DNA from: a virus
Taxonomy: Duplodnaviria; Caudoviricetes
IMG/VR virus record: IMGVR_UViG_3300028591_000180
Coordinates: 1 to 64,000 of that record
Reading direction: 5' to 3' (one strand)
Length of the DNA stretch: 64,000 nt
The notes under the pieces are model-generated. The model ran no database searches and had not been told where the DNA came from. It was given only the letters and a program-made list of their open reading frames with translations. The position numbers and the translations under genes were made by a program. Shown here piece after piece: positions 1 to 64,000 of the stretch. How positions within the stretch are numbered: position 1 is the first letter of the stretch; each line of letters starts with the position of its first letter.

Positions 1-2
1 TT

Positions 3-122
3 GTAAGGAATGGTTATATTTGTAAAATTAGAAGTGAGATGCATGCCGATAATAATTTAGTTTATGTTATTGAGGTAGAAGTCAATAAATCTCACCAGTT
101 ATTAACTGAAAAATATGAGTAG
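3..122 (+). CDS. 3' end of a hypothetical protein (5'-truncated by window edge)
   Basis: Open frame from position 3 (VRNGYICKIR...LTEKYE) to TAG 120-122, overlapping the next ATG. Confidence 0.5.
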   Translation, partial: VRNGYICKIRSEMHADNNLVYVIEVEVNKSHQLLTEKYE

Positions 123-327
123 TAGAATAGAAGTTAGAAATAAATATAATATAATCATTGGGTGGTGTGACGATTTTACTGACATGGTTCAGGCTACTCA
201 TTTAAAGAAGGGTTATGTTGGAAGATATGTAAAATCATCTAATATAACTTATGATAGGCAGGGGAAAATTTATGCCTATGGCGACGCCACCCAAAGTTTA
301 ATTAGAGACCAAGAAAATAATTCTTAG
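115..327 (+). CDS. hypothetical protein
   Basis: 70-aa ORF packed between neighbours. Confidence 0.6.
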   Translation: MSSRIEVRNKYNIIIGWCDDFTDMVQATHLKKGYVGRYVKSSNITYDRQGKIYAYGDATQSLIRDQENNS

Positions 328-355
328 GCCTCTTAGATATAGGAGATAGATACTT

Positions 356-571
356 ATGATGAAAGTGTATAGCACAAATTGTCCAAAGTGTCGGATTTTG
401 GTAAAGAAATTGTCCGATTCTAATTTAGAATATGAGGTAATAGAAAACCCTGATGAAATTTATTTAGCATCAGAAAAATATAACATCAAAGAAGCCCCAT
501 TTGCAGTAATTGATGATAAAGTTTATAATTATGTTGAAGCCCTAAGAATGGCTCTTGATAACCCGAGGTAG
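356..571 (+). CDS. nrdH: glutaredoxin-like (NrdH-type) redoxin
   Basis: KVYSTNCPKC CxxC motif, 71 aa, GGAG RBS, directly upstream of nrdD. Confidence 0.75.
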   Translation: MMKVYSTNCPKCRILVKKLSDSNLEYEVIENPDEIYLASEKYNIKEAPFAVIDDKVYNYVEALRMALDNPR

Positions 572-575
572 TAAA

Positions 576-2558
576 ATGTTGATCGAACTTAACCTGAATA
601 AAGATTTTGAAAGAACTCTAAACACTCTTCGAGATAAGTATGGAGAAGACTTTGAATATTTCAGTGGAATCCATCCTTCACAGTTAGATTATTCAGAATT
701 CTTATCTAACTTTGTTAAGAATGATACCCTAGCTGATACTACAGTAGACCCTAATGCAAATGCTTCCCACCGAGATATTAGATCTTATATGACCGAAAAG
801 GGTAAAGCTTCAGACAAACTGTTTGGCCTGAATAAGATCTTCTTAGAGATTAAGAAGAAGTGGGGATTAAAGACTGCCCGTCAGTGGTTAGAACAGGAAT
901 ACTCAAAGGGATTTTATTTGAATGATTCTACTTCAGCTAGCTATATTCCCTATTGCTGGGCCAATGATTTAACTCGGCTATCAACAGAGGGATTATTCTT
1001 CTTACCCAATTATAATCACCAGCCGCCTAAGCATTTAACTACTTATTTTGATGATGTTATTGAATTTACTTCCTTTTTAAGTAATAGACAATCAGGAGCT
1101 GTTGGTTTACCTAATGTCATTATTTGGGCATATTATTTCTGGAAGCATGATTGTGAAAATGGGTATTATTTAAAAGACCCAGATACCTATCTTAGACAGA
1201 ATTTTCAGAAATTTATTTACCGGCTCAATCAGCCTTTTATGAGGATTGACCAGTGTGCTTTCACTAACGTAAGTATTTTTGATAGGCCTTATTTAACCGA
1301 ATTATTTGGTGGAGTAGAATTCCCTGATGGAAGTTTAGCCATTGAACAGATTGAAGAATTAATTCATGCTCAGAAAGTGTTCATGGAAGTAGTAGCTGAT
1401 ATTCGTAAAGAAAATATGTTTACGTTCCCAGTTCTTACTTATTCTTTATTATATAAAGATGGTAAATTCCAAGATGAAGAATTTGCACGTTGGGCTTCAA
1501 AACATAACATGCAATGGTCGGACAGCAATTTCTTTGTTAGTGACAATGTTGGAGTATTAAGTAATTGCTGCAGACTACTAAGTGATACCTCAAAGTTAGA
1601 TGCCTTCATCAACTCAATTGGTGGAACTGCTCTTAGTGTAGGATCATGCCGAGTAAGTACCATTAACTTTGTCAGGATTGCTTATGAATCCCTTGAACAT
1701 AATAAATTGGATAAATCCTCATTAAAAAAGGCTAAATCTAAATATATTAAAATCCTAAGAAACAGAGTAGATCTTGACTGTAAGGCTTTATTCTCAATGA
1801 GGCATATCCTTAAGAGGAATATTGAAAAAGGTCTTTTGCCTAATTATCAAGAAGGAGCTCTTGAATTAGATAAACAGTTCTGTACTATCGGTGGTATTGG
1901 GATGTATGAAGTAATGGATATGTTTGGACTCATTAAGACTGATGAGTTCGGAAATAAATCTTATTCAGATGAAGCCGTAGAATTTGCTTCTGAGATTCTA
2001 GATAACCTCAATGATGTAAAAGATCACTTCTTTGAAAAGTATAATATTCCAAAAGAAGAACAGTTCACATTCAACCATGAAGAAATCCCAGCAGAAAATG
2101 CAGCAGGAGTAATTTGCTCAGCCGATAATTTATTATATGAACAAGATAAATATTTTATCTATTCAAATCAGTGGATTCCGCTGATGGAAAAATGTACAAT
2201 TCAAGAAAAGTGTCGTCTGGGAAATCTTTTTGATAAGAAGTGTGGCGGTGGATGCATAGCTCATATTAATATTGAAGGAAGGTTCCCTAATGAAGAATCT
2301 GCCTGGGATATGTTAAATTATGTTGCCCAGCAAGGAGTTATTTACTTCGCATTTAATACTAAGATTAATGTCTGCGAGGATAAACATTCTTCTATCGGTA
2401 CTACCGTATGCCCAGTCTGTGGTAAACCAATAGTAGATCAGTATACTAGAGTGGTGGGTTTCTACACTCCTACTTCTGCTTACCAGAAAATCCGTAAGAG
2501 AGAATTCAACGCTAGAAAATGGTATGATGTAAATATAAAAGACTCATTACCGTTCTAA
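576..2558 (+). CDS. nrdD: anaerobic ribonucleoside-triphosphate reductase (class III RNR)
   Basis: C-terminal zinc site CEDKH..CPVCG and glycyl-radical motif YTRVVGF; start taken at ATG 576 after GAGG; all Trp are TGG. Confidence 0.96.
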   Translation: MLIELNLNKDFERTLNTLRDKYGEDFEYFSGIHPSQLDYSEFLSNFVKNDTLADTTVDPNANASHRDIRSYMTEKGKASDKLFGLNKIFLEIKKKWGLKTARQWLEQEYSKGFYLNDSTSASYIPYCWANDLTRLSTEGLFFLPNYNHQPPKHLTTYFDDVIEFTSFLSNRQSGAVGLPNVIIWAYYFWKHDCENGYYLKDPDTYLRQNFQKFIYRLNQPFMRIDQCAFTNVSIFDRPYLTELFGGVEFPDGSLAIEQIEELIHAQKVFMEVVADIRKENMFTFPVLTYSLLYKDGKFQDEEFARWASKHNMQWSDSNFFVSDNVGVLSNCCRLLSDTSKLDAFINSIGGTALSVGSCRVSTINFVRIAYESLEHNKLDKSSLKKAKSKYIKILRNRVDLDCKALFSMRHILKRNIEKGLLPNYQEGALELDKQFCTIGGIGMYEVMDMFGLIKTDEFGNKSYSDEAVEFASEILDNLNDVKDHFFEKYNIPKEEQFTFNHEEIPAENAAGVICSADNLLYEQDKYFIYSNQWIPLMEKCTIQEKCRLGNLFDKKCGGGCIAHINIEGRFPNEESAWDMLNYVAQQGVIYFAFNTKINVCEDKHSSIGTTVCPVCGKPIVDQYTRVVGFYTPTSAYQKIRKREFNARKWYDVNIKDSLPF

Positions 2559-2561
2559 AAT

Positions 2562-2590
2562 AAAAAGGCTTCCCTAAGAAGCTTTTTATT
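2562..2590 (+). terminator. intrinsic terminator after nrdD
   Basis: AAAAAGGCTTC-CCTAA-GAAGCTTTTT hairpin followed by a T-tract. Confidence 0.8.
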
Positions 2591-2606
2591 TGCTAAAATA
2601 AATATA
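2589..2606 (+). promoter_or_regulatory. putative late promoter (TTGCTAAAWTAAATATA class), copy 1
   Basis: TTTGCTAAAATAAATATA; near-identical motifs at 20328, 31531, 44021 and 62333, all upstream of operon starts. Confidence 0.6.
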
Positions 2607-2631
2607 AAAATATAAGGAGTTTTGTATCCCG

Positions 2632-5160
2632 ATGAAGCAAGTAAAAATAAAACCCTCTCAAAATATATATTTGTCAGTAGTTGGTACTACTAATACTCTT
2701 CAAATTGTATTCCCTATTGTAAAGGAGTGGAAGAAATATTATGGCGATGGAGAATTCTCTTTAGCTATCCGGAGACCAGTAGATAAGGAATCATACTTAG
2801 CCCCAATTACTACTGACAATGAAAATATCTATTGGACAGTAACTAGTACTGATACACAATATCCAGGTCCAGGTCAGTATCAGTTAATTTATTATGTTAA
2901 TGGAAATATTGCCAAGACAGTTATAGGTAATACTGTTGTTGATAAATCTTTAGGACAAACTAAATCAGCCCCAGCACCCTGGAGTGACTATATTAAACAA
3001 GTACTTGACGCCAAAGAAAGATATATTGCTACAGAACCTGGAAGTGGAATTATTCTAGATGATTCTTCTGACGGCTGAGTTTATATTAAGGTTGATGATA
3101 CTATAGCTACCAAAGATTATGTCGATGAATTTGGTGGTAAGATAGATTCTATTTCAGTTAATAATGTACTGCATGAACCTGATAGTAATAAAAATGTTAA
3201 TATTAATATTACTGTTAATGATGAGCTTGCTGAAGTAAAAGAAAGCTCAGAATTGGGTAAAGCCGTTAATGTTGATTTGGGCTATAATGTTATTGAAGAC
3301 TTTGAAGAAACAGAACTTGACCTACCGTCATTTACAGTTAATCTAATTGGTAATTATGATGGGTATATCTCAAATTCTGATCCAGATAAAGCTCAAGTAT
3401 GCTGTGAATTCTTTCCAGCAAGTTGACCAGATTTAAAAGAGAATTATCGGATATATCTTGAATTAGGCTTTGAAAAAAAGACTTACAATTTTAAAATAAG
3501 TGACATGGTGTCAGTTAAAAATGAGAGTGATTTTTATAATAGTGATTTCTATAATTATATAAAAGATTCTGTTTTCTCTGATGAATGAGAAGGTTTACCT
3601 TCAAAATTTTTTGATCGACAGGCCATCTATTACAAAGAGCTAGGCGGGTATAAGGATAATCCAATTTATTTTATATTAGGAATAGACGATATACATTTTG
3701 AAGATATTGAACATAGAGTTTGGTGCAGTTTATTTTATACTGAAAATACTGAAGATATTCCCCAGTTCGATGGTGAAGCCATAAATACCAATTATTATGA
3801 AGATTCAGATGGAAATTCTTGAGTCGGCGCTTGGTGGCCCAACCCTGAGAGCTATCTTGATTCCGGGATCTTAGCAGATAGAGAAGCTTTAATAAATTAT
3901 CTTCACTCAGAAGAAAATATTTATATTGATTATTTAGTCCCTACAATAACTGAGGTTGATCCTTCTCAGACTAGAGAAGTTATTATTACATCAGAAAAAT
4001 TTGAAAAAGCAGTAGAGTCACTTATTCCCCCAGTTGGTGATACTGTTGTAGAATTTAAGGTTGATATAACCGCAATACGTGGAGGAGGCGGCGATTGAAC
4101 TACTTTATCAAAAGAATGAGAGATTTATCAGTTATTAAAAGATGCTAAAGAAGCTAGGGCGGTATATAGCCATCCGTTAGATGAGGCATTAGGTGAACCC
4201 GTTGTCGATGATTATTTTAAAATAATATCACTAGAAAAAATTTCTCGCGATGGAAAAAAGACTCTTCCAGTGAATACTGAGGCCGGAATCTTTATTGCCT
4301 TTGAAACAAGGGAAACCGTTCTTATAACTACCTCAGATGGTTATGTCGAGTCTGAAGAAGTTCTTTATTTAAATTATGGAATAGCCTGAGAAAATGGATC
4401 CGGTCGGCTAACTTTTAACCGGTTAAAAATTTCAAATGATATTAATTATATTTACGTAAATGGTGTAAATCAACCAATATTATTTGATGCTTCTCATAAT
4501 AGATATGTAGATATAACAGTACCTACACAAGTATCTCAGTTAATTAATAATTCTGGGTATATTACTAGATCTGTAAATGATTTATTTAATTATTATAATA
4601 GCGCTAAGATTGATAAAGACATCGGACCACTTTATGGATATGGTTATTGTGTAGATCAGTCAACGGCTGATTATAAAGATATTAGAATTAATTTAAATGA
4701 TTTCCCTAATCAGGCAGGAAATTCTCAGTATCTTGAATTCTTATGCTGGTTTGAAAATGGCGCTCCTCGATTTAATCCAATCTCATACACTGAAGAAGAA
4801 TGGGAAAGGAAAGTTACATTTAATATAACATACCTTAATGGAAATTCTCTAGGAACGTGGCCACATGATGGTGTCTACTTAGCTGAATTATATAGGATGC
4901 TGCCTAATGGTAGTTTAAGCGATAATTACATTCAAGTAATGGGAATTCCTAAGGGATTATATAGATGTATACTTGACCCAAACCACCCAAAAATAATTAA
5001 GTTATATGATGTTAGTAGTTTATATAACCTTAGTCTAAATTCTATCTATATGGGCCTGGACCATGAATTTGTTCATGAACAGACTGTTTCTATAAATACA
5101 GAATTAGAATATGTAGAACCGTTCCCAGTGCCGCCTTCAGATGATCCAATTATAGAATAA
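2632..5160 (+). CDS. large tail/baseplate-associated structural protein (842 aa under TGA=Trp)
   Basis: Single frame with no TAA/TAG and 7 in-frame TGA (3076, 3424, 3586, 3820, 4096, 4117, 4387); BppU-like N-terminus; fibre-type motif VPTQVSQLINNSGYIT. Confidence 0.75.
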
Positions 5161-5180
5161 ATGTATAGAGGTGATAATTT

Positions 5181-6329
5181 ATGGCATATATAAAATTTTC
5201 AGTAGATCCAGATTGGATTCCACATTTTAAAAATTGGTTTAATACTCAAAATTACCCTAGTTTAAAGATTAACATTTATGAAAATCAATCTTCATCTGAA
5301 GAGGAGCCATCATATCAATTAATAGATAAATGTTTTACTACAAAAGGTCTAATCGTATATGATACTATAAATCAGATCCCCACAGGAAATATCAGCAGCT
5401 TGAGGGGTGCAGTAGTTGAAAATAAAGACAAAGCTTACGTTGGGTGGAAATTTAATTTGGCCTGAAATGAAATTGGTTTTCTTTTATATCCACTTAACCC
5501 GGTAGAGAGTTCTGAGGGATTAATCGATAGCCCTGATATTTATTTATGGCTTTTGGGTAATTCAAACGGTAAAACTGTCTTCGATAGTATAGATGATCTC
5601 CCGAATCCTCAGTATGATCCAATGATTGATCCACAAAACCTTAAAATAGAAATTGAATTTCCACATAATGAATACGATAAAGAGTTTTTTATAGCTGCTG
5701 ATAAATATCATAGAGATTATCATTATGACTTGGAATATGAAGTATTATTAGATAATTATTTTATTACAGTAGAAGAAAAAACCCGGCTTGCTACTCCTCA
5801 GCAAATAGAATTACCTATTTATAATGATGTAGTCTGAAGTGGGTATGGAAATTTCGCTTATGGAATCGAACCTAGATATCAAAAATATTTCATTATTATT
5901 AATAACTGGGCATTAAATTATCGACGGGCTATATCAGGAGAAAACCCCAGTAGGGCTATTGGAGAATTACAGTTTTCTCGTTTTCCTGATATAAATAGCT
6001 CTAAGGATTTAATGTTTAATTACATTAATTTAGGTGAAGATGGAGTTTTTCTTGATCCAATTACTAGTGATGCCGTTTATATATATCCATACTCTGCAGA
6101 TAGTGGAGATTGAGCCAGAGATTTATATTGTGTAGTTGATGAAAATGATTTTTCAACAGGAACATGTATTTGATCTGTGGATAATGGCACTAGTGAAACT
6201 ACATTACCAAGTTCAACTAATTTAAAGCCCGGTAATTATAGAATATCAGTTATTGGAGTTAATTACAATTCAGAAAGCTTACCTAATTTCTTAATATCTA
6301 GATATAACCCAGAAGATGGTGGGAAGTAG
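5181..6329 (+). CDS. hypothetical, probably structural, protein (382 aa under TGA=Trp)
   Basis: Joins track ORFs 5181 and 5553; in-frame TGA at 5463, 5835, 6111, 6171; ends at TAG 6327-6329 just before a terminator. Confidence 0.75.
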
Positions 6330-6383
6330 TAGTTTACTACTTCTTTTTATTTGTCATATAATATTAATGTAAATAAAAGGTGG
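6323..6383 (+). promoter_or_regulatory. terminator + sigmaA-like early promoter cassette
   Basis: Hairpin GAAGTAGT/ACTACTTC overlapping TTTACT(6333)-N18-TATAAT(6357), then ATTAATGTAAATAAAAGG. Confidence 0.75.
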
Positions 6384-6389
6384 TACTAC

Positions 6390-6557
6390 ATGACAAACGA
6401 GGAATTTTTATTAAAGTTGGTAGAGGCAAGAAATAAAAAGTTATTAGAAGATTGGAAGAAAGAATCATCTGAGGTAATGTATAAAATGTTAATGAGAATT
6501 TTTGAAATTTTTATTGGTTGTGGATTACTTTTGGCTTTAATTGGTTTTATTTTATAA
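6390..6557 (+). CDS. small protein with C-terminal transmembrane helix
   Basis: ATG 6390 after AAGGTGG; hydrophobic C-terminus IFIGCGLLLALIGFIL. Confidence 0.65.
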   Translation: MTNEEFLLKLVEARNKKLLEDWKKESSEVMYKMLMRIFEIFIGCGLLLALIGFIL

Positions 6558-6579
6558 TGTATAATAAAGGTGGTATAAT

Positions 6580-6858
6580 ATGAAAAATAGACAGTGGGAT
6601 AAGTTAACAACTGAGAGATGTAAGCAGTTCTGTAACGAATGGTGTTGCCCTTGTAATGATGGATCTACTGGTTGTTATGCTAATGACTTCTATGAAATGC
6701 TTTGTGATAATTCTACTCTCACTCATCTTCATAGCGGAGAAGAAGATTTATTTGATAGACTTGGGGATGAGGCTTATAATAAGATGGTTGAAAGTTACGA
6801 TGACCCAGAAATATATGAAAAGTTTTGTGAGAAGTTTGTGAAAGAGCTGGAGGTCTAG
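6580..6858 (+). CDS. hypothetical protein (Cys-rich N-terminus)
   Basis: 92-aa ORF with AAGGTGG RBS. Confidence 0.7.
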   Translation: MKNRQWDKLTTERCKQFCNEWCCPCNDGSTGCYANDFYEMLCDNSTLTHLHSGEEDLFDRLGDEAYNKMVESYDDPEIYEKFCEKFVKELEV

Positions 6859-6861
6859 AAT

Positions 6862-7257
6862 ATGAAAGAAATGGTTTATACTGATGAAGAGAAACGTGAA
6901 TGGCTTGACCACAGTGAATATAAAGGTTATGAATATGTAATTATGAGTTTAGGTACTCACCCTACTGCTTATGTTGGTATACCGTCAGCTGAAGCTAATG
7001 GTCTTTTCCAGGAAGAAGATCTAGAAGAATCTGATTCTATTAACGTTCATGGCGGTATTACTTATGAAAACAGCTACATTCGCGATGAAAATAAAAATGA
7101 ATACGGTAACAATAAGTGGTGGATCGGTTGGGATTATGCTCATCTCTATGACTATATGCCTGACAACGATTATGGGCAGTACCGAAAGAAATGGACAACA
7201 GAAGAAATTTTAGGAGATGTCAAGTCTGTTATAGATCAGATTATTGATAAGAAGTAG
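6862..7257 (+). CDS. conserved phage hypothetical protein (HGGITY / WWIGWDYAH family)
   Basis: Motifs HPTAYV, VHGGITY, WWIGWDYAH recur in phage proteins; GGAGG RBS. Confidence 0.75.
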   Translation: MKEMVYTDEEKREWLDHSEYKGYEYVIMSLGTHPTAYVGIPSAEANGLFQEEDLEESDSINVHGGITYENSYIRDENKNEYGNNKWWIGWDYAHLYDYMPDNDYGQYRKKWTTEEILGDVKSVIDQIIDKK

Positions 7258-7306
7258 TTTAAAACTACTTCTTTTTATTATATAATAATATTGTAAATAA
7301 AGGAGG
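7249..7306 (+). promoter_or_regulatory. terminator + early promoter cassette
   Basis: AAGAAGTAG-TTTAAAA-CTACTTCTT hairpin; TTTAAA(7258)-N17-TATAAT(7281)-AATATTGTAAATAAAGGAGG. Confidence 0.8.
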
Positions 7307-7313
7307 AAGAAAA

Positions 7314-7598
7314 ATGCCGATGTATGCCAATAAAGAATGGGATTATCTATTCGACGACCTTAGTAGTTTCTTGGAATCTCATGATCCGTCAGAATTATTG
7401 CACGTTGCTTCTGATGCTGTAAGTAGTTGGGAATATAAAAAAGACAAAGAATCCAAATTACCGAATGCTATTCCAATTGAGTGGCTGGAAAAGAAGATAG
7501 AGAAGTGCAAGTCATCTAAAGATTTATATCCACAATTATTTGAAGAAATAATGACAATTGTAATCACAGAGTGGAGGAAAGAAAATGAGACAAATTGA
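7314..7598 (+). CDS. cassette-array protein (AIPIEW...EWRKENE family)
   Basis: Ends in TGA overlapping the next gene; a TAA follows 3 codons later (7605-7607) if TGA is read through. Confidence 0.75.
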   Translation: MPMYANKEWDYLFDDLSSFLESHDPSELLHVASDAVSSWEYKKDKESKLPNAIPIEWLEKKIEKCKSSKDLYPQLFEEIMTIVITEWRKENETN

Positions 7599-7974
7599 TG
7601 CAGATAAACTTAAATCATTATTTAGTCCAGCCCTGACTGGCAAAACAACTTATTCTGCTGATGAAATCTTATTATCAATAGAAACAATGCCCGATAGTGA
7701 ACTAACTTCCCAACAGGTAATGGAGTATTGCAAAGCCCGTAATTACGCATTAGTTGATAATGAGTTCTTGCACATCATTCTTGGAGATAATCCTATGGAA
7801 TTATTCGGGTTACCAATAGAAGATGTAAAAAGAGTCATCAAGATATATAAGGTTAAAGGAGTTGTACCGACTACTGAATATACAGAAGGATTTGAAGATG
7901 GAGTGAATTATATGAAAGCCTATTATGAAAAGGTTATGGATGAATTAATAAAAAACGTTTATGAGGTAAGATAA
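7585..7974 (+). CDS. MRLIDAD-family small phage protein
   Basis: Starts MRQIDADKL; GGAGGAAAGAAAATG junction. Confidence 0.8.
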   Translation: MRQIDADKLKSLFSPALTGKTTYSADEILLSIETMPDSELTSQQVMEYCKARNYALVDNEFLHIILGDNPMELFGLPIEDVKRVIKIYKVKGVVPTTEYTEGFEDGVNYMKAYYEKVMDELIKNVYEVR

Positions 7975-8268
7975 ATGATATTGATCGATAGAGATAAATT
8001 ATATAATGATATCTGTAAGCCAAGTGATTTACCAGATGATTCAATAAATGTTTGTGATATTAGATTAGCCATCATTAATCAACCTGCAATAGAAGCTATC
8101 TCCATTAAAGATATTAAGGACTTTTTAAGGTGTGAAAAAATTGATAGTTGCGAATGGCGAAATTGTAGAGAGTGTTCTCAAATGAAATGTATTTCTATAC
8201 GAAATCTTAGTGATTTAATAGAGTGGTCTAAGGAGAAAGAAAATGGGATTAGATTTTACAATTTATAA
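7975..8268 (+). CDS. MRLIDAD-family small phage protein
   Basis: MILIDRDKL...PAIEAISI...EWSKEKENG. Confidence 0.8.
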   Translation: MILIDRDKLYNDICKPSDLPDDSINVCDIRLAIINQPAIEAISIKDIKDFLRCEKIDSCEWRNCRECSQMKCISIRNLSDLIEWSKEKENGIRFYNL

Positions 8269-8767
8269 GAAGAAGAAAAATGAAACTTGTCAAGAAGCTT
8301 GGGAGAATTTCAGAGAAAATGAAATTGAACTGGCCTATGGTCGAAAGAGCTGGGAATTAGTATATGCATTAGTTCCCAATTATAGAGATTATTATGAAAG
8401 TGAAGAGTATTTAGATGGCGTTTGTAATAATACAGATACCTGGGAAGATCCTATTGTCACAAAAGAAAGATGGGATTCTCTCATTAAAGATATGGAGCCT
8501 ATTGGAAATAAATTAGATGATATTTTTGATGCATTTAGCAGAGAAGAACATGCTCCTGTAGATTACCCTGAGTTTGTGTTTACTGATGAGCATAAGAAAT
8601 TAATTGCAGAATACGAGTATTGGTATAATAAGACATTTAATACCACTCCAACATTAGGTTATGATTTTTCAGTGGGGTATATGAAAGAATTTTGGGATGC
8701 AAATGATAAAGTTCAAGAAGTATTTGCAGATCCTGAATTAGAGGTAAGAGCAAGTGTCAGTTATTAA
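8243..8767 (+). CDS. hypothetical protein, paralog of 15074..15568
   Basis: Shares MGLDF, ELAYGRKSWELVY and PTLGYDFSV blocks with 15074. Confidence 0.8.
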   Translation: MGLDFTIYKKKKNETCQEAWENFRENEIELAYGRKSWELVYALVPNYRDYYESEEYLDGVCNNTDTWEDPIVTKERWDSLIKDMEPIGNKLDDIFDAFSREEHAPVDYPEFVFTDEHKKLIAEYEYWYNKTFNTTPTLGYDFSVGYMKEFWDANDKVQEVFADPELEVRASVSY

Positions 8768-8794
8768 AAACAATTATTATGAGGAGTGAGAATA

Positions 8795-9157
8795 ATGAGA
8801 CTGATTGATGCTGGTGAACTGATACAAGAGTTTGAAAAAATTAAAACCAATGGAAGTACTGAGTATCAAGAAGGAATTAATACTGGAATTAATAGGTGTA
8901 CTGTACTCGTTGCCAACACTCCAATAGTAGATGCCGTACTTCTTGAAGATTTCAGGTCGATGGAACGGACGGTTAACAAACTGACAAAAGCAATCGCAGA
9001 TGCCGAGCCGGTGAGACATGGGCATTGGATAGATGTAAATGGTGATGGCTCCTTGTGGAGATGTTCTATATGCGGAGAAACACAATGTTGTGATAGCAAT
9101 TACTGCGGAGATTGCAGGGCAAAGATGGACGAGGAGAAAGAGAATGAGACTGATTGA
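8795..9157 (+). CDS. MRLIDAD-family protein with C-terminal zinc ribbon
   Basis: MRLIDAGEL...HGHW...CSICG...CGDC; true start probably ATG 8795; ends in TGA. Confidence 0.8.
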   Translation: MRLIDAGELIQEFEKIKTNGSTEYQEGINTGINRCTVLVANTPIVDAVLLEDFRSMERTVNKLTKAIADAEPVRHGHWIDVNGDGSLWRCSICGETQCCDSNYCGDCRAKMDEEKENETD

Positions 9158-9497
9158 TGCTGAAAAGGTTAAGCAATACATACTAGAAGAAGGGTTCTAC
9201 TGTGATACTGAAGCAGACAAGGAGGCTACTGCAGGAGAAATAGATGAACTGTTTCCAACAGTAGATGCAATCTCGATTGAGTGGTTAAAGAAACATAAGT
9301 ATTTTAATATTATTGATTTGTGGGAAAAAGATTGTCAGCTGAAAAACACTAAAGATATTTTAGATAAATTATTATCAGAACATAATTTCAAATCTTATAG
9401 CGATTATGTTGAATACGCTGGGAAAATAACAGCTCTACCACGAGATGATAGACTTGATATTTTATTTAAGGAGAAAGAAAATGAAAGTAATATTTAG
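9144..9497 (+). CDS. MRLIDAD-family protein
   Basis: MRLIDAEK...PTVDAISIEW; start at ATG 9144 after GGAG. Confidence 0.8.
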   Translation: MRLIDAEKVKQYILEEGFYCDTEADKEATAGEIDELFPTVDAISIEWLKKHKYFNIIDLWEKDCQLKNTKDILDKLLSEHNFKSYSDYVEYAGKITALPRDDRLDILFKEKENESNI

Positions 9498-9684
9498 AAT
9501 AAAATCAGCTAATTTATCTAATAAGGAAGACTATGTGAGCATGGCTCATAATATCATAAGTTTATGGGATGATATGAAAGACCTCGATGCTATGGTAATA
9601 CCAGAAGATGTAGAAGTATATGTTGTAGATGGTGATAGTAAAGCAGAGGTGGTATTTGATAGCAATCAAGACGTCGTAGAATAA
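9481..9684 (+). CDS. hypothetical protein
   Basis: ATG 9481 within a GGAGAAAGAAAATG junction. Confidence 0.7.
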   Translation: MKVIFRIKSANLSNKEDYVSMAHNIISLWDDMKDLDAMVIPEDVEVYVVDGDSKAEVVFDSNQDVVE

Positions 9685-9721
9685 TTCATTAAAAGATATA
9701 GTATAATTATTTAGATCCACC

Positions 9722-9784
9722 AGAGGAATTGTAGTTTACAGATTCCTCTTTTTAATTATATAATAGTATTGTAAATAAAGGAGG
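9722..9784 (+). promoter_or_regulatory. terminator + early promoter cassette
   Basis: AGAGGAAT/ATTCCTCT hairpin whose loop holds TAGTTTACA; TTTACA(9735)-N18-TATAAT(9759)-AGTATTGTAAATAAAGGAGG. Confidence 0.8.
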
Positions 9785-9792
9785 TAAAGAAG

Positions 9793-10050
9793 ATGGAGAG
9801 CGAAACAGTAATTAAAGTAATTGATGCACTCATCGGAAGTATTAAGCCTTGCAACTCACCAGCAATTAATTGCGAAAGACTCGGTAGTCTTCAAGTCTTA
9901 TTAGAAGTGATGGATAACTACATTGCAGAAATTGAAAATGTTGTTAAATATCGAAATAGGTCTGAATATTATAAGCAACAAATGGGCGAGATGGCTTATG
10001 AATGGTTCGTTGACTTAAAGAGTCATGTTAATGAATTTATGGAAGAGTAA
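9793..10050 (+). CDS. hypothetical protein
   Basis: 85-aa ORF after promoter and GGAGG. Confidence 0.75.
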   Translation: MESETVIKVIDALIGSIKPCNSPAINCERLGSLQVLLEVMDNYIAEIENVVKYRNRSEYYKQQMGEMAYEWFVDLKSHVNEFMEE

Positions 10051-10063
10051 GGTGAGAAAGAAA

Positions 10064-10354
10064 ATGCCAACAATTAATACCAAAGATTTACCTGAATTTG
10101 AAACAGTAAGACTTATTGATTTAACTGAAGATAGTATTAATCATATAGCCGAAGCAATTGTCAGTAAATTAAATAAATCTGAGAGATATGGAAAGTGGAA
10201 ACCTATGGATTTAACTTGGGGTAGAAGTATCTATTATTGCACAAATTGTGGAGCCTCAGCAGAAGTACCAACAGAAATGGGAAAACCAATATATAGGTTC
10301 TGTCCTAACTGTGGAGTAAAGATGGATAAGGAGAAAGAAAATGAGACTAATTAA
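10064..10354 (+). CDS. zinc-ribbon protein of the cassette array
   Basis: GKWK...CTNCG...CPNCG..MD; ends KEKENETN. Confidence 0.75.
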   Translation: MPTINTKDLPEFETVRLIDLTEDSINHIAEAIVSKLNKSERYGKWKPMDLTWGRSIYYCTNCGASAEVPTEMGKPIYRFCPNCGVKMDKEKENETN

Positions 10355-10610
10355 TGCAGATGATTTTTTCAACGATTTTCCTGAACTGAGGGATTATGAA
10401 TACGCATCACAAGAATATGAGGTAGAAGCAATCCCTATTGAGCGGATAAAGAAGTGGGATACCGACAAAAATAAAGATTTCTATGATTGTTGCAAACTTC
10501 TTATTGATGACTTCAACAAAAACGATGTCAAAAGAATTTATTATAAGGACATGCCACCATATAATACAACTCAAGCTTTGTTAGAAGATTGGGAGAGAGA
10601 AAGATGTTAG
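10341..10610 (+). CDS. MRLIDAD-family protein
   Basis: MRLINADD...VEAIPIE. Confidence 0.8.
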   Translation: MRLINADDFFNDFPELRDYEYASQEYEVEAIPIERIKKWDTDKNKDFYDCCKLLIDDFNKNDVKRIYYKDMPPYNTTQALLEDWERERC

Positions 10611-10714
10611 ACTTGATCGCACAAGGAATAGTCATAGTTCTTGCATTAATATGGGCGGTAATTGCAGTAACAGGAATATTAGAAATATTAGATATGTGGG
10701 AGAAAAGAAAATGA
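10604..10714 (+). CDS. 36-aa single-pass membrane peptide
   Basis: MLDLIAQGIVIVLALIWAVIAVTGILEILDMWEKRK; ends in TGA overlapping the ATG of 10711 (ATGA coupling); not in the ORF track. Confidence 0.6.
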   Translation: MLDLIAQGIVIVLALIWAVIAVTGILEILDMWEKRK

Positions 10715-11040
10715 GATTGATTAATGCGGATAAATTGAGGAAAGATGTGCTTGACCTGCCGAATTGTTACAACGGGTTTAGCGATACTTATGACAAGGCA
10801 CTGATTTTAGACCTTGTTGATGAACAACAGACAGTAGATAGCAAGCCATACGTATCGTTTGAACAGTATGCTGAAGAACGTGATTTTGTCGAGGTAGTAC
10901 GATGCAAGGACTGCAAGTGGTGGAAGACAAATTATGTATGGGACGGGAATGAGCGTAAGATTTGTGCGAGAGAAGCATATGAACCATTTAGAAAAGCCGA
11001 AGATTTCTGTTCAAGAGGAGAAAGAAAATGCAGAGATTGA
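10711..11040 (+). CDS. MRLIDAD-family protein with CKDCKW...FCSRGE zinc motif
   Basis: MRLINADKL...VVRCKDCKWW...C...DFCSRGERK; ends in TGA. Confidence 0.8.
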   Translation: MRLINADKLRKDVLDLPNCYNGFSDTYDKALILDLVDEQQTVDSKPYVSFEQYAEERDFVEVVRCKDCKWWKTNYVWDGNERKICAREAYEPFRKAEDFCSRGERKCRD

Positions 11041-11288
11041 TTGACTTAGATAAAATGATGACAATTTATGATGAAGATAACAATGCTGTTATTTTTGGCA
11101 ACTTAGAAGCCGCAGAAGTTAAAGCAATCCCAGTTGAATGGCTGATGAAAAAAGCAGATGAGTATGCATCTATGGAAGTCACAAAAAATGGTGAACCATA
11201 TATGTTCACAATGCAAGAAGTAGCGGGGATGATAATTTTATTATCAAGGGAATGGAGAAAAGAAAATGAGGCCAAAGCTAAGCATTAA
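11028..11288 (+). CDS. MRLIDAD-family protein
   Basis: MQRLIDLDK...KAIPVEW...EWRKENE. Confidence 0.8.
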   Translation: MQRLIDLDKMMTIYDEDNNAVIFGNLEAAEVKAIPVEWLMKKADEYASMEVTKNGEPYMFTMQEVAGMIILLSREWRKENEAKAKH

Positions 11289-11496
11289 AGTAATTGATAG
11301 TGATACTGGTATCGAGCTAGATAAAGTAGATAAATTGATTGAACCAACAAAATTTAATTATGGGTTTATTGGTGATATGATGTATAGAACGTATAGATGG
11401 GATTTTGCGTATACAATAACAGATGATTACGCTTTACAATTAGAAGAAAAGATGGAAAAAGAAAAGATAGAGAGAGAAAATGAGACTGATTCTTAA
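11266..11496 (+). CDS. hypothetical protein (cassette array)
   Basis: Junction start; ends ERENETDS. Confidence 0.7.
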   Translation: MRPKLSIKVIDSDTGIELDKVDKLIEPTKFNYGFIGDMMYRTYRWDFAYTITDDYALQLEEKMEKEKIERENETDS

Positions 11497-11626
11497 ACTG
11501 ATTAAGAAAATCAAGCACAAAAGGTTCTGCAAGTTAAATGGGTATAAATGCCCAGACTGTATATATCATGAATGGAAATGGGAAGGTACAACATTTAGAG
11601 GAAATAGGTGTAGATATGGAAGTTAA
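11480..11626 (+). CDS. 48-aa Cys-containing peptide (MRLI start)
   Basis: MRLILKLIKKIKHKRFCKLNGYKCPDCIYHEW...; fills the gap between neighbours; not in the ORF track. Confidence 0.6.
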   Translation: MRLILKLIKKIKHKRFCKLNGYKCPDCIYHEWKWEGTTFRGNRCRYGS

Positions 11627-11981
11627 TGAATTACTAGAAAAAGGTTATAAAGAATATTCTCCAAATGCAGAATTTGAAGTAGGAGTTAATAGAGTATTTC
11701 AGAAGAGATTCGATGATGACTTTGGTAAAAGGTATTTTATTACTGTACGCACTTTTAAACCTTGGACACACCCATATACCCACGAAGAATTTACTTCAGA
11801 ACCAGAATTTGATATTCAGTTATATTCTAGTGATGGACATAAACCTTTAAACTTAAAGTTCTTCTCTGGCTGGTCTATCGATGAAGTAGAAAATTATGTA
11901 TTAAAGATCTTTAATTTACACGATTTAGAAGGAAAGCATGCCCGAATGTTTGATTGGTATGAAACTTGGGAGGAAAGATAA
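11616..11981 (+). CDS. hypothetical protein
   Basis: ATG 11616 after AGGTG; track ORF over-extended upstream. Confidence 0.7.
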   Translation: MEVNELLEKGYKEYSPNAEFEVGVNRVFQKRFDDDFGKRYFITVRTFKPWTHPYTHEEFTSEPEFDIQLYSSDGHKPLNLKFFSGWSIDEVENYVLKIFNLHDLEGKHARMFDWYETWEER

Positions 11982-12169
11982 TGAGATGCGATAAATGTGG
12001 AAGAAGATTTGAAGATGATTGGACACCTCAAGATAACTGGCCAAAATATGATATCGTTCAAAAATGTGGTGTTAATAGTCATATTAGTAAGATATATCTT
12101 TGTGATGAATGCAGCAAAAAATTAAGAGAATGGTTGGAGAAAGAAAATGAGACTAATAGATGCAGATAA
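11981..12169 (+). CDS. zinc-finger protein
   Basis: MRCDKCG...LCDECS; ends EWLEKENET. Confidence 0.75.
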   Translation: MRCDKCGRRFEDDWTPQDNWPKYDIVQKCGVNSHISKIYLCDECSKKLREWLEKENETNRCR

Positions 12170-12491
12170 GTTAATAACTGAAATTCTTACAATCGATTTA
12201 ATTGACGATGATAAGCCAATTGACAAAGGTATATTAAACGCACCAACAGTAGAAGCAATTCCAATTGATTATATGTTAACAAAAGCACAAGAGTGGCTTA
12301 TCGATCGTTCTATTACAGGAAGTGAAATGAAGTTTCTTAGAGATCTTATTAAAGAGTGGAAAGCAGATGAGACTAAGTATCTTGACTATAAAAATAGCCT
12401 GGATAATTGGGAGAATGAAAATGGTCCCATTAAGGAGCCATCAATCGTTCCTTATGAGATTCAAGAATTAGATCCCTTTAAGGAGAGATAA
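12147..12491 (+). CDS. MRLIDAD-family protein
   Basis: MRLIDADKL...APTVEAIPI. Confidence 0.8.
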   Translation: MRLIDADKLITEILTIDLIDDDKPIDKGILNAPTVEAIPIDYMLTKAQEWLIDRSITGSEMKFLRDLIKEWKADETKYLDYKNSLDNWENENGPIKEPSIVPYEIQELDPFKER

Positions 12492-12494
12492 GTA

Positions 12495-12719
12495 ATGGAT
12501 AATTATAGACAGTTCTCAAACATTGACTCACACTATTATACTAAATACGACCAGACAGATGCTAAAGACTACTCTGATTATGGCATTCCGCTTCATATTT
12601 CACAAAATGAACCCATAGTAATTACATCAGATGCTGTTTTCATTAAGCCTTTAAAGTTAGTTGTATTGACAGAAGATGTTTATAATAAACTGAAGGAGAA
12701 AGAAAATGAGACTAATTAA
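12495..12719 (+). CDS. hypothetical protein (cassette array)
   Basis: Ends KEKENETN. Confidence 0.7.
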   Translation: MDNYRQFSNIDSHYYTKYDQTDAKDYSDYGIPLHISQNEPIVITSDAVFIKPLKLVVLTEDVYNKLKEKENETN

Positions 12720-12936
12720 TGTTGATAATTTACATCTTAATTTATGGGTACCTTCAAAGAATAATGAGATTGTAAAAGCGTTTGAAAATAGTGTTATTGA
12801 TGCTTTAAATAGACAGCTGACAGTAGAAGCAATACCAATTGAGTGGATTAGGAATTGGGAAGAAAAAAACTGGGAGTTAGAGTGTAATTACGGTATTGAT
12901 GAAATGATTGAAGATTGGAGGGAAGAAAATGAATAG
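12706..12936 (+). CDS. MRLIDAD-family protein
   Basis: MRLINVD...TVEAIPIEW...DWREENE. Confidence 0.8.
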   Translation: MRLINVDNLHLNLWVPSKNNEIVKAFENSVIDALNRQLTVEAIPIEWIRNWEEKNWELECNYGIDEMIEDWREENE

Positions 12937-13435
12937 AATGTATTTTAGTAAAGAAGATGTTGAAGCCGGTTTAATGACTAAGCTTATCAATTATTTATGT
13001 CAGTACTCTTATCAGAGTGGCCCTAAAGATTTTGCCCATTATAATGATATTCATATTATGCCTGATGATTGTGAAGCTTTCGTAGTTGAATGGGAGCAGG
13101 CACCTTGGTCACATAACTATGGTGGGCACTTTGAATTTGTAGATGAAGATCAGGTGGTATGTAATGAGGTAGAGTTCCCGGATAAACATTTTGAATATAC
13201 TCCTGAAAATCCTAATGAAGCCATTAAAGAATGGCTTGCTGACAATCCAGGTTGGTACAAAGATGAGTGTGGACAATGGCAGTATAGCGATCAAATTGAT
13301 GACTTCCTTAAGGATATTTTTGGTCCGCAGTTTAGTCCACAGAAACCTGAAAACAAATTAAACCAATGGCTTGATGAAAATGATGATTGGCATGAAGATT
13401 CTGAAGGGAATTGGGTAAATAAAAATGAGGTATAA
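12929..13435 (+). CDS. acidic Trp-rich hypothetical protein
   Basis: ATG 12929 in a junction variant; internal repeat WLADNPGW / WLDENDDW. Confidence 0.75.
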   Translation: MNRMYFSKEDVEAGLMTKLINYLCQYSYQSGPKDFAHYNDIHIMPDDCEAFVVEWEQAPWSHNYGGHFEFVDEDQVVCNEVEFPDKHFEYTPENPNEAIKEWLADNPGWYKDECGQWQYSDQIDDFLKDIFGPQFSPQKPENKLNQWLDENDDWHEDSEGNWVNKNEV

Positions 13436-13437
13436 AT

Positions 13438-13731
13438 TTGAAGATGATTGATATTGTAACAGTAGGAAAGAAAGAGTATTATATTAAGAAGGCTTATCCT
13501 AATGGAGATCTGAAGCTTTCACCAGTTAACAGAATAGACGATTTAAGAAGTGAGCTAAAAGATTATACCAGTGAAGAATTAATGTGGGCAGCTGTACAAC
13601 AGGCGAAAGAAACGGGATCAGCTACTAAATTTAGAGAAGAGATCCCTGAAGATGAAGATAAATTCAAAGATGTAATTATTGGTAAGCCAATGAATTTTTT
13701 TACTGGGGAAGTTGAAGAAGATGATGATTAA
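13438..13731 (+). CDS. hypothetical protein
   Basis: 97-aa ORF after GAGG. Confidence 0.65.
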   Translation: MKMIDIVTVGKKEYYIKKAYPNGDLKLSPVNRIDDLRSELKDYTSEELMWAAVQQAKETGSATKFREEIPEDEDKFKDVIIGKPMNFFTGEVEEDDD

Positions 13732-14200
13732 GGGTTTAACTGATGAAGATTTCTTACAGTACAAAAAGCCAGCAATGTTTATTATTTCTCCTTATTGTAC
13801 TTTTAAATGTGACAAAGAGAATGGATCTCAGTACTGCCAAAACTGGTCATTATCCAAAGTAAAAATATCTAATGTCTCTAATGATCATATTATTAAAAGA
13901 TATTTGAATGATGATATAACAAAAGCTATTGTCTTTGGCGGCCTTGAACCAATGGATAGTTTTGAAGAAGTCTTTTCTTTTATTGATAGCTTACGAAATA
14001 AGTATGAATGCAATGATGATGTGGTTATCTATACCGGGTATACAGAGGAAGAAATAGCAGACAAGATTAACTATCTTAAAAATTTTAAAAATATCATAGT
14101 TAAGTTTGGGAGATATAGGCCTAACCAGCAACCGCATTACGATGAAGTACTGGGTGTTCCATTAGCCTCAGATAATCAGCATGCTGTGAAGATTAGTTAA
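13721..14200 (+). CDS. nrdG: anaerobic RNR activating enzyme (radical SAM)
   Basis: CTFKCDKE...CQN cysteine cluster, GGLEP, YTGY and KFGRY motifs of phage NrdG-like proteins. Confidence 0.85.
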   Translation: MMIKGLTDEDFLQYKKPAMFIISPYCTFKCDKENGSQYCQNWSLSKVKISNVSNDHIIKRYLNDDITKAIVFGGLEPMDSFEEVFSFIDSLRNKYECNDDVVIYTGYTEEEIADKINYLKNFKNIIVKFGRYRPNQQPHYDEVLGVPLASDNQHAVKIS

Positions 14201-14201
14201 G

Positions 14202-14250
14202 TTTACAGCTAAAGGCCTATCTTATATAATTATATTGTAAATAAAGGAGG
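14202..14250 (+). promoter_or_regulatory. early promoter
   Basis: TTTACA-N17-TATAAT-TATATTGTAAATAAAGGAGG. Confidence 0.8.
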
Positions 14251-14257
14251 CCCGTAT

Positions 14258-14431
14258 ATGAAACTTAAACCCTGGGTAGAAAAGACTTTAACTGTTATTA
14301 ATATTATTATTGGAATATTTTTAATTTCAATTGATGATTTTTCATTATCTTGGGAAGCCTTAATTTTCTTGGCTGTTTCTATTGGTATTTTCTACTTTAA
14401 TGGAAAGGTGTTATTAGAATATGGAAAATAG
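14258..14431 (+). CDS. small membrane protein (2 TM)
   Basis: 57 aa, hydrophobic, after GGAGG; not in the ORF track. Confidence 0.65.
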   Translation: MKLKPWVEKTLTVINIIIGIFLISIDDFSLSWEALIFLAVSIGIFYFNGKVLLEYGK

Positions 14432-14588
14432 AATGATTCCTGTTTCCTACATTGAAAAAATCATTACCATTTTGGAGAAATACCAAGAAGATGGACTTCC
14501 TTCAGAAGATGTAATGCCACAAATACGTTGCCTTAAGAGTTTGATTCGTGAGTGGGAACTTGACTGTGAAAGCTATAAGGAAAATTAA
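14421..14588 (+). CDS. hypothetical protein related to the AIPIEW module
   Basis: MENRMIPVSYIEK...LIREWE, 55 aa; not in the ORF track. Confidence 0.55.
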   Translation: MENRMIPVSYIEKIITILEKYQEDGLPSEDVMPQIRCLKSLIREWELDCESYKEN

Positions 14589-14618
14589 AAAGAATAAGTT
14601 AGTGAAGAGGTTTAGTTA

Positions 14619-14882
14619 GTGAGTACTATGCATTTTATCCAAGATTATTCTAGGTCTAAATTTATTAATTGTGACCAGATTGTTTCTATTCGGAAAATAA
14701 ACATGAAGTCTAATACTGGGTATGAAGATCAGTGGTTCGTTAAAGATATTTCAGGTGATATAACTAGAATTTCTGTTTATTCACTAAAGAAATTACTTGA
14801 TTGGCCAGCTGGATATGTTTTCTGGTCTTCTGAGGAAGATAAGGAGCGTGGACTAGATGGAATTGAAATTCCTGAATTCTAA
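14619..14882 (+). CDS. hypothetical protein
   Basis: GTG start after GAGG. Confidence 0.65.
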   Translation: MSTMHFIQDYSRSKFINCDQIVSIRKINMKSNTGYEDQWFVKDISGDITRISVYSLKKLLDWPAGYVFWSSEEDKERGLDGIEIPEF

Positions 14883-15060
14883 TGGTGAAGAAAAGTTGTT
14901 AGGATCATTTAATTCAAAAGAAGAATGTCTACAAGCTGTTAATAAATTTTTAGAAGATCATAACTATAAATCTTATTATACTAGATCATGGATACAAGAT
15001 GGAGTTACCTGGCTGGATGTAGGATCATGGTCTGAATTTTTTCTAATTTATCCAGATTAG
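14857..15060 (+). CDS. conserved small phage protein (DVGSWSEFF family)
   Basis: YKSYYTRSW...LDVGSWSEFF. Confidence 0.7.
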   Translation: MELKFLNSNGEEKLLGSFNSKEECLQAVNKFLEDHNYKSYYTRSWIQDGVTWLDVGSWSEFFLIYPD

Positions 15061-15073
15061 ATGGGAGGTAATT

Positions 15074-15568
15074 ATGGGATTAGATTTTAGTATTTATGCA
15101 AAGAACCATGAAGGTGAAGATCTTGAATTAGCCTATGGACGTAAGAGTTGGGAATTAGTTTATGAATTAGTTGGTGATGACTATGGCGGATACCTAGACG
15201 ACAGTAAAACAGAATGGCGATGGCCTCTGATTACAATTGAAGACTGGGATAGATTAATGGAAAAGCTTAATAAGATTGGCCCTAAGCTTGATGAGATCCA
15301 TGAGGCCTATCATGGGTTAAATATTTGGCCAGATAACTGGGTAGATGACAATGGAGATATGACTCCTAAAATGAGAGAGCTCTTCGGTAAATATTGTGAC
15401 CTTTGCTTTGAATATGAAATGTGGTATAATCAGAATTTCGACACTGCTCCTACATTGGGGTATGATTTCTCAGTCTTTTATATGAAAACCTTCTATGAAG
15501 CTGACAAAGAAGTTAGAAAATATCTAAATGACCCCAATTGGGAAGTATATGCTGTAGTAAGCTATTAG
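15074..15568 (+). CDS. hypothetical protein, paralog of 8243..8767
   Basis: Shared conserved blocks; GGAGG RBS. Confidence 0.8.
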   Translation: MGLDFSIYAKNHEGEDLELAYGRKSWELVYELVGDDYGGYLDDSKTEWRWPLITIEDWDRLMEKLNKIGPKLDEIHEAYHGLNIWPDNWVDDNGDMTPKMRELFGKYCDLCFEYEMWYNQNFDTAPTLGYDFSVFYMKTFYEADKEVRKYLNDPNWEVYAVVSY

Positions 15569-15579
15569 GAGGAAGAAAT

Positions 15580-15876
15580 ATGTACATTGAGTATTTAGGC
15601 AGAGAACTTTATGATAAGATAAATAAATTGATTAGTAAGGCATTTTACAAGGTATATACTAAAAGTGATAATAATTGGTTTGACATTGATGCAATTAGAA
15701 TTGATTATAGCACTGTCGAATCAGATACTGATTTACCCTTTGTTGAAGTAGATGTCAAGTGTGGAACGACCTTCGATGGAGATTATAAGGTCACTCTCGA
15801 GTTTGCTCTTGAAGAAACTGACGACTTCAATGTTGGTAGATTTTATTCAACATTTGTAAATTATGAAGCTGAGTAA
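15580..15876 (+). CDS. hypothetical protein
   Basis: ATG 15580 after GGAGG. Confidence 0.7.
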   Translation: MYIEYLGRELYDKINKLISKAFYKVYTKSDNNWFDIDAIRIDYSTVESDTDLPFVEVDVKCGTTFDGDYKVTLEFALEETDDFNVGRFYSTFVNYEAE

Positions 15877-16027
15877 AGAAGAAGCTTATAAGCGCTATTT
15901 AGATAGTGGATTTGAGAATATAATGCCATTCAAATCAAGGTTTGAATTTGATTATATAAAATTATTAAAAGAAGAAGGTATCATCATTGAAGAAGAGAGT
16001 AGTATACACGACACTGATAAAAAATAA
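15863..16027 (+). CDS. hypothetical protein
   Basis: 54-aa ORF MKLSKEEAYKRYL...; not in the ORF track. Confidence 0.45.
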   Translation: MKLSKEEAYKRYLDSGFENIMPFKSRFEFDYIKLLKEEGIIIEEESSIHDTDKK

Positions 16028-16247
16028 TCCTTGGTACGAATTTGACTCTGAATGGGCTACATATAAAGGTGTTTCTAGGGATGAGATTAAGAGACTGGGA
16101 GAAGCTTGCCTTGATTGCTGGGTAGCAGAGATGGCTGATAGTTATATGATTACATCAAGTGAGCAAAGAGCAGCAAAGCATAGGGTTAAAGATCTTTTAG
16201 ATAAGTATAATTTAGAAATAATTGGCTCAGAAATTGTTGAAAAGTAA
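15987..16247 (+). CDS. hypothetical protein
   Basis: TTG start after GAAGG. Confidence 0.6.
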   Translation: MKKRVVYTTLIKNNPWYEFDSEWATYKGVSRDEIKRLGEACLDCWVAEMADSYMITSSEQRAAKHRVKDLLDKYNLEIIGSEIVEK

Positions 16248-16277
16248 TTTACCTGTAAACTAATGATTAAACTGTTC

Positions 16278-16334
16278 AAGAAGTATTTTGGAATACTTCT
16301 TTTTAGTTTATGCTAATATTATTTGTGATATAAT
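16278..16334 (+). promoter_or_regulatory. terminator followed by promoter of the topoisomerase B gene
   Basis: AAGAAGTATT/AATACTTCTT hairpin + T-tract; TAGTTTATG...TATAAT(16329). Confidence 0.7.
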
Positions 16335-16357
16335 TATAGTAGGCAGGAGGTAATAGT

Positions 16358-18271
16358 ATGGCCAAGAAGGATAAGACAAAATATACTGATGACAGTATTA
16401 TAACTTTAAATCCAAGAGATTTTACTCGGTTAAGACCTTCAACTTATTTAGGTTCAAATGAATATAGTACTCAGTTAGTTAGAGAAGTATTCAGTAACTC
16501 CTTAGATGAAGTATTAATTGGTCATGGAAATCAGATTGATGTTAGTATTAATACTCAAGCAAATATTTACCGAATTGATGACTATGGACAGGGTTTTCCA
16601 ATTAATGTAGTAAAGGGTGACCGTACTGTTTTACAGGCTGCTTTTGATACCATAAATACTAGTGGTAAGTATACTGACGATGGTGTATATGGTGGAGTAT
16701 CACTTGGAACAAATGGAATTGGTTCTAAGCTTACTAACTTCTTATCTAAGTGGTTAGAAGTAGTTTCTTACAATGAAAAGGGTGAATTTGAACACATCAG
16801 ATTTGAAGATGGTATCTTTAAATGGAGACAGACTGGCAAGGCTGACAGAGGCTCAGGTACTATTGTTACCTGGGAACCAGACCCTCAGTTTTTTCAGAAT
16901 TCATCGGCTAACTTATCTGATCTAAAGAAACTATTCAATGACATTTCAGGTTTATGTCCTGGAGTCAGTATAGTTTTAAGTGTTGATGATAAAGCTGAAA
17001 CATTCTTATCACAAAATGGATTGAACGACTTGCTTAACTCTAAGGTAAAGGGTAAAGAGTTATTACAGAATAGATTTGTGTGCAGGAAAGAAGAAAACAA
17101 CCAATTATTTGATATAGCTTTAACTTATACAAGTGATTATTCAGATAGTATTGCTGCTTACGTTAACTATGGTTTAACTGAAAGCGGAATCCACATCAAT
17201 ACTCTGAAATCTTTATTCACTAAACTAATTAATAAGTATGCTACTGATAATGGTATTATAAAGAAAGAAGAAGATGAATTTTCTTCTTCTGAATTATCGG
17301 AAGGCTTTACCGCTATCTTTAATATCAAGACTACAAATGTAAGTTATGATAGCCAGACTAAGACAAGAGTAGTAGATCTGAATCGTAGCCTTCTTACTTC
17401 TACCCTGAGAAGTGAATTACCTGCTTGGTTATTAAATAATCCTAAGGATGCAAAGTTAATCATAGACAGAGCCCTAAATGCCAGGAAAGCAAGAGAAGCA
17501 GCTCAGAATGCTAAAGAAAGAATCAGGAATGCTACAACTAGAGGGAAGAAGTTTATCTCTTTACCTACTAAACTAGTCGATGCTTGGTCAAAAAAGAGAG
17601 CCGATTGTGAACTTTTCATTACCGAGGGTGATAGTGCAGCTAATGGCTTAATAGCTAAAAGAAACGGTGAGACTCAGGCTGTATTCCCTATCAGAGGTAA
17701 GATTCTTTCTTGCCGCAAAGCTACAATGGATAAGGTATATGCTAACCAGGAAATATCTAATATTGTTAAGGCTCTAGGATTAGACATTGAAAAGTCTACT
17801 GGTAAATTAATCTATGAGGCAAAGAAACTAAGGTATGGAAAAATAATCTTCGCTTGTGATGGAGACCCAGATGGTCATGATATTAGATTACTTCTATTAA
17901 ACGCCTTCTGGTGGTTATGCCCTGAGCTCGTAGAGAATGGCCATATCTGGGTAGCAATACCGCCTCTGTACCGTATTACTGACAAGAATAATAATTATAT
18001 TTACCTAACTGGTGATAAAGAATTAGAGGAGTATAAGAAGGATCACAAGACCGGGTATATTTTAAATAGGATGAAGGGATTGGGTGAGAGCTCACCCGAT
18101 GAGTTAGCAGGTTATTTACTTAGACCGACAAGTAGAAATATCCACCAGATAGTATCACCTTCATTTAAAGAAACTGATGATTTGCTGGAATGCTTCATGG
18201 GATCTAAGGTTGAAACTAGGCGAGAATATTTATTAGATCATTATAGCGATGTGGAGGTAAGCGTTGAATAG
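16358..18271 (+). CDS. gyrB: type IIA DNA topoisomerase subunit B (GyrB/ParE-like)
   Basis: GHKL ATPase motifs (EVFSNSLDE, DDYGQGFP, GTNGIG); TOPRIM EGDSA, PIRGKIL, DGDPDG; RMKGLGE. Confidence 0.95.
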   Translation: MAKKDKTKYTDDSIITLNPRDFTRLRPSTYLGSNEYSTQLVREVFSNSLDEVLIGHGNQIDVSINTQANIYRIDDYGQGFPINVVKGDRTVLQAAFDTINTSGKYTDDGVYGGVSLGTNGIGSKLTNFLSKWLEVVSYNEKGEFEHIRFEDGIFKWRQTGKADRGSGTIVTWEPDPQFFQNSSANLSDLKKLFNDISGLCPGVSIVLSVDDKAETFLSQNGLNDLLNSKVKGKELLQNRFVCRKEENNQLFDIALTYTSDYSDSIAAYVNYGLTESGIHINTLKSLFTKLINKYATDNGIIKKEEDEFSSSELSEGFTAIFNIKTTNVSYDSQTKTRVVDLNRSLLTSTLRSELPAWLLNNPKDAKLIIDRALNARKAREAAQNAKERIRNATTRGKKFISLPTKLVDAWSKKRADCELFITEGDSAANGLIAKRNGETQAVFPIRGKILSCRKATMDKVYANQEISNIVKALGLDIEKSTGKLIYEAKKLRYGKIIFACDGDPDGHDIRLLLLNAFWWLCPELVENGHIWVAIPPLYRITDKNNNYIYLTGDKELEEYKKDHKTGYILNRMKGLGESSPDELAGYLLRPTSRNIHQIVSPSFKETDDLLECFMGSKVETRREYLLDHYSDVEVSVE

Positions 18272-18300
18272 TTTACCTCTTTTCTTGAGGATGATATAAT
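18272..18300 (+). promoter_or_regulatory. early promoter of the topoisomerase A gene
   Basis: TAG-TTTACC-N17-TATAAT. Confidence 0.7.
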
Positions 18301-18321
18301 TATAGTGTGGAGGTAAATAAT

Positions 18322-20340
18322 ATGCCAATTAGTAGTTTAGATGAAATGCACAATGATTTCATGGTTTATGCAACTGAAGTAAATAACAACAGAGCTTTCC
18401 CTGATGCTAGAGATGGACTCAAGCCAGGAATGAGAGCTGCTCTTTATACTATGTTTAGGAAAGGATTTACCTCTAATAAGCCTCACGTGAAGTCAGCTAA
18501 GATTAGTGGCGCAGTTATCGGTGAGCTGTGGCCACATGGGGATGCCTCAGTATATGAATCTATTGTTAGGATGTCACAAGACTGGGTTAATAATATTCCT
18601 GAAATTGATTGGCATGGGGCCAATGGTTCATTATTAGGTGGACCTGAAGCTGCCTCATCAAGATATACTGAGTGTAGATTATCTACAGCTAGTGAAGATG
18701 GATTCTTCTCTAATATTAAAAAGAATACTGTTGATATGATACCTAACTTCTCAGAAGATGATGAATGGCCAGTAGTATTCCCAGCTATCTTCCCAAGATT
18801 ATTCGTTAATGGATCACAGGGTATCGGCTATACAATTGCACAAGAGTGGGAACCGGGAAATTTAAATGAATTTGTTACTAAGGTAAAAGAGTATTTAAAA
18901 AATAAGACTATAACTTATTCTGGAATTTATCCTGATTATCCAACCGGTGGAGTTATTATTAATAAGAGTTCGATCGAAGATATTTATAGAACTGGCCGGG
19001 GTACTATTATCCTTAGAGGTAAAGCTGAGATTGATGGCAATATCATTAAGATTACTTCTCTACCCTATCAAGTATATGTTGAGCCATTTATCACAGAAAT
19101 TAAGGATTTAGTTAATTCAGGAAAGATTACTGGGATTGAAGATATTTGTAATAAATCAGGTGATCAAGGAATGTTAATTGAGATTGAGTGTGGTGATGAT
19201 CCCAATCTAGTTTTAGCTTCACTGTATAAGTTAACTGATCTGCAGGCTACGTTTTCAGCTAACCAGATGGCTCTAGTTAATGGAAAGCCTGAACTATTAA
19301 GCCTTGAAGACTACATTAGAGTTTATGTTAATCATAACTTAGAATGTATCAAAAGAGAATATCAGTTTGAAATCGAAAAAGCTAATTCTAGGCTTGAAAT
19401 TGTAAATGGCTTAGTTAAAGCTCTAGTTATTATTGATGATATCATCAGGACTATCAAGGCAGCTAAAAGCTCAGAGGAAGCAAAGAATGATTTAGTAAAA
19501 TTAGGTTTTACTAAGAATCAGGCTCAGGCAATCGTTGACATGAAGTTAGGCAAGTTAGCTCACTTAGAAGGAGTAGAGCTAAATAAGGAAAAGGCTGATC
19601 TTGATAAAAAGGTAGCTACCTTTACTAAAATACTGTCTTCTCCTAAGCTGCAATCAAAAGAATTCCTGAAGAGATTAGATGATTTTACTTCTAAGTATGG
19701 ATGGAACCGCAGAACAGAAGTGATAGATGTTGATATTAAAGAAGAGAAGAAAGCTACTAAGAAGGCTAAGGTTTCTACCGAACAGGTTATGGTTTGCCTT
19801 ACTGACCAGCATGAAATTAAGAAAATTTCTTTAGCTGAATATCGTCCACAAAAGGCTTTGAATAACCTGTGTTCTATTAAGGTTGGCTCTAAGGATAAAT
19901 TTTTCTTAGTTTCTAATAAGGGTAAACTATACAAGTTACAAGCAAATAAGATCTCATTAAGTACAATGAAGTCATCAGGCACTTCAGTTGGTGAGCTCCT
20001 AGAATTAGGTGAAAACGAAAGAATTCTGAAGATCTTCTCTGGATCTGAAGAAGAACCTTACCTGTTTATGATTACTGACAATGGTAATGTAAAGAAGATG
20101 GATTGCTCAGAAGTATTTGGAATTAAGAAATCTGGTACACCAATTATCAAATTACATGAAGAGAATCTATTCGATGTATATTTAGTTACAGATAATACAA
20201 TTGTTACTGCTACTATTTCTAAACCAAAGACTTGTTCTATTAAGGTATCTGATTTCAAGTCTAAAGGAAAAAAGGCTGCAGGGGTTAGAGGATTTAAACT
20301 GAAGAAATATACCCTGATGTTTATATCTTTGCTAAATTAA
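18322..20340 (+). CDS. gyrA: type IIA DNA topoisomerase subunit A (GyrA/ParC-like)
   Basis: RAFPDARDGLKP, WPHGDASVY, catalytic SRYTE; short C-terminal domain; gyrase versus Topo IV not resolvable from sequence. Confidence 0.93.
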   Translation: MPISSLDEMHNDFMVYATEVNNNRAFPDARDGLKPGMRAALYTMFRKGFTSNKPHVKSAKISGAVIGELWPHGDASVYESIVRMSQDWVNNIPEIDWHGANGSLLGGPEAASSRYTECRLSTASEDGFFSNIKKNTVDMIPNFSEDDEWPVVFPAIFPRLFVNGSQGIGYTIAQEWEPGNLNEFVTKVKEYLKNKTITYSGIYPDYPTGGVIINKSSIEDIYRTGRGTIILRGKAEIDGNIIKITSLPYQVYVEPFITEIKDLVNSGKITGIEDICNKSGDQGMLIEIECGDDPNLVLASLYKLTDLQATFSANQMALVNGKPELLSLEDYIRVYVNHNLECIKREYQFEIEKANSRLEIVNGLVKALVIIDDIIRTIKAAKSSEEAKNDLVKLGFTKNQAQAIVDMKLGKLAHLEGVELNKEKADLDKKVATFTKILSSPKLQSKEFLKRLDDFTSKYGWNRRTEVIDVDIKEEKKATKKAKVSTEQVMVCLTDQHEIKKISLAEYRPQKALNNLCSIKVGSKDKFFLVSNKGKLYKLQANKISLSTMKSSGTSVGELLELGENERILKIFSGSEEEPYLFMITDNGNVKKMDCSEVFGIKKSGTPIIKLHEENLFDVYLVTDNTIVTATISKPKTCSIKVSDFKSKGKKAAGVRGFKLKKYTLMFISLLN

Positions 20341-20345
20341 ATATA
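20328..20345 (+). promoter_or_regulatory. putative late promoter, copy 2 (overlaps the gyrA stop codon)
   Basis: TTTGCTAAATTAAATATA. Confidence 0.6.
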
Positions 20346-20369
20346 GTGGAATTATGAGGAGGCTAGTAT

Positions 20370-23300
20370 ATGCCGTTTGTTAAAAGAGCTAATACCCATC
20401 AGACTCACTTTGAAGACCTAGTATTATTGGGGCCTGATGGATTAGAAGAATTAAATGATAAAATAGAAGGAACTATTGATACCTTAGAAAATAATAGTGA
20501 GAGATTAAATCTTACTACCAAGATTGATGGTGCTCCTGCTGTTATTTGTTGGAGTAAGTTTGAAGGCTATCCAGATAATTCATGTTGTTTAAAGAGTGCT
20601 TTTGATGCTAAGAAAAATAAGAAGATTTGTTCTACTCCTCAGGATGTTGACCTTTATTATGGAGATACACCAGAGAGAGCAGAAATGCTAAAAGATTGTT
20701 TAGTAATATGTCCATCCATTCCTGCAGGTGAAGCCTGGCAAGGAGATTGTTTATTTGTATCTAATACTAAAAAAGTAGAAAAGATAAATGGCAAAGAATA
20801 CCTCACCTTCATGCCGAATAAAATTATCTATGCTTTCTCTGAAGATAATCCTGGTTATGATGATGTGAAGAAAGCTTCATTTGGAATTGCTTTTCATACT
20901 ATTTACAAAGGGAACGGTGAGAATAGACAACAGTCATTCAAAGTTGATACCTCTAAGTTAAATACACCAGATGATTTCTATATTATGTCTCCAGCTTTAA
21001 ATATCCCAACAGACAAGAAAGTATTTAACCTTGATAAGGTTAAATCTCAGTTTGATAGGCTTGAAGATTTAGAACAGAAGTTATTATCTGATTATGACTA
21101 TGAAGACTTAATTAATAATTCCTTATTTAGAGAGTATTGGGATACCTTTGAAAATAATTCTTTGGCCGACAAGAAGGCTATTACTATTAATGAAAATACT
21201 TTTATTGAGGAATTAAAAGATTTTATTAAGAACGTAAGAGGTCCAGAGAAATTAGCTTCTAAAGTTAAGAAATTAAAAACTGAAAAGGGTATTGCTAATG
21301 CTACTGAGAATTATAATCAAGAAATATTAGAACTTGAGGAAGTAATTGATAAGAACAGAGAATTACTTGTTAAATTAGTACAAACCCTTAATTGTGCTGC
21401 TACAATTAAAATGTTATTATGGCAAGGATTTAAGCAAACTCAGTTTGATTATAATACTTTCTATCGTTCTAGAACTAAAGGTTATCTTCCAGGTGAAATG
21501 GAAGGTGTAGCTATGTCTGACCAGGATGGAAACATTGTTAAGATTGTTGACCGTAGCACTTTCAGTTCTTATAACAGAGACCCCGACATTATGTCTGGAT
21601 TTGAACACCCAGAAAATCTTACTACTGAACAACTATCATTTAAAGAAAGTTATAATGATGAACTAGTTGAATGCGGTATACAGCAACTTTGGGAAAAGTT
21701 CAATAGATTATTAGAATCTGAACAGAAAACAGCTGTAGTAGCCTTTGGAAGAATGAATCCACCAACAATTGGACACCAGAAGCTAGTTGATACGATGGCC
21801 TCATTAGCTACAGGTGAAAAGGCTAAATTATTCTTAAGTCATACACAGGATAAGAAGAAAAATCCATTGTCTTATGAGCAGAAGATCAGATATGCTAAAG
21901 AAGCTTTTGAACCGAAGATTGATGTAGTAGAATCACCTGCAAGAACCATCATCGAAGTACTGAGAGACTTATATTCTGACGGATATACAGACATCATTTA
22001 TGTTGGTGGTGAAGACCGTATTGGAGGAGTCGATGATACCTCAGGTTTAATCATGAGATACAATGGACAGCCTGATAAGTCTGGAAATATTCCTTATGAT
22101 TTTAACTCAATTAAATTTAAGAGTGCTGGTGGTGGAGATGAAGGCGGGGACCGAAAAAAATTCACCTATGAGTATGTAAAACAAAACCTTGATAAATTAA
22201 ACCTTGAAGAAATTGCTTCTGCTAGCTTAGTAAGAGAATGCGTTAAACGTGGTGATTTTGAATTATTTAAAAAACTAGTACCTTTCAATGAAGTTGATGC
22301 TGAAGCTTTATTTAATGAGATTAGAAGCTTCTATAAAGATAATGGACTGTTGGGTGAAAGTTTATTGACTGAGGAAAACAATCCTTCTATTTCAGTATTT
22401 CGAAACTGGCTTAAACCGTATTTAGATCCAAAGCTTATTCAGATGGAAAATAGTAGACATTCATCAGCTGAGCTTTTTAGATTAAAGACCAATACTGAAA
22501 ATCTTTCCTACGAAGATAAAGAAGAAGAGATAAAAAATTTAGTAACTAAAAGTATAAATAATGCTTCTTCAAATTTACCAACCCAATTAAAAAATATTCT
22601 ATTAAATAATGTAAATATAATAGGATATAGTAATTATTCAGGTGAAGCAAATACATCTGGGAAGTATAAAGATTTTAAGATAGAGTTTATCTATCAAGAT
22701 GACCAGGGAGATAGTAAAAAAGATTATTACTATATTTGCGTCAATCCAGGTGAAGTTAAATCAATGATTCCCAGTAAGGTAATGGAGAAAATAAATAATG
22801 TTAATTATAAATCAATGTATAAATTTGTTTCTCCTAAAGCTCCTAACCGGGAAATACTAGTAAAGATTTTACAAGAAGCTTCATCATCCTCAAATGTTAG
22901 TTATAGAGGAACTGTTAAGGATAATTTACTTAACAAAGGTAGCTTTGAAATATTATTCAAAACCAGAGATAGTGATGTATTAGAATTGATTAAATCAAAT
23001 AGGTCTTTCACCATAGATTTTGCTGAAGTACTAGGATCAGTAGTGTTGGCTAATGCTGTATCACAAGATATTCATAATGAAGATACATTAATTTCTTTCC
23101 CGACTGGAAGTAATGCTGAATTATTAGATTATGTTTTACATAATAGTAATTCTATTCTTGGGCCTGAGTTAAAAATATCAGCTAAAACAGGAATGGGTGG
23201 AGCACCCTCTAGTGGAAGTTTAATCAACAGTATTGTAGAATATTATTCTGATAACAATGTACCTGAAGAATATAAGAGTGGTTATGACTTCTGTGTATGG

Positions 23301-23882
23301 GCTGAGAAGAATATTACTCGAAACTCAGGTGAAGATAGAGTAAATACTCATACAGGTTTTATAAATCTTTCTAAAGAGTTAATTTCTATAATATCAGGTA
23401 ATAGAGATAGCTGGTCTAATCTATTAAAAATAGACCAAAATGATATTAATGTTATTAGGTCTATATATAATTTTAAGTTAAATAATTATAATGACATTGT
23501 TAAGTTATATGACTTAACTAATGGCTTGAGAATAAACGATAATTTCGGTAAACTGAGAAAGTCAATCTATGACATGGCTGAAAAAACAGGACATCTTGAA
23601 AAATATCTGGAATCAGTTAAGTATAAGATTTTAAGTACTATTATGGTTAATTATATAAATGACTCTGATAAATTAATGGATGATATAAATAATTTATTTA
23701 GGATAGCTTATGGAACTCTTATTCAAATACATTTAGTAGACGATAATGATATAATAGAAGGAAACTTTAAGTTTTATACTCAAACAACTCAAACAGATAA
23801 TTATAGATTTTTACAAAATACTGGAATATCCTCTAAAGACTTCACCATGAATAATCAACGCTTAGCCATGAGGTTAAAATAA
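20370..23882 (+). CDS. 1170-aa multi-domain protein: DUF6267-like (KxDG) + cytidylyltransferase-like (HxGH) + putative nuclease-fold domain
   Basis: HQTHFEDL...TTKIDGAPA; VAFGRMNPPTIGHQKL; FAEVLG...FPTGSNAELLDY...KISAK. Confidence 0.7.
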   Translation: MPFVKRANTHQTHFEDLVLLGPDGLEELNDKIEGTIDTLENNSERLNLTTKIDGAPAVICWSKFEGYPDNSCCLKSAFDAKKNKKICSTPQDVDLYYGDTPERAEMLKDCLVICPSIPAGEAWQGDCLFVSNTKKVEKINGKEYLTFMPNKIIYAFSEDNPGYDDVKKASFGIAFHTIYKGNGENRQQSFKVDTSKLNTPDDFYIMSPALNIPTDKKVFNLDKVKSQFDRLEDLEQKLLSDYDYEDLINNSLFREYWDTFENNSLADKKAITINENTFIEELKDFIKNVRGPEKLASKVKKLKTEKGIANATENYNQEILELEEVIDKNRELLVKLVQTLNCAATIKMLLWQGFKQTQFDYNTFYRSRTKGYLPGEMEGVAMSDQDGNIVKIVDRSTFSSYNRDPDIMSGFEHPENLTTEQLSFKESYNDELVECGIQQLWEKFNRLLESEQKTAVVAFGRMNPPTIGHQKLVDTMASLATGEKAKLFLSHTQDKKKNPLSYEQKIRYAKEAFEPKIDVVESPARTIIEVLRDLYSDGYTDIIYVGGEDRIGGVDDTSGLIMRYNGQPDKSGNIPYDFNSIKFKSAGGGDEGGDRKKFTYEYVKQNLDKLNLEEIASASLVRECVKRGDFELFKKLVPFNEVDAEALFNEIRSFYKDNGLLGESLLTEENNPSISVFRNWLKPYLDPKLIQMENSRHSSAELFRLKTNTENLSYEDKEEEIKNLVTKSINNASSNLPTQLKNILLNNVNIIGYSNYSGEANTSGKYKDFKIEFIYQDDQGDSKKDYYYICVNPGEVKSMIPSKVMEKINNVNYKSMYKFVSPKAPNREILVKILQEASSSSNVSYRGTVKDNLLNKGSFEILFKTRDSDVLELIKSNRSFTIDFAEVLGSVVLANAVSQDIHNEDTLISFPTGSNAELLDYVLHNSNSILGPELKISAKTGMGGAPSSGSLINSIVEYYSDNNVPEEYKSGYDFCVWAEKNITRNSGEDRVNTHTGFINLSKELISIISGNRDSWSNLLKIDQNDINVIRSIYNFKLNNYNDIVKLYDLTNGLRINDNFGKLRKSIYDMAEKTGHLEKYLESVKYKILSTIMVNYINDSDKLMDDINNLFRIAYGTLIQIHLVDDNDIIEGNFKFYTQTTQTDNYRFLQNTGISSKDFTMNNQRLAMRLK

Positions 23883-23888
23883 TTTAGG

Positions 23889-23943
23889 AAGAGTTAGTTT
23901 AATCTAACTCTTTTTATTGTTATAATATATCTGTAAATGGAGG
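23889..23943 (+). promoter_or_regulatory. terminator + early promoter cassette
   Basis: AAGAGTTAG-TTTAAT-CTAACTCTT hairpin; TTTAAT(23898)-N17-TATAAT(23921)-ATATCTGTAAATGGAGG. Confidence 0.75.
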
Positions 23944-23951
23944 ATCATCAT

Positions 23952-24236
23952 ATGTCAAATAACGTCATTAATACTACTTTATCTGAAACTACAATTTATA
24001 CTTCTATCCGCTCTGTTACTGATTTAACAAACATTATCAAAAAATCAATCTCAAATATTAACTCATCTATTAACTTTCACAATTCTGTACCCACCGAACA
24101 ACGTGATACCTATTTAATAGAAATTCTTCAAAACAAATTAAATTTATTAACTAATCATCTAAATTATCTTAACACTCTGCCACACAATTATTATATCTGT
24201 ATGGCCGACTCTGAACTAAATAACTTATATTATTAA
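23952..24236 (+). CDS. hypothetical protein (Asn/Ile/Thr/Ser-rich, G-poor coding strand)
   Basis: ATG after GGAGG and promoter. Confidence 0.6.
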   Translation: MSNNVINTTLSETTIYTSIRSVTDLTNIIKKSISNINSSINFHNSVPTEQRDTYLIEILQNKLNLLTNHLNYLNTLPHNYYICMADSELNNLYY

Positions 24237-24340
24237 GGTAACTACCTTAATAATTTATTGTATATTATAATGTGGGTAATACAAGAGAGAATTTGCTAGA
24301 TAGGACTAGCTTATAATTAAATCATTAGGAGGATTTAAGG

Positions 24341-24619
24341 ATGAAAAAATTATTTTATAGTGAAATTTTAAAGAAGTACTACGATACCGAAGAAGAATGC
24401 CTGAAGGCTGAAAATGAATGGAATGAACAGCACAAGGCAGAACTTGCAGCTAAGGCAGAAAAGACGGCTAAGGCCAAGGAGGTAGAAGAAGCTTACAAAA
24501 AGTACATTGAACTGAGGTCAGAATTCATTAAGAAGTATGGTCAGTTTCACATGACATTAACTGACAAAGATCTCCCTACTAATTCATTATTTGATATTTT
24601 CGATAGAATCTGGTTTTAA
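24341..24619 (+). CDS. coiled-coil hypothetical protein
   Basis: 92 aa, AGGAGG RBS. Confidence 0.75.
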   Translation: MKKLFYSEILKKYYDTEEECLKAENEWNEQHKAELAAKAEKTAKAKEVEEAYKKYIELRSEFIKKYGQFHMTLTDKDLPTNSLFDIFDRIWF

Positions 24620-24677
24620 TTTCTAATACCCACTAATAAACAAAATCTTTCTCTCTATATGTTTATGTTATAAAAAA

Positions 24678-24704
24678 TAAAAGCTCGAAAGGGCTTTTAT
24701 TTTA
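24678..24704 (+). terminator. intrinsic terminator
   Basis: AAAAGCTC-GAAA-GGGCTTTT followed by T-tract. Confidence 0.75.
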
Positions 24705-24705
24705 G

Positions 24706-24754
24706 TTTAAATTATCTATCATATTTATTATAATAATAATGTAAATAAAGGAGG
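24706..24754 (+). promoter_or_regulatory. early promoter
   Basis: TAG-TTTAAA-N17-TATAAT-AATAATGTAAATAAAGGAGG. Confidence 0.8.
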
Positions 24755-24761
24755 CTCACTC

Positions 24762-25334
24762 ATGGAATACAATTTCTTCGAACTGATCTCAAAAGCTTAT
24801 CCCATCATTAAATCTGAGGGATATACCAAAGGTGAAACTTCTCAGTATATTAAGAGTAATTATTCTAATCTACCATCAGAAGCCTCAATGGAAGATGTAA
24901 GTGATTTCATCCAGTGGGTAGAAGAAAGATCTGCTAACTCCAAAAGTGACTACATGAAGTCTGTTTTAGCTCTTAGGAATAAGAAGGATATTAAAGAAAA
25001 CGAATTAAATCTTATCTTATCCTCCCTTGGATTTTATTTTAAAGATAAGAAAGCTCAGGAAGAAAGAGATAATAATCCATCAAAATTCATTGGTCAAGTA
25101 GGTGATAAGGTTACCTTTACCATTAAAGAAAAGAAAGCAATTTCCTACGGTGATTTTGGAAATACTTTCTATAGGTTAGTAGGAACTGATAATAATATTT
25201 ACATGTGGTCTACTTCTTTATACCCGGAAGTTGGTGATACTATTACTGCTAAGGTAAAAGCCCATCGTGATTACAGAGGAGAAAAACAAACTATTATAAC
25301 CAGAGGAAAGGTTATCCACCCTGAGGAGGATTAA
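24762..25334 (+). CDS. protein with C-terminal OB-fold-like domain
   Basis: SKFIGQVGDKV...WSTS...ITAKVKAHRDYRGEKQTIITRGKV pattern common in phage proteins. Confidence 0.7.
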   Translation: MEYNFFELISKAYPIIKSEGYTKGETSQYIKSNYSNLPSEASMEDVSDFIQWVEERSANSKSDYMKSVLALRNKKDIKENELNLILSSLGFYFKDKKAQEERDNNPSKFIGQVGDKVTFTIKEKKAISYGDFGNTFYRLVGTDNNIYMWSTSLYPEVGDTITAKVKAHRDYRGEKQTIITRGKVIHPEED

Positions 25335-25814
25335 ATGAATAGAACTAAAGAAGAATACCGTAAAGAATTTGAAGAAATTGAAAATAAATGGTTTGATGAA
25401 TGGAATGCTCTGGGTGGACCTGAAAGTGGTAAAAGGCCTGACTGGTATTATGTAGATAAGCAGTTAGAACTTAGAAAAGACTGGTATAGGTCTTTAGAAG
25501 TAGGCGACAAGGTTCATATTAGACATTACACAGATATTACTCCAGCAACGGTAATTAAGAGAACACCGAGGATGGTCATTGTTAGAAATGAAAAGGCCGA
25601 TCTCGATGGTAAATGGAAGCCTGAATTTATTCCCGGCGGCTTCTCTGCCCACTGCACTAATGATAATGATCAGATCAGTCATTGGATAATTGAAGAAGAT
25701 CTTGAGGGCTCAACAGAAAGATTTAACTGGTCAGAGAAGTACGGTATTTGGAAGAATAGTTCAGACGAAACCTTGGGTGCTGGCTGGATGAAATACTATG
25801 ATTATAATTTCTAG
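25335..25814 (+). CDS. hypothetical protein
   Basis: 159 aa, GGAGG RBS. Confidence 0.75.
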   Translation: MNRTKEEYRKEFEEIENKWFDEWNALGGPESGKRPDWYYVDKQLELRKDWYRSLEVGDKVHIRHYTDITPATVIKRTPRMVIVRNEKADLDGKWKPEFIPGGFSAHCTNDNDQISHWIIEEDLEGSTERFNWSEKYGIWKNSSDETLGAGWMKYYDYNF

Positions 25815-25823
25815 GAGGTATAT

Positions 25824-26003
25824 ATGGAAAGAGTAAAAAGAATTTGCCCACGATGCAAAAGAACTTATTTAGATTACCCAGCAATAAGCAGAAGAGATAA
25901 TAAGACTCCTATCTGCCCAGATTGTGGAACAGCTGAAGCTTTTGAAGATTATTTTGGAGATACTTATACAGGAGAAAAATATTGGGAAGAAGATGAAAGC
26001 TAA
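25824..26003 (+). CDS. zinc-ribbon protein
   Basis: CPRC...PAISRRDNKTPICPDCG, 59 aa, GGAGG RBS; not in the ORF track. Confidence 0.75.
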   Translation: MERVKRICPRCKRTYLDYPAISRRDNKTPICPDCGTAEAFEDYFGDTYTGEKYWEEDES

Positions 26004-26250
26004 GTTAGAAAATTACACTGGAAAAGTTTTTGAAAAACCCCTTGATGCTATTTACGAAAAGTGTTTAGATTGCTCTGGCAATGATGATAAAGAATTAAAA
26101 TTATGTGCTTGTACTTCTTGTTCTTTATGGCCCTTTAGATTTGGTAATACGCCATATAAGAGGTCACGGAATATAACTGAAGAACAGCGTAGAGAAGTAG
26201 GAGAAAGGCTGAAGAAAGCCCGGCAACTAAATGGCAAGCAAGAGAGATAA
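25993..26250 (+). CDS. Cys-rich zinc-binding phage protein
   Basis: PLDAIYEKCLDCSG...C..CSLWPFRFG; start ATG 25993. Confidence 0.7.
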   Translation: MKAKLENYTGKVFEKPLDAIYEKCLDCSGNDDKELKLCACTSCSLWPFRFGNTPYKRSRNITEEQRREVGERLKKARQLNGKQER

Positions 26251-26587
26251 AGTAAAAGATATTGATAGGTTTAGTATTATTTGTCCATTAAATAGATGTT
26301 ATGTTTGTGGTACCACTCAAAATATTCATATACACGAAGTATTTGGAGGTCAAAATAGATCTAAATCTAAATCGGATGGGATGTGCATAGGTTTATGTGG
26401 ACCACATCATAATTTATCAAGCAACGGAATACATTATAATAAAATACTTGACGAAAGAGTAAAGAAACAAGCAGAAAAGATTTGGATTAAGAACTATTGT
26501 GATAAAGATCTTTCACCTTCTGATAAGATTAATTTATTTATCAAGAGATATGGAATTAATTATCTTGATGAAGGAGAAGTTATTTAA
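26231..26587 (+). CDS. HNH/Ref-like putative nuclease
   Basis: CYVCG...HIHEVFGG..R...LCGPHH. Confidence 0.7.
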   Translation: MASKRDKVKDIDRFSIICPLNRCYVCGTTQNIHIHEVFGGQNRSKSKSDGMCIGLCGPHHNLSSNGIHYNKILDERVKKQAEKIWIKNYCDKDLSPSDKINLFIKRYGINYLDEGEVI

Positions 26588-26628
26588 AACAATACTGTAT
26601 AATATAATATTGAAGGAGAAATAGTGCT

Positions 26629-27279
26629 ATGAAAGTTTATTTAGCTGGCTCTATTTTTTATTATGGTGATGAGTTACGTAATAGAGAATGGGCAAAGAAA
26701 ATTAGAGACCAATTCCCCGGTATTGATCTTTACTCACCAATTGAAAACACAGACATCAACGGTACTGAAGGCAAGAAGAAGTTTGCCGGTTCTAAGTTAA
26801 TTGCTAATGGAGATAATCAGAGGTTAGATAATACTGATGTTCTATTGGCTTGTATTGATGGAGATGTTATTCCAAGTGGCACTAGTGCAGAAATTGGTGT
26901 AATGAGAGAAAAGATTCGTAGAGGAGATCATAAATACGTCATTGGTATTTGCACTGATAACAGAGAGTGCTCAAGGACACATAGTTTAGAGAAAGATCAG
27001 GGTGCGGCTGCAGACATTTGTGAGCAACAGTACTGCTATCAAAATCTCTATACGGTGGGTTTGATAAAGGAATCTGGCATCCTTGTAAATAACATTGATG
27101 ATGCTATTGAGTTTATGAAAAAGATTGCCCCTGAATTTTTACAGGAGTTTGTAGACTCAGAACCCTGAGATAATGAAAAGATTTTTAATTTTCTAAAAGA
27201 TGATAAATCCTTTTGAGGTGAAGATGAAGAAGTTAAACAATACTCAGAAGGAATGCGGAGGGAAATATTAAATGGATAA
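26629..27279 (+). CDS. nucleoside 2-deoxyribosyltransferase-family protein (216 aa under TGA=Trp)
   Basis: KVYLAGSIF, D..RL...D.LLACIDG...SGTSAEIG; read-through of TGA 27166 and 27205 brings the stop into an 8-nt overlap with the next ATG. Confidence 0.8.
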
Positions 27280-28516
27280 TTTAATTTATAAAATTGATGA
27301 ATCTCCAAAGACATTAAAAGAATATCTATTATATGGTGCTCAGCAATGTCTTTCTATTCTTACTGCCACAATTCTTATTTCTACCATTTGTGGTACTAAT
27401 GTGGCGGCTGGTTTTGTAGGAGCTGGTGTTGCAACAATTGTATTCTTAGTATTAACAGGATTTAAAGCTCCATTATTCTTTAGTAATAGTGGTTCTACCT
27501 GTGCTGCTGTTATTACTGCTTTGGCTTTAGGGCATGATTACACCGGTGTTATTCTTGGTGGTGTCACTATTTGTGTTATGAATACTTGTGCAGCTTTGAT
27601 TACAAAGAAAGCTGGTTCAGGCTGAGTCAATAAACTATTACCACCTGTTGTTTCTGGTACGATCGTAACGATCATTGGTCTTAACCTCGCTGGTTTCTGT
27701 GCTACCTATGTTGGCATGGGAGTTGAAGGTGAACTTAAGAGAGTAATTGTAGCATTCTGTACAATGCTCATTACAGTTTGTACAATGCACTACTCTAAAG
27801 GAATGTTAAAGACCTTACCATTCTTAGTTGGAGCTTTAGGTGGTTACTTGATTTCTATCATCTTTGGACTAGTTGACTTCTCAGTTTTCAAAGACATTTC
27901 ATTAATTACACTTCCGGACTTTGCGTTTAAGCATATTGACTTTAAATTATTTGATTGGGCAACATTACCAACAATCATTGTGACATTTGGTGCTGTAAAC
28001 CTTGCTAACTTAGGTGAGCATATTTCAGACATCTTAGCTGTAAGTACAGTAGTTAGAGAAGATCTTACTGAGAAAGTTGGCTTACATAAAACATTCTTAG
28101 GTGATGGTATCGCTGACTTAATTGGTACATTTATTGGTGGCCAGCCTACTACTACTTATTCAGAATCATTATCTACCATTGCTGTTTCTAGAGTAGCATC
28201 AACCAAGGTTATTTTAGTGTCTGCCGTTATGACTGTCTTATTAGGTTTCTTTGGTCCATTACAGACATTAATTATTAGTATTCCTGATTGTGTCTTTGGT
28301 GGTATTGCTCTAGTAGCTTATGGTATGATTGCTGCAAGTGGTGTTAGAATTCTGACGACAGTAGATTTCAATAAACAAAGAAATGTTATTATTACAGCTA
28401 CGATGTTAACAATCGGTGTTTCTGGTGTAGCTTTTAATATTGGCCAGTTTACTCTGGGAGCTATAGCCTTAGCTATGGTATCTGGGCTGGTGATCAATTT
28501 ATTATTAAAAGAATAG
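27272..28516 (+). CDS. NCS2-family uracil/xanthine permease (414 aa under TGA=Trp)
   Basis: Two track ORFs joined by a single TGA at 27623 (GSG-W-VNKLLPPVVSG); GQPTTTYSES signature. Confidence 0.9.
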
Positions 28517-28550
28517 TGTATATTATTTTTTAGAAAGAAAGAGGTTAATT

Positions 28551-29774
28551 ATGAGGAAAATTATTTCTAAAATCTTAGTAGTTCTGTTAGTAACTGCATC
28601 ATTGTGGGGTTGCTCTGGTAGTAATGAAAATAAACCTGAGCCAGAAAAGAAAGTAAAAATCGGTGTCATTTTAGTTGGAGATGAAAATGAAGGTTATACT
28701 TATGCTCACATCGAGGGTATTAAAGATGCTGCTAAGGCAAATAATATGACTGACGATCAAATTATTTGGAAGTATTCAGTTGGAGAATCTCAGGATTGCT
28801 ATGATGCTGCTATTGACTTAGTAGAACAGGGTTGTACTGCTATCTTCTCTAACAGTTATGGCCACCAGGCTTATATGCAGAAGGCTGCTGCTGAACATCC
28901 TGAAGTTAAGTTTGTTTCTGCTACAGGTGATACTGCTGCTATTTCTGGTTTGGATAACTTCTCTAATGCGTTTACCAATGTTTATGAATCACGTTATGTT
29001 TCTGGTATCGTAGCTGGTATGAAGTTGGCTGAGCTTGAAAAAGAAGGTAAGATTGATCCTGAAAGTTATGTTGATGGTAAGGTATTAATTGGTTATATTG
29101 GTGCTTTCCCTTATGCAGAAGTTGTTTCTGGTTATACTGCATTCTTCCTTGGAGTTAAATCAGTATTTGAAAATGTTACGATGGAAGTAATTTATACTAA
29201 CTCATGGTTTAATATTATTGCTGAAGCTGAGACCGCTAGAAAAATGATGGAAGATCATTGTGTAATTATCAGCCAGCATGCTGACTCCACCGGTGCTCCG
29301 TCTGCAATTGAATCCGCTGGAAGGGAAGTTTATTCTGTTGGTTATAATGTTGATATGTTAGGCGTTGCACCTACTAAGGCTTTAACAAGTGCAACTAATA
29401 CTTGGGGTGTCTACTATACTTATGCATTTGGCCAGGTATTAAAAGGTGAAAAGATCGCTACCGACTGGGCTGAAGGATATGAGACCGGTGCTGTTGCCAT
29501 CACCAAGTTAGGCCCAAGCTGCGCTGCCGGAACTCAGGAAGCCGTTGACAAGGCCATCGCCAGCATCAAGGCCGGAACTCTGCATGTATTTGATACAAGT
29601 ACCTGGACAGTTAATGGTGAACATTTAACAGAATCGGTAGTCGACTTAGACGGTGACTTCAAGACTGATTCTGCTGCCGATAAGAATGCTATTTGGGACG
29701 GTTACTTCCATGAATCTGAATTAAGAAGTGCTCCTTCATTTAGTGTTCGAATTGATGGAATTATCGAAAAATAG
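28551..29774 (+). CDS. BMP-family (PnrA-like) nucleoside-binding lipoprotein
   Basis: Signal peptide with lipobox SLWGC; GYTYAHIEG, YESRYVSGIVAG and SQHADS motifs. Confidence 0.9.
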   Translation: MRKIISKILVVLLVTASLWGCSGSNENKPEPEKKVKIGVILVGDENEGYTYAHIEGIKDAAKANNMTDDQIIWKYSVGESQDCYDAAIDLVEQGCTAIFSNSYGHQAYMQKAAAEHPEVKFVSATGDTAAISGLDNFSNAFTNVYESRYVSGIVAGMKLAELEKEGKIDPESYVDGKVLIGYIGAFPYAEVVSGYTAFFLGVKSVFENVTMEVIYTNSWFNIIAEAETARKMMEDHCVIISQHADSTGAPSAIESAGREVYSVGYNVDMLGVAPTKALTSATNTWGVYYTYAFGQVLKGEKIATDWAEGYETGAVAITKLGPSCAAGTQEAVDKAIASIKAGTLHVFDTSTWTVNGEHLTESVVDLDGDFKTDSAADKNAIWDGYFHESELRSAPSFSVRIDGIIEK

Positions 29775-29797
29775 AAACTATAAATATTAATTAATTT

Positions 29798-29855
29798 AAA
29801 GAGGGCTAGTTTACAGGCTAGCCCTCTTTATTGTATAATTTAATTACCTAAGGAG
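29798..29855 (+). promoter_or_regulatory. terminator + early promoter cassette
   Basis: AAAGAGGGCTAG-TTTACAGG-CTAGCCCTCTTT hairpin; TTTACA(29810)-N18-TATAAT(29834). Confidence 0.8.
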
Positions 29856-29863
29856 GATTACTA

Positions 29864-30061
29864 ATGTCAAAAGATGAATTATTAGATTTTGGAATAGCGT
29901 TATTAATGACAGTCATTCATATTGGTTTATGTGTATTTGTTTGGTGGATTATTGCTAAGCTCTTACATGAAGATTTTCCACACCTCTTAACATCAGCTGG
30001 TCTTGGCCTGTGGGGATTCTCGGTATTCAGATCATATTGGAGAAAGGATAATAAGATTTAA
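29864..30061 (+). CDS. small 2-TM membrane protein
   Basis: 65 aa, hydrophobic. Confidence 0.7.
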   Translation: MSKDELLDFGIALLMTVIHIGLCVFVWWIIAKLLHEDFPHLLTSAGLGLWGFSVFRSYWRKDNKI

Positions 30062-31083
30062 TGGGGAATTTAGATAAAGCTTTAGCTGAGATCAATAAAA
30101 AGTTCGGCCGAAACTCAGTGATTGTTCTCGGAGATGAGGAACCTAACAAGGTAAACTGTATTTCTACCGGTTCATTACAGTTAGATAAGGCCTTGGGTGG
30201 TGGATTCGCCCGTGGTCGTATCTCTGAGGTGTTTGGTGTTGAAGGTGCTGGTAAAACAACTTTATGCTTACAGGTTGTTTCACAAGCTCAGCAGGAGGGC
30301 GACAACGTAGCGTATATAGATGTTGAACAGGCTGTTGATTTGAATTATGCTAAACATATTGGTGTTGATGTAGGACATTTAATTTTCTCCCAGCCATCAT
30401 CAGCTGAACAGGCATTAGATATTGTAGATGCATTAGTTAAATCAAATGAAATTGGTATGATTGTTATTGATTCAGTTGCATCACTTGCTCCACAAGCAGA
30501 ACTTGATGGTGAAATGGGAGATGCTACAATTGGATTAGCCGCAAGACTTATGGGTAAGGCCTTGAGAAAAATTACTGCTTCAGTTAATCAGACAAATTGT
30601 GCAGTCGTTTTCATCAATCAGTTAAGATCAAACATTGGTGGCTATGGCAATCCAGATACTACTCCAGGTGGTAGAGCTCTTAAGTATGCAGCTTCTCAAA
30701 GAATTGAAATGAGGAAGACAACAGCCATTAAAGAGGGATCTGATGTCGTTGGAAACCTGGTTAAAATTAAAATTGTAAAAAATAAAATAGCTCCTCCGAT
30801 GCAGGTTGTTGAATTGCCGTTGATTTTTGGTGAAGGGTTCAAGCCAGAAGAGGAAGTCATTGATCTCGCTATTGATTATGGTTTTGTTAACAAAGCAGGT
30901 GCATGGTTTACTACTCATGATGGCCAAAGACTTCAGGGGAAGGCTAATGTTAAAACCTATTATGAAGAACACCCTGAGTTATTAGAAGTACTTACCCAGA
31001 TGGTAAAGGATACACTAGCAGGAAGAGAAATTAAACAGGATTATGAAATTGATCCTAATACTGGAGAAGTTTTAAATATATAA
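30061..31083 (+). CDS. recA: RecA recombinase
   Basis: Walker A GVEGAGKTT, IVIDSVASL, FINQLR, TTPGGRALKYAAS, VKNKIAPP. Confidence 0.97.
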   Translation: MGNLDKALAEINKKFGRNSVIVLGDEEPNKVNCISTGSLQLDKALGGGFARGRISEVFGVEGAGKTTLCLQVVSQAQQEGDNVAYIDVEQAVDLNYAKHIGVDVGHLIFSQPSSAEQALDIVDALVKSNEIGMIVIDSVASLAPQAELDGEMGDATIGLAARLMGKALRKITASVNQTNCAVVFINQLRSNIGGYGNPDTTPGGRALKYAASQRIEMRKTTAIKEGSDVVGNLVKIKIVKNKIAPPMQVVELPLIFGEGFKPEEEVIDLAIDYGFVNKAGAWFTTHDGQRLQGKANVKTYYEEHPELLEVLTQMVKDTLAGREIKQDYEIDPNTGEVLNI

Positions 31084-31187
31084 TAAATAAATTTTACTAA
31101 ATAGGTGGTTAGTCTGATTAGATTATCACCTTATTTAGTTTTACCTAGTAAAATAATATAAGGTATAATTAAAATGGAGGCTTAAAA

Positions 31188-31412
31188 GTGAAATTAACTG
31201 AGGTCGTTAGCTCAAATATTAATAAAATTGGATATGAAAATAATAACTTATTAGTAGAATATAAATCAGGGGTTAAGTATCAGTACAAGGAAGTACCACA
31301 AGAATTATATGAGAAATTAATTTCCGCGGAATCTAATGGTAGATTTATGAATTCTGAGATTAAAGGTAAGTTCGAATACATTAGAATTGAAGATACCCCG
31401 AAGAATCTTTAG
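31188..31412 (+). CDS. KTSC-domain protein
   Basis: VVSSNINKIGY...LVEYKSG..YQY..VP..Y..LISAESNGRF; own promoter TTTACC(31140)-N18-TATAAT(31164). Confidence 0.85.
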   Translation: MKLTEVVSSNINKIGYENNNLLVEYKSGVKYQYKEVPQELYEKLISAESNGRFMNSEIKGKFEYIRIEDTPKNL

Positions 31413-31471
31413 CCCTGTAGATTCTTCGATATACCCTGTAGATTCTTCGAGTTACCCTGTAGAATCTACAG
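31399..31471. repeat. three 21-bp-period direct repeats plus one inverted partial copy (iteron-like)
   Basis: CCCTGTAGATTCTTCGA at 31413 and 31434; CCCTGTAGAATCTACAG at 31455; CGAAGAATCT (reverse complement of AGATTCTTCG) at 31399. Confidence 0.8.
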
Positions 31472-31530
31472 CCAATAATATAATTATAATATAGATATAA
31501 TTAAGAAGACTAGGGAGAGATTAAAGTTAC

Positions 31531-31548
31531 TTTGCTAAATTAAATATA
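31531..31548 (+). promoter_or_regulatory. putative late promoter, copy 3
   Basis: TTTGCTAAATTAAATATA. Confidence 0.6.
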
Positions 31549-31572
31549 ATAAAAATCATTGGAGCTTTTAAT

Positions 31573-34500
31573 ATGAAAATATTAGTAGAAAATATAGACG
31601 GCGGAATTACCTATAAAGAAATATACGAGAATCTAAAGGAAGTAACTTCTAATTTTTCAGTTGAAGAAGGTATCTTTAAATGTGATTCTCTTTTTGAGGC
31701 TAATATCGCTAAAGAAATTTTAAATCGGGTGTATTCTGATGTATATACAAAACCATTAGACATGAATGATGATTTTGATTTGTATTATTCAGTAGTTTTT
31801 TCTAATAAGATTTCTGAAGAATATAAGGATTTGGAAATCCAACCAGATAAGGATCCATCTGGTACTCCAATCGGTAATGGTACAGGCTTAGGAGAACAGT
31901 TAATAGAAAAGATAGTTAAAAAATCAGACGGATACTATGTTCAATCTGAGAAGGGTAAAAACTTAGGTGGACCTTATTCAAGGGAAGATGCTGAAAAGAG
32001 GTTAAAGCAAGTGGAATATTTTAAACATAAAGATGAATCATTAAATGAAGCTGATGATGAAGAAGTAGAAGATTATGAAGAAGATCTTCTTGAATTCTTT
32101 GACGAAGAATTATATAATACTTATGAAAATGATTTATCAGCGGCTACTAAAAAGGAATTACTCGCTGATGCTAGAGAAGCTTTTAGTGATATACCTGAAA
32201 CTATACTTAAAAAGGTCTTTAAAAAATGGTTAAAGAGTGCTGCTAAAGGAGTTGAAGAATACTCCTCAGAGCAGAAAAAATGGGCTCGTGATGGTCACAA
32301 TTGGGTATTAGGTATTTTAAATGACACACAGAAGTGGATTAATGCCTTAAAAGAAAAAGCTGAAAAATTAGTTGGTCAAAGAGAAACCATGTATACAGGA
32401 GGAACAATAAAGGGTATTAAAGATTCAAAAAATATTTTATACAAAGGCGTTCCTATCTATGCAGTTACTTATGAAATTCCTGACTCTCCTAGGCCAGAGC
32501 GTAGAGAAATAACCTATTTCTATTTTCCTTATATTAATAATTATATTGATGGGCCAGTAGTAAAAACCAGATATTCATTGGGAAGTGCGCATGAAGAGAT
32601 TGATGATCTTCTTGAAACAAATAAAGTTACAGCTAAAGATGAATCATTAGATGAAGCAGCTACTCCACTTAAGTATCAAGTTGAAGTCACAGTAGATGGT
32701 GAATACGATGCTGACATAGATGAATACTGGATCCCAGATAATCTTCCTGATTTATTACAAGGTTATTATGGTCAGGAGCCTGTAGATCGTTCTCAAAAGC
32801 AATGGCATTTATATTATGCTTTTGCTACTAAAGAAGCTTGCGATAAGTTTGTCAACGCGGTGACTAATATGGGCTATGTAGTTTCAGATATTAATGATGA
32901 TGAAGTTGGATATGATTTTGAAGAATCATTAAATGAAGCGAAGAATAAAAACTATAGAGTTGAGCTATATTACTATGACAATAATAAACCTGACGATGTA
33001 ATTTATTTTGAAAACCTGAAAGTAGCATATAATTTCTGTAATAATAAAATTTCAGACAATATTGCCTATGATGATGGCCTTACTGGTATTTTAGTGTTTA
33101 ATGAAGCTAAAGATAAATTATTAAACACCTGGCAAAATGGTGGTAGAGGCTGGGAAAATAAATCCAAGGAGTTAATTAAGATGAATGAGTCATTAAATGA
33201 AGCTAAATATGGGGCTTATGATAATACACCTGAAGATGTTATTATGACTGACTTAGGAATTGGCCCAAAGAAGAGATTTAGAGTTAGATACTATAGTAGA
33301 GGCAGTTCAATATTATCTTCTATTGTAGTAGAAGCTAACACAAAAGAAAACGCTTATAAAGAAGCTATTAAATTAGGTATTAGTGAGTTCGCCATTAAGA
33401 GTATAAACGAAATTAAACCAAAGGCTCAATCTACCAATGAATCTTTAAATGAAGAAGTAAATTTAAAACCTGGAGATGTTAAGTGGTCTTGGTGGCTTCA
33501 TAGCTATTTAATTTATCAGGGTTATAATAAGATAACAAATAAGTATAAATTTGAAGATTTTGGAGATAGATTAATTTATCTTACCGCAGAAGAAGTTTCA
33601 GACCTAGAAGACAAACCTAATAAGAATGAATCATTAAATGAAGAATATGAGGCAGGCGTAAAGATACCTAAAAAATATTTATTAGCTAATGGTTATACAG
33701 AAGAAGAAATTAATGATTTACCTAATACATTATATTCTAAGTATACTGTAGATGTTAAAATTGCACCTAATGATATTATAATTACTGATAACCACCACGG
33801 TTATAACGTTTCATATTTTATGCATTATTCTGACTTAGCTAGATTCGCTAGAGAAATTAATGAATCAATAAATGAAGGTGTATCTCCAGAACAGGCAGCA
33901 CAACTTAATAAAGAATGTGATGAAATTTATAAATATCTTTCTGAAAACGGCATACATGAGGACGTTTGATGGGATGATTCAGGTAGAATAAATATTGAAA
34001 TTGAATGGGGTGACTGGAAACACGAACACCTTAGATGTAATAGACTTATGACGATGCTTGGTTATGAGTGTGTTGATGAAGTTGTAACAGATGAAGATGG
34101 TAGTGATACTTATTCTGCTCGCCATATTTATAAAAAGATAATGGATGAATCATTAAATGAAAGTGATAAACCATCATTCCTTAATTATATGTATGATATT
34201 TTTGGTGATGACGACCGTTGGGAAGAAAACCCTGATGTAGAAGATTATTACCGCCAAGAATATAACACAAAATATGATAGTGATAGTGATTCTGATAACT
34301 TTATTATAGACCAAACTTGGAGTGATGTGCACCCATCAAATAATCTTAATGATTATTCAGAACCAAAAGAAGAAGAACCTGAAGAGTACGAAATGACCGA
34401 AGAAGATTATGCTAATATGTTAGATTCTTATAATCTTACTTTAGAAATGTCTGATGAAGAAGCTAAAACCCAGATTGAAAAAGAATTTGCCGGAATGTTA

Positions 34501-34794
34501 AGTTGGGGTGGTATTTCTAAAGAAGACTATATCGAAGGTCAGAAAGAAATTTTTGACACCTGGAAGATGTTAAAAGAAAGAGATCAGAAACCAGCTCCAA
34601 CTACTGAAGCTCTTAATGAAGAAGATGAAGAGCCTGAAGCCAGGTGCCCTAATTGTGGCGAGGAAATGAATTTCATTGGTTATCAAGGCCATGACGAAGA
34701 ATTTAAGTGCCCAATTTGTGATGTGTATTTCTATTATGACCCAAATAAAGAAAAACTTATGACTGCTGTCGAATATGAAGACATGCATCATTAA
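31573..34794 (+). CDS. 1073-aa acidic polyprotein with nine ESLNE-type linkers (putative internal head/ejection protein)
   Basis: Track ORFs 31573 and 34048 are in frame and joined by one TGA at 33967. Confidence 0.8.
32035..34620 (+). repeat. dispersed GAATCATTAAATGAA (ESLNE) linker repeats
   Basis: Exact copies at 32035, 32923, 33628, 34147; single-mismatch copies at 32641, 33187, 33439, 33862; EALNE at 34606; all in the coding frame. Confidence 0.9.
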
Positions 34795-34809
34795 TTAGGG
34801 AGGTAGGGT

Positions 34810-36033
34810 ATGATAAAAGATTTTGATAAATTAAAATATTTATTAAGTGAATTACTTACAAAATACCGAAACGAAATAAGAAACGGTGATTTTGATAAGG
34901 TAGTTTATTCTTTATGGTGAAACTCAGATAGATACAATGGGAAAGATTTTAAGGGTAAAACTTTCCTTGGATATTGTAAAAGTTTGGGGATGCTTAGCCC
35001 ACATCAAGTTATAGTAGAAATAAATAATACTTGCGGTACTAATTTTAAAGATAGGTTATTAGATAAAGATAATAAAGACTATTATTATTTAAAGTTTATT
35101 TATACTTGATATGATAGCTTACATCCTGAGTGGGGCCCCATTTCTAGAGAATATTGGTTACAGGCCTATTCAATTAATGGTAAATTACAAGCTCAATTTT
35201 GAGATATAACTACTATTGAAAATAGGCTGTGTTTTGATTCTGAAAGTGAAGCTAATAATTTAATTAATAGGATAGAGTCATTAGGCCATTTACCACAGGA
35301 TCCAAAGAAGAGACTAGACCTTTCAAAAATGAAGTGGAAAACGGTTAAAGTAAATAAAAATTCTAAAGTTTATGAAAAACTTGGACCTATGGTAAAGAAG
35401 TTAGTATATATGAATTTAAGTACTCTTCATGAACCAGTATCTGAAACTTTACCAGAATTTTATGGATATATTTACTCAAGTAGAAATAATGGTGAGATAC
35501 CATTTAGTGATGATGATTTTGTAGCCGAGAGTTTAAGTGAAGCTGTTTCAAACAGTTTATATAACGGCGGTTTGAAAGATAAGAAAGCCAAATTGGATAA
35601 TGAGAAAATGAGTATTAAGTCATTAACAGAGAAAACGGATTTAACTTATGAGCCTGAATTGGTCCAGAAGTTAGTTAATAAATATGCAACTCCTGAGTTA
35701 CGTAAAAGTGATTTAGATGATATCTGAGAAGAAGTTATGGAAAAATATGATAATGTTGATTTAGCCGAAGAAGTTTATGATTCTCTCCATGCTTGGCTTG
35801 GTGATATGTGGAATGAATCTTTTAAAGCTGACAATATTAAAGATGAAGAACCTGAAGATTGGCTTACAGAAAAGAGAAATTCTTGTATACGTGATTATAG
35901 GATGTGGGCTGGTCTTGGTGATGACGAGTTAATCACTGAAGATAAAATTGATGAGTGGGCTTTAAATAGAGTAAGCTGTAACAGTAATTACGACTATGAT
36001 GATTTAAAAGAAGTATTACTGTCAAATAAATAA
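34810..36033 (+). CDS. hypothetical protein (407 aa under TGA=Trp)
   Basis: ATG 34810 after GGAGG; in-frame TGA at 34918, 35107, 35200, 35725 join track ORFs 35329 and 35737. Confidence 0.75.
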
Positions 36034-36047
36034 TGGAAGGGTAGAAC

Positions 36048-37124
36048 ATGAAAATAAAAGTTAAAAAGAAGATTACTGAATCTAAAAAGCTTAATGAGGC
36101 CTCTTTAGAAGATGAGGTTAAATCAGCTGAGAGTCAGATTGATAACGATAAGGTAGTCAACGGTAATAATCCTGGTCAGATTGAAACAGCTCTTGATAGA
36201 GCTTTACGTACAGCTGAGAGACAAAAGAGAACCGGCGGAAAGAATTATACTAATATTATTTTAATTGGTGGAGCTGGTACTGGTAAGACTTCAGCTGTTC
36301 TTGATTGAGCTCAAGAAAATGGAGTTAACGTTGTTTTACAAAATACTTCTACAATGGATGAGACTGACTTAACTGGTGTTGTTGCTAGAAGTGCTGAGGG
36401 TAATTCAACCGTTAAATTACGTTCTGATGTATTAAAGGGATTAAATGAACCCAGATCGATCTTATTCCTTGATGAGTATAACCGTGGCCGTAAATCAGTT
36501 CGTGGTACATTATTAACATTAATTAATGACCACCTTATTGATACAGGTACTGACCAGGAATCAAATGTTCCAGGCTTACAAGGTAAGTATGAATTAAAGA
36601 ATATGTTATTCACTGTTGCGGCTATTAACCCGGCCTCAGGTGAATATACTACTGATGAGCTTGACCCAGCGGAAATTTCTCGTTTCAGAAGAATTGAGGT
36701 AAAGGCTGATAAGAAACACTTATTAGATATTATGACTCAGAAGTTTATTAAGCAGGCAGAGTCTGAAGGTGCTACTGATGAAGATAGAGAAATTATTGCT
36801 GGCCAACTTGGTTTATTAACTAAATTATTATCAGATAAACAATTCCAATTTGATGATGAGGAAGACGAGAGGGCTGGCTATCGTAAATATGGAAGAGATT
36901 ATACTCCATTATCACCAAGATCTCTCGTTAATTTAATTTCAGCTACTGATGGAACTAAAGAAGATTTACTCGATTTATACAATGATTTCTGTAACCCATT
37001 AAAGAAGAATACTATTGAAATGATTCTCCAGGATTACAGTGATGTTGATGATAAGGCTAATTCAGTATTTAAAAAGAGAGAAAAATCAGACGAAGAAAAA
37101 TTAGATGATTTCTTAAATATGTAA
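36048..37124 (+). CDS. MoxR-like AAA+ ATPase (358 aa under TGA=Trp)
   Basis: Walker A GGAGTGKTS, TGA 36306 (VLD-W-AQE), Walker B ILFLDEYNR, VAAINP, ISRF. Confidence 0.88.
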
Positions 37125-37137
37125 GAGGTGATAACTT

Positions 37138-37734
37138 ATGGCAATGACTGAACGTGAAAAGTTAGGCCGCGAAATTATCATAAAATCTCTAAGGAAAGAA
37201 GGATATGTTACTTACAGTAATTTACTTTCTGATTTCCATTTAAATTTTACCAAAGATCCCGATGTTTTAGGATATATGGAACCTGATAGAGGTACCATCA
37301 CCGTTAATTCAAGTTTAGATATGGACCAGATAAAGGTTATAATTAGACATGAAATTCTCCATTTCTATTTAAAACATCATATTCGTAGTATTAAAAAGAT
37401 GGCTCAGCTAAAAGGAGTAGATCCAGATAGTTTAGATGATATGACTTTTAGAGAGATGGAAGAACTTGTTTATGGTGACCCAGAGAGGCTTGATAACATT
37501 GCTAAGGACTTTGAGATTTCTAATAGAGGCTATACCGATAAAGATAAAGCGATCGTTAGGTCCATGCATGCTCTAGTTACAGAAGATCATCATGAAGACT
37601 GAGTTGATCTGACAATGGAAGAGATGTATGAAAAACTTTTACAAGAAAGAGAAAATAGAGAACCTATTATGTATGGGGCATTACTTGACCCTACAACCTT
37701 TGTGGGAGCAGATGGAGTAGTTTATGGCAATTAA
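37138..37734 (+). CDS. putative zinc metallopeptidase domain protein (198 aa under TGA=Trp)
   Basis: IRHEILH HExxH motif; read-through of TGA 37600 places the stop overlapping the next ATG. Confidence 0.75.
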
Positions 37735-38575
37735 GTTAGTTGAGGAAAGAATACATGGCCATTTTAGAGGCGGTGTGTTCTGTGATGAAAACGGAAACCC
37801 AATTCCACTGAAGATGTCAAACATTGGATCTCAAAAGGGTAATGGTAATGATCAGGGACAAGATTCAGGTAGTGATGATGGATTATCTGGGTCTAATTAT
37901 AGTATCGATACTTCAAATCTCTCAGAAGACGTTAAAAAATTAATTGAAAGAGCTAATGATATTCAAAGAAGACTTAGTGAGGGAGAATCAGTAGATCCAC
38001 AAGAATTAAAAGATTTATTGAATGACATTAAAGCTAAGGCAAAAGAAATAGCTGACCAAAAAGGAAGAGAAGCTGATAAAGAAGGATTAGATAAAGCTGG
38101 TAAATCTATTCAGGGTGCTCTAGATGAGTTAGATGGAGAAGAATCTCAACCTGACCAAAGTAGTAATAACTCTAATCCTCAAAATAAAAAATCTCCTGTC
38201 CGTGGAAAACCGGGTTCTGGCAATAGTTCTAGTAAACAAGATTCAAATGACCAGGAGCAAGTCCCGGCTGGTGGTTCTGGCAATAGTTCTAGTAAACAAG
38301 ATTCAAATGACCAGGAGCAAGGCCCGGCTGATGGCTCAGGGAATAGCTCAGGTAACCAGAAGTCTAATAACAAATCTCCTAACCAAAACTCAGATAGTCC
38401 AAACTCCGGATCTGGTGGTGATTTTGATGATTCAGGCGATGACCAGGATAATAACCAGGATGAAAAGAAATCTCAAGACAAAAAAACTCCAGATCCTAAT
38501 ATGATTTACGTAGATATTAGGAATCATTACCGTTATAGGTGGAATGGAAAGGAGTTTGAGAAAATAGATGGCTAA
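37724..38575 (+). CDS. low-complexity Ser/Asn/Asp/Gly-rich protein of the AAA/VWA module
   Basis: 283 aa; helical middle plus a disordered SQDN-rich segment with a 20-aa duplication. Confidence 0.75.
   Translation: MAIKLVEERIHGHFRGGVFCDENGNPIPLKMSNIGSQKGNGNDQGQDSGSDDGLSGSNYSIDTSNLSEDVKKLIERANDIQRRLSEGESVDPQELKDLLNDIKAKAKEIADQKGREADKEGLDKAGKSIQGALDELDGEESQPDQSSNNSNPQNKKSPVRGKPGSGNSSSKQDSNDQEQVPAGGSGNSSSKQDSNDQEQGPADGSGNSSGNQKSNNKSPNQNSDSPNSGSGGDFDDSGDDQDNNQDEKKSQDKKTPDPNMIYVDIRNHYRYRWNGKEFEKIDG
38213..38332 (+). repeat. 60-bp tandem duplication
   Basis: GGTTCTGGCAATAGTTCTAGTAAACAAGATTCAAATGACCAGGAGCAAG at 38213 and 38273. Confidence 0.9.
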
Positions 38576-39476
38576 ACAATTAATAGAAGAATTAAATGTA
38601 TACATCGATGATGATACTGGTGATGAATACGTTTTTGATGGATCTACCTTAGTTAAAATAAAAGTTGGAAATAAACAAATAGGTGATAAAGGAAGCGAAG
38701 AGATAAGGGCTAAGGAAGAAGCTGAAAGAAATGAAGAAGCTAAGAAAGGCGGAGTCATTGAAGATGCTGAAGAAACTGAGGCCCGAATTAAAAGATTACA
38801 AGCTGCTCTTGATGACCCTGAAGTCGCTAAAGAAATTACTCGAGAATCAGATGACCATATAGCTCAACAGAAAGCAAAAAAGGAATTAAAGGAACAAGAG
38901 AAGAAGTTAAGAGAATTTCGTAATGATCCAATTATTCAATTTGAGGGTTCTTTAAACCATTTTATCCGTAAAGAATTAAAAATGGTAGAAGAACAAACCT
39001 ATAGTCGATTGAATAAAAAGTATGATGGCACTGGATTAATCCGTAAGGGTATTAAACGATATGAGAGTGAAGAAGTACCTGTTATCAATGTTTACTTCGA
39101 TAGATCTGGATCTTGGGGTGAAGATAAAACAAAAATTGGTAGACAGGCTTTAGCTACTTTAGATAAATACGTCAGGATGAAAAAAATTAAAGTTAATATC
39201 AAATACTTTAATGATAAAGTATTTACTGAATTTATTCCAGATGGCCGGGGTGGAACTTACGGGTCTCCAATCTTAGCTGATGTGTTGGCTGAAAAACCAG
39301 ATAATGTTATTGTAATGACTGACTCTGATATTTCTGACTGTAAAGAATACGTTCAGGTACCTGGTGTTGTTTGGTATTTATTTAAAGGTGGAAGATCTAG
39401 TAATATTGAAAGTCATCTAACCGGAAAAATAGCTACTGAAGCTTTTGAGCTAAATGTCTCAAAGAATGAAGAATAG
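38568..39476 (+). CDS. VWA (MIDAS) domain protein
   Basis: YFDRSGSW (DxSxS), GGT, VIVMTDSD. Confidence 0.82.
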   Translation: MAKQLIEELNVYIDDDTGDEYVFDGSTLVKIKVGNKQIGDKGSEEIRAKEEAERNEEAKKGGVIEDAEETEARIKRLQAALDDPEVAKEITRESDDHIAQQKAKKELKEQEKKLREFRNDPIIQFEGSLNHFIRKELKMVEEQTYSRLNKKYDGTGLIRKGIKRYESEEVPVINVYFDRSGSWGEDKTKIGRQALATLDKYVRMKKIKVNIKYFNDKVFTEFIPDGRGGTYGSPILADVLAEKPDNVIVMTDSDISDCKEYVQVPGVVWYLFKGGRSSNIESHLTGKIATEAFELNVSKNEE

Positions 39477-39487
39477 AGGTACTAAAA

Positions 39488-40036
39488 ATGGAAGTAGATA
39501 AAGAGTTTATTAAAAATGAAGTATTATCAATTCCGGGATTAAGACAGGCCATGAGGGAAAATAACTATGACGAAGTTTTTAGACTTTGTAAGTCTACAAA
39601 GAAAATAAACCAGCTAGCTGCTGCCCTTTATATTTCTAAAGTTGATTTTTTAAGGCACATGACTCATATTCCTGAGAGTATGTTCAGGGGAGTTGATTTA
39701 ATCACAGAGATTACCATCCCTGGAAATATTAAGACTATCGGTGATTTGGCTTTCTTGCAAACAGGCCTTGAGAAATTAACTCTTGAAGAGGGTGTAGAGG
39801 AAATTGGCGATGGTGCTTTTGCTCAAACTAAAATTAAAGAAGTTTATTTACCGAGATCAGTTAAGAAAATTGGTAGAGCGGCTTTAGGCAGAGCTGAAGT
39901 TTACTGTTATTTTTCAAAAGAAGATCTAGTCGGAGATAATCCTACAGTAAATCCTGAAGGAAACACCTTTACTTATGGTAATGTAATTAACCAGGAGACT
40001 GGTGAAGTTTTAAAAGATAAAGGGGCAACATATTAA
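39488..40036 (+). CDS. BspA-type leucine-rich repeat protein
   Basis: ITIPGNIKTIGDLAF / LTLEEGVEEIGDGAF / VYLPRSVKKIG repeats. Confidence 0.85.
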   Translation: MEVDKEFIKNEVLSIPGLRQAMRENNYDEVFRLCKSTKKINQLAAALYISKVDFLRHMTHIPESMFRGVDLITEITIPGNIKTIGDLAFLQTGLEKLTLEEGVEEIGDGAFAQTKIKEVYLPRSVKKIGRAALGRAEVYCYFSKEDLVGDNPTVNPEGNTFTYGNVINQETGEVLKDKGATY

Positions 40037-40048
40037 AGAGGTAAAACA

Positions 40049-41968
40049 ATGAATAAAAATGTTTTTAAAATGTTCTTAAATGAGGACTTGGCTGATAAAG
40101 AATTAGATGAAGCTTTACCTAAGGATTTAGCTAAAGCCTATGATAATTCTAGTGTAGGACCTGATAAAAGAAAATATATTGGAAAGAATGGCCAAAAAAT
40201 AGACTGGCAGAATGTTAATTATGAGCCGCTTACTGTTGACCAGGGTAAAGAGCTTTGGAAAACTGATCCTTCTAAGTTGATTTTAATTATTCAGGACCGT
40301 AGCGGTAATGATAGAGTAGTTAAGTTTAGAGAAGATGGCAAGGTAGATATTGATCCTGCTTATGGTAATTACAGATTTGATTTACCATTATCCAATGCTT
40401 ATGTAAAAAGAGATGGAACTAAGGTTGTTGATGTTTTCAAGGCAAAGATTAATCACCTATTAAGTATCGCCAAGAAGATTTATAAAGGTGATGAAAATGT
40501 TTATAGAGATCAAGCATCTTTAGATGCTAGGGCTGCAAATCCAGAATCTCCACATTATGCTGGATTAGATAAATCTGAGATTATTTCTAAATTCCAGGCT
40601 GTTAATTCTAATGATTTACTACGTAAATTAAAAGCTAGAGGAGGCCAGTGGGCTGAAAATATAGCTAGATCAGTAATCCCAACCAGTGCTACTGGGTATG
40701 ATATAATTAAATGGGATCCAGTTAATCATGTCGCTATAGTGTCCGGTTCTTATGGTGGAGCAGGTAATGCTGATTACTGGCTAGAAAAATTCTTGGAATA
40801 TTATAAACGTTGGAGCTCAAGTGATGGTGATACTTGGCGTGCCTGGTGTGCCTATTTATTAGCTAAACAAGATGGTGATACAACTTATCGTAATCCAACC
40901 GAAGCAGAAATTAGAAGATGGTATAATATTTCCACTAACCCTGAGAAAGATTTAAATGCTAGAATTAGGTATCTTGATGTTGAAAAAGTTTTATCAGAAC
41001 CTAAAGAAAGAGTAAAGCAATCTATTGAAGATGCTAAAAGGTTAGAGAGAAATTTAGAAAATGCTCAAAGTAAAAAATCTAATTTTACTTCACCTGAAGC
41101 TAGACAAAGCCGCGAATCTGATATTACTTATTATATTAATAGATATAAAGATAGGCTAATGACCATCCTTGCTGAGCTTGAAAAATATGAAGGTAAAATG
41201 GATGAACTAGATGCATCTGATGCTAGAAGAATTAGTGAATATGATAAGGAGATCTCAGATATCTCTCAGAAGCTTTCTGATGCTAAGGCAGAATATGGAA
41301 AACTCATGAGTGGTGGTGCATACAAGAATTCACCATTCGGAAAACCAGTACCTGAAAGTTTAACTGAAGAAAAATCACTTGATGAATTAGTAGATCAGAT
41401 TATTGGACATCGTGATAATCAATTAGAAAATTTAAATGAAGATCTTGATGGAGACAGAGTTTCTGCTTTGGCTGAATTTTTAGATATTAATCCAGATGAT
41501 ATTTCTGAGGTTTCTGAGAATGATTTTAATACTCCCGAGGGTGAATATTTAGTTTTAACTGAAGAAGAAGCCCATGACAGAGCTGTTGATGAAATTAAAA
41601 TGTTATTTGATGATATGGGTTTAAATGCTTTCACCCCTGAATTCCAGGAGAGAATTACTAATGAGTTCTTATCAGAAGATGAGATCGATAATTTTATCGA
41701 AGGCGAAATTGAATATTATTCAACAGAAGAAGATGACCAGGAAGCTTTAGAAAGATTACGTAATTTATCAACAAAGGCTGATAAAATTAATTATATTAAA
41801 GAAGTATTTGGTGATTTAGCTGATTTTGTCAGAGATCCTGATTATATTGATATTGATGCCGTAGCAGATGAAGCTATTAACCAGGATGGTGTTGCTCATT
41901 TCATCGCTTATTACGATGGTGAAGAAAACGAGCTAGGAAATGGGTTCTTAGCTTATAGAGTTAATTAA
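40049..41968 (+). CDS. large acidic/coiled-coil protein, probable internal virion protein
   Basis: 639 aa; FLNED, LDEA, ESLTEE and ENLNED motifs. Confidence 0.7.
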   Translation: MNKNVFKMFLNEDLADKELDEALPKDLAKAYDNSSVGPDKRKYIGKNGQKIDWQNVNYEPLTVDQGKELWKTDPSKLILIIQDRSGNDRVVKFREDGKVDIDPAYGNYRFDLPLSNAYVKRDGTKVVDVFKAKINHLLSIAKKIYKGDENVYRDQASLDARAANPESPHYAGLDKSEIISKFQAVNSNDLLRKLKARGGQWAENIARSVIPTSATGYDIIKWDPVNHVAIVSGSYGGAGNADYWLEKFLEYYKRWSSSDGDTWRAWCAYLLAKQDGDTTYRNPTEAEIRRWYNISTNPEKDLNARIRYLDVEKVLSEPKERVKQSIEDAKRLERNLENAQSKKSNFTSPEARQSRESDITYYINRYKDRLMTILAELEKYEGKMDELDASDARRISEYDKEISDISQKLSDAKAEYGKLMSGGAYKNSPFGKPVPESLTEEKSLDELVDQIIGHRDNQLENLNEDLDGDRVSALAEFLDINPDDISEVSENDFNTPEGEYLVLTEEEAHDRAVDEIKMLFDDMGLNAFTPEFQERITNEFLSEDEIDNFIEGEIEYYSTEEDDQEALERLRNLSTKADKINYIKEVFGDLADFVRDPDYIDIDAVADEAINQDGVAHFIAYYDGEENELGNGFLAYRVN

Positions 41969-41979
41969 GGAGAATAATT

Positions 41980-42315
41980 ATGACTATTAATGGAATCGAT
42001 GTTACACCTATTATTAAAGCAGTAATTGAAGTGTTAGCCAGTGTTTTAGTAACTTTGATTGCTACTAAGATTATCCCATGGCTTAATTCAAAATTTGAAA
42101 AAGATCAACTTGAATTTATTAAGTCAGTTGTTAAGGTTGCTGTTAGTGCAGCTGAGCAATTATATGACAAGGCCCAGGGTGCTGAAAAACTAGAATATGC
42201 CATTAATTTTGTTGTCACTGCTTTAGAAGAAAAGGACATTATTATTGATAAAGAGCTTTTGAGGACTTATATTGAGGCTGCAGTATTAGAGTTACATAAA
42301 GCCTTAGAGGTTTAA
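41980..42315 (+). CDS. phage holin, LL-H-like family
   Basis: N-terminal TM helix, then VKVAVSAAEQL..GAEKLEYA...IEAAVLEL. Confidence 0.8.
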   Translation: MTINGIDVTPIIKAVIEVLASVLVTLIATKIIPWLNSKFEKDQLEFIKSVVKVAVSAAEQLYDKAQGAEKLEYAINFVVTALEEKDIIIDKELLRTYIEAAVLELHKALEV

Positions 42316-42316
42316 T

Positions 42317-43066
42317 ATGGAGTTGAATGAATTTAAATTAAATCAGGATCCTGAGTATTTAGCTGACTTCGAGATGGAACTAGAAGACCTCAAAGACATT
42401 ATTGATACTTGGGGACCTGATAGCTTATATGCAGTACCTTATAGCAGATTTAAAAGAGATTATCCTTTATTTGCTAAAGCCATTGTTGAATCATTCTTAG
42501 TTGATATGGGAATTTTAACTCAGAATGAAATTTCTGATATTGATAACTTAGGTGATGAAGATGGTAATTATTGGAAGACCGGAAGATTAATTAGACCAGA
42601 AGAAGATTGGCCGACTTTAATTGATGGTGCTGAGAGGTTATTGACTTTCCGTAAGGATAAAGGAATTCAATGGGAAAAGATATACCCTAAACATGTCGGT
42701 GTTGATAAACCAAGTGGTGATAATTCTATAAACGAGGATATGGAAACTCTTGATGATGAAGTTTATCCTATTATTAAAGAATATTTTGACTGGTTTTTAG
42801 ATCCAACTGAAAATGAGTGGCTGGCTGATCAAGCTGCTGAAAAAGGCGTAGATTTCTTTGATGAGGCTAGATCCTATTTATTCGAAGAAGACCCTGAAGA
42901 GGTATGGAGAGATCCTGAGGTTGGTATTATTGATACTGGCTTATTAGAAAATGAAGAACTAGCTGATATTTGAAATAGTATCCCAGATGAAGATCTTGAT
43001 GAGTTCTATAATAAGTTAATTACTATGTCAAAGGATTATGCTAAACAAGTCTTAGACTCAAAATAA
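42317..43066 (+). CDS. acidic hypothetical protein (249 aa under TGA=Trp)
   Basis: TGA 42971 read through to TAA 43064-43066, just before a terminator. Confidence 0.7.
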
Positions 43067-43093
43067 ATTTTATAAAATTTATAATAAATAATT

Positions 43094-43153
43094 GGACTGT
43101 AGTTTACAGTCCTTTTATTTTTGACCTATAATAATAATGTAAATAAAGGAAGG
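43094..43153 (+). promoter_or_regulatory. terminator + early promoter cassette
   Basis: GGACTGT-AGTTT-ACAGTCC hairpin; TTTACA(43103)-N18-TATAAT(43127)-AATAATGTAAATAAAGGAAGG. Confidence 0.8.
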
Positions 43154-43161
43154 TACTGAAG

Positions 43162-43323
43162 ATGTTTGAATTAAGACACACTGATGAAAAGAGAAGCTAT
43201 GATGATCTAGTTCTTTCAACTAAAACGATGCCGTGGTTACATTATCGTGATTTAGTTAAGGCAGCTGAGTCTTTATCAAAAGACAATAAAGGTATTTTCT
43301 ATATTAAAAGAATTAAAGAATAG
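43162..43323 (+). CDS. hypothetical protein (53 aa)
   Basis: MFELRHTDEK...; follows promoter and RBS; not in the ORF track. Confidence 0.65.
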   Translation: MFELRHTDEKRSYDDLVLSTKTMPWLHYRDLVKAAESLSKDNKGIFYIKRIKE

Positions 43324-43359
43324 TTTACTAAACTATGTATAATTTATTATAATAATAAT

Positions 43360-43480
43360 GTAAAAGGAGCCCTCCGGTAATCTTAGGATTGACGGTGAAA
43401 GACGGAATATCTTCGGATATTGTTGAAAGTAAGGATGCGTCCAGAAATCATTAACGCGAAAGGCAACAAAATATATTAAA
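43360..43480 (+). ncRNA. candidate structured small RNA with its own promoter and terminator
   Basis: Promoter TTTACT(43324)-N18-TATAAT(43348); GC-richer segment with no ORF, hairpins CCGGTAATC-TTAG-GATTGACGG and AATATC-TTCG-GATATT; terminator at 43484-43515. Confidence 0.55.
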
Positions 43481-43483
43481 TTA

Positions 43484-43544
43484 AAAGAAAGTTAGTTTCG
43501 AAACTTTCTTTTTTATTATATAATAATAATGTAAATAAAGGAGG
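43484..43544 (+). promoter_or_regulatory. terminator + early promoter cassette
   Basis: AAAGAAAG/CTTTCTTT hairpin with TAGTTTCGA in the loop; TATAAT(43519)-AATAATGTAAATAAAGGAGG. Confidence 0.75.
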
Positions 43545-43552
43545 TAACTCAG

Positions 43553-43762
43553 ATGTACAAGACCACCTGGACAGTAAAAGACTTAACCACAAATATCACT
43601 AATGAAGTGGTATTATATCATCTGGGTAAAGAACCAAAATTCCCAGTTCAGTACTTAAAAGAAAATAGAGTCTATGAGGTTGAAATGATCTGGAATTTTA
43701 AGATTAACTTTACACTAAATTCACTCATTAAGTGCTTAATCCCTCAGTGTGAAATAAGATAA
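43553..43762 (+). CDS. hypothetical protein
   Basis: 69 aa after GGAGG. Confidence 0.7.
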   Translation: MYKTTWTVKDLTTNITNEVVLYHLGKEPKFPVQYLKENRVYEVEMIWNFKINFTLNSLIKCLIPQCEIR

Positions 43763-43763
43763 T

Positions 43764-43895
43764 ATGAAAAAATCAAAGGTTCGAGATCTGTGGATACCAC
43801 AATCCTGGCGTTATAATGGCAGCGGGTTTCATAAGAATAAAAAGAAAATAATTTTTAGAAAAAGAAAATACAAGGAGAAAGAAAATGAAAATTAG
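43764..43895 (+). CDS. 43-aa highly basic peptide
   Basis: MKKSKVRDLWIPQSWRYNGSGFHKNKKKIIFRKRKYKEKENEN; not in the ORF track. Confidence 0.55.
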   Translation: MKKSKVRDLWIPQSWRYNGSGFHKNKKKIIFRKRKYKEKENEN

Positions 43896-43986
43896 TGAAA
43901 GAGTTTTAAAAAAGGCTATCTGGTGTGAAATCTTATCTGGGTTATTATTAATCTCTGTAGTTTCATTGGCCCTTACAATTTTCTAA
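43885..43986 (+). CDS. 33-aa membrane peptide
   Basis: MKISERVLKKAIWCEILSGLLLISVVSLALTIF; starts at a GGAGAAAGAAAATG junction. Confidence 0.55.
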   Translation: MKISERVLKKAIWCEILSGLLLISVVSLALTIF

Positions 43987-44020
43987 GAAAACTAATTAGT
44001 TTTCTTTTTTAATGTTATTT

Positions 44021-44038
44021 ATTGCTAAATTAAATATA
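44021..44038 (+). promoter_or_regulatory. putative late promoter, copy 4
   Basis: ATTGCTAAATTAAATATA downstream of a terminator-like hairpin. Confidence 0.6.
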
Positions 44039-44070
44039 AAATTATAGAAAAAATTATTTGGGAGGCATAT

Positions 44071-44928
44071 ATGAAAAGATTGTCTGAAGAGATGGACGTC
44101 GATAAGGTATATTTTAACAAATTATCTGAGGAAGAAGTAGAAAAGTCTTCTGATGAGATAAAGAAGGAAGCTGAAAAAGATCTTAAAGATGGTGTGGAAG
44201 TTGCTGCAGAAGTTAACAACCCCAAGGGAGTTGAAACACCTAAAGAGGTAGAAGTTAAGGTTTTAAAGGAGCAGTTAATTCTTAGTGAAGAATTAGATGA
44301 AGATGAATATTTTGATTTAGTTTCTGAATTATTCCAGGCCATGCAAAAGGTTTGTAAGAATTGGGCTAAGTATTCCGCTGTAGATTATGAAGATTTCGAG
44401 AGAGCTATTTCTGAGGCCTCAGAACGTTTAATTGAAATTGAGCCTGAATTGTGGGAATCATTAAAAAATAATAGTGTAGAAGAAGCTTATTATTCAGACC
44501 GTCCAATTAAAGAAATTGCTAGTGAAGTTAGAGGTTCTCTAAAATCATTCATTGATAGTTTAGTTAAAAAGTATGGTGCTAAAGTAATGAGGTCAGGCAC
44601 AATTCAAGGTATCTTCAGAGATGAACCTTCAAAAATCTTATATAAATTACAGGATGTTAAAGTTGATGAATCATGTGACGATGAAACACCTTTAGAAGAA
44701 GATTTTAAGGTGATTAGTACTTTAAATAATTTTAAACCTTGGTCAGGTGCAGTCGATACCTGGAATACCATTAAGGATGCCGGAATGTTAGATTCTCTTG
44801 ATTCATTATTAGAAGAAATTTATCCTGAGGGATTAGATGAAACTGAGTTAAATGATTTACTGTGGTTCGAACCTGAATGGATTTTAGATTCTCTTGGCTT
44901 AGGAGATGGTACTGAGGATGAGGAATAA
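44071..44928 (+). CDS. acidic probable internal head protein
   Basis: 285 aa; RLSEE, ILSEE, ESLK and PLEE motifs. Confidence 0.7.
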   Translation: MKRLSEEMDVDKVYFNKLSEEEVEKSSDEIKKEAEKDLKDGVEVAAEVNNPKGVETPKEVEVKVLKEQLILSEELDEDEYFDLVSELFQAMQKVCKNWAKYSAVDYEDFERAISEASERLIEIEPELWESLKNNSVEEAYYSDRPIKEIASEVRGSLKSFIDSLVKKYGAKVMRSGTIQGIFRDEPSKILYKLQDVKVDESCDDETPLEEDFKVISTLNNFKPWSGAVDTWNTIKDAGMLDSLDSLLEEIYPEGLDETELNDLLWFEPEWILDSLGLGDGTEDEE

Positions 44929-45232
44929 ATTATTATTAGAAGAGGCTGAAGATTTCGAAGCAGAAGTTTCTACAGAGGAAGCTCAGCCTATTTCTGATGA
45001 AGTCATTGATGAATTTAATATTCAGGCTATGATTTCATCACTCATTAAGGATACATGGGGATTAGTAGATACCATTAATGGTATCCAGATGACTCTTGAA
45101 GATAAGAGTGAAGAAATTAATGCTACTTTAAAGGAAATTGTTTCAGACGAGTATATGCATATTGGGCAGTTAGAAAAAATTATCCAAGCGATTAAACCTG
45201 AAGCTATTAACTTGGAGGTAGAAGTTAAATAA
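44918..45232 (+). CDS. ferritin-like/helical hypothetical protein
   Basis: MRNKLLLEE...DEYMHIGQLE. Confidence 0.6.
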   Translation: MRNKLLLEEAEDFEAEVSTEEAQPISDEVIDEFNIQAMISSLIKDTWGLVDTINGIQMTLEDKSEEINATLKEIVSDEYMHIGQLEKIIQAIKPEAINLEVEVK

Positions 45233-45250
45233 TGATTAGGGGAAACGACT

Positions 45251-45733
45251 ATGGATTTCAAAGAAATTACTTTGGGCGACATTGCTGTATTATTAGGGTT
45301 GATTGCTGCTTTCTGGGCTTTTTTAAAAATGGTAAAAGAGATAAAGAAACCACGGGAAGATAAAGATAAGAAAATTGAAGCTGACTTAAAAGATCACAAA
45401 GATACATTAAATAAACATGAAAATATCTTAAATGACCACACAGTTAAATTAGAGAAAATTGATTCTTCATTGGATCTTATATCTAGTGATATTAAAGAAT
45501 CTTCTGAGTATACTAAAGAAAGCGATGACCTTATTAAAGCGGCATTGTGTTCAATGCAAAGACAATCTTTATTAAATGAATGTGAGAAATGCATTAAAAA
45601 TGGATTTGCTACTTTAGAACAAAAGGAAACCATAACTTCTCAGTATGATTCATATCATGCTTTGGGCGGCAATAGTTTTATAACTAAGTTATATGAACAG
45701 ATGATGGACCTCCCTCTTAGTAAAGGAGAATAG
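45251..45733 (+). CDS. putative holin-like membrane protein (YHALGGN family)
   Basis: N-terminal TM helix, coiled coil, C-terminal YDSYHALGGNSFITKLY typical of Firmicutes-phage lysis-region genes. Confidence 0.55.
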   Translation: MDFKEITLGDIAVLLGLIAAFWAFLKMVKEIKKPREDKDKKIEADLKDHKDTLNKHENILNDHTVKLEKIDSSLDLISSDIKESSEYTKESDDLIKAALCSMQRQSLLNECEKCIKNGFATLEQKETITSQYDSYHALGGNSFITKLYEQMMDLPLSKGE

Positions 45734-46081
45734 ATGGCTAATTATATAGTTTGAAAGAATCATGTGGTCTCTATGGTCAGAGGAGATTATTTTAATATGA
45801 AAGTTGATCTTCCCGAAGACTTAATTAAAACCGGAAGTAAGCTTTATTTTGCTTTGATGTACCCCAATAAATCTTTTGAAGACGCAATCTTAATTAGAAG
45901 TTATGATATCGACCTATCCAATACAGAAGATTCTGATGTCTTAGTACCCGAAATTATTTTACTGCCTGATGATACTGTTGATTTAGCTCCTGGAACTTAT
46001 TATTATACGGTTAAGATAGAATTACCGGATGAGAAAGTTTATACAATTATCCCAAATACAATATTTAATATAATTAATTAA
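45734..46081 (+). CDS. BppU-N-like baseplate/adaptor domain protein (115 aa under TGA=Trp)
   Basis: ATG 45734 with TGA at 45752 restores an N-terminus comparable to the next paralog (MVRGD / MTRGD). Confidence 0.7.
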
Positions 46082-46095
46082 AGGAGGTTTTCTGT

Positions 46096-46575
46096 ATGGT
46101 AACAATAAAGAATAATAAAATTGTGATGACCAGAGGAGATTCTCTTAATGCAAAAATTGGCATAGTTAGAAATAAATTTACTAAAAGCAAATCGATTGAT
46201 ACTAACCCAACTCCTGATGGTAGAGAATTTTTAACACCTGAAGACCTAGAGGGCTGCAGACTAAGATTTGCTATGAGTGAATTTTATCCAGGTGATTTAA
46301 ATTATAAATTACTTTTAGCTAAGGAATTACCCACTCAAACTATGGCTTTAATATTAAACCCAGAAGATACAAAAACAATTCCACTGGGAATTTATAACTA
46401 TGATGTTAAATTAATTTCTCCGCCTGAATCTCCAGCTGATAGAGAAAAGGTTGATACTTTTATTTCAGGTACAATCCAGCTCTTAGGTGATTGTGAAGGA
46501 GAAGAAAGTTTATTGGATAGCAATTCATTTTCTTTTGATTATGATTATGATTATGATGATTATGACGGTGACTAG
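46096..46575 (+). CDS. BppU-N-like baseplate/adaptor domain protein
   Basis: IVMTRGDS...LNPEDTKTIPLGIYNYDV. Confidence 0.7.
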   Translation: MVTIKNNKIVMTRGDSLNAKIGIVRNKFTKSKSIDTNPTPDGREFLTPEDLEGCRLRFAMSEFYPGDLNYKLLLAKELPTQTMALILNPEDTKTIPLGIYNYDVKLISPPESPADREKVDTFISGTIQLLGDCEGEESLLDSNSFSFDYDYDYDDYDGD

Positions 46576-46587
46576 TGAGGTGAGATT

Positions 46588-47466
46588 ATGGGAATCTCAA
46601 ATAGAATTAATAAGGCTGAATTATCTGGCTTTTTAATTAATGAAAACTTAACTGCCTCAGGAGAACTAGTCAGCGATAACTTAGGTACTGGTGGATTAAT
46701 AACTATAGGTGAAAAAGGAATTGATGGCTATTCACCTATTGTAACAATAGAAGAAGTTGAGACAAGCGAAGGCCTTATCGGACATTCTATTAATATAACT
46801 GATATTGAAAACCCTTTAGTTGGAAAAACATTTTTTGTTTGAAACGGGGTTGGAATATCTGGAGTTACTTTAAACCCAGATTATACATTAACTATTTCCT
46901 TTAATGACGGAACTAGTTATACTACTATTCCTATTCGTGGTGAAACTGGTAATGGTATTGACCAAATCGTAAAAACTTCAACCTCCGGTTTAGTCGATAC
47001 CTATACCATTTATTTTACGGATGGAACTACAACTACTTATCAGGTAACTAACGGTCTAGGTACTCTAGATTATAATGAGTTAGAAAATAAACCATCCATT
47101 AATGGAGTTACTCTTACTGGAAACAAATCAGCTACTGATTTAGGTATTCAAGATAGATTAACTTCAGAAAATGCAGGTGAAGGGATTGATATTACCACAG
47201 ATCAATCCGGTAAAGTAATTATTTCAAATACTAATGTTTCTGCTGAATGAGGAAATATTCAAGGAAACATTACAGATCAAGAAGATTTAATAGATTATAT
47301 AAATCAGCACTCAGGAAGTTATACTGCTGGCAATGGAATTCAAATTGTAAATAAAGTTATTTCTATTAAGGATTTAATTCTTGATTGTGGTACTAGTACT
47401 GGCTGGCCAGGATCTAATGTAGCGATTGTTGGTTCAGCTATAGTTGGAATTAATGTTACAGGGTAA
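46588..47466 (+). CDS. tail fibre-type protein (292 aa under TGA=Trp)
   Basis: TGA at 46840 and 47248; fibre motifs DYNELENKPSINGVTLTGNK and E-W-GNIQGNITDQEDL. Confidence 0.82.
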
Positions 47467-47470
47467 AAAT

Positions 47471-47782
47471 ATGGATACTGTCAATGTTAGAATAAAATTA
47501 AAAAGAGATACTACTGAAAATTGGGCAAAAGTCCAATCTACTTTTATCCCCCTTGAAGGTGAGATGATCATCTACACTGACTTTCGTCATGAAGAATATA
47601 TTGACGGAAATGGTGAATTAAAAACCAGAAATATTCCAGCTTTTAAAGTAGGAACAGGGAATGCTTATTTAGGCGATTTAGCTTTTTCAGTAGTTACTCC
47701 AGAAGAAATTGCTTTTTGGAATAACAAATTAAATCTCATTGATGATATTGAAGATGAGAAATTAATATTCACTAGAAATTAA
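47471..47782 (+). CDS. Mtd-N/hyaluronidase-N-like tail fibre domain protein
   Basis: RIKLKRDTTENW...PLEGE...FKVGTG. Confidence 0.75.
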   Translation: MDTVNVRIKLKRDTTENWAKVQSTFIPLEGEMIIYTDFRHEEYIDGNGELKTRNIPAFKVGTGNAYLGDLAFSVVTPEEIAFWNNKLNLIDDIEDEKLIFTRN

Positions 47783-47800
47783 AGGAGAGAATGATAAAAT

Positions 47801-49129
47801 ATGCCAGAAATTAGTAAAGTGCAATTACCTTCGGGTGGTATATATGATATTAAAGACGCGACAGCCAGAGAAATGATTTCTGGTGGTGTTTCGTTTATCA
47901 TCGCTTGGAATGGCACTTCAACTCCTGTTCCAGGTAATATCCCGGCTGGAGTAAAGGTTGTTTATAATGGTACTACCTATACCGGCACTATGTCAGCTGC
48001 TTCTGCTGAGGTTGGTGCATTTTATTTAGTTAGGTCTTCTACAAGTACTTCAGAAGGTCCTTTAGATGTTTATGACGAATATGTCCCCATTGGCCCTTCA
48101 GGAAGTAAATCATGGGAAAAGATTGGTGATACTCAATTAGATTTATCTGATGTAGTTACTAATGTTTCTTTAAATAAACAAACAGATGTTGTATTAGGAG
48201 AATCTACTACATTTACAAATTCTACTTCAGCTGTTACTTTTTCAGGCGGTACAAATGATGTAGCTCTAGGTGAAAATACAACATTTGCTTTAACAAGTGG
48301 GGCTGTAACTCACGGTAGCTTATCTGGCCATACTGATACCGTTTTAGGAACAGGAACAACTTTTTCAGTTACAGATCCTACAATTACTGTCACTCCAGCT
48401 CAGACTTATTTAGGTGCTAGTGCTAGTGGAACTGCTGTTGGAGCTGATGGTACTGCTACTGTCGTAACTGGATATGCTTCCCCCACAACTGATACCTTTG
48501 TTAAATCTGTAAGTGCTGAAACAAATAAAAACTTAGTTACAACAACTGTTCCTAATGTTACTGATCCTGGAAGTGCTTCAACCTGGACTTTCACCATGGG
48601 AACTGGAGATGCAGCAGAAACTTTAATTATTGGTGGAGCTAATAGTGTTGCTCCTCAGATGGGAACTGCCATTACTGTTGCTACAGGTTCTACTTCAACA
48701 ACAGGTACAGGAGATGCTGTTGTAACTGGTGTAACAATTGGATCAAGTGCTGCAGCTATCACTGGTCTTGGTACTGCAAGCACAGAAACTGTCTTGACTG
48801 GTGTAAAAGTTACTGCACAGCCTACCATTTCATTATCTTCAAATGCTTCTACGGCTACTGGAAGAGTTCAGGTAGCTACTGGTATTTCAAGTGCTTCTGC
48901 TTCCGGTGGAGCTGTTTCCGCTAGTGGTGATAATGTTACGGCCATTGTAAGTATGCCTACAAGTACAGTTGGTACAGACATTACTGTTGGTACAAATGAT
49001 AAAGTAACTGCAATTACAAATATTGGAACAGGTACTGCAGCTGCTCAAACAATTACTGTTGGTACAAATGATAAGGTTACTTCATTAACTAATGATACTT
49101 CATTGATTGTTACAAAGGGTAATAATTAG
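47801..49129 (+). CDS. Thr/Gly/Ser/Val-rich tail fibre protein
   Basis: 442 aa; ISKVQLPSG..YDIKD start and beta-repeat composition. Confidence 0.75.
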   Translation: MPEISKVQLPSGGIYDIKDATAREMISGGVSFIIAWNGTSTPVPGNIPAGVKVVYNGTTYTGTMSAASAEVGAFYLVRSSTSTSEGPLDVYDEYVPIGPSGSKSWEKIGDTQLDLSDVVTNVSLNKQTDVVLGESTTFTNSTSAVTFSGGTNDVALGENTTFALTSGAVTHGSLSGHTDTVLGTGTTFSVTDPTITVTPAQTYLGASASGTAVGADGTATVVTGYASPTTDTFVKSVSAETNKNLVTTTVPNVTDPGSASTWTFTMGTGDAAETLIIGGANSVAPQMGTAITVATGSTSTTGTGDAVVTGVTIGSSAAAITGLGTASTETVLTGVKVTAQPTISLSSNASTATGRVQVATGISSASASGGAVSASGDNVTAIVSMPTSTVGTDITVGTNDKVTAITNIGTGTAAAQTITVGTNDKVTSLTNDTSLIVTKGNN

Positions 49130-49141
49130 GAGGAATAGAAT

Positions 49142-49525
49142 ATGAGCTATGTAAAAAATACTTGGGCTACGGGTGATGTAGTTACCGCCGACAAACTTAA
49201 TCATATCGAGGACGGCATTGCTAGTGCAGGAGGTATTCTGCCAATCGGTGTAACCATTGATACAGATCCTATCACATCATCAACCGTACAAACATTAGAC
49301 CATACCTGGCAGGAGATTTATAATGCGGCACAAAATAAAGTGTATCCAGTAGTGTTTAAATTAGTTGGTGGTGACATAAAATTGCTTCCGGTGGCAGCTA
49401 CTTATGGTAACGATAGAGATGGGTATACCGTAGTCGTTACTGATCCTTTAGATAATGACTTTATTATAAGTTACCAGTGTACGGAGGCTGATGAATATCC
49501 GCGCTACATCGCAGGCGGTAAATAG
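49142..49525 (+). CDS. tail-associated protein
   Basis: MSYVKNTWATGDVVTADKLNHIEDGI motif of phage tail proteins. Confidence 0.7.
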   Translation: MSYVKNTWATGDVVTADKLNHIEDGIASAGGILPIGVTIDTDPITSSTVQTLDHTWQEIYNAAQNKVYPVVFKLVGGDIKLLPVAATYGNDRDGYTVVVTDPLDNDFIISYQCTEADEYPRYIAGGK

Positions 49526-49617
49526 AAAGTACCCTAGTTAAGTCGAGAGTGTAGAATACCGTTATAAATATATCAAAAAATGAATTTAATTAATAAAAGA
49601 AAGAGGAGTGAGTTATT

Positions 49618-50793
49618 ATGGTACCAAATCCATCAAGTTTAGTTGGTATTGGAACAGTAGGATCTATGCTAGCTGGTGGTAATATATCAAAAGTACAATT
49701 ACCAGATGGAATTACCTATGCCATCAAAGATAGCGTTACTCCTTCTTTAACTCAAAGTGAAATAGACGCAGGAACTGATACCAGTAATAAGTTTATTTCT
49801 GCAAAAGTATTGAGTGAAGTAATAGCTGCAGCTGGAGCCAATGACGGAGCTTTAAAATTACAAAAAGATTCTGACAGTGCTACTTCTATTTTTACAGCTA
49901 ACCAAAGTACTGATACAACTTTAACTTATACTACTTCAACTGTTGGAAGTGCTAGTAATTGAAATCCTGGAACAACACCTACTTTAGGAAGTTCAATCTC
50001 CGCTGATGATATTACTTCATGGAGTACAAATACTCCAACTTCAATTGATACCACAAAGTTCAACGGGGGATCATTTACTAGAGGTACATTCAATGGTGGG
50101 TCATTTACCCAGGGAACTGATACTTTTACTACAAATAAACCTACTGTTATTGATGTTACTAAATTTAATGGTGGAAGCTATATTTCGGCTACGTATTCTT
50201 GGTCGACTAATACTCCAACTTCAATTGATACAACTAAATTTAATGGTGGATCATTTACCCGTGGTACATTTAGTGGAGGAAGTTTTACTCAGGGTACCGA
50301 TAATTTTACTGCTGCAACCTTAGTACCTAGCTTGGCTAGTACGGCAGCAACAGCTTCAACTCCTACTACTTTGACACTTACTTTTACTGGTGGAAGTTTT
50401 ACTCAGGGATCTGATTCATTTACTGCAGCTACTCATGCTAATGATACTTTTACAGCTGCTTCATTATCAAATGGTTTCTACACTGCTGGATCTGCAGCAA
50501 GCTGGGCTGTTGCAACTAACCCATCATTTACTCCAGCTTCATTATCAAATGGTTTCTATTCCGCTGGGTCATCAGCAAGCTTTACCCAGGGTACTGATAG
50601 TTTTACTGCTGCAACTCACGCCAATGATACCTTTACAGCTGCAAGCTTGTTAAGTGGATTCTATACAGCAGGAAGTGCTGCTTCATTAAGTTATACTTCA
50701 AGAAGTATTCCAAATGTTACTAGTACAGGAACAGCTCCATCATTAACAATTACAAGTAATGTCACTGTTCTTACAGGACTTAGTGCTTCATAG
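49618..50793 (+). CDS. repetitive tail fibre protein (391 aa under TGA=Trp)
   Basis: TGA 49960 joins to track ORF 50332; repeats TNTPTSIDTTKFNGGSFT and FTQGTDSFTAATHANDTF. Confidence 0.8.
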
Positions 50794-50806
50794 GGGAGTT
50801 GATTAA

Positions 50807-51346
50807 ATGGCTAATACAAATACTTATATTAATAAAATAGTAGTACCAAATGGGTCTGACACGATTACAGCAAATTTAGTTGACACTGTTAGTGGGTATA
50901 CTAAAAATACAGGTACTGTAACTAGTGTTCAAGTTCAGGGCACAAATCCAATTGTCTCTAGTCAATCTACGGCACAAACTGGGACATTAAGTACTACAAT
51001 CTCACATGCTGACTCTGGAGTAACTGCTGGTACTTATGGTAGTTCATCATTAATTCCCGTAATAACGGTAGACTCTAAAGGACATTTAACAAGTGTAACA
51101 ACTAGTTCAGCTTCTGGCGGAGTAAATGATGTACAAGTAAATGGAACGTCTGTTGTATCATCTGGAACTGCAAATATTGTTACTAATACTGCATATAATG
51201 CTAGTACAAATAAGATCGCAACAATGGCAGATGTAGATGTAGTAACAATTACATATACGGTAATTTCAGGTACTGACTATGAAATGACTATTTCAACAGT
51301 CTTAGCCCCGAACTACGCTCAAACTATTTTAGAGGAGGCCTATTAA
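50807..51346 (+). CDS. tail fibre protein
   Basis: SGVTAGTYGSSSLIPVITVDSKGH and VNDVQVNGTSVV motifs. Confidence 0.75.
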   Translation: MANTNTYINKIVVPNGSDTITANLVDTVSGYTKNTGTVTSVQVQGTNPIVSSQSTAQTGTLSTTISHADSGVTAGTYGSSSLIPVITVDSKGHLTSVTTSSASGGVNDVQVNGTSVVSSGTANIVTNTAYNASTNKIATMADVDVVTITYTVISGTDYEMTISTVLAPNYAQTILEEAY

Positions 51347-51349
51347 AAT

Positions 51350-51976
51350 ATGCCCTTAAAACATGAGACAATAACTGATTTATTCACTGATATTGCTGAT
51401 GCCATTAGAGAAAAAACTGATAGCAACGAGCCAATTGTAGCAGATGATTTTCCTGATTCTATATTGAGTATTGAACAACCTTTACCTTTATATCTTACTA
51501 AAGTAAAAGATTTAATAAATACTACAGTTACTATTGATACAGAATTATCTGCTAATGCGACAATAGCAACTTATAACTTAGATCCTGTTCTTCAAAAGTC
51601 TTATTCTGCAACAGAAAATTTTGTAGTTATTTCTTATGTTATTTGGGTTGGGGATTATTCAGGGACCAAAACTTCTGGGCAATGTGTGTCTTCTGTTTCT
51701 TTTATTCCTGTTATAAGAGCTTATGGATCAACTTATTATGCTACTCCGGGATCAGGCACTGGTTGCACAGCTTGGATGTCTAACTGGTCATATTGTTCAA
51801 CAGGATCACAAGTAACGGGACTTAGAATAGTTCATGGTAGTAGTGATGCTACTAATTTACAGCTAAAGTTAACTTTTTATAAAGTTAATCCTTGTAACTT
51901 TGTAGTTGCTGGTGATTATCTTGTAAAGGCAGTTTTGTATAAGTATGATATTTTATCATTAGGAGGTAGTTTATAA
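51350..51976 (+). CDS. tail fibre/receptor-binding-type protein
   Basis: LFTDIADAIREKT start shared in style with 53323, 57483 and 58635. Confidence 0.7.
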   Translation: MPLKHETITDLFTDIADAIREKTDSNEPIVADDFPDSILSIEQPLPLYLTKVKDLINTTVTIDTELSANATIATYNLDPVLQKSYSATENFVVISYVIWVGDYSGTKTSGQCVSSVSFIPVIRAYGSTYYATPGSGTGCTAWMSNWSYCSTGSQVTGLRIVHGSSDATNLQLKLTFYKVNPCNFVVAGDYLVKAVLYKYDILSLGGSL

Positions 51977-52152
51977 TGGTTTATTATTATAAATTAGATA
52001 CTAGTGGGTATGTAAAATCAATTTTTAAATTGAAAGGTAATTGTACAGAAATAACCGAAGAAGAATATTATTCTCATGTAAATGAAGAAAGTGATGATGA
52101 GCCTACTCCTGAAGAATTAATTGAAGCTGGTAAAATAATGCTAGGTTTATAA
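51976..52152 (+). CDS. small tail fibre assembly-like protein (58 aa)
   Basis: EITEEEY...ELIEAGKIMLG; not in the ORF track. Confidence 0.55.
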   Translation: MVYYYKLDTSGYVKSIFKLKGNCTEITEEEYYSHVNEESDDEPTPEELIEAGKIMLGL

Positions 52153-52194
52153 GTAATGTATAATATATCATAAGTTTTGTAAAGGAGATTTTCT

Positions 52195-52437
52195 ATGCCA
52201 GTTGTAATAGAATACCAAGGTGATTTAGTTCATCATTATTCAAGCACAGGGTTTAAGATCAGAAATACTACTACAGGTGGTATTTATGATGATGCCTGGG
52301 ATTTAATTTCTAATGGTTATGATTATGAAGAAACCGAAGAGAAGATAGATCAAGATGAAGAAGAGCAGCAACAGAGTGAGTTAGAAGAATATGCTGAGGC
52401 CGGAAGGATTTTATTAGGAGAAGAGAATAATGAGTAA
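52195..52437 (+). CDS. small tail-associated protein
   Basis: YSSTGFKIR..TTG..YDDA.D...Y.Y.ETEE...AGRILLGE. Confidence 0.7.
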   Translation: MPVVIEYQGDLVHHYSSTGFKIRNTTTGGIYDDAWDLISNGYDYEETEEKIDQDEEEQQQSELEEYAEAGRILLGEENNE

Positions 52438-52825
52438 GATTATTGATAAAGCAAAATACTTAAGGGCTAAGATTGAAGAATTAGCCGAAACATTAACTGA
52501 TGAAGTAGCCTTACAATACGTCTCCTTATTTAAAGATTGAGCAACTGATACCAGTTATTTAGTTGACGATAGAGTAAAATATAATGATGTTCTTTACAAA
52601 TGTGTTCAGGCTCATACTTCTCAAGATAGCTGGACACCAGATCTAACTCCAGCCTTATGGGTAGTAGTTTCTATTGAAGAGTGGCCTGAGTGGGTACAGC
52701 CAATAGGTGCTCAAGATGCTTATATGACTGGAGATAAAGTTACTCACAATGAAAAGCATTGGATCTCTACGGCAGATAATAATGTCTGAGAGCCTGGAGT
52801 ATACGGGTGGGAAGAAGTAGACTAA
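52430..52825 (+). CDS. CBM5/12 (chitin-binding-like) carbohydrate-binding protein (131 aa under TGA=Trp)
   Basis: LFKD-W...LYKCVQAHTSQDSWTPD...EWVQP...NNV-W-EPGVYGW; TGA at 52538 and 52787 at conserved Trp sites; absent from the ORF track. Confidence 0.88.
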
Positions 52826-52974
52826 TGAGTAAATATAATATAACAAAAAAAGAATTAGCTGAATACATTATGGCTAATAGAACTGAAGATTTTCCTTTAG
52901 ACCAGAAGTTGGAAGATTTTTATAAAAAAGTAAGAGAATGGTGTGATTTAAATGCCGACTATAAGCAAGATTAA
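52825..52974 (+). CDS. hypothetical protein (49 aa)
   Basis: Coupled start/stop overlaps on both sides. Confidence 0.5.
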   Translation: MSKYNITKKELAEYIMANRTEDFPLDQKLEDFYKKVREWCDLNADYKQD

Positions 52975-53323
52975 TGGTTATGATCTTAAAGACAGAGTAA
53001 GTGGCTATACTACCAATGAGGGTACAATAACTGGAGTATCTGTTGCTGGTACTTCAGTAGCTACTAGTGGTGTAGCTAATATACCTGCGGCTACAACTAA
53101 TTCTGCAGGAGTTATGTCTTCTTCTGATAAAACCAAATTAGAGGGTATTGCAGCTGGAGCTGAAGTAAATGTTCAATCGGATTGAAATATTACAGATAGT
53201 ACATCCGATGCCTTTATCAAAAATAAACCTCAGATTTCTAATACCTCTATTACAGCTAATGCTACTAATAAAACTTTATTTATTGATACAGATATTGTTG
53301 ATGGAGATGCGGTGAGTTACTAA
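52952..53323 (+). CDS. tail fibre-type protein (123 aa under TGA=Trp)
   Basis: DKTKLEGIAAGAEVNVQSD-W-NITDSTSDAFIKNKP with TGA at 53183. Confidence 0.85.
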
Positions 53324-54852
53324 TGTCAATTGTTATTACAGATCCTATAAATTATACGCATATAGCTAATTCCATTCGTAATAAGAATGGGTTATCAACT
53401 GTTTACAAGCCATCAGAAATGTCTTTGGCGATTGATGCCCTTAATGTAGGTGGAGTAATTAGTCTGCAGGATAAGTCAGTAACTCCTACTACTTCAACTC
53501 AATTAATTTCTAAGGACAGTGGGTATGATGGCCTGGGAATAGTTACAGTTAATGCTATTCCAAGTGCTTATATTATTCCATCAGGTACTTTTAACATTAC
53601 TGCAAATAACACTTATGACATTACAAGTTATGCCAGTGTTTTTGTAAATGTGTCTGGTGGAGGTGGATCTCCAACAATATCTTCACTGTCAGTTACTCCT
53701 ACAGAATCTGCTCAGACTTTTAACGCTTCAGGTGTTGATGGTTATAAACCAGTTACTGTTGCGGGAATTAGCTCAACTTATGTAGGTACTGGAATTCCCA
53801 GGAAATCAAGTGCAGATCTTACGGCTAGTGGTTCAACCATTACAGTTGTTTCTGGTTATTATTCAGCTCAAGCTACAAAGAATGTTAGTGCAGGAACTGC
53901 TGGTACACCGACTGCCACAAAAGGGACTGTTTCAAATCACAGTATTTCTATAACTCCAAAGGTTACAAATACAGCAGGTTATATTTCAGGTAGTACCATT
54001 ACCGGTACAGCCGTTACTGTAAGTGCAAGTGAGTTAGTAAGTGGGACATTATCTATTACTGCTAATGGTACTGGAATCAATGTTACTAATTATGCAAGTG
54101 TTGATGTAGCTATCCCAGGTGATAATCCAACGATATCATCATTGGCTATTACCCCAACGGAAAGTGAACAAACATTTAATAGCTCTTCTGTTGATGGCTA
54201 TAAACCAGTTACGGTGTCAGCCATTAGCTCTACTTACGTAGGCACTGGAATTACTCGTAGAAGTTCATCTGATTTAACAGCTTCAGGTGCTACTGTAACT
54301 GTACCATCTGGATATTATTCTAGCCAGGCTACTAAAGCAGTATCAAACGGAACTGCTACAGCTCCAGCTTCTATTTCAGGAACTAGCGCTACGGTGAGTA
54401 CAGGAACAAATACTTTAACTTTAACAAAAACTGTAAGCGTAACTCCATCAGTAACTGCTGGTTACATAAGTAGTGGTACAGCTGGAAATGCTTCAGTATC
54501 TCTTACTGCTAGTGTTACAACGCAGGGAACTAGGACTATAACTCCAACTACTAGTAATCAAACTATTTCTTCAGGTACCTATATTACGGGTACTCAAACA
54601 ATATCAGGCGATGCCAATCTTGTTGCTGGAAATATTAAATCAGGTACAAGTATCTTTGGGGTGACTGGTTCTTATTCAGGGCTTGATACCTCAGATGCTA
54701 CTGCAGCAGCTACTGATATTGTTAGTGGTAAAACTGCCTATGTAGATGGGAGAAAGGTAGAAGGTTCATTAGTTATTCAGAAATACTATACCGGTTCTTC
54801 TGCCCCATCAAGTTCTTTAGGTACCAATGGAGACATATATTTCCAGAGCTAG
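53323..54852 (+). CDS. tail fibre protein with an internal ~75-aa duplication
   Basis: LQDKSVTPT..Q...DSGYDGL motif; PTISSL..TPTES...DGYKPVTV occurs twice. Confidence 0.78.
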   Translation: MSIVITDPINYTHIANSIRNKNGLSTVYKPSEMSLAIDALNVGGVISLQDKSVTPTTSTQLISKDSGYDGLGIVTVNAIPSAYIIPSGTFNITANNTYDITSYASVFVNVSGGGGSPTISSLSVTPTESAQTFNASGVDGYKPVTVAGISSTYVGTGIPRKSSADLTASGSTITVVSGYYSAQATKNVSAGTAGTPTATKGTVSNHSISITPKVTNTAGYISGSTITGTAVTVSASELVSGTLSITANGTGINVTNYASVDVAIPGDNPTISSLAITPTESEQTFNSSSVDGYKPVTVSAISSTYVGTGITRRSSSDLTASGATVTVPSGYYSSQATKAVSNGTATAPASISGTSATVSTGTNTLTLTKTVSVTPSVTAGYISSGTAGNASVSLTASVTTQGTRTITPTTSNQTISSGTYITGTQTISGDANLVAGNIKSGTSIFGVTGSYSGLDTSDATAAATDIVSGKTAYVDGRKVEGSLVIQKYYTGSSAPSSSLGTNGDIYFQS

Positions 54853-54863
54853 GAGGTTAATTA

Positions 54864-57269
54864 ATGGCAAATATTAGATTAATTCCTAGTGCTTATACCT
54901 CAAGCCATTCTAGCTACGCCTCTGTATATAGTGGTGAAGCTAATATGTATAATAACACCGACCATACTGCTAATTATGCTTCTTTAAGAGGTAGAAATAG
55001 TAATACTACTACTGCTTATTATATTTTCCTTAGAGGGTTTAACTTTGATGATGTTCCTGCTAATGCATCAGTAACAAGCTTTGAAGTAAAAATAAGATGT
55101 TATAGAAACTCTTATCAAAGAACGGGCGATAACTATAGGCTAAGATTGTCTAGTAGTACAAGTATTAATGATGTTATTTCTGACTCAATAACAAGTACAG
55201 AAATTGGTACTACATCTAGTGTTATTACTATTCCTACTGGCAACTTAACTTGGAGTACTTTAAAGAGTTATGGCGATGACTTCTCTATTGTAATTCCATT
55301 ATCATCGACTGCAAGTAACAGGCCTTATATTTATGTATATGGTGCTGAAATAAATGTTACTTATTCAACTTTACCTACTTATGAAGTTACGGCTACCTCT
55401 AATGTTACTGGAGTTGAAGTAAGCCCATCAACACAGACTATTACTCAGGGTGATTCTGCTACCATTTACATTGATACCTCTGATATTAGTGAATATATTT
55501 TAAAAGATAATGGTACAGATGTTACTTCTAGTGTTGTATACCATCATGAGGAAGGTGGATCAACTACAGAAGATACTGTATTAGGTACTTATACTTTAGT
55601 TAGTGGTTCATTTAATGGCTCTGGCGCTTCCCATTTTAGTGGATTAGTTGGTAAAGGACATACATCTTCAACTACTACTTCTAACTATTATTCAGGTGGT
55701 TCTGGTACCATCGCAGTATTTACTTATGATGTATCATTTAACAACATCCCTGAAAATGCTACTATTGAAAGTTGTTATGCCCTAGTAAATGGACATGCAG
55801 AATCTACTTCACAATCTGCTGAATATATGTGTGCCCAGATTAGATCAGGAAGCACAGAATTATCAGAAGAATTAAATTTTAAATCGGTTGGTACTTCTAA
55901 TAGTACACAAACAATTACTTGTACCACACCACCAACTATCGAACAGCTAGGAAATCTTCAGTTATATTGTAGATTAGGTTACTATGGCGGTGCTCTTAAT
56001 GGTGCTACTGTATATGTAGAATATAGTACACCTTCAGGGTATTATTACACTTATACGATAACTAATGTAGTAGCTGCTCATACTGTTGTATTGGATGAAT
56101 CTACTGGCCCTTACGTACCTGATCCAGAAGACCCTACTAAAACTTATTATTCATTAACTATCTCAAGTATTAATGCTGGTACTAGTATTAATGGAGAATT
56201 AGTAAATGGAACTGTTAGAGTAGAAGCTGGATCAAATGAAACTATAGTAATTTCTCCATCAGATCCTATATTAACATTGGCTTTAGATAATGGCGTTGAC
56301 ATCACAAGCCAATTAATTGGAAGCGTTCCTGTAAATACTTATACAGTTACTACTCAAGTTAGTGGAGCTTCCTATGGATTTACTTTAAATTCTTCTACTG
56401 GATATTATGTGTCTACAAATAATGGTGTTTCCAAATCAGCTTCAGTAGCGAGATTGAATCTTGATTTTGAATCTGATTGTTTAGTAACAATTCAATACAT
56501 TAATTATGCAGAAGAAAATTATGACTATGGATTATTCGGTAAATTAGATACTACTGTGGCTACTGATGGTTTGACTGCTGGATCAGGCGGCAGCTCTCCC
56601 AGTGACAGTACTAGTAATTATCAACTGGCTAAATGCTCAAATAGTACTTCACCTCAGACTATCACTTATAATGTCCCAGCTGGTACTCATTATATTGATA
56701 TTAAGTACGGCAAAGATGATGCCTCAAACTCTGGAGATGATAGCCTCCAGTGGAAAGTATTAAGCATTGAGCCTACTAGTGCTGGTGGAGATTATACCTA
56801 TATTTTAAATAATATTTCACAGAAACATAGTTTAATTTTTGTTTTTGGTAATGTTTCATATTATTTTGTAACTTCTACAATAGGTAGTACAGGTAGAGCA
56901 TTCCCTGATGGTCAACAGGTAGTTTTGGCTGGAGACCCATACACTATAAATATAGTTCCTAACAATTATCAAGATACAGTTACTTTAACTGATAATGGGG
57001 TCAATGTTACTTCACAGATGGAAGTAGCTACAGGACAAGATAAACAAGGGAATCCTATTACTAGTTATAGATATAAACTATTAAATGTACAAGCATCTCA
57101 TACTTTAGTTATTTCTATTGGTGGTGTTACTGCTAAATTATATATAAAGGTAAATAACTCCTGGGTTCAATATTCTAAAGTTTTTAAAAAGATAAATAAC
57201 TCTTGAGTTGAACAGTCAGATCCATCTTCAGTTTTAGATGTAACTGTTAATTACGTGAAAGCTAATTAG
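54864..57269 (+). CDS. large beta-rich tail/adhesin-like protein (801 aa under TGA=Trp)
   Basis: KVNNSWVQ (TGG) is followed by KINNS-W-VEQ (TGA 57204); ends TAG 57267-57269. Confidence 0.8.
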
Positions 57270-57283
57270 GGAGGAATTAAAAG

Positions 57284-57472
57284 ATGCCAGATCCTAATGT
57301 ATTAGAAAAAATAAATTTAGATAACACTGAATATTTAATTAAAGATGGCGCTACAGAAACATTAACCGTAGCTGAAATTACAACCGGAACAGATACTGAG
57401 AGTAAATTTGTTACTGCTAAAGTTATTCATGATTATATTGATTCTTTAGATGCTACTAATACCTTATATTAG
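57284..57472 (+). CDS. small tail protein
   Basis: LTVAEITTGTDTESKFVTAKV resembles the motif in 49618. Confidence 0.65.
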   Translation: MPDPNVLEKINLDNTEYLIKDGATETLTVAEITTGTDTESKFVTAKVIHDYIDSLDATNTLY

Positions 57473-57482
57473 GGAGTAAAGT

Positions 57483-58616
57483 ATGGGATTAAAATTATAT
57501 CCAGAAACTGCAGTTATTAATCTTGCCAATGCAATTAGGTCAGCTTATGGTGGTATTAGTACTTCATATAGAGTATCTGACATGGCTTCGGCTATTTTAA
57601 ATATCCCCGCAGGTGAGGATAACTTTAGCGTTCTAGCCTCAGTAGTAGATGGCACAATCACTGAATTTTCATATAGTAATCAAGCAATTTCAGTGATTAC
57701 TTCTTGAACTTTTTATGACTGCAGACTTCTTGAAAGAGTAGACTGTCCATCAATTACTGAAATACAAGATCAAGCTTTTCAGAGTTGTTATTCATTATCA
57801 TCAATTAGTTTTCCTCTTTGTTCTTATATTGGAAGCTATGCTTTTGCCTTTTGTAGTAATTTAACTGCAGCCTGTTTTCCTTCATGTGTTTCAATATCTA
57901 CGGCTGCATTTACTAATTGCAATAAAATATCATCACTAAGTTTTCCTCTGTGTACTATTATTGGATCTAATGCTTTTTATGCTATTGGTTCAGGAGTTAA
58001 GTCTATAACTAGTGAGGTATTCCCTATTTGTACTACTATTGGATCTGCGGCTTTTTACCTATGCCATGGTCTATCCTATGTTTATTTTCCTGAAGTTACT
58101 CAAATGCTAGGTAATACTTTTGGTGGTTGTAGTAGTTTGTCTACTGCCGTATTTCCTTTATGCACTAAGATTGATGACTCCTTTAGAGGCTGCAGCCATT
58201 TAACTTCTGTTAGTCTTCCTCTCTGTGAAATAGTTGGCTATCAAGCTTTTTATTATTGTTCTTATAGACTATCATCTATTAGTTTACCAGCTTGTTATTC
58301 AATTGGGTCTAATGCCTTTGCTGAAGCTTATAGGTTAAGTATAATTGATTTAGGGAGTAATAATCTATCAGTAAATAGTGGAGTAATCGGCGCTAGCGCT
58401 TTTAGGTCTTGTCGTAGTTTATTATCACTTTATCTTAGATATTCCTTTACTATTTCTTTGTCAAACATTAACGCTTTTACATCAACTCCAATTTCAAATT
58501 ATACAGCTTCAACTAGTGGAGTATATGGATCAATATATGTACCCTCTTCACTCTATGACACTTATATAACTGCTACTAATTGAGCTACATATTCCTCAAG
58601 ATTTGTAAGTATTTAG
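57483..58616 (+). CDS. BspA-type LRR protein 1, putative receptor-binding (377 aa under TGA=Trp)
   Basis: FP.C..IG..AF..C repeats; TGA at 57705 and 58581. Confidence 0.85.
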
Positions 58617-58634
58617 TTTAGGAGATAATTATTT

Positions 58635-60116
58635 ATGGGATTAAAATTATATTCAGAAGAAGATATACAAGAGATTGCTAATGCCATAAGATTAAAAAGG
58701 GGTAGTACATCTGCTTATTCAATTTCTGAGATGGCTAGCCAATTGAGTGATTTACACGGTACAGATTATATTTATTCTTATTTTACTAAAACTTTACAAA
58801 CTTTAAATTTTAGTGATATTAGTTATATTAAGCATTATTTCTTTTTTAATCAAACATCACTACTAAAGTTAAGTGCTCCAAATTGTTTAAGTATTGGAAG
58901 CAGTGCTTTTTATTCTTGTACAGCTTTATCTGAGATTTATTCTCCCAGCGTCTCATCAATAGGCTCTTACGCCTTTTATTCTTGCTCAAATTTAGTTTCA
59001 GCTAATTTTCCTCTTTGCACTTCAATAGGTTGATATACCTTTCAGGGATGTTATAACCTGGTCTCGGCTAACATGCCTTCTTTATCAGTTTCTCTTCCAC
59101 AATACGCTTTTGCCTATTGCAGTTCTTTGGCTGCGGCAGATTTCCCTCTTTGCAGTATTGTTGAACGTGGGGCTTTCATGTATTGTACAGCTTTATCTAG
59201 TATTAATTTTCCTATTTGCTCTAGTGTTGGTAGTTCCACTTTTTTAAGGTGTAGCTCTTTAACTACAGCAGATTTCTCCTCCTGTATTAATATTGGGGGA
59301 AATGCGTTTCAATATTGTATTGGTTTAGTTTCAATTAGTTTCCCTATTTGCACTACAATAGGTCCTTATGCTTTTTTGGGGTGTAGCTCTTTAACTACAG
59401 CAAATTTCCCTTCTTGTACTTCAATGAGCATGTCTGCTTTTATGAGTTGTTACAACTTAAGAGAAGCTAATTTTCCTGTATGTACTACTATTAAAGAGTC
59501 AACCTTTTGCAGGTGTTCTTCACTATCATCAATTAGTTTTCCTCTTTGTTCTTATATTGGAAGCTATGCTTTTGCTTATTGCAGTGCCTTGACTGAGGTA
59601 GATTTCTCACTTTGTACTATCTTATATAATGGAGCATTTGAATATTGTTATAGTTTAATTCAAGTTAGTTTCCCTATTTGTACTACTCTTCGGCAAAATA
59701 CTTTTATGGCCTGTTCTAAATTATCTGAGGCTAATTTCCCGTCTTGTACCTCTATATATGGTGGAGCTTTTAGCGGTTGTTGAAGCCTAGACTCAGTAAG
59801 TTTTCCGATCTGTATTTATGTGGGTAGTTCAGCCTTCCAATACTGTTCAAGCCTATCTATTATTAGTTTTCCTTCTTGTAGTATTATCTATTCTAGTGCT
59901 TTTTATAGATGTTTTAATTTATTATCTTTATATTTAATGGGTAGTAGTGTTTGTACATTATCAAATGTGAATGCTTTTACGTCAACTCCGATTTCAAACT
60001 ACACAACTTCAACTGGCGGAGTACATGGTTCAATCTATGTACCAGCTTCGCTTTACGATACTTATATAGCTTCTACTAATTGGGCTACTTATTCTGCAAG
60101 ATTTGTAAGTGTTTAA
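58635..60116 (+). CDS. BspA-type LRR protein 2, putative receptor-binding (493 aa under TGA=Trp)
   Basis: Three track ORFs in one frame joined by TGA 59031 and 59781; paralog of 57483. Confidence 0.85.
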
Positions 60117-60152
60117 TGTATAATATTTCATAAACTTTATTAAGGAGAAGAT

Positions 60153-61130
60153 ATGAAATTACAAATTTTAATTCCACAATATAAAGAAACTGATGATGTA
60201 GTTAAGCCTCTCTTAGACAGTATTGCGATACAACAAAGTGTGGATTTAAACGAAGTAGGAGTTATTATTACAAACGATGGAAGTGACGTTAAGTTAACAG
60301 AAGATTTTTTAAATAGTTATCCTTTCAAAGTAGAATATTATCAAAATAAACATGAAGGTGTTTCGGCTACAAGAAATTATTGTTTAGATAAATCAACAGC
60401 AGATTATGTAATGTTCTGTGATGCTGATGATATGTTCTATCATGTGTGCGGATTATATATTATTTTTAGGGAAATGAACGTAGGCTTCGATGCTTTAATC
60501 TCAGCTTTTTTAGAAGAAACAAGGAATCCGGAAAATAAAGAAGAGATCCTATATATCACAAGGGAGATGGACAGTACTTTCGTTCATGGAAAGGTTTATA
60601 GAAGACAATATCTTTTAGATAATAATATAAGATTTAATCCTAAGCTTACAATTCATGAAGATAGTTATTTTAATTGTCTAGCCCAGAAAATGACTTTAAA
60701 CGCTAAATATTCTCAGCTTCCCTTCTATCTTTGGAAATGGAGAGATGAGAGTGTTTGTAGACATGATCCAAAATATATTTTAAAAACTTATAATAATATG
60801 CTTGACAGCAATACTGCTTTGGTACAAGAATTTATTAAGAGAAGAAGAATCACTGATGCTCAATTCTATGCTACTGCAATGATCTATGATGCCTATTTTA
60901 CTATGAATAAGGATGAGTGGATAAACCAGGAAAACATTGAATATAGAAGAGCTACTGAAAAGAGATTCAAACAATATTATATTACCTTTAAAGAATATTA
61001 TGAAACTGTTGATAAACAGGTAAAGGCTCAAATAGTGATGGGTATTAAAAACAGAATGTTCCAAGAAGGACTTTTAATGGAAACAATTACTTTTGATAAT
61101 TGGATTCAACATGTAATAACTGAGTATTAA
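60153..61130 (+). CDS. glycosyltransferase family 2
   Basis: ILIPQY, NDGSD, GVSATRN, YVMFCDADD, HEDSYF. Confidence 0.88.
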   Translation: MKLQILIPQYKETDDVVKPLLDSIAIQQSVDLNEVGVIITNDGSDVKLTEDFLNSYPFKVEYYQNKHEGVSATRNYCLDKSTADYVMFCDADDMFYHVCGLYIIFREMNVGFDALISAFLEETRNPENKEEILYITREMDSTFVHGKVYRRQYLLDNNIRFNPKLTIHEDSYFNCLAQKMTLNAKYSQLPFYLWKWRDESVCRHDPKYILKTYNNMLDSNTALVQEFIKRRRITDAQFYATAMIYDAYFTMNKDEWINQENIEYRRATEKRFKQYYITFKEYYETVDKQVKAQIVMGIKNRMFQEGLLMETITFDNWIQHVITEY

Positions 61131-61159
61131 TTCTCAGTATTTAGGGAAGGAGACATATA

Positions 61160-62284
61160 ATGTCAGCTAAAAAAATTATTTATTTTAGAATGCCATTAGT
61201 TAATACTGGCATCACGACTTATTACTCCACCAAGCATAGAGCTATTGATATGGGATGGAATAAGAATTATGGTGGGAAGACAGCTCCTGTTTATTCAATT
61301 AGCCGTGCTGTAGTATCAAGAATTTATAAGACTACTACAGGTGGAAATATTCTGGAATTAAGACATAATGAAGGCGAGACTACCTGGATTCAGCAGTTTA
61401 AACACCTTTCCAAGGTTGGTGTTAAGGTAAATCAGAAAGTTAATATGGGTGAGCATATTGCTAATATGGGTTCTACTGGTACTGCTGCTACTGGACCACA
61501 TTTACATTATGCCTTATATAAATGTCCATTAGGTACTATGGTACCACAGACTAAGTGGGCAGTAAATCCTCTTGAATATACTTACGCCTATGATGATCAG
61601 GTAGTACAGGCAAAGAGTGCTAGTAAGGTAAAGAGAGTTTATGGTGTTCCTTATTGCTTTGCTGGAAATGTCCCGTTTGAGAATGATTCAACTGTTGATT
61701 CAGTAGAAGTTCTGGGTGACATGAATTGCCGTGACGCTGCTAAGGGAAAGGTTTTAGGAGAGTGTGTAAATGGCTTCTTTAAGTTTACTGATAAAGCTAA
61801 GAAAGGTGATTATACCTGGTATAAGATTGGCGACAACCGTTGGGTAGCCAATGTAAATGGAAAGGTAGAAGTAATTCCTGCTGGTTCAGCCAAGCTTGCT
61901 GCTCAGTCTGTATACGATGATGGCGATAATTCCCTAATCATTCCGGATGATCAGATTGGTATCGACTACGATGTTGAAGAAATTGATAATGCTGATCCAA
62001 ACGAAGAGATTGAAGATTTTGAAGTTGATAATGGTGAAGTAGAAATTGTTGGATTCCACTTCTCAGATCATGCCTACGAAGTAGCAAAATACATTGCTAT
62101 GATCGTGTTACCAGCTGTTGCTACTTTATATTCAACTTTATCTTCAATTTGGAATTTCCCATTCCAGGATGAGATCCCAGCTACTGTAATGGCCATCGAT
62201 TTATTCATGGGTGCCTTACTTAAGATTTCAAGTGATAATTATTACAAGAGTCTAGAAAAGGCTTCTATGGCTAAGAAAGGCTAG
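61160..62284 (+). CDS. M23 peptidase endolysin + SH3-like domain fused to a C-terminal Dp-1-like holin
   Basis: HRAIDMG, FKHL, STGTAATGPHLHY; YTWYKIGDNRWVA; acidic linker; YEVAKYIAMIVLPAVATLYSTLSSIWNFP...AIDLFMGALLKISSDNY. Confidence 0.8.
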   Translation: MSAKKIIYFRMPLVNTGITTYYSTKHRAIDMGWNKNYGGKTAPVYSISRAVVSRIYKTTTGGNILELRHNEGETTWIQQFKHLSKVGVKVNQKVNMGEHIANMGSTGTAATGPHLHYALYKCPLGTMVPQTKWAVNPLEYTYAYDDQVVQAKSASKVKRVYGVPYCFAGNVPFENDSTVDSVEVLGDMNCRDAAKGKVLGECVNGFFKFTDKAKKGDYTWYKIGDNRWVANVNGKVEVIPAGSAKLAAQSVYDDGDNSLIIPDDQIGIDYDVEEIDNADPNEEIEDFEVDNGEVEIVGFHFSDHAYEVAKYIAMIVLPAVATLYSTLSSIWNFPFQDEIPATVMAIDLFMGALLKISSDNYYKSLEKASMAKKG

Positions 62285-62307
62285 TTAAAATTTTAATTAT
62301 AATAAAA

Positions 62308-62332
62308 TAGGTACCTTAGGGTACCTTTTTTC
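62308..62332 (+). terminator. intrinsic terminator
   Basis: AGGTACC-TTAG-GGTACCT followed by T-tract. Confidence 0.75.
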
Positions 62333-62350
62333 TTTGCTAAATTTATATAT
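62333..62350 (+). promoter_or_regulatory. putative late promoter, copy 5
   Basis: TTTGCTAAATTTATATAT. Confidence 0.55.
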
Positions 62351-62365
62351 AATAGGAGGTTTTGT

Positions 62366-63202
62366 ATGTCTGAAGAAAATAATGAATTCGGATTTGGTTG
62401 TTTACCTGGAAAGATAGACTTAAGAGATTATAAAATTAAACGAGAGGTAGCTATGGCTTATAATTACCCTGAGACTTTTTCTTTAGAGCATCCTCCAGTA
62501 AAAAACCAAGGAGCTGTAGGATCTTGTGTAGCTCATGCTACATCTGAGATTCTTGAGTCTCATTTAAAAGAATATAAGAAATTATCTACAAATTTTTTGT
62601 ATGGCATTCATTATAAATTATTTGGTAGCAAGGGCCCTGGGATGTATTTACGAGAGGCCTGTAAGATAGCTAAAGATTATGGTGACCCAGAAGAAATTTT
62701 TTGTAAAGGAAATACTGAAGTTCCACATGTTTATTCAATGGCTGAGAATTCTTTTAAGGATCCATCCGTTTTAGAAAATGCTAATAAGTATAAAATTAAT
62801 AGCTATGTTAAACTTAGGACAGAAAATGATATTAAATATTCATTAATGTATCATGGGCCAGTATTAATCAGTGTTGAATGATTTTCTGATTATGAGTTTA
62901 AATACTCAACTGGGATTTTATCTCCTGGTGTAAAAAGTGCTGGGCTGCATTGTATTATGATTTATGGGTGAAATGAAGATGGTTGGTTATGCCAGAATTC
63001 ATGGGGAGAGCTCTGAGGTAAAAACGGTTGTTTTGTTCTTCCTTATACTTATGAAATCAATGAGGCTTATGCCTTAATTTCTGATCCTTCTAGAGACGAT
63101 ATAAATAAAGTTAAAAGGTGTAAGCTTTTAGATTTTATGTATAAAATATTAAATAATTTAATAAATTGGTTTGTTGATGTATTTAGGTGACTTAAGAAAT
63201 AA
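62366..63202 (+). CDS. papain-like C1 cysteine peptidase (278 aa under TGA=Trp)
   Basis: NQGAVGSCVAHA; HCIMIYG-W-NEDGWLCQNSWGEL-W-GKNG; TGA at 62879, 62969, 63014, 63188. Confidence 0.9.
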
Positions 63203-63858
63203 TGAAAATTTGTGTTGGGATAATAAGCTACTTACCTGATGGTGAGAGTATCAGGTTTCAGAGGTTTAAAAAATTAATTAATTTACTCTCAAGAATAGAT
63301 AAGGTTTTTAAGTTGCCTATTTTAATAATAGCTCAAAACTGAAAAGATTGTGAAATACCAGTGCTACAGAATTCTTTATTAATTATTTATAGCTACGACG
63401 AAGGTCTAGGAATTACTGGGGCAAGAAGAGCCCTTCGAGATAAATTTATTAATTCTGAGTTTGATTATTTAATAATGTTAGATGACGACTCTGAATTGAT
63501 TGGTGATGAAAGAGATGGGATGGAATACTTATCTCAGATCTATTCTCACCCAAACATGTATGGTGTTTTTAAAAGTATGTTGCTGAAGCTTTTTGCTATC
63601 TCAAAAGAAATGTATAAGAAAATAGATTTTCCAAAGGGAGAAGCTGCCAATGGTGATTTTTTCGAAGACATGTATTTAATTATGGCTTTAGAAAAATTAT
63701 ACCCATCAAAGAAATTTACTTTTAAAAGAAATGGAATAAATGAGTATTCTAATTCAGCTAATGATTCGTTATCTACCTGATATCATAAGCAGTTTGTTAA
63801 AAGGAAGATAGGCGATAATACTAGAGAAATGATAAGGAAATTAAAGCATGTCAACTAA
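63202..63858 (+). CDS. putative glycosyltransferase (GT-A fold; 218 aa under TGA=Trp)
   Basis: ATG 63202; TGA at 63340 and 63778; GITGARRALR and YLIMLDDD motifs. Confidence 0.7.
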
Positions 63859-64000
63859 ATGTATCGGAATAATAAGTTATCTACCAGATGATCCAGAATT
63901 AAGAGAAATTAGGAAATCTAGATTATTATCACTATTAAAACAATGTGATGATTGATTTAAGATTCCTATTATTATTGTAGCTCAGAATTGAGGCCAGGAT
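63848..64000 (+). CDS. paralog of 63202 (3'-truncated by window edge)
   Basis: CIGIISYLPD...IIVAQN-W matches the preceding gene; TGA at 63953 and 63989. Confidence 0.7.

Follow-up and report, generated by a model that had tools for sequence, protein, structure and literature searches.

The reading of TGA as Trp by gut phages of standard-code bacteria has already been published (Borges et al., bioRxiv 10.1101/2021.08.26.457843), and the phage considered here matches that pattern. One example is presented by the Agate phages, with TGA-to-Trp reassignment, genomes of ~127-154 kb, an origin in the ruminant gut and a predicted standard-code host (bioRxiv 10.1101/2021.08.26.457843). Our phage, represented by a contig whose first 64,000 nucleotides were analysed (the window), resembles these in its large genome (~150 kb) and ruminant gut origin, in recoding that falls outside the standard-coded DNA-replication genes, in the rarity of TGA as a stop, in the presence of a suppressor tRNA(UCA) in some members, and in its predicted standard-code host. 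It differs from Agate in that an M23-holin fusion and an LL-H-type holin are not recoded, and in a cumulative GC skew that rises steadily throughout the window with no bidirectional pattern, such as is described for Agate. The comparison is with the published description of Agate, a clade defined on a terminase tree, and no terminase was identified on our contig. Another example is the Jade phages, which carry a code-change operon with RF1 and TrpRS beside a suppressor tRNA (bioRxiv 10.1101/2021.08.26.457843). Jade and the present phage have in common TGA as Trp in lysis-region genes of predicted Firmicutes phages, while, unlike in Jade, neither an RF-1 domain nor TrpRS was found when our contig, five records of related phages and a related phage contig, C119, were searched. 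Phages of code-4 Mollicutes and of code-25 Absconditabacteria or Gracilibacteria likewise use in-frame TGA as an amino acid, but these match the code of their hosts, with ~90% of genes bearing TGA in the code-25 phages, whereas here 24% of the genes do, none of them early, and TGA stands opposite Trp, not Gly.

The source phage is large and uncultured and originates from sheep gut. The completeness of the contig is ~49% (CheckV), corresponding to a full genome of ~150 kb, and, jointly with the overall explanation developed below, we consider it quite probable that the window makes up the right-hand part of that genome (Table 1). The first two genes that contain TGA are orphans, with no Pfam or PHROG match and no ortholog in two syntenic relatives, G001 and G023:C119; the first (2632-5160) contains seven of the TGA codons, its sole homologue found is 97% identical, and it includes a VPTQVSQLINNSGYIT stretch typical of phage tail fibres, making this a putative tail-fibre gene. 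The early and replication block includes topoisomerase II subunits and a fusion of DUF6267 with a nucleotidyltransferase. Two TGA codons in this block, at 7596 and 11038, are possible stops, or else each is followed by two further codons, and either reading results in gene overlaps within the normal range of the array. The block at 42317..60116 is presumably late, to judge from its position and domain types.

Table 1. Features of the window and of the adjoining part of the contig, with their in-frame TGA codons.
Feature	Position	Strand	Matches and remarks	In-frame TGA
NrdD, anaerobic ribonucleotide reductase	555..2558	+	Pfam NRDD 6.8e-84, PHROG match; 10 TGG	0
Two orphan genes, 842 and 382 aa	2632..6329	+		11
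Early and replication block, ~40 genes	6351..26587	+	PHROGs	none as sense codon
Nucleoside-salvage genes	26629..29774	+	Pfam	deoxyribosyltransferase: 27166, 27214; xanthine/uracil-family permease: 27623, at conserved W118; PnrA/Bmp-like binding protein: none
RecA recombinase, bacterial-type	30061..31083	+	Pfam RecA 2.4e-102	none
Unknown 1073-aa and 407-aa proteins, MoxR-type AAA ATPase, small peptidase-like protein	31573..37734	+		7 in total
LL-H-type holin, stand-alone	41980..42315	+	Pfam Phage_holin_6_1 9.9e-18; PHROG holin 9.9e-21	none
Mostly unannotated block	42317..60116	+		13
CBM5/12 protein	52430-52825	+	within block 42317..60116	
BspA-type LRR paralogs	57483-58616, 58635-60116	+	within block 42317..60116	
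M23 peptidase-Dp-1-type holin fusion	61160..62284	+	one ORF; Pfam Peptidase_M23 2.8e-16, Phage_holin_Dp1 9.9e-18; 6 TGG	none
Papain-family peptidase, then two paralogous unknown genes	62366..64000	+	Pfam Peptidase_C1	peptidase: 4; paralogous genes: 2, then 3 (2 of the 3 inside the window)
CHAP-domain protein	contig 65210-66628, beyond window	+		5
Giant repeat protein	contig 66637-74504 or further	+	open frame of at least 2,622 codons	8

An earlier note on this DNA had counted 42 in-frame TGA codons, spread over 20 genes, from 2632 to 64000, and a plus-strand code-4 ORF map returned the same numbers, the last two codons, at 63953 and 63989, belonging to a gene that extends beyond the end of the window. 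The sites that it singled out are indeed TGA in the peptide contexts claimed for them, at 62969 (YG-W-NEDG), 63014 (GEL-W-GKNG), 52787 (NNV-W-EPG), 53183 (VQSD-W-N) and 47248 (AE-W-GNIQG), and the TNWATY motif of the LRR paralogs has TGA as its Trp codon at 58581 and TGG at 60081, while the tight stop/start overlaps at 27279/27272 and 37734/37724 exist once read-through is allowed. When code 4 was applied in place of code 11, coding density on the plus strand increased from 85.8% to 95.8%, and a control in which TAG was treated as sense reached a coverage of just 86.6%, demonstrating an excess over chance. Contigs from an RNA library of another study contain five of the codons (52787, 53183, 57204, 57705, and 59781) with zero letter differences; for these five covered sites, assembly error or RNA editing as a source of TGA is ruled out, although DNA may be present in a library of this kind.

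As to the identity of the amino acid inserted, comparisons with the two syntenic relatives are informative. Against G001, nine of the TGA codons align with TGG-encoded Trp, nine with TGA and three with other residues, and against G023:C119 the respective numbers are 11, five and five. The three codons of the salvage genes are all opposite TGG in G001; further downstream, TGA 36306 is common to G001, while TGAs 35725 and 37600 are opposite TGG there, and several of those in the block at 42317..60116 are opposite TGG or TGA in the relatives. The substitution spectrum at TGA sites is that of TGG codons. Beyond this lineage, W118 of the permease is conserved at 90% or above among 40 homologues, and TGAs 62969 and 63014 align with Trp in solved C1 peptidases, placing these codons on invariant Trp. 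The earlier note's reading of TGA as Trp is thus strongly supported by both ortholog alignments and conserved positions, as is the view, so far as sequence comparison goes, that the in-frame TGA codons of the contig stand at Trp positions. An alternative is that TGA specifies some other residue, be it Gly (as in code 25), Ser via a long-armed tRNA, or Sec/Cys. A search for Gly, Ser or Cys at the TGA sites resulted in none at 40% identity or above, versus 20 instances of TGG-encoded Trp, and a selenoprotein reading also conflicts with the occurrence of up to eight TGA codons in one gene and of none opposite Cys. What speaks for this alternative is the structure of the relatives' tRNA(UCA), discussed below, and even so we regard it as extremely unlikely. 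Separately, two alignments of Ser to TGA were observed, both within the CHAP pair, at 29% identity.

The recoding is restricted to some gene classes. The early/replication block together with NrdD contains no TGA and 122 TGG codons, while the remainder contains 48 TGA and 133 TGG codons (Fisher p = 1.2e-12), TGA amounting to ~16% of all Trp codons. The classes that possess TGA are the tail-like, surface and lysis-associated genes, and some of the nucleoside-salvage genes. Neither the M23-holin fusion nor the LL-H-type holin contains TGA, so that recoding does not control lysis throughout, and the deoxyribosyltransferase and the permease are recoded yet located among early-looking genes; both points count against the explanation favored below.

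This distribution bears on the possibility that the host itself reads TGA as Trp, being a code-4 Mollicute or similar, in which case no switch would be needed. The low GC content (33%) agrees with such a host, and the salvage genes (deoxyribosyltransferase, permease, PnrA/Bmp) would suit a salvage-dependent one. However, phages matched to TGA-reassigned hosts carry in-frame TGA in ~90% of their genes (Borges et al., bioRxiv 10.1101/2021.08.26.457843), whereas here the early genes lack it altogether and TGA is not the main Trp codon. The products of the lysis genes, M23, CHAP and two holins, also imply a peptidoglycan wall, and Mollicutes are wall-less; the relatives possess a tRNA(UCA) of their own; and RF2 is encoded in the small Bacilli genomes that contain the closest cellular homologues of the permease. 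A code-4 host is, on balance, very unlikely.

The evidence points instead to a host that uses the standard code and has a peptidoglycan wall, probably a low-GC representative of the Bacillota. The peptidoglycan hydrolase and Firmicutes-type holins on which the earlier note had based this view are encoded on the contig (M23, the Dp-1 holin domain and the LL-H-type holin), as is CHAP, and its proposal of a standard-code walled host gains indirect support from these lysis genes, which are of a Gram-positive type, from the TGA-free early genes and the low proportion of recoded genes, and from a bacterial-type initiator tRNA encoded by a close relative. A spacer-type search of 20 kb of the window against 400 Bacilli genomes resulted in short, chance-level matches only, the best of them 37 nt long and outside any repeat array. 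Among GenBank phages, nothing was retrieved by megablast of 24 kb or by tblastn of an unannotated 442-aa protein (47801-49129) and of the CHAP protein, and as the identity of topoisomerase II in that collection is at most 33%, no cultured relative yields a host. The M23 domain matches mainly phages of Staphylococcus, Arthrobacter and Streptomyces, at ~33% identity over one third of the protein, which hints, if weakly, at a Gram-positive host; an Atlas search with the M23-holin protein returned mixed phyla. One relative, of 151 kb, is binned in a 'Methanobrevibacter' MAG in which mcrA is present and a PBP transpeptidase is absent. The same bin holds a stray bacterial contig (35% GC, encoding RF2, with TGA as stop), and its label therefore provides no host evidence. 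An archaeal host was rejected, as it is this 151-kb relative that encodes the bacterial-type initiator tRNA.

As to the decoder, no tRNA, RF1 or TrpRS is present on the ~49%-complete contig; we thus infer the decoder from the relatives. Rfam returned zero family matches over the whole length of the contig. A tRNA(UCA) gene is present in each of the two close relatives, at 65403-65499 in G023:C119 and at 47366-47463 in G001, within a tRNA block that, by synteny, lies 10-18 kb upstream of the position matching the start of our contig. In six relatives this tRNA is 95-98 nt long, with invariant A1-U72 and G73 and covarying helices, among them an extra hairpin, located in the variable region, whose loop always contains UCCAA. 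A long variable arm and G73 are features used by SerRS and tRNA-Sec. The presence of both in this tRNA, along with its SeC label by ARAGORN and a tight, Sec-like D arm in three relatives, is what could be cited for a residue other than Trp. On the other hand, it retains A1-U72, G73 and the anticodon-loop context of tRNA-Trp, and in three relatives the D arm is of the type of the phages' own tRNA-Trp. Judged by its sequence, this molecule is an unusual tRNA-Trp derivative.

A further possibility is that no dedicated phage tRNA is involved, and that TGA is read by a leaky tRNA-Trp(CCA) of host or phage, or as a result of inactivation of the host RF2. The lack of a tRNA(UCA) on the contig would agree with this, as would the U11-A24 D-stem pair in the tRNA-Trp(CCA) that the relatives also possess, and the detection of suppressor tRNAs in just 35% of code-4 phage genomes (Borges et al., bioRxiv 10.1101/2021.08.26.457843). 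However, in both close relatives the gene is located upstream of where our contig begins, and one copy was overlooked by default tRNA finders, which could partly explain the low published detection. We view decoding of this kind as very unlikely.

Overall, we favor, with good confidence, a phage of a standard-code walled bacterium that reads UGA as Trp in a subset of its genes via a phage opal-suppressor tRNA-Trp(UCA). The early and replication genes, being in the standard code, would be translated by the host machinery upon arrival of the phage, while the TGA-bearing tail-like, surface and lysis-associated genes, and some of the salvage genes, would be completed only after the suppressor tRNA accumulates, its gene being expected ~10-18 kb upstream of the start of the contig. 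We infer the timing of the switch, the standard code of the host, the charging of the tRNA with Trp, and the presence of its gene in the half of the genome that the contig lacks. The proposal in the earlier note, that the code is probably switched during infection, gains from the tRNA(UCA) of both close relatives and from the fit with the published model. A more specific version, to be entertained only tentatively, is that one tRNA-Trp(UCA) may alone underlie the code switch of this lineage, with neither RF1 nor TrpRS, and with the UCCAA hairpin as the handle for TrpRS. The loop of this hairpin seems to copy the normal Trp anticodon loop, and could let the host TrpRS charge a tRNA whose anticodon has been changed.

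As the general principle has already been published, the value of the window is confirmatory. It provides a well-controlled example of recoding, in which Trp positions that one relative writes as TGA are TGG in another, and one with practical consequences, as gene calling under code 11 would break up 20 of the genes in the window, and the presence of a 151-kb relative inside a public Methanobrevibacter bin could mislead analyses of host or gene content. Of greater interest as a lead is the long-armed tRNA(UCA) that the relatives possess. Missable by default finders, it could explain part of the low detection of suppressor tRNAs in code-4 phages, and if the role suggested for the hairpin is true and the tRNA is encoded in the part of this phage's genome that the contig lacks, it would present a natural case of a synthetase identity element moved off the anticodon.

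Over positions 2632-64000, the plus-strand ORF map under code 4 reproduced exactly the 42 in-frame TGA codons in 20 genes that the earlier note had counted, and every site quoted there is a TGA within the peptide context reported, the TNWATY motif of the LRR paralogs being written with TGA at 58581 and with TGG at 60081. G000, the contig whose bases 1-64,000 form the window, is a single linear IMG/VR virus record of 74,504 bp (completeness of 49% by CheckV; 33% GC), with nearly all genes on the plus strand, of which, open-ended frames included, 95.8% is covered under code 4 versus 85.8% under code 11, and 86.6% in the control with TAG as sense. The contig end cuts off an open reading frame of 2,622 codons or more that lies outside the window and has 8 TGAs and 40 TGGs but neither TAA nor TAG; this frame contains many Ser/Thr repeats of the 'YLYKR...GW...IP...PC' type, and probably encodes a fibre or surface protein of giant size. 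Five TGAs recur, with no letter changed, in RNA-library contigs of another study, and thus assembly error and RNA editing are excluded at these sites, with the proviso that such a library can contain DNA.

As to the amino acid encoded, G000 was compared with two syntenic relatives, G001 (IMGVR_UViG_3300026549_000043; 139,874 bp; 83% complete) and G023:C119 (JAFRFD010000012.1; 151,219 bp), using ortholog pairs of at least 40% identity. The TGAs of G000 align in G001 to TGG-encoded Trp (9), TGA (9) or other residues (3), and in C119 to TGG-encoded Trp (11), TGA (5) or other residues (5), while TGAs of G001 align in G000 to TGA (8) or TGG-encoded Trp (5). In these pairs the substitution spectrum of TGA codons is the same as that of TGG codons, and no Gly, Ser or Cys stands opposite a G000 TGA, Gly or selenocysteine being what the earlier note had named as contrary evidence. 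The TGA at 27623 corresponds to W118 of the permease, at least 90% conserved in 40 homologues of identity down to 43%, and solved C1 peptidases have Trp opposite the TGAs at 62969 and 63014, the latter inside the NSWG..WG motif. Together, these alignments exclude decoding as Gly (code 25) or selenocysteine, as well as pseudogenes, and support the reading of TGA as Trp.

Features of the contig and of related DNA
Feature	Sequence	Position	Remark
NrdD	G000
Two topoisomerase II subunits; DUF6267-nucleotidyltransferase fusion	G000
RecA	G000		bacterial-type
Orphan-gene insertion	G000	2632-6329	3.7 kb, just downstream of NrdD
Early block	G000	6351-26587	small early genes, topoisomerase II, nucleotidyltransferase fusion
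Nucleoside-salvage trio	G000	26629-29774	deoxyribosyltransferase, xanthine/uracil-family permease, PnrA/Bmp-like binding protein
MoxR-type AAA ATPase; CBM5/12 protein; BspA-type LRR proteins	G000
Glycosyltransferase; LL-H-type holin; papain-family peptidase	G000
M23 peptidase with Dp-1-type holin domain	G000	61160-62284	one uninterrupted ORF, no TGA
CHAP protein	G000		beyond window end
Open-ended frame	G000	66637-74504	outside window
tRNA(UCA)	G001	47366-47463	98 nt, 3 nt upstream of tRNA-Trp(CCA)
tRNA(UCA)	G023:C119	65403-65499	97 nt
tRNA(UCA), additional copies	L087, L088, L089, L090	1501-1598	stretches of relatives' DNA

The nucleoside-salvage trio is kept in G001 and partly in C119, and its permease is common to dozens of phage contigs of 115-180 kb, several of which share metagenomes with the close relatives. 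Matching DNA comes from sheep-gut metagenomes and metatranscriptome libraries of several studies. One ENA contig with a 93%-identical permease also codes for a T4-type portal, prohead protease and Gp23, suggesting that the lineage looks like a large T4-like myovirus; nucleotide and protein searches of cultured phages found no close relative.

The recoding is unevenly distributed. NrdD and the early block contain 0 sense TGA versus 122 TGG, and the remaining genes 48 versus 133 (Fisher p = 1.2e-12), with only 24% of genes carrying TGA at all. All called genes under code 4 end in TAA (66) or TAG (35), and for two early genes a TGA (7596 and 11038) is a possible stop instead. The two orphan genes of the insertion, with 11 TGAs, have no counterpart in either relative, the sole known homologue being 97% identical. 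One stretch in the first is of a kind usual in phage tail fibres, which gives the pair the look of a late-type insertion. Lysis function is not a strict guide to recoding: neither the M23-holin fusion nor the LL-H-type holin contains TGA, while recoding is heavy in the papain-like peptidase and its neighbours, including genes just downstream of the fusion, and in the CHAP protein. In the three genomes pooled, the base following a sense TGA is G in 41%, A in 35%, T in 19% and C in 5%, versus 33%, 31%, 24% and 12%, respectively, after TGG (p = 0.003); thus T, the commonest base after true stops, and C are somewhat rarer directly after sense TGA.

As to the decoder, for which the earlier note proposed a search, G000 encodes no RF-1 domain, no TrpRS and no tRNA, even by relaxed settings or a purpose-built model. 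Both relatives encode tRNA(UCA), C119 among 29 tRNAs at 65.4-72.1 kb, and G001 in a form overlooked by the tRNA model of Rfam and by ARAGORN at default settings. Position 115 of G000 matches 58.7 kb of the G001 record and 83.8 kb of C119; by this synteny, the homologous tRNA block would sit some 10-18 kb beyond the 5' end of the contig. With a covariance model built from this pair, the same type of tRNA was detected in four further related phage records (G004, G014, G019, G022). The six sequences (95-98 nt) share an invariant A1-U72, discriminator G73 and anticodon loop CUUCAAA, with compensatory changes in 22 of 28 pairs. An extra hairpin in the variable region covaries in 7 of 7 pairs, while pairings slid by 1-3 columns remain only 37-47% paired, and its loop contains, in all six, UCCAA, resembling the tRNA-Trp anticodon loop. 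Three of them have a D arm identical to the one in the tRNA-Trp(CCA) of the phages themselves, which points to derivation from tRNA-Trp. A tRNA with anticodon CUA is predicted by ARAGORN in G013, a more distant family member (L094, near 978-1054). This could be an amber suppressor, and, if so, it suggests TAG recoding too within the wider family.

The proposed host, a walled bacterium using the standard code, has indirect support: the M23 and CHAP proteins and the Dp-1- and LL-H-type holins, the TGA-free early genes, the phage tRNA(UCA) of the relatives, and a bacterial-type initiator tRNA in C119 (C1xA72 mismatch, GGG/CCC anticodon stem) all argue for it. Spacer-like matches between 20 kb of the window and 400 Bacilli genomes were only noise. 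Among cellular proteins, the permease has its closest homologues (41-42% identity) in small Bacilli genomes encoding RF2. The 151-kb TGA-recoded C119 sits in a public genome bin named 'Methanobrevibacter sp.', a label that is a binning artefact: this mcrA-bearing bin also contains a stray bacterial contig (C133; 35% GC), with RF2 and TGA as stop.

The phenomenon is that of the gut phages of Borges et al. [quoted passage not shown] The G000 phage agrees with them in each feature tested. Two Jade phages in that study carry RF1 and TrpRS, whereas neither was found in G000, five related phage records or C119. The earlier note's observation is confirmed and its interpretation supported, the phage being one more example of a phenomenon already published; the part with some novelty is only the long-armed tRNA(UCA), found in relatives, outside the window.

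Follow-up and report, generated by a model that had tools for sequence, protein, structure and literature searches.

Linkers of lambdoid and dairy phages are short gene-boundary sequences proposed as favored crossover points that give rise to mosaic genomes. These linkers are sporadic and intergenic. Conserved boundary or "linker" sequences reportedly figure in the modular theory of Susskind and Botstein and in the 2001 work of Clark and colleagues on HK620. The host-takeover module of SPO1 and the early ORF clusters of T4 are tandem multigene families of small early proteins, encoded in dense operons whose translation signals are strong and uniform; the functions of these proteins are unknown or host-directed. 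To our knowledge, these clusters are not built on a single dual-coding repeat, nor are cassettes reported to be swapped at such a site.

The closest known analogue of the locus analyzed here is the shuffling mediated by promoter-early stem-loop (PeSL) cassettes in T4-type phages (Arbiol et al., 2010, PMC2839356; Comeau et al., 2014, PMC4122927). Each PeSL occupies ~100 bp between genes and combines a sigma-70 promoter with a stem-loop terminator, an SD, and an ATG; such elements lie beside early ORFs that are small and non-essential, in hyperplastic regions that include those near nrdD (PMC2839356; PMC4122927). They act as homologous exchange points, give more viable recombinants than random illegitimate recombination, and have been shown to form mini-circles (PMC2839356; PMC4122927). 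Genes are therefore inserted, deleted, or replaced along with their own expression signals.

The window analyzed here (IMGVR_UViG_3300028591_000180:1-64000) is a stretch of 64,000 nucleotides from a large sheep-gut phage. The phage genome of about 150 kb encodes RecA and topoisomerase II, and the 74.5-kb record represents about 49% of it. In the nrdD-nrdG interval of this phage, ~21 small early genes lie in a row at 7314-13435. An array of this kind is undescribed but not unprecedented. It is probably a recombination-built gene-cassette array in which two repeats, a 14-nt junction and an intragenic block, guide the exchange.

Organization of the Array

The initial annotation reported ~20 small genes at 7314-13435; in total, 21 tightly packed ORFs with an RBS were counted there. 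These genes, herein referred to as g01-g21, and the two flanking core genes are listed below. Numbers with the prefix L denote contigs of other phages.

nrdD, 576-2558, +: anaerobic ribonucleotide reductase large subunit (phrog_25611, E 4e-155), left core-gene flank of the plastic region
g01, 7314-7598, +: 94 aa, half-family gene; foreign N-terminus, AIPIEW block at 7467-7484, WRKENETN tail; residues 52-92, from the block onward, 43% identical to g13
g02, 7585-7974, +: 129 aa; MRQIDAD N-module (about 36 aa) fused to another module, which is a stand-alone gene in L013 (5828-6109, 78% aa identity)
g03, 7975-8268, +: 97 aa; divergent family member with MILIDRD, AISIKD, and the tail EWSKEKEN
g04, 8243-8767, +: 174 aa; non-family cassette, MGLDF start; paralogue at 15074-15568, L013 homologue (62% aa)
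g05, 8795-9157, +: 120 aa; MRLIDAG N-module, AEPVRHGHW, zinc ribbon, tail EEKENETD (phrog_22543, E 3e-5)
g06, 9144-9497, +: 117 aa; chimeric family gene
g07, 9481-9684, +: 67 aa; non-family, MKVIF start; common to L097 (82% aa) and L013 (43% aa)
g08, 9793-10050, +: array gene
g09, 10064-10354, +: zinc ribbon
g10, 10341-10610, +: family member
g11, 10604-10714, +: 36-aa membrane peptide
g12, 10711-11040, +: 109 aa; MRLINAD N-module, then an unrelated CKDCKW module
g13, 11028-11288, +: 86 aa; full family member with MQRLIDLD, AIPVEW at 11124, and EWRKENE
g14, 11266-11496, +: non-family cassette
g15, 11480-11626, +: non-family cassette
g16, 11616-11981, +: 121 aa; non-family cassette
g17, 11981-12169, +: 62 aa; zinc-ribbon cassette, tail EKENETNRCR
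g18, 12147-12491, +: 114 aa; family member with a C-terminal extension
g19, 12495-12719, +: 74 aa; non-family cassette, tail KEKENETN
g20, 12706-12936, +: 76 aa; full family member, modelled as three helices
g21, 12929-13435, +: 168 aa; last cassette, non-family; 97% aa identity to L097
nrdG, 13721-14200, +: activase (phrog_626); right core-gene flank, anchor for finding relatives

Six PeSL-like elements were found in the window, at 7292, 9770, 14236, 24740, 43138, and 43530. Within the array, promoter-like cassettes occur only at two places, and the intervening genes overlap:

7242-7313, +: PeSL-like early promoter/terminator cassette 1, in the order hairpin (an inverted repeat with a -35-like hexamer in its loop), TATAAT, TGTAAATAAAGGAGG, N7, ATG of g01
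9720-9792, +: PeSL-like early promoter cassette 2, TTTACA-18-TATAAT followed by TGTAAATAAAGGAGG at 9770-9784

Judging from these sequences, the array is probably expressed early from the PeSL-like promoters. Neighboring genes overlap in 15 of the 20 pairs in the array vs. 15/109 elsewhere.

Specificity of the 14-nt Junction

The exact 14-mer GGAGAAAGAAAATG was found at all seven positions given in the initial annotation, always on the + strand:

8232-8245, +: junction g03/g04
9470-9483, +: junction g06/g07; homology to L097 restarts at its first base
10330, +: copy inside the g08-g11 block
11017-11030, +: junction g12/g13, left edge of a block shared with L097
12136-12149, +: junction g17/g18
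12695-12708, +: junction g19/g20
43874-43887, +: seventh copy, linking two tiny ORFs (43764-43895 and 43885-43986)

Seven copies compare with a mean of 0.01 in dinucleotide shuffles, and none of the 100 shuffles reached this number. Six of the seven coincide with start codons of array genes. The seventh follows the same pattern outside the array: the first ORF of the pair (43764-43895) has the tail KEKENEN, and the pair sits behind another early promoter cassette. The junction variants reported earlier are also real, some of them lying 1-2 bases from where they had been placed. Those at 7574, 9133, 10053, and 11469 have 1-2 mismatches to the 14-mer, and those at 10699, 11254, and 12917 differ by a one-base indel or by having GGAGG.

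The exact 14-mer is present at 6 of the 21 array starts vs. 0/109 called starts elsewhere. With up to 3 mismatches allowed, the numbers are 14/21 and 1/109, respectively (Fisher p 7.5e-13). The 14-mer is thus more frequent here than at other RBSs, contrary to one of the two refuting outcomes named in the initial annotation; it is array-specific and not the general RBS of this phage.

Dual Coding of the Junction

Three roles were ascribed to the 14-mer, and all of them are borne out: it encodes the upstream tail (..EKEN), provides GGAG with a 7-nt spacer, and contains the next ATG. Therefore, the end of each cassette supplies the translation start of its neighbor. The closing codons of a family gene, TGG GAG AAA GAA AAT, form the Shine-Dalgarno GGAG, the A-rich spacer, and the A-ATG of the next gene. 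When a family gene follows, its opening codons, ATG AGA CTN ATT GAT/AAT, hold the upstream stop (TGA or TAA), which is embedded in ATT-GAT or ATT-AAT. Adjacent cassettes are separated by a direct repeat of 14-36 nt that is conserved at the nucleotide level.

Six arrays provided 31 xEKEN tails for a count of codon usage. GAG encodes the first Glu in 29 of them (background 24%), AAA encodes Lys in all 31 (background 63%), AAT encodes Asn in all 31, and 30 have G as the last base of the codon preceding EKEN. Among family members, the residue that follows W-x-K-E-N is encoded by a codon beginning with G in 109/111 cases (background 35%), since the embedded ATG requires G there. In g12, the tail is the 14-mer in another reading frame (GERKCRD). 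Synonymous sites are frozen in the junction and wobble in the AIPIEW block. The junction core is an all-purine tract, unstructured and with no inverted repeat, and the folds of four junctions with 30-nt flanks did not surpass those of shuffles (z +0.1 to +1.1).

The Protein Family

One large unnamed family of small three-helix proteins, ~80 residues long, accounts for about half of the 21 array genes. Members of about 75-100 aa have three anchors, in this order: N-terminal MRLIDAD, central PTVxAIPIEW, and C-terminal hhxxW-E/R-K-E-N, the last being an amphipathic helix that ends in W-E-K-E-N. The nine MRLIDAD-like starts (g02, g03, g05, g06, g10, g12, g13, g18, g20) and seven AIPIEW-like blocks (7467, 8095, 9267, 10428, 11124, 12255, 12829) of the initial annotation were recovered. 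Its description of shuffled modules needs revision. The blocks are collinear within one family, with variable inserts and C-terminal fusions, and the junction itself forms a third conserved block, the invariant Trp with E-K-E-N. Zinc ribbons and the CKDCKW segment, previously placed between the blocks, sit after the second block.

The genes g03, g06, g10, g13, g18, and g20 have all three blocks. The N-block is missing from g01, and g02, g05, and g12 have only the N-module, fused to other modules. The extension of g18 contains two decayed junctions (12359-12379 and 12410-12423) and therefore appears to be an old read-through fusion.

With a profile of 18 members, 2289 cluster representatives were matched at E<=1e-3, and 195 at the stricter E<=1e-10; most are proteins of 75-100 aa, with matches spanning all three blocks. 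No match reaching the curated cut-off was found in Pfam, PHROG, or NCBIfam. The AF2 model of g20 has three helices (pLDDT 85.9); the PDB profile search and Foldseek gave no matches, the best VIA-align Z being 3.5. No family, fold, or paper found assigns a function to these proteins, and the anti-defense or host-takeover role put forward in the initial annotation is hypothetical.

Turnover Relative to the Closest Relative

Close comparison was made with one relative, L097, a 4-kb contig. Its nrdG product has 82% aa identity to that of the window, the shared DNA is 87-100% identical, and g13 has 98% aa identity. Five gene or half-gene replacements or indels with 11 breakpoints separate the two. 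Nine of the 11 breakpoints are at RBS-ATG junctions (within 15 nt of the start codon) and two are in the PTVxAIP block, targets that together cover about 16% of the stretch compared. Hence, all 11 lie on the junctions or the block, the check proposed in the initial annotation, in agreement with its central idea of a recombination-built array with two crossover blocks allowing in-frame swaps, gains, and losses.

Unrelated genes of 103 aa and 69 aa occupy the places of g16 (breakpoints 11630 and 11967) and g20 (about 12709 and 12927) in L097. The four-gene block g08-g11 is missing there, the indel being bounded by the ATG at 9793 and the junction at 10699. Here an AGGAGG RBS close to the promoter is joined to a junction, and the two share only about 5-8 nt, which is microhomology at best. 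The two intragenic breakpoints, in g06 and g12, fall in the PTVxAIP block. The N-half of g06 (to 9271) has 91% DNA identity to L097 and its C-half (9276-9491) has 82% to L003, with the crossover inside the AISIEW block at 9267-9284. The N-module of g12 has 90% DNA identity to L097 up to 10838, in the QTVD block.

Distribution in More Distant Phages

Arrays bounded by the same junction were found in at least 7 phage contig groups. The exact 14-mer recurs within the arrays of L013, L003, L031, L034, L097, and L103 and occurs once in L104, between two tandem family genes; the GC content of these seven contigs is 30-45%. Among them, L003 represents an unrelated phage of the helicase/Erf/RecE/primase type. 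An array is lacking in most of the relatives anchored by nrdG.

A fixed order and content across relatives, the other refuting outcome named in the initial annotation, was not seen: in addition to the events in L097, the cassettes of L013, L003, and L034 are reordered relative to the window, with three further half-gene swaps at the block, including g06/L003 and L034/L013. The nrdG of L013 has only 49% aa identity, yet its cassettes are 74-86% identical and in a different order. The cassette blocks shared with L013 stop at junctions. The g14 block (11254-11465) matches L013 5615-5828 with a junction at both edges, and g16 in L013 adjoins the g15 homologue. At junctions, the exact runs in common are 14-29 nt long; at the AIPIEW block, most are 5-11 nt. 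Such lengths do not exceed the minimum that efficient RecA-type exchange usually requires.

Proposed Mechanism and Alternatives

As read from these end products of exchange, the array would be a hyperplastic early-gene region between nrdD and nrdG. Homology- or microhomology-guided recombination between junction repeats, within one genome, between sister genomes, or between co-infecting phages, would delete, duplicate, replace, and reorder cassettes, and the less strictly conserved AIPIEW block would allow in-frame half-gene swaps. Recombinants would retain frame, RBS, start, and stop, and therefore a high rate of viable recombinants and the capture of unrelated genes between junctions would be expected. 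Neighboring cassettes would be translationally coupled. Points against this reading are the shortness of the exact runs, the scant homology at the edges of the g08-g11 indel, and the absence of an array from most nrdG-anchored relatives. The enzymes may be RecA in this phage and Erf/RecE in L003, the candidate recombinase here being the following:

30061-31083, +: phage RecA (PF00154, E 3e-104)

The 14-mer could instead be a translation signal only, a dual-coding, unstructured re-initiation site inherited with the family C-terminus, a reading that we consider possible but rather unlikely. Rearrangement would then proceed by random illegitimate recombination with selection for intact genes (Hendrix-type), and the junction would be a passive boundary. 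The frozen synonymous sites are compatible with an SD and ATG constraint, the junction is unstructured, as translation starts should be, and the edges of the g08-g11 indel share little homology. The 9/11 breakpoints at junctions are mere gene boundaries in this reading, and they are weaker evidence for homology guidance because selection for intact genes also favors such positions. Whole-gene selection does not set the position of intragenic breakpoints, and all those seen hit the conserved block (g06 and g12 with L097, g06 with L003, L034 with L013), which argues against a passive boundary. Moreover, the spacer AAAGAAA is invariant well past SD-spacer needs, and several homology edges between relatives are the first base of the 14-mer.

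This invariance could also reflect a site acting in RNA, with GGAG and the A-rich spacer kept for an mRNA-processing or shut-off factor and recombination as a side effect. T4 RegB, for instance, cleaves GGAG in early Shine-Dalgarno sites, and the array genes lie behind early-type promoters. We regard this as improbable, since the breakpoints are left unexplained. A search of the 74.5-kb record found no RegB homologue, but its controls were unmatched too, which makes it uninformative.

Least credible is a true integron analogue, in which a specialized recombinase or nuclease, with its gene elsewhere in the phage or in the host, acts on the junction (or the junction with the MRLID codons): the site is nucleotide-exact across phages of differing type and GC, and the enzyme could sit in the half of the genome outside the record, but the record has no tyrosine or serine recombinase (PF00589 and PF00239 unmatched in 74.5 kb, about 49% of the genome, with controls matched), the site neither folds nor contains an inverted repeat, a second block, conserved as protein but varying at wobble positions, is also a place of crossovers, and no obvious enzyme is common to the array phages (RecA here, Erf/RecE in L003). 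Homology-guided exchange at the two repeats remains our preferred reading.

Comparison with Known Systems

The term integron-like, used in the initial annotation, holds as an analogy only, there being no tyrosine or serine recombinase in the 74.5-kb record and no attC-like fold. The array resembles integrons and CALINs in its ordered small cassettes, repeated bounding site, and rapid gain, loss, and reordering, and perhaps in having promoterless cassettes read from an upstream promoter. It differs in that attC is a folded imperfect palindrome, whereas the junction is unfolded, coding, and doubles as RBS and start codon. IntI is absent from the 74.5-kb record, CALINs being without IntI by definition, and the exchanges here look homology-driven.

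In contrast to the linkers of lambdoid and dairy phages, one exact dual-coding junction is repeated here up to 7 times per array, is tied to one protein family, and is common to unrelated phage types. Like the early clusters of SPO1 and T4, the array consists of dense small early genes with uniform translation signals.

The likeness to PeSLs includes a repeated regulatory sequence beside small early ORFs, a hyperplastic region near nrdD, and indel and replacement edges in the repeated element (here 11/11 vs. L097, junction and block together). PeSL hosts are Gram-negative, whereas the hosts here are probably Gram-positive gut bacteria. Unlike a PeSL, the junction is 14-36 nt long, lies within overlapping coding sequence, and has neither promoter nor stem-loop; the cassettes are apparently promoterless and translationally chained, and a second, intragenic block permits in-frame half-gene swaps.

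Genomic setting of the array

The linear virus record is 74.5 kb long and is estimated to be 49% complete; the window represents its first 64 kb. All genes are located on the + strand, and the GC content is ~33%. The array of 21 small genes (g01 to g21) is flanked by the genes nrdD and nrdG, with two topoisomerase II subunits encoded downstream of nrdG:

576-2558, + strand: nrdD, left of the array
7314-13435, + strand: array, g01 to g21
13721-14200, + strand: nrdG, right of the array
30061-31083, + strand: RecA, farther downstream

Between nrdD and the array (2632-6329), few convincing ORFs or RBSs were found by the crude gene caller. A paralogue of g04 (8243-8767, MGLDFTIY...) is located 6.8 kb downstream, outside the array (15074-15568, MGLDFSIY...). 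In the late region, the genes at 57483-57707 and 58635-59033 both start with MGLKLY and are probably paralogues. TGA serves as the stop codon in only four array genes. Reading it as Trp would lengthen three of these by only 3-5 residues and g11 by 32, so the standard genetic code is adequate for the array.

Junction sequence

The 14-mer GGAGAAAGAAAATG was found in seven copies, all on the + strand, against 0.01 expected; six are located within 7314-13435. The repeated junction described in the initial annotation is confirmed. Most of the remaining array gene starts carry versions of the 14-mer with one or two mismatches or a one-base indel. The seventh copy, at 43874, links two tiny ORFs that were merged by the gene caller.

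All 21 array ORFs have an RBS, and of the 20 pairs of adjacent genes, 15 share an overlap of 1-26 nt. In every case the 14-mer ends with the start codon, while the upstream gene reads through it as ..E-K-E-N. If the following gene opens with ATG AGA CTN ATT GAT/AAT (MRLID/N), the upstream frame continues as N-E-T-N/D and terminates at a TGA or TAA inside those codons. Thus, the KEKENETN tail is an overprint of the RBS and the start of the next gene.

Specificity of the junction was analyzed across the record with a crude set of 130 gene calls, 21 in the array and 109 elsewhere. The exact 14-mer was found at 6/21 array starts and 0/109 other starts (Fisher p 9e-6); with up to three mismatches allowed, these numbers were 14/21 and 1/109 (Fisher p 7.5e-13). 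Thus, the 14-mer is more frequent in the array than at RBSs genome-wide, a comparison on which the initial annotation had staked its reading. RBSs elsewhere in the record are AGGAGG-like with heterogeneous spacers, which rules out the 14-mer as the general RBS consensus of this phage.

The codons of the junction were tallied in 31 C-terminal xEKEN tails from six arrays, with the array genes as background.

Codon usage in xEKEN tails (background in parentheses)
Codon before the first Glu: G-ending, 30/31
First Glu: GAG, 29/31 (24%)
Lys: AAA, 31/31 (63%)
Second Glu: GAA, 30/31 (76%)
Asn: AAT, 31/31 (79%)

The tail of g12 uses a different reading frame across the g12/g13 junction (..GERKCRD) although the DNA is the same, so the conservation resides in the DNA. 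The frozen codons together with this out-of-frame junction exclude conservation of the tail as a peptide only. The junctions show no tendency to fold (z +0.1 to +1.1). In the second conserved block, the intragenic AIPIEW block, wobble positions vary freely and the shared exact runs are mostly 5-11 nt.

Distribution in related contigs

A search anchored on nrdG returned 23 viral and 63 metagenome loci, mostly with no array within 10 kb upstream. Additional arrays and tandem pairs, with GC content from 30% to 45%, were recovered using g18 and junction DNA as queries.

Contigs with related arrays
Found with nrdG:
L097: 3979-bp contig; nrdG 82% identical (aa); 5 exact 14-mers
L013 (= L036, L078, L098): 139.9-kb contig; nrdG 49% identical (aa); 7 exact 14-mers
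Found with g18 and junction DNA:
L003: 6 exact 14-mers
L031 (identical to L027, L033): 4 exact 14-mers
L034: 3 exact 14-mers
L103: four family genes in tandem
L104: two family genes in tandem

As 100% identical duplicates of arrays already included, L078 and L027/L031/L033 contribute no additional breakpoints. L003 belongs to a different kind of phage, encoding a helicase, an Erf-like annealing protein, a RecE-like exonuclease, and a methyltransferase. Its array (~7366-11050) lies between two primase-family ORFs, L003:6589-7365 and L003:11701-12450; the first corresponds to profile positions 7-185 (N-terminal) of phrog_1829 and the second to positions 535-757 (C-terminal). The array thus appears to split, or to sit inside, a primase gene.

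No matches were found in GenBank phages by megablast and tblastn, and g04 had no match in the viral contigs searched. An exact 21-mer gave a single stray match (a Sulfurovum MAG) in 185,579 species genomes, so there is no sign of prophage arrays in these genomes.

Three further similarities to L013 were observed. The C-terminal part of nrdD (window 2151-2530) is 79% identical in DNA to L013:650-1029; because the latter belongs to a separate 152-aa ORF, nrdD may be split or fragmentary in L013. A 92-aa Cys-rich gene with an ordinary GGTGG-type RBS lies directly upstream of the array (6580-6858) and is 86% identical to L013:3557-3835, far above the flanking nrdG (49%); the L013 copy is located within the L013 array, behind a junction-type RBS. 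Finally, a single L013 copy matches both g04 and its paralogue, with 62% and 44% amino acid identity.

Breakpoints and cassette turnover

Breakpoints were mapped by comparing the window with one close relative, L097 (~4 kb). The common DNA is 87-100% identical and is broken by five events:

Event 1: C-terminal module of g06 replaced; homology ends at 9271 (P-T-V-D-A-I codons) and restarts at 9470, base 1 of the 14-mer
Event 2: g08-g11 present in the window only; edges at the ATG 9793-9795 and the junction 10699
Event 3: C-terminal module of g12 replaced, with an extra gene in L097; edges at 10838 (Q/P-T-V-D/E codons) and 11013 (just 5' of the 14-mer)
Event 4: unrelated 103-aa gene in place of g16; edges at 11630 and 11967
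Event 5: unrelated 69-aa gene in place of g20; edges at ~12709 and ~12927

Of the 11 edges, nine are no more than 15 nt from a start codon and two fall within the second block. These targets make up ~16% of the compared stretch, and all 11 edges would fall on them by chance with a probability of ~1e-9, a rough bound; under a null allowing only intact-gene survivors, the positions of the nine boundary edges would be much less exceptional. Given the shortness of the homologies and one indel edge that is nearly homology-free, microhomology-mediated events combined with selection may also contribute. Recombination genes are present in these phages: RecA in the window phage and Erf/RecE in L003.

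Module exchange was also observed among the other relatives. The C-terminal half of g06 missing from L097 was found in L003, with 82% identity starting from the AIPIEW block of that gene. L034 and L013 share a C-terminal half that is 91.5% identical from the block onward, while their N-terminal halves are unrelated. In g02, an MRQIDAD N-terminal module is joined to a partner that L013 encodes as a gene of its own, located behind the exact 14-mer. Cassette proteins of the window and L013 are 74-86% identical, although nrdG is only 49% identical. The cassette order in L013 is different: g15, g16, a new gene, g14, and then the C-terminal module of g02. The g14 block in this comparison has a junction at both ends, and g14 of the window is closer to the L013 copy (79%) than to the L097 copy (60%).

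Thus, neither the content nor the order of the array is fixed across relatives, as seen from the five events in L097 and the reordering in L013. With breakpoints at the junctions and the second block, the comparative evidence supports the core of the initial annotation, a cassette array built by recombination. Array paralogues share only 25-45% identity, and no direct repeat inside the array is longer than the junctions (up to 29 nt exact). Both observations rule out recent tandem duplication and argue for assembly from diverged cassettes. Judging from two decayed junctions that it contains (12359-12379 and 12410-12423), g18 looks like an old read-through fusion.

Protein family

In an alignment of the MRLIDAD genes of this and related arrays, the family pattern is collinear: M-R-L-I-D-A-D-K-L, 25-40 variable residues, P-T-V-x-A-I-P-I-E-W, 25-35 variable residues, and a C-terminal anchor, which is an amphipathic stretch ending with an invariant Trp followed by E/R-K-E-N. 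An 18-member profile matched the representatives of 2289 clusters (50% identity) at E<=1e-3, of which 195 reached E<=1e-10; most of the matched proteins have 75-100 aa and span the entire profile. One match, the 1842-aa Cys-rich P0012, is an apparent false positive. A g18 homologue with 96% identity, P0001, is encoded on a 39.8-kb contig.

Of the 111 representatives that contain W-x-K-E-N, 109 continue with E, G, D, A, or V, residues whose codons all begin with G (background 35%), as the embedded A-ATG demands. The junction is thus a trait of the whole family, in which the end of each gene holds the start site for the gene behind it.

The AlphaFold2 model of g20 (128 sequences; mean pLDDT 85.9) contains three helices, at 21-36, 45-55, and 64-75. 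Searches against Pfam, PHROG, NCBIfam, PDB sequences, and folds gave nothing significant for the family, its neighbours in ESM Atlas are all hypothetical proteins of viruses, and its motif words are absent from the literature searched. Thus, ~2300 clusters at 50% identity stand without domain, structural, or literature annotation. Being found as tandem arrays in early regions of at least seven contig groups, the family genes are tractable for host-takeover and anti-defence screens.

Promoter-like elements

A composite element was found in six copies. It consists of a hairpin with a -35-like GTTTACA/GTTTAAA in the loop, TATAAT, the invariant TGTAAATAAAGGAGG, N7, and ATG:

7242-7313: heads an array transcription unit
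9720-9792: heads an array transcription unit
14190-14257: further copy
24690-24761: further copy
43090-43161: further copy
43480-43552: further copy

These elements closely match the published description of the promoter-early stem-loop (PeSL) cassettes of T4-type phages, here in what is probably a Gram-positive gut phage. Early expression and translational coupling of the array are inferred.

Comparison with known systems

Because the presumed signal for translational coupling itself serves as the crossover site, every recombinant would automatically be in frame and translated. The array provides a concrete, sequence-defined case of how phage accessory genes, and even half-genes, can be replaced quickly with expression kept. 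A broader reading is tentative and, in our estimate, rather doubtful: the WEKEN/GGAG-N7-ATG junction would be a portable "plug-and-play" boundary that has spread over gut and rumen phages of unrelated types and works like an integron without an integrase. With the junction and the AIPIEW block, general phage recombinases would build combinatorial libraries of small early proteins, with three fixed anchors, variable inserts, and captured foreign genes, as a fast-evolving host-takeover or anti-defence repertoire.

The likeness to integrons suggested in the initial annotation holds only as an analogy. Unlike an integron, the array has no integrase in the about half of the genome covered by the search, and its junctions lack attC folding. 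The closest mechanism in print is PeSL-mediated modular shuffling in T4-type phages (PMC2839356, PMC4122927). In contrast to PeSL cassettes, the junction described here is only 14-36 nt long, is coding, has neither promoter nor hairpin, belongs to a protein family, and is accompanied by a second, intragenic crossover block. The PeSL idea, developed for promoter cassettes in T4-like phages of Gram-negative hosts, is widened here to a far shorter junction within coding sequence in other phage types, with bearing on the old question of whether phage mosaicism arises by homology-guided or illegitimate recombination. The junction and its array are a new form of a known principle, recombination at repeated regulatory boundaries, tied to a large uncharacterised phage family.

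Follow-up and report, generated by a model that had tools for sequence, protein, structure and literature searches.

A single gene of the window (the whole stretch of 64,000 nucleotides that was analysed) encodes, at 31573-34794 on the + strand, a 1073-aa chain in which a five-residue joint recurs nine times between unrelated segments. The reading that we favor, with a probability of roughly 0.55 and on the strength of sequence comparison, is that this chain is a polyprotein cut after the last Glu of the joint by the head protease, that its pieces are capsid cargo, and that the joint is at the same time a recombination point. In the mechanism that we propose, ten to twelve unrelated domains would be translated as one chain, with (D/N)-E-S-L-x-E at each boundary, and the phage's gp21-type (Peptidase S77) head-maturation protease would cut after the last Glu of each joint, so that one gene would give a set of 3-23 kDa proteins. 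The least certain step is the loading of the chain into the capsid, where it would be cut and from which the pieces would be delivered with the DNA, like the T4 internal proteins. Modules would be gained, lost, reordered or split off as genes through in-frame recombination at the joints. A bolder version, which we regard as tentative, would make of this gene an expandable capsid-delivered effector array, in which cutting of ESLxE by the head protease would give at least ten injected mini-proteins for anti-defence or takeover, while the 15-nt joint would swap modules between phages. Such arrays would be a feature of T4-type phages from ruminants and from other gut habitats, and would amount, at the level of protein, to a system of cassettes like that of integrons.

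Reading frame, joints and modules

Read with table 11, the frame gives 798 aa, a TGA codon and 248 aa; read with table 4, it is a single ORF (31573-34794, 1073 aa, 125 kDa, pI 4.45) with one TGA inside. This codon (33967-33969, + strand) corresponds to W799 of the module that we term M8, and the homology to the stand-alone M8 family, which matches aa 777-856, runs unbroken across it. TGA is used for Trp throughout the record, where many further ORFs fuse under code 4, such as 2632-5160 with its 7 TGAs, and the source phage clearly reads TGA as Trp. An artefact could be suspected from the in-frame TGA and from the origin of the sequence in a single metagenomic contig: the gene would then result from chimeric assembly, or be a row of decaying pseudogenes open only by TGA read-through. 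However, besides the record-wide support for code 4 and the homology that crosses the TGA, the polyprotein genes of several relatives have no TGA at all, and independent samples and assemblers have yielded a 98%-identical protein as well as dozens of jointed relatives, so that this explanation is effectively refuted.

The joints follow the pattern E[SA][LI][ND]E and start at aa 155, 357, 451, 539, 623, 686, 764, 859 and 1012, eight of them being ES[LI]xE and one EALNE. Along the + strand, these are ESLNE (32035-32049), ESLDE (32641-32655) and again ESLNE (32923-32937 and 33187-33201), all four before Ala, then ESLNE before Glu (33439-33453 and 33628-33642), ESINE before Gly (33862-33876), ESLNE before Ser (34147-34161) and a degenerate EALNE before Glu (34606-34620). 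In 20,000 composition shuffles of the ORF, ES[LI]xE appeared 0.13 times on average and 3 times at most, against the 8 copies observed. The segments between the joints are 154, 197, 89, 83, 79, 58, 73, 90, 148 and 57 aa long, and their comparison with one another within the polyprotein revealed no significant similarity. Two more degenerate joints, KISE/E at about aa 82 and EQLIE/K at aa 108-112, probably split the first segment into three. The initial annotation had announced a 1073-aa ORF with one TGA read-through, nine ESLNE-type linkers parting unrelated segments, and the motifs KNLGGPYS..., IEWGDWKHEHL...EDGSDTYSA and CPNC...CPIC, and all of these were recovered in the ORF under table 4.

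The same ESLxE joint is common to 23 related proteins, whose 94 sites almost always have E at P5, S at P4, L at P3 and E at P1, whereas N, T, D, K and other residues alternate at P2 and P1' is occupied by A, S, D, E or G. The T4 head protease gp21 cuts after Glu in L/I-x-E contexts (PMC9026906), and this rule, followed by a small residue, describes the 9 joints of the ORF and all 94 sites of the relatives, the variable P2 thus being the very position that the rule leaves free. Straight after the Glu, the chain resumes with residues such as AKNKNYR..., AKYGAYDNTPEDV... or EVNLKPGDVK....

Our best reading is that the modules represent some ten to twelve small domains that are unrelated and fold independently. 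The whole polyprotein matched no family in Pfam or PHROG. M1a (about aa 1-78, 31573-31806, + strand), which carries the N-terminal leader MKILVE, is the first module in the proteins of six relatives (P0004, P0005, P0007, P0012, P0032 and P0152), five of which start with an M..(I/L)xE leader. M1c (aa 111-154, 31903-32034, + strand; KNLGGPY...VEYFKHK) has as other carriers Aeromonas phage 1233, 5 IMG/VR contigs and stand-alone proteins of 56-64 aa, and gives a weak DUF2188-like match in P0004. M8 (aa 769-858, 33877-34146, + strand), of a WGDWKHxH...EDGSDxYSA family, collects the majority of the 995 homology matches, many of them to stand-alone proteins of 74-110 aa, for instance the 84-aa product of a gene that adjoins the terminase gene of an Oscillospirales phage. 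When modelled with AF2, a stand-alone M8 member adopts a ferredoxin-like a-b-b-a-b-b fold, for which a search of PDB and BFVD returned only generic ferredoxin-like look-alikes, such as the C-domain of PulM/EpsM, and no functional match. The terminal CPNC...CPIC zinc ribbon, M10 (34621-34791, + strand), has weak zinc-ribbon Pfam matches only, and its location varies among P0004, P0007, P0012, P0032 and L005. In the family as a whole, the repertoire comprises MazF/PemK-like, minimal nucleotidyltransferase, GNAT and DUF3293/SAM-lyase-like modules along with many unknown folds, the Pfam matches in relatives being limited to a weak PemK-like one and to others with NTP_transf_2, GNAT and zinc-ribbon families.

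Joint DNA and the reassortment of modules

The joint is conserved not only as protein. The 15-mer GAATCATTAAATGAA is found in the window as 4 exact and 4 one-mismatch copies, every one within the polyprotein ORF, and 10 copies are seen in the window at up to 2 mismatches, versus 0.8 expected. The joint Ser is encoded by TCA in 7 of the 8 window joints, compared with 29% genome-wide (p ~0.001), and the exact 15-mer is present in 4 of the 6 ESLNE joints where 7.6% would be expected. When 49 joints are considered, Ser is TCA in 40 (about 29% elsewhere) and AGY in 1, and the Leu codon is TTA in 44 of 47, which gives the pattern GAR-TCA-TTA-nnn-GAA. Moreover, 33% of homology-block ends are no more than 6 aa away from a joint, versus 9% at random. 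Because the joint DNA is kept and homology between relatives starts and stops there, this DNA probably doubles as an in-frame recombination point; as it is 15 nt long, coding and in frame, shuffling through it would keep one ORF.

A large family of metagenomic relatives carries the same joint, with modules that differ in number and order, the order being read by mapping the modules of the window onto relatives, some of which are without canonical joints. Global alignment of ten polyproteins shows that they are not collinear. Scanning IMG/VR with the whole protein brought up distant carriers of M1c only, and tblastn against cultured phages gave two single-module matches only. What the initial annotation had said of the linker as DNA (4 exact and 4 single-mismatch copies, TCA in 7 of 8) is thus confirmed and goes beyond codon bias, and its proposal of a 15-bp recombination site agrees with this conservation and with homology blocks ending at joints. 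Its array with variable module number and order is indeed what the relatives display, so the invariant order that it had named as counting against it was not what we found. Modules were also met as stand-alone genes in other phages, as it had predicted (M1c and M8, for example), and in the per-module structure prediction that it had called for, a stand-alone M8 member folds alone at pLDDT 92.

Genes also fuse and split precisely at the joint. A 639-aa protein (40049-41968, + strand) with the leader MNKNVFKMFLNE and an internal PESLTE/E joint at 41354-41368 is fused in the window and in L015, and split at the joint in L017, L011 and L013. The last module of the protein encoded at 34810-36033 is internal in the 1500-aa polyprotein of L015 (ESLTE/SSANSNGVY...) and a separate gene starting MKLNE/AVSNGVY... 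in L017. Likewise, the nucleotidyltransferase module starts with MIIMAKNDTL in P0008 and follows the joint as ESLDE/AKNDTL elsewhere. These events bear on an explanation without any cleavage, in which the chain would act as an uncut multidomain "polyvalent" protein and ESLxE would be a flexible spacer kept for its recombination-joint DNA. Proteins of this kind with 2-15 domains are common in phages, some being delivered uncut (PMC5512222), and the codon-level conservation of the joint is what such a spacer would lead one to expect. However, the residue that varies is the free position of the protease rule, and the four others are fixed by nonsynonymous constraint. The separate gene of L017 keeps its MKLNE/A leader though it joins nothing, neither part is lost when genes fuse or split, and the modules correspond to stand-alone proteins, unrelated to one another, for which acting in cis has no evident rationale. 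We consider the uncut protein unlikely.

Proteases that may cut the joint

This uncultured gut phage is of a T4-type lineage, with a gp21-family S77 protease known from its relatives. In L014, whose NrdD is 81% identical, Portal_T4, Peptidase_S77, Gp23 and a 1206-aa ESLTE polyprotein are all encoded within 21 kb, the Peptidase_S77 domain (30.4 bits versus a cut-off of 27) being fused to a coiled coil, and L012 also has Gp23 and a polyprotein. In the window's own 74.5-kb record (about 49% complete), S77, the HK97-type protease (S78) and Gp23 had no match, presumably since the head module falls outside this contig: the record begins about 2 kb downstream of the place of the capsid gene in the syntenic L014.

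The capsid protein of this clade has an FLTEA sequence that aligns with the FLTE65/A66 maturation cut of T4 gp23, and a capsid site F[LMI][NT]E/[ASG] occurs in 119 of 120 clade capsid proteins. Its commonest form is FLNE/A, to be compared with SLNE/A for the commonest joint. The context of T4-type prohead proteases invoked in the initial annotation was therefore well chosen, the joint fitting both the L/I-x-E rule and the clade's capsid maturation site. Since the joint copies the cutting site of the capsid protein, this one gene is probably the source of many small proteins. The substrates of T4-type proteases are proteins incorporated into the prohead core, so the chain is probably loaded into the capsid. 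T4 gp21 is also able to cut a cytoplasmic protein (PMC12991175), and cleavage of the chain would thus not prove encapsidation. The capsid site has K/R-F at P5-P4 and does not share the invariant E-S of the joint, which means that the joint holds information beyond the protease rule.

This E-S, which suggests a recognition more specific than L/I-x-E, leads to another explanation, in which the joints would be cut in the cytoplasm by another enzyme and would serve multi-protein expression from one message, with no capsid role. No protease family was detected inside the chain, in P0001 or in ten relatives, where modules of unknown fold remain. The candidates are a host protease and two enzymes encoded in the window. 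The polyprotein gene is followed on the + strand by a second jointed protein of 407 aa (34810-36033; AESLSE/A at aa 240-244, 35527-35541), a MoxR-type AAA+ ATPase (36048-37124; AAA_5 match), an HExxH peptidase-like protein (37138-37734; HEILH motif, weak DUF6782 and DUF2201_N matches below cut-off) and a DUF2201 vWA-like protein (38568-39476; phrog_1314, weak matches only). The synteny of polyprotein, MoxR, HExxH peptidase and vWA genes is kept in L005, L015 and L017, and the jointed protein P0026 includes a vWA-like segment among its own modules. The other enzyme is a papain-like C1 peptidase without signal peptide (62366-63202, + strand; Peptidase_C1, E 1.5e-15), which has GSC...H...NSWG motifs, normally the holders of the catalytic residues in papain-like enzymes, and which would place its cut at ESL(N/T)/E, Leu then being P2. 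However, the polyproteins of L011-L014 have no MoxR/peptidase neighbour and lie beside a gp13-like neck gene or downstream of the capsid gene, and the matches of the HExxH peptidase are under the Pfam cut-offs. In addition, the stand-alone domains start at the residue after the Glu (AKNDTL, AVSNG) and not one earlier, which fits a cut after Glu, and the identity of P3-P1' with the capsid maturation site would have to be a coincidence. Cytoplasmic cleavage thus seems quite improbable to us.

Known systems and the capsid-cargo reading

The closest parallel to cleavage by the head protease followed by packaging is that of IPI-III and Alt of T4 (PMC9026906, PMC12373910, PMC3012670). In both cases the lineage has a T4-type head with an S77 protease, each unit opens with an L/I-x-E/A type site, the units are mutually unrelated and highly variable between relatives, and separate-gene versions have a short M-K-x-L-x-E leader. 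The T4 internal proteins have only their packaging leader in common and are injected anti-restriction proteins (PMC12373910); they are lysine-rich and contact DNA (PMC3012670). In contrast, the chain described here is acidic, its leader is unlike that of T4, and its cleavage and packaging are predictions; moreover, instead of one gene per protein, we find in-frame chains of up to 1500 aa with a five-residue joint. The head-internal ejection or inner-body proteins of phiKZ, 201phi2-1 and SPN3US are also cut after Glu at short motifs by gp21-like proteases, often at several sites per protein, but they form paralogous families with propeptides and an S/A-x-E motif, and do not have swappable unrelated modules (PMC9026906, PMC5694885).

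Polyvalent proteins, known from phages and conjugative elements (Iyer et al. 2017, PMC5512222), likewise gather many unrelated domains in mosaic architectures within one phage polypeptide, and proteolytic release of their units has been proposed (PMC5512222). Their MPTase, ArdC-N, SNF2, methylase and DarA domains were not found here by Pfam, nor was an embedded peptidase detected, and linkers are unmentioned in the text of PMC5512222, whereas here a uniform joint stands at every boundary. The chain differs in the same way from polyproteins of the RNA-virus type, whose embedded protease was not detected here. As for recombination, the PeSL cassettes of T4-type genomes, elements like which have been noted at T-even ip loci, also have a short conserved sequence that flanks variable small genes and serves as a recombination joint (PMC2839356, PMC4122927). 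However, these are intergenic promoter-stem-loops of about 100 bp, compared with a 15-nt coding joint in frame, and the likeness is in mechanism only. Our search of the published literature for ESLNE and phage polyproteins found no description of such a system.

If the joints are cut, this would be a principle of gene organisation not described for tailed DNA phages, in which a single ORF with a standard connector for plug-and-play exchange would be the source of many accessory proteins, perhaps delivered as well as made in this way. The T4 internal-protein paradigm would grow from three single genes to large combinatorial arrays, metagenomes could be mined by a simple sequence rule for hundreds of candidates for injected or anti-defence proteins, and a natural design would be at hand for delivering several protein cargoes with phage capsids. 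One prediction is that, from one phage clade to another, the joint motif and the capsid maturation site change together.

Several observations count against the cargo reading: the polyprotein gene lies between recA and the MoxR/peptidase/vWA operon, outside the head cluster; TGG accounts for 18 of its 19 Trp codons, in contrast to the TGA-rich structural-looking genes; the chain is very acidic, unlike the T4 internal proteins; and its N-terminal MKILVE does not resemble the T4 capsid-targeting leader in sequence. MKILVE-like M-K-x-L-x-E starts are found in 7 of the 14 genes at 31.5-45.3 kb versus 1 of 73 elsewhere, in a post hoc test. For the polyprotein gene to be a late gene is plausible at most. 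The T4 late-promoter octamer TATAAATA shows no enrichment in the window (15 seen versus 15.5 expected), and a sigma-70 and terminator scan was uninformative. A promoter-like motif of 20 nt, TTGCTAAATTAAATATAATA (31532-31551, + strand), lies 22 nt upstream of the polyprotein ATG. It has 4 copies in the window at up to 3 mismatches, versus 0.14 expected, all just upstream of gene starts (2632, 20370, 31573 and 44071), and it is thereby common to the polyprotein ORF and the TGA-rich 842-aa ORF.

The polyprotein and its shuffled modules

The IMG/VR record of which the window forms the first 64 kb extends to 74.5 kb, with an estimated completeness of about 49% (CheckV); the window has a G+C content of 33%, and its + strand holds nearly all the genes. 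Many fragments merge into long ORFs once TGA is read as Trp (2632-5160, with seven TGAs, is one such ORF), so the phage uses code 4. The identifiable genes comprise nrdD, gyrB, gyrA, recA and a nucleoside deoxyribosyltransferase, along with a MoxR-type AAA+ ATPase, BspA-type LRR proteins, an M23 peptidase-holin fusion and a papain-like C1 peptidase. Sample names suggest the ruminant gut as the habitat of this T4-like group. A MoxR homologue (P0278), 86% identical to that of the window (36048-37124), lies on a 154-kb contig of the same phage group, and its NCBI deposit is labelled 'MAG: Methanobrevibacter sp.', which probably reflects misbinning of a low-G+C phage contig.

The polyprotein (31573-34794, + strand) is a single ORF of 1073 aa in code 4, which table 11 renders as 798 aa, a TGA and 248 aa. 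This TGA falls within the eighth module (M8, aa 769-858), and stand-alone M8 proteins are homologous right across it. The initial annotation described a train of unrelated modules joined by nine ESLNE linkers that are also conserved as DNA, and this is confirmed in all details: E[SA][LI][ND]E is found nine times and bounds ten segments, 57-197 aa long, no two of which are similar, and the 15-mer GAATCATTAAATGAA occurs within the ORF only, four times exactly and four times with one mismatch. The strict form ES[LI]xE accounts for eight matches, where composition predicts 0.13. Segment 1 is probably divided further by two degenerate joints, as we term these linkers. Counting from the presumed cut after the last Glu (marked here by a slash), the logo of 94 joints in 23 proteins reads D/N/G at P6, E at P5, S at P4, L at P3 and E at P1, with a variable P2 (N, T, D, K and others) and A/S/D/E/G at P1'.

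An exhaustive profile search returned 995 related proteins. The majority are short stand-alone homologues of one module, M8 foremost; the top 150 include about 25 long proteins with 2-10 ESLxE joints of their own. When the window modules are mapped onto these long relatives, both order and content vary: M9 precedes M4 in P0004-P0007 and follows it in the window and P0008, M10 (a zinc ribbon) stands upstream of M9 in contig L005 and in P0007, and numerous modules are found in a single family member only. Of the ends of pairwise homology blocks, 33% lie no more than 6 aa from a joint; the random expectation is 9%. The polyprotein is certainly modular, jointed and shuffled. The relatives' modules have weak family matches to PemK/MazF-like, NTP_transf_2, GNAT and zinc-ribbon domains and to a DUF2188-like unit, and in a two-module gene of L005, ESLNE connects M1a to a DUF3293/SAM-lyase-like domain. 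The structure predicted for M8 from 44 stand-alone homologues is a compact, confident ferredoxin-like domain (pLDDT 92), for which a search for fold matches with a functional lead found none.

Joints as gene boundaries and as possibly mobile DNA

The near-complete contigs L015 (154 kb) and L017 (152 kb) are close relatives (57-83% identity to the window in RecA, 74-86% in MoxR) and share its locus order, recA ... KTSC gene, polyprotein, MoxR, HExxH peptidase, acidic protein, vWA. At this locus, L015 has a single jointed ORF of 1500 aa, the last module of which corresponds to the C-terminal part of the separate window gene 34810-36033, itself containing an AESLSE/A joint. The same module is a gene of its own in L017, starting MKLNE/AVSNGVY..., and comes after ...ESLTE/SSANSNGVY... 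in L015. Likewise, the window 639-aa protein (40049-41968) has a PESLTE/E joint, and what follows this joint is fused in L015 too but has its own gene in L011, L013 and L017. A nucleotidyltransferase module begins MIIMAKNDTL as first module (P0008) and comes after the joint, as ESLDE/AKNDTL, when internal. Because modules fuse and split there among relatives, the joint is interchangeable with a gene boundary. A passive spacer makes this hard to explain, as it does the L-N-E leader that the solitary L017 module retains with nothing to link; a processing site easily explains both. A second jointed-polyprotein locus lies downstream of a holin-like 111-aa gene in L015 (16330-18117, six ESLxE joints) and L017 (16355-17485, three); its N-terminal homologue in the window (42317-43066, 249 aa) has an NSINE/D joint only.

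The joint is also conserved at codon level. Ser is TCA in seven of the eight window joints and in 29% of cases elsewhere, as had been claimed in part, and the exact 15-mer is over-represented in window joints (p ~4e-4). Across six relatives, joint Ser is TCA in 33 of 41 cases and AGY in one, although outside joints about one Ser codon in four is AGT, and joint Leu is TTA in 37 of 39. Combined with the enrichment of breakpoints near joints, this pattern supports the idea that joint DNA itself may spread or recombine. In this it resembles the PeSL elements, which shuffle small genes of T4-type genomes and were noted at T-even ip loci too (PMC2839356); the polyprotein joint differs in being in frame.

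A candidate head protease

T4 gp21 cleaves after the Glu of L/I-x-E (PMC9026906). S77, S78 and Gp23 were sought in the window's own record, without a match. The record opens with small genes and nrdD, which in L014 (NrdD 81% identical) sit 2-3 kb downstream of the capsid gene. Within 21 kb, L014 encodes Portal_T4, Peptidase_S77, Gp23, nrdD, nrdG and a 1206-aa ESLTE-jointed polyprotein; its S77 protein (511 aa, 30.4 bits for a cut-off of 27) is fused to a coiled-coil scaffold. L012 encodes both Gp23 and a polyprotein, and in L011 and L012 the polyprotein lies two genes upstream of a gp13-like neck gene. The clade capsid sequence FLTEA aligns with FLTE65/A66 of T4 gp23, whose solved mature chain begins at A66. 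Of 120 clade capsid proteins, 119 have F[LMI][NT]E/[ASG] there, most frequently as FLNE/A, with N at P2 in 102 and T in 15; the most frequent joint is SLNE/A, and 65% of the 94 joints have N or T at P2. The joints copy the capsid maturation site over P3-P1', and we give cleavage at the joint by the S77 head protease a probability of roughly 55%.

The capsid site does not include the joint's E-S at P5/P4, so the joint may have a different reader. Candidates are the HExxH peptidase adjoining the polyprotein and the C1 peptidase (62366-63202); against the former, the MoxR operon does not adjoin the polyprotein in L011-L014. The C1 peptidase lacks a signal peptide, ends in an amphipathic C-terminal tail and has TGA for four of its Trp codons; its gene adjoins the M23-holin fusion gene, and it could act in lysis or processing. 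Nor need cutting by the head protease imply encapsidation, because gp21 can cleave a cytoplasmic protein (PMC12991175). The closest known system is that of the T4 internal proteins, with a leader, gp21 processing and anti-restriction function after injection (PMC12373910); by analogy, the polyprotein might be capsid cargo that is injected, a tentative proposal that we hold to be less likely than not. The acidity of the chain (pI 4.45) is a caveat. Polyvalent proteins (PMC5512222) come second, but the polyprotein is without their signature domains or embedded peptidase. Literature searches turned up no account of tailed-phage polyproteins with uniform joints.

Leaders, promoters and neighbouring genes

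Short M-(K)-x-(L/I/F)-x-E starts (MKILVE, MAIKLVEE, MAKQLIEE, MNKNVFKMFLNE, MKRLSEE and others) open 7 of 14 genes in 31573-45232 versus 1 of 73 elsewhere in the record, a post hoc comparison, and the block as a whole may encode head-targeted proteins. An eighth gene of the block (42317-43066) opens with MELNE/F, outside the scored pattern. The operon at 36048-39476 encodes the MoxR AAA+ ATPase, a DUF2201_N-like HExxH peptidase, an acidic low-complexity protein and a DUF2201 vWA protein, and is syntenic in L005, L015 and L017. Because PHROG 1314 ('HNH endonuclease') matches the peptidase and vWA genes alike, its name looks wrong, and the phage has a fused family in split form.

The 20-nt motif TTGCTAAATTAAATATAA(T/A)A stands directly upstream of four gene starts (2590-2609, 20329-20348, 31532-31551 and 44022-44041; 0.14 copies expected by chance), 22 nt from the ATG in the case of the polyprotein; one of the other three genes is a TGA-rich 842-aa ORF. 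The motif probably marks a promoter class that is specific to this phage, would be non-early and differs from sigma-70-like early promoters. A sigma-70-like promoter (31140-31169) serves the small KTSC-domain gene (31188-31412) directly upstream of the polyprotein, in the same position in L015 and L017. Between this gene and the polyprotein motif, three direct copies of CCCTGTAGA(T/A)TCT... are spaced 21 nt apart (31413-31471), the third making the palindrome CTGTAGAATCTACAG; these repeats may serve as operator or terminator.
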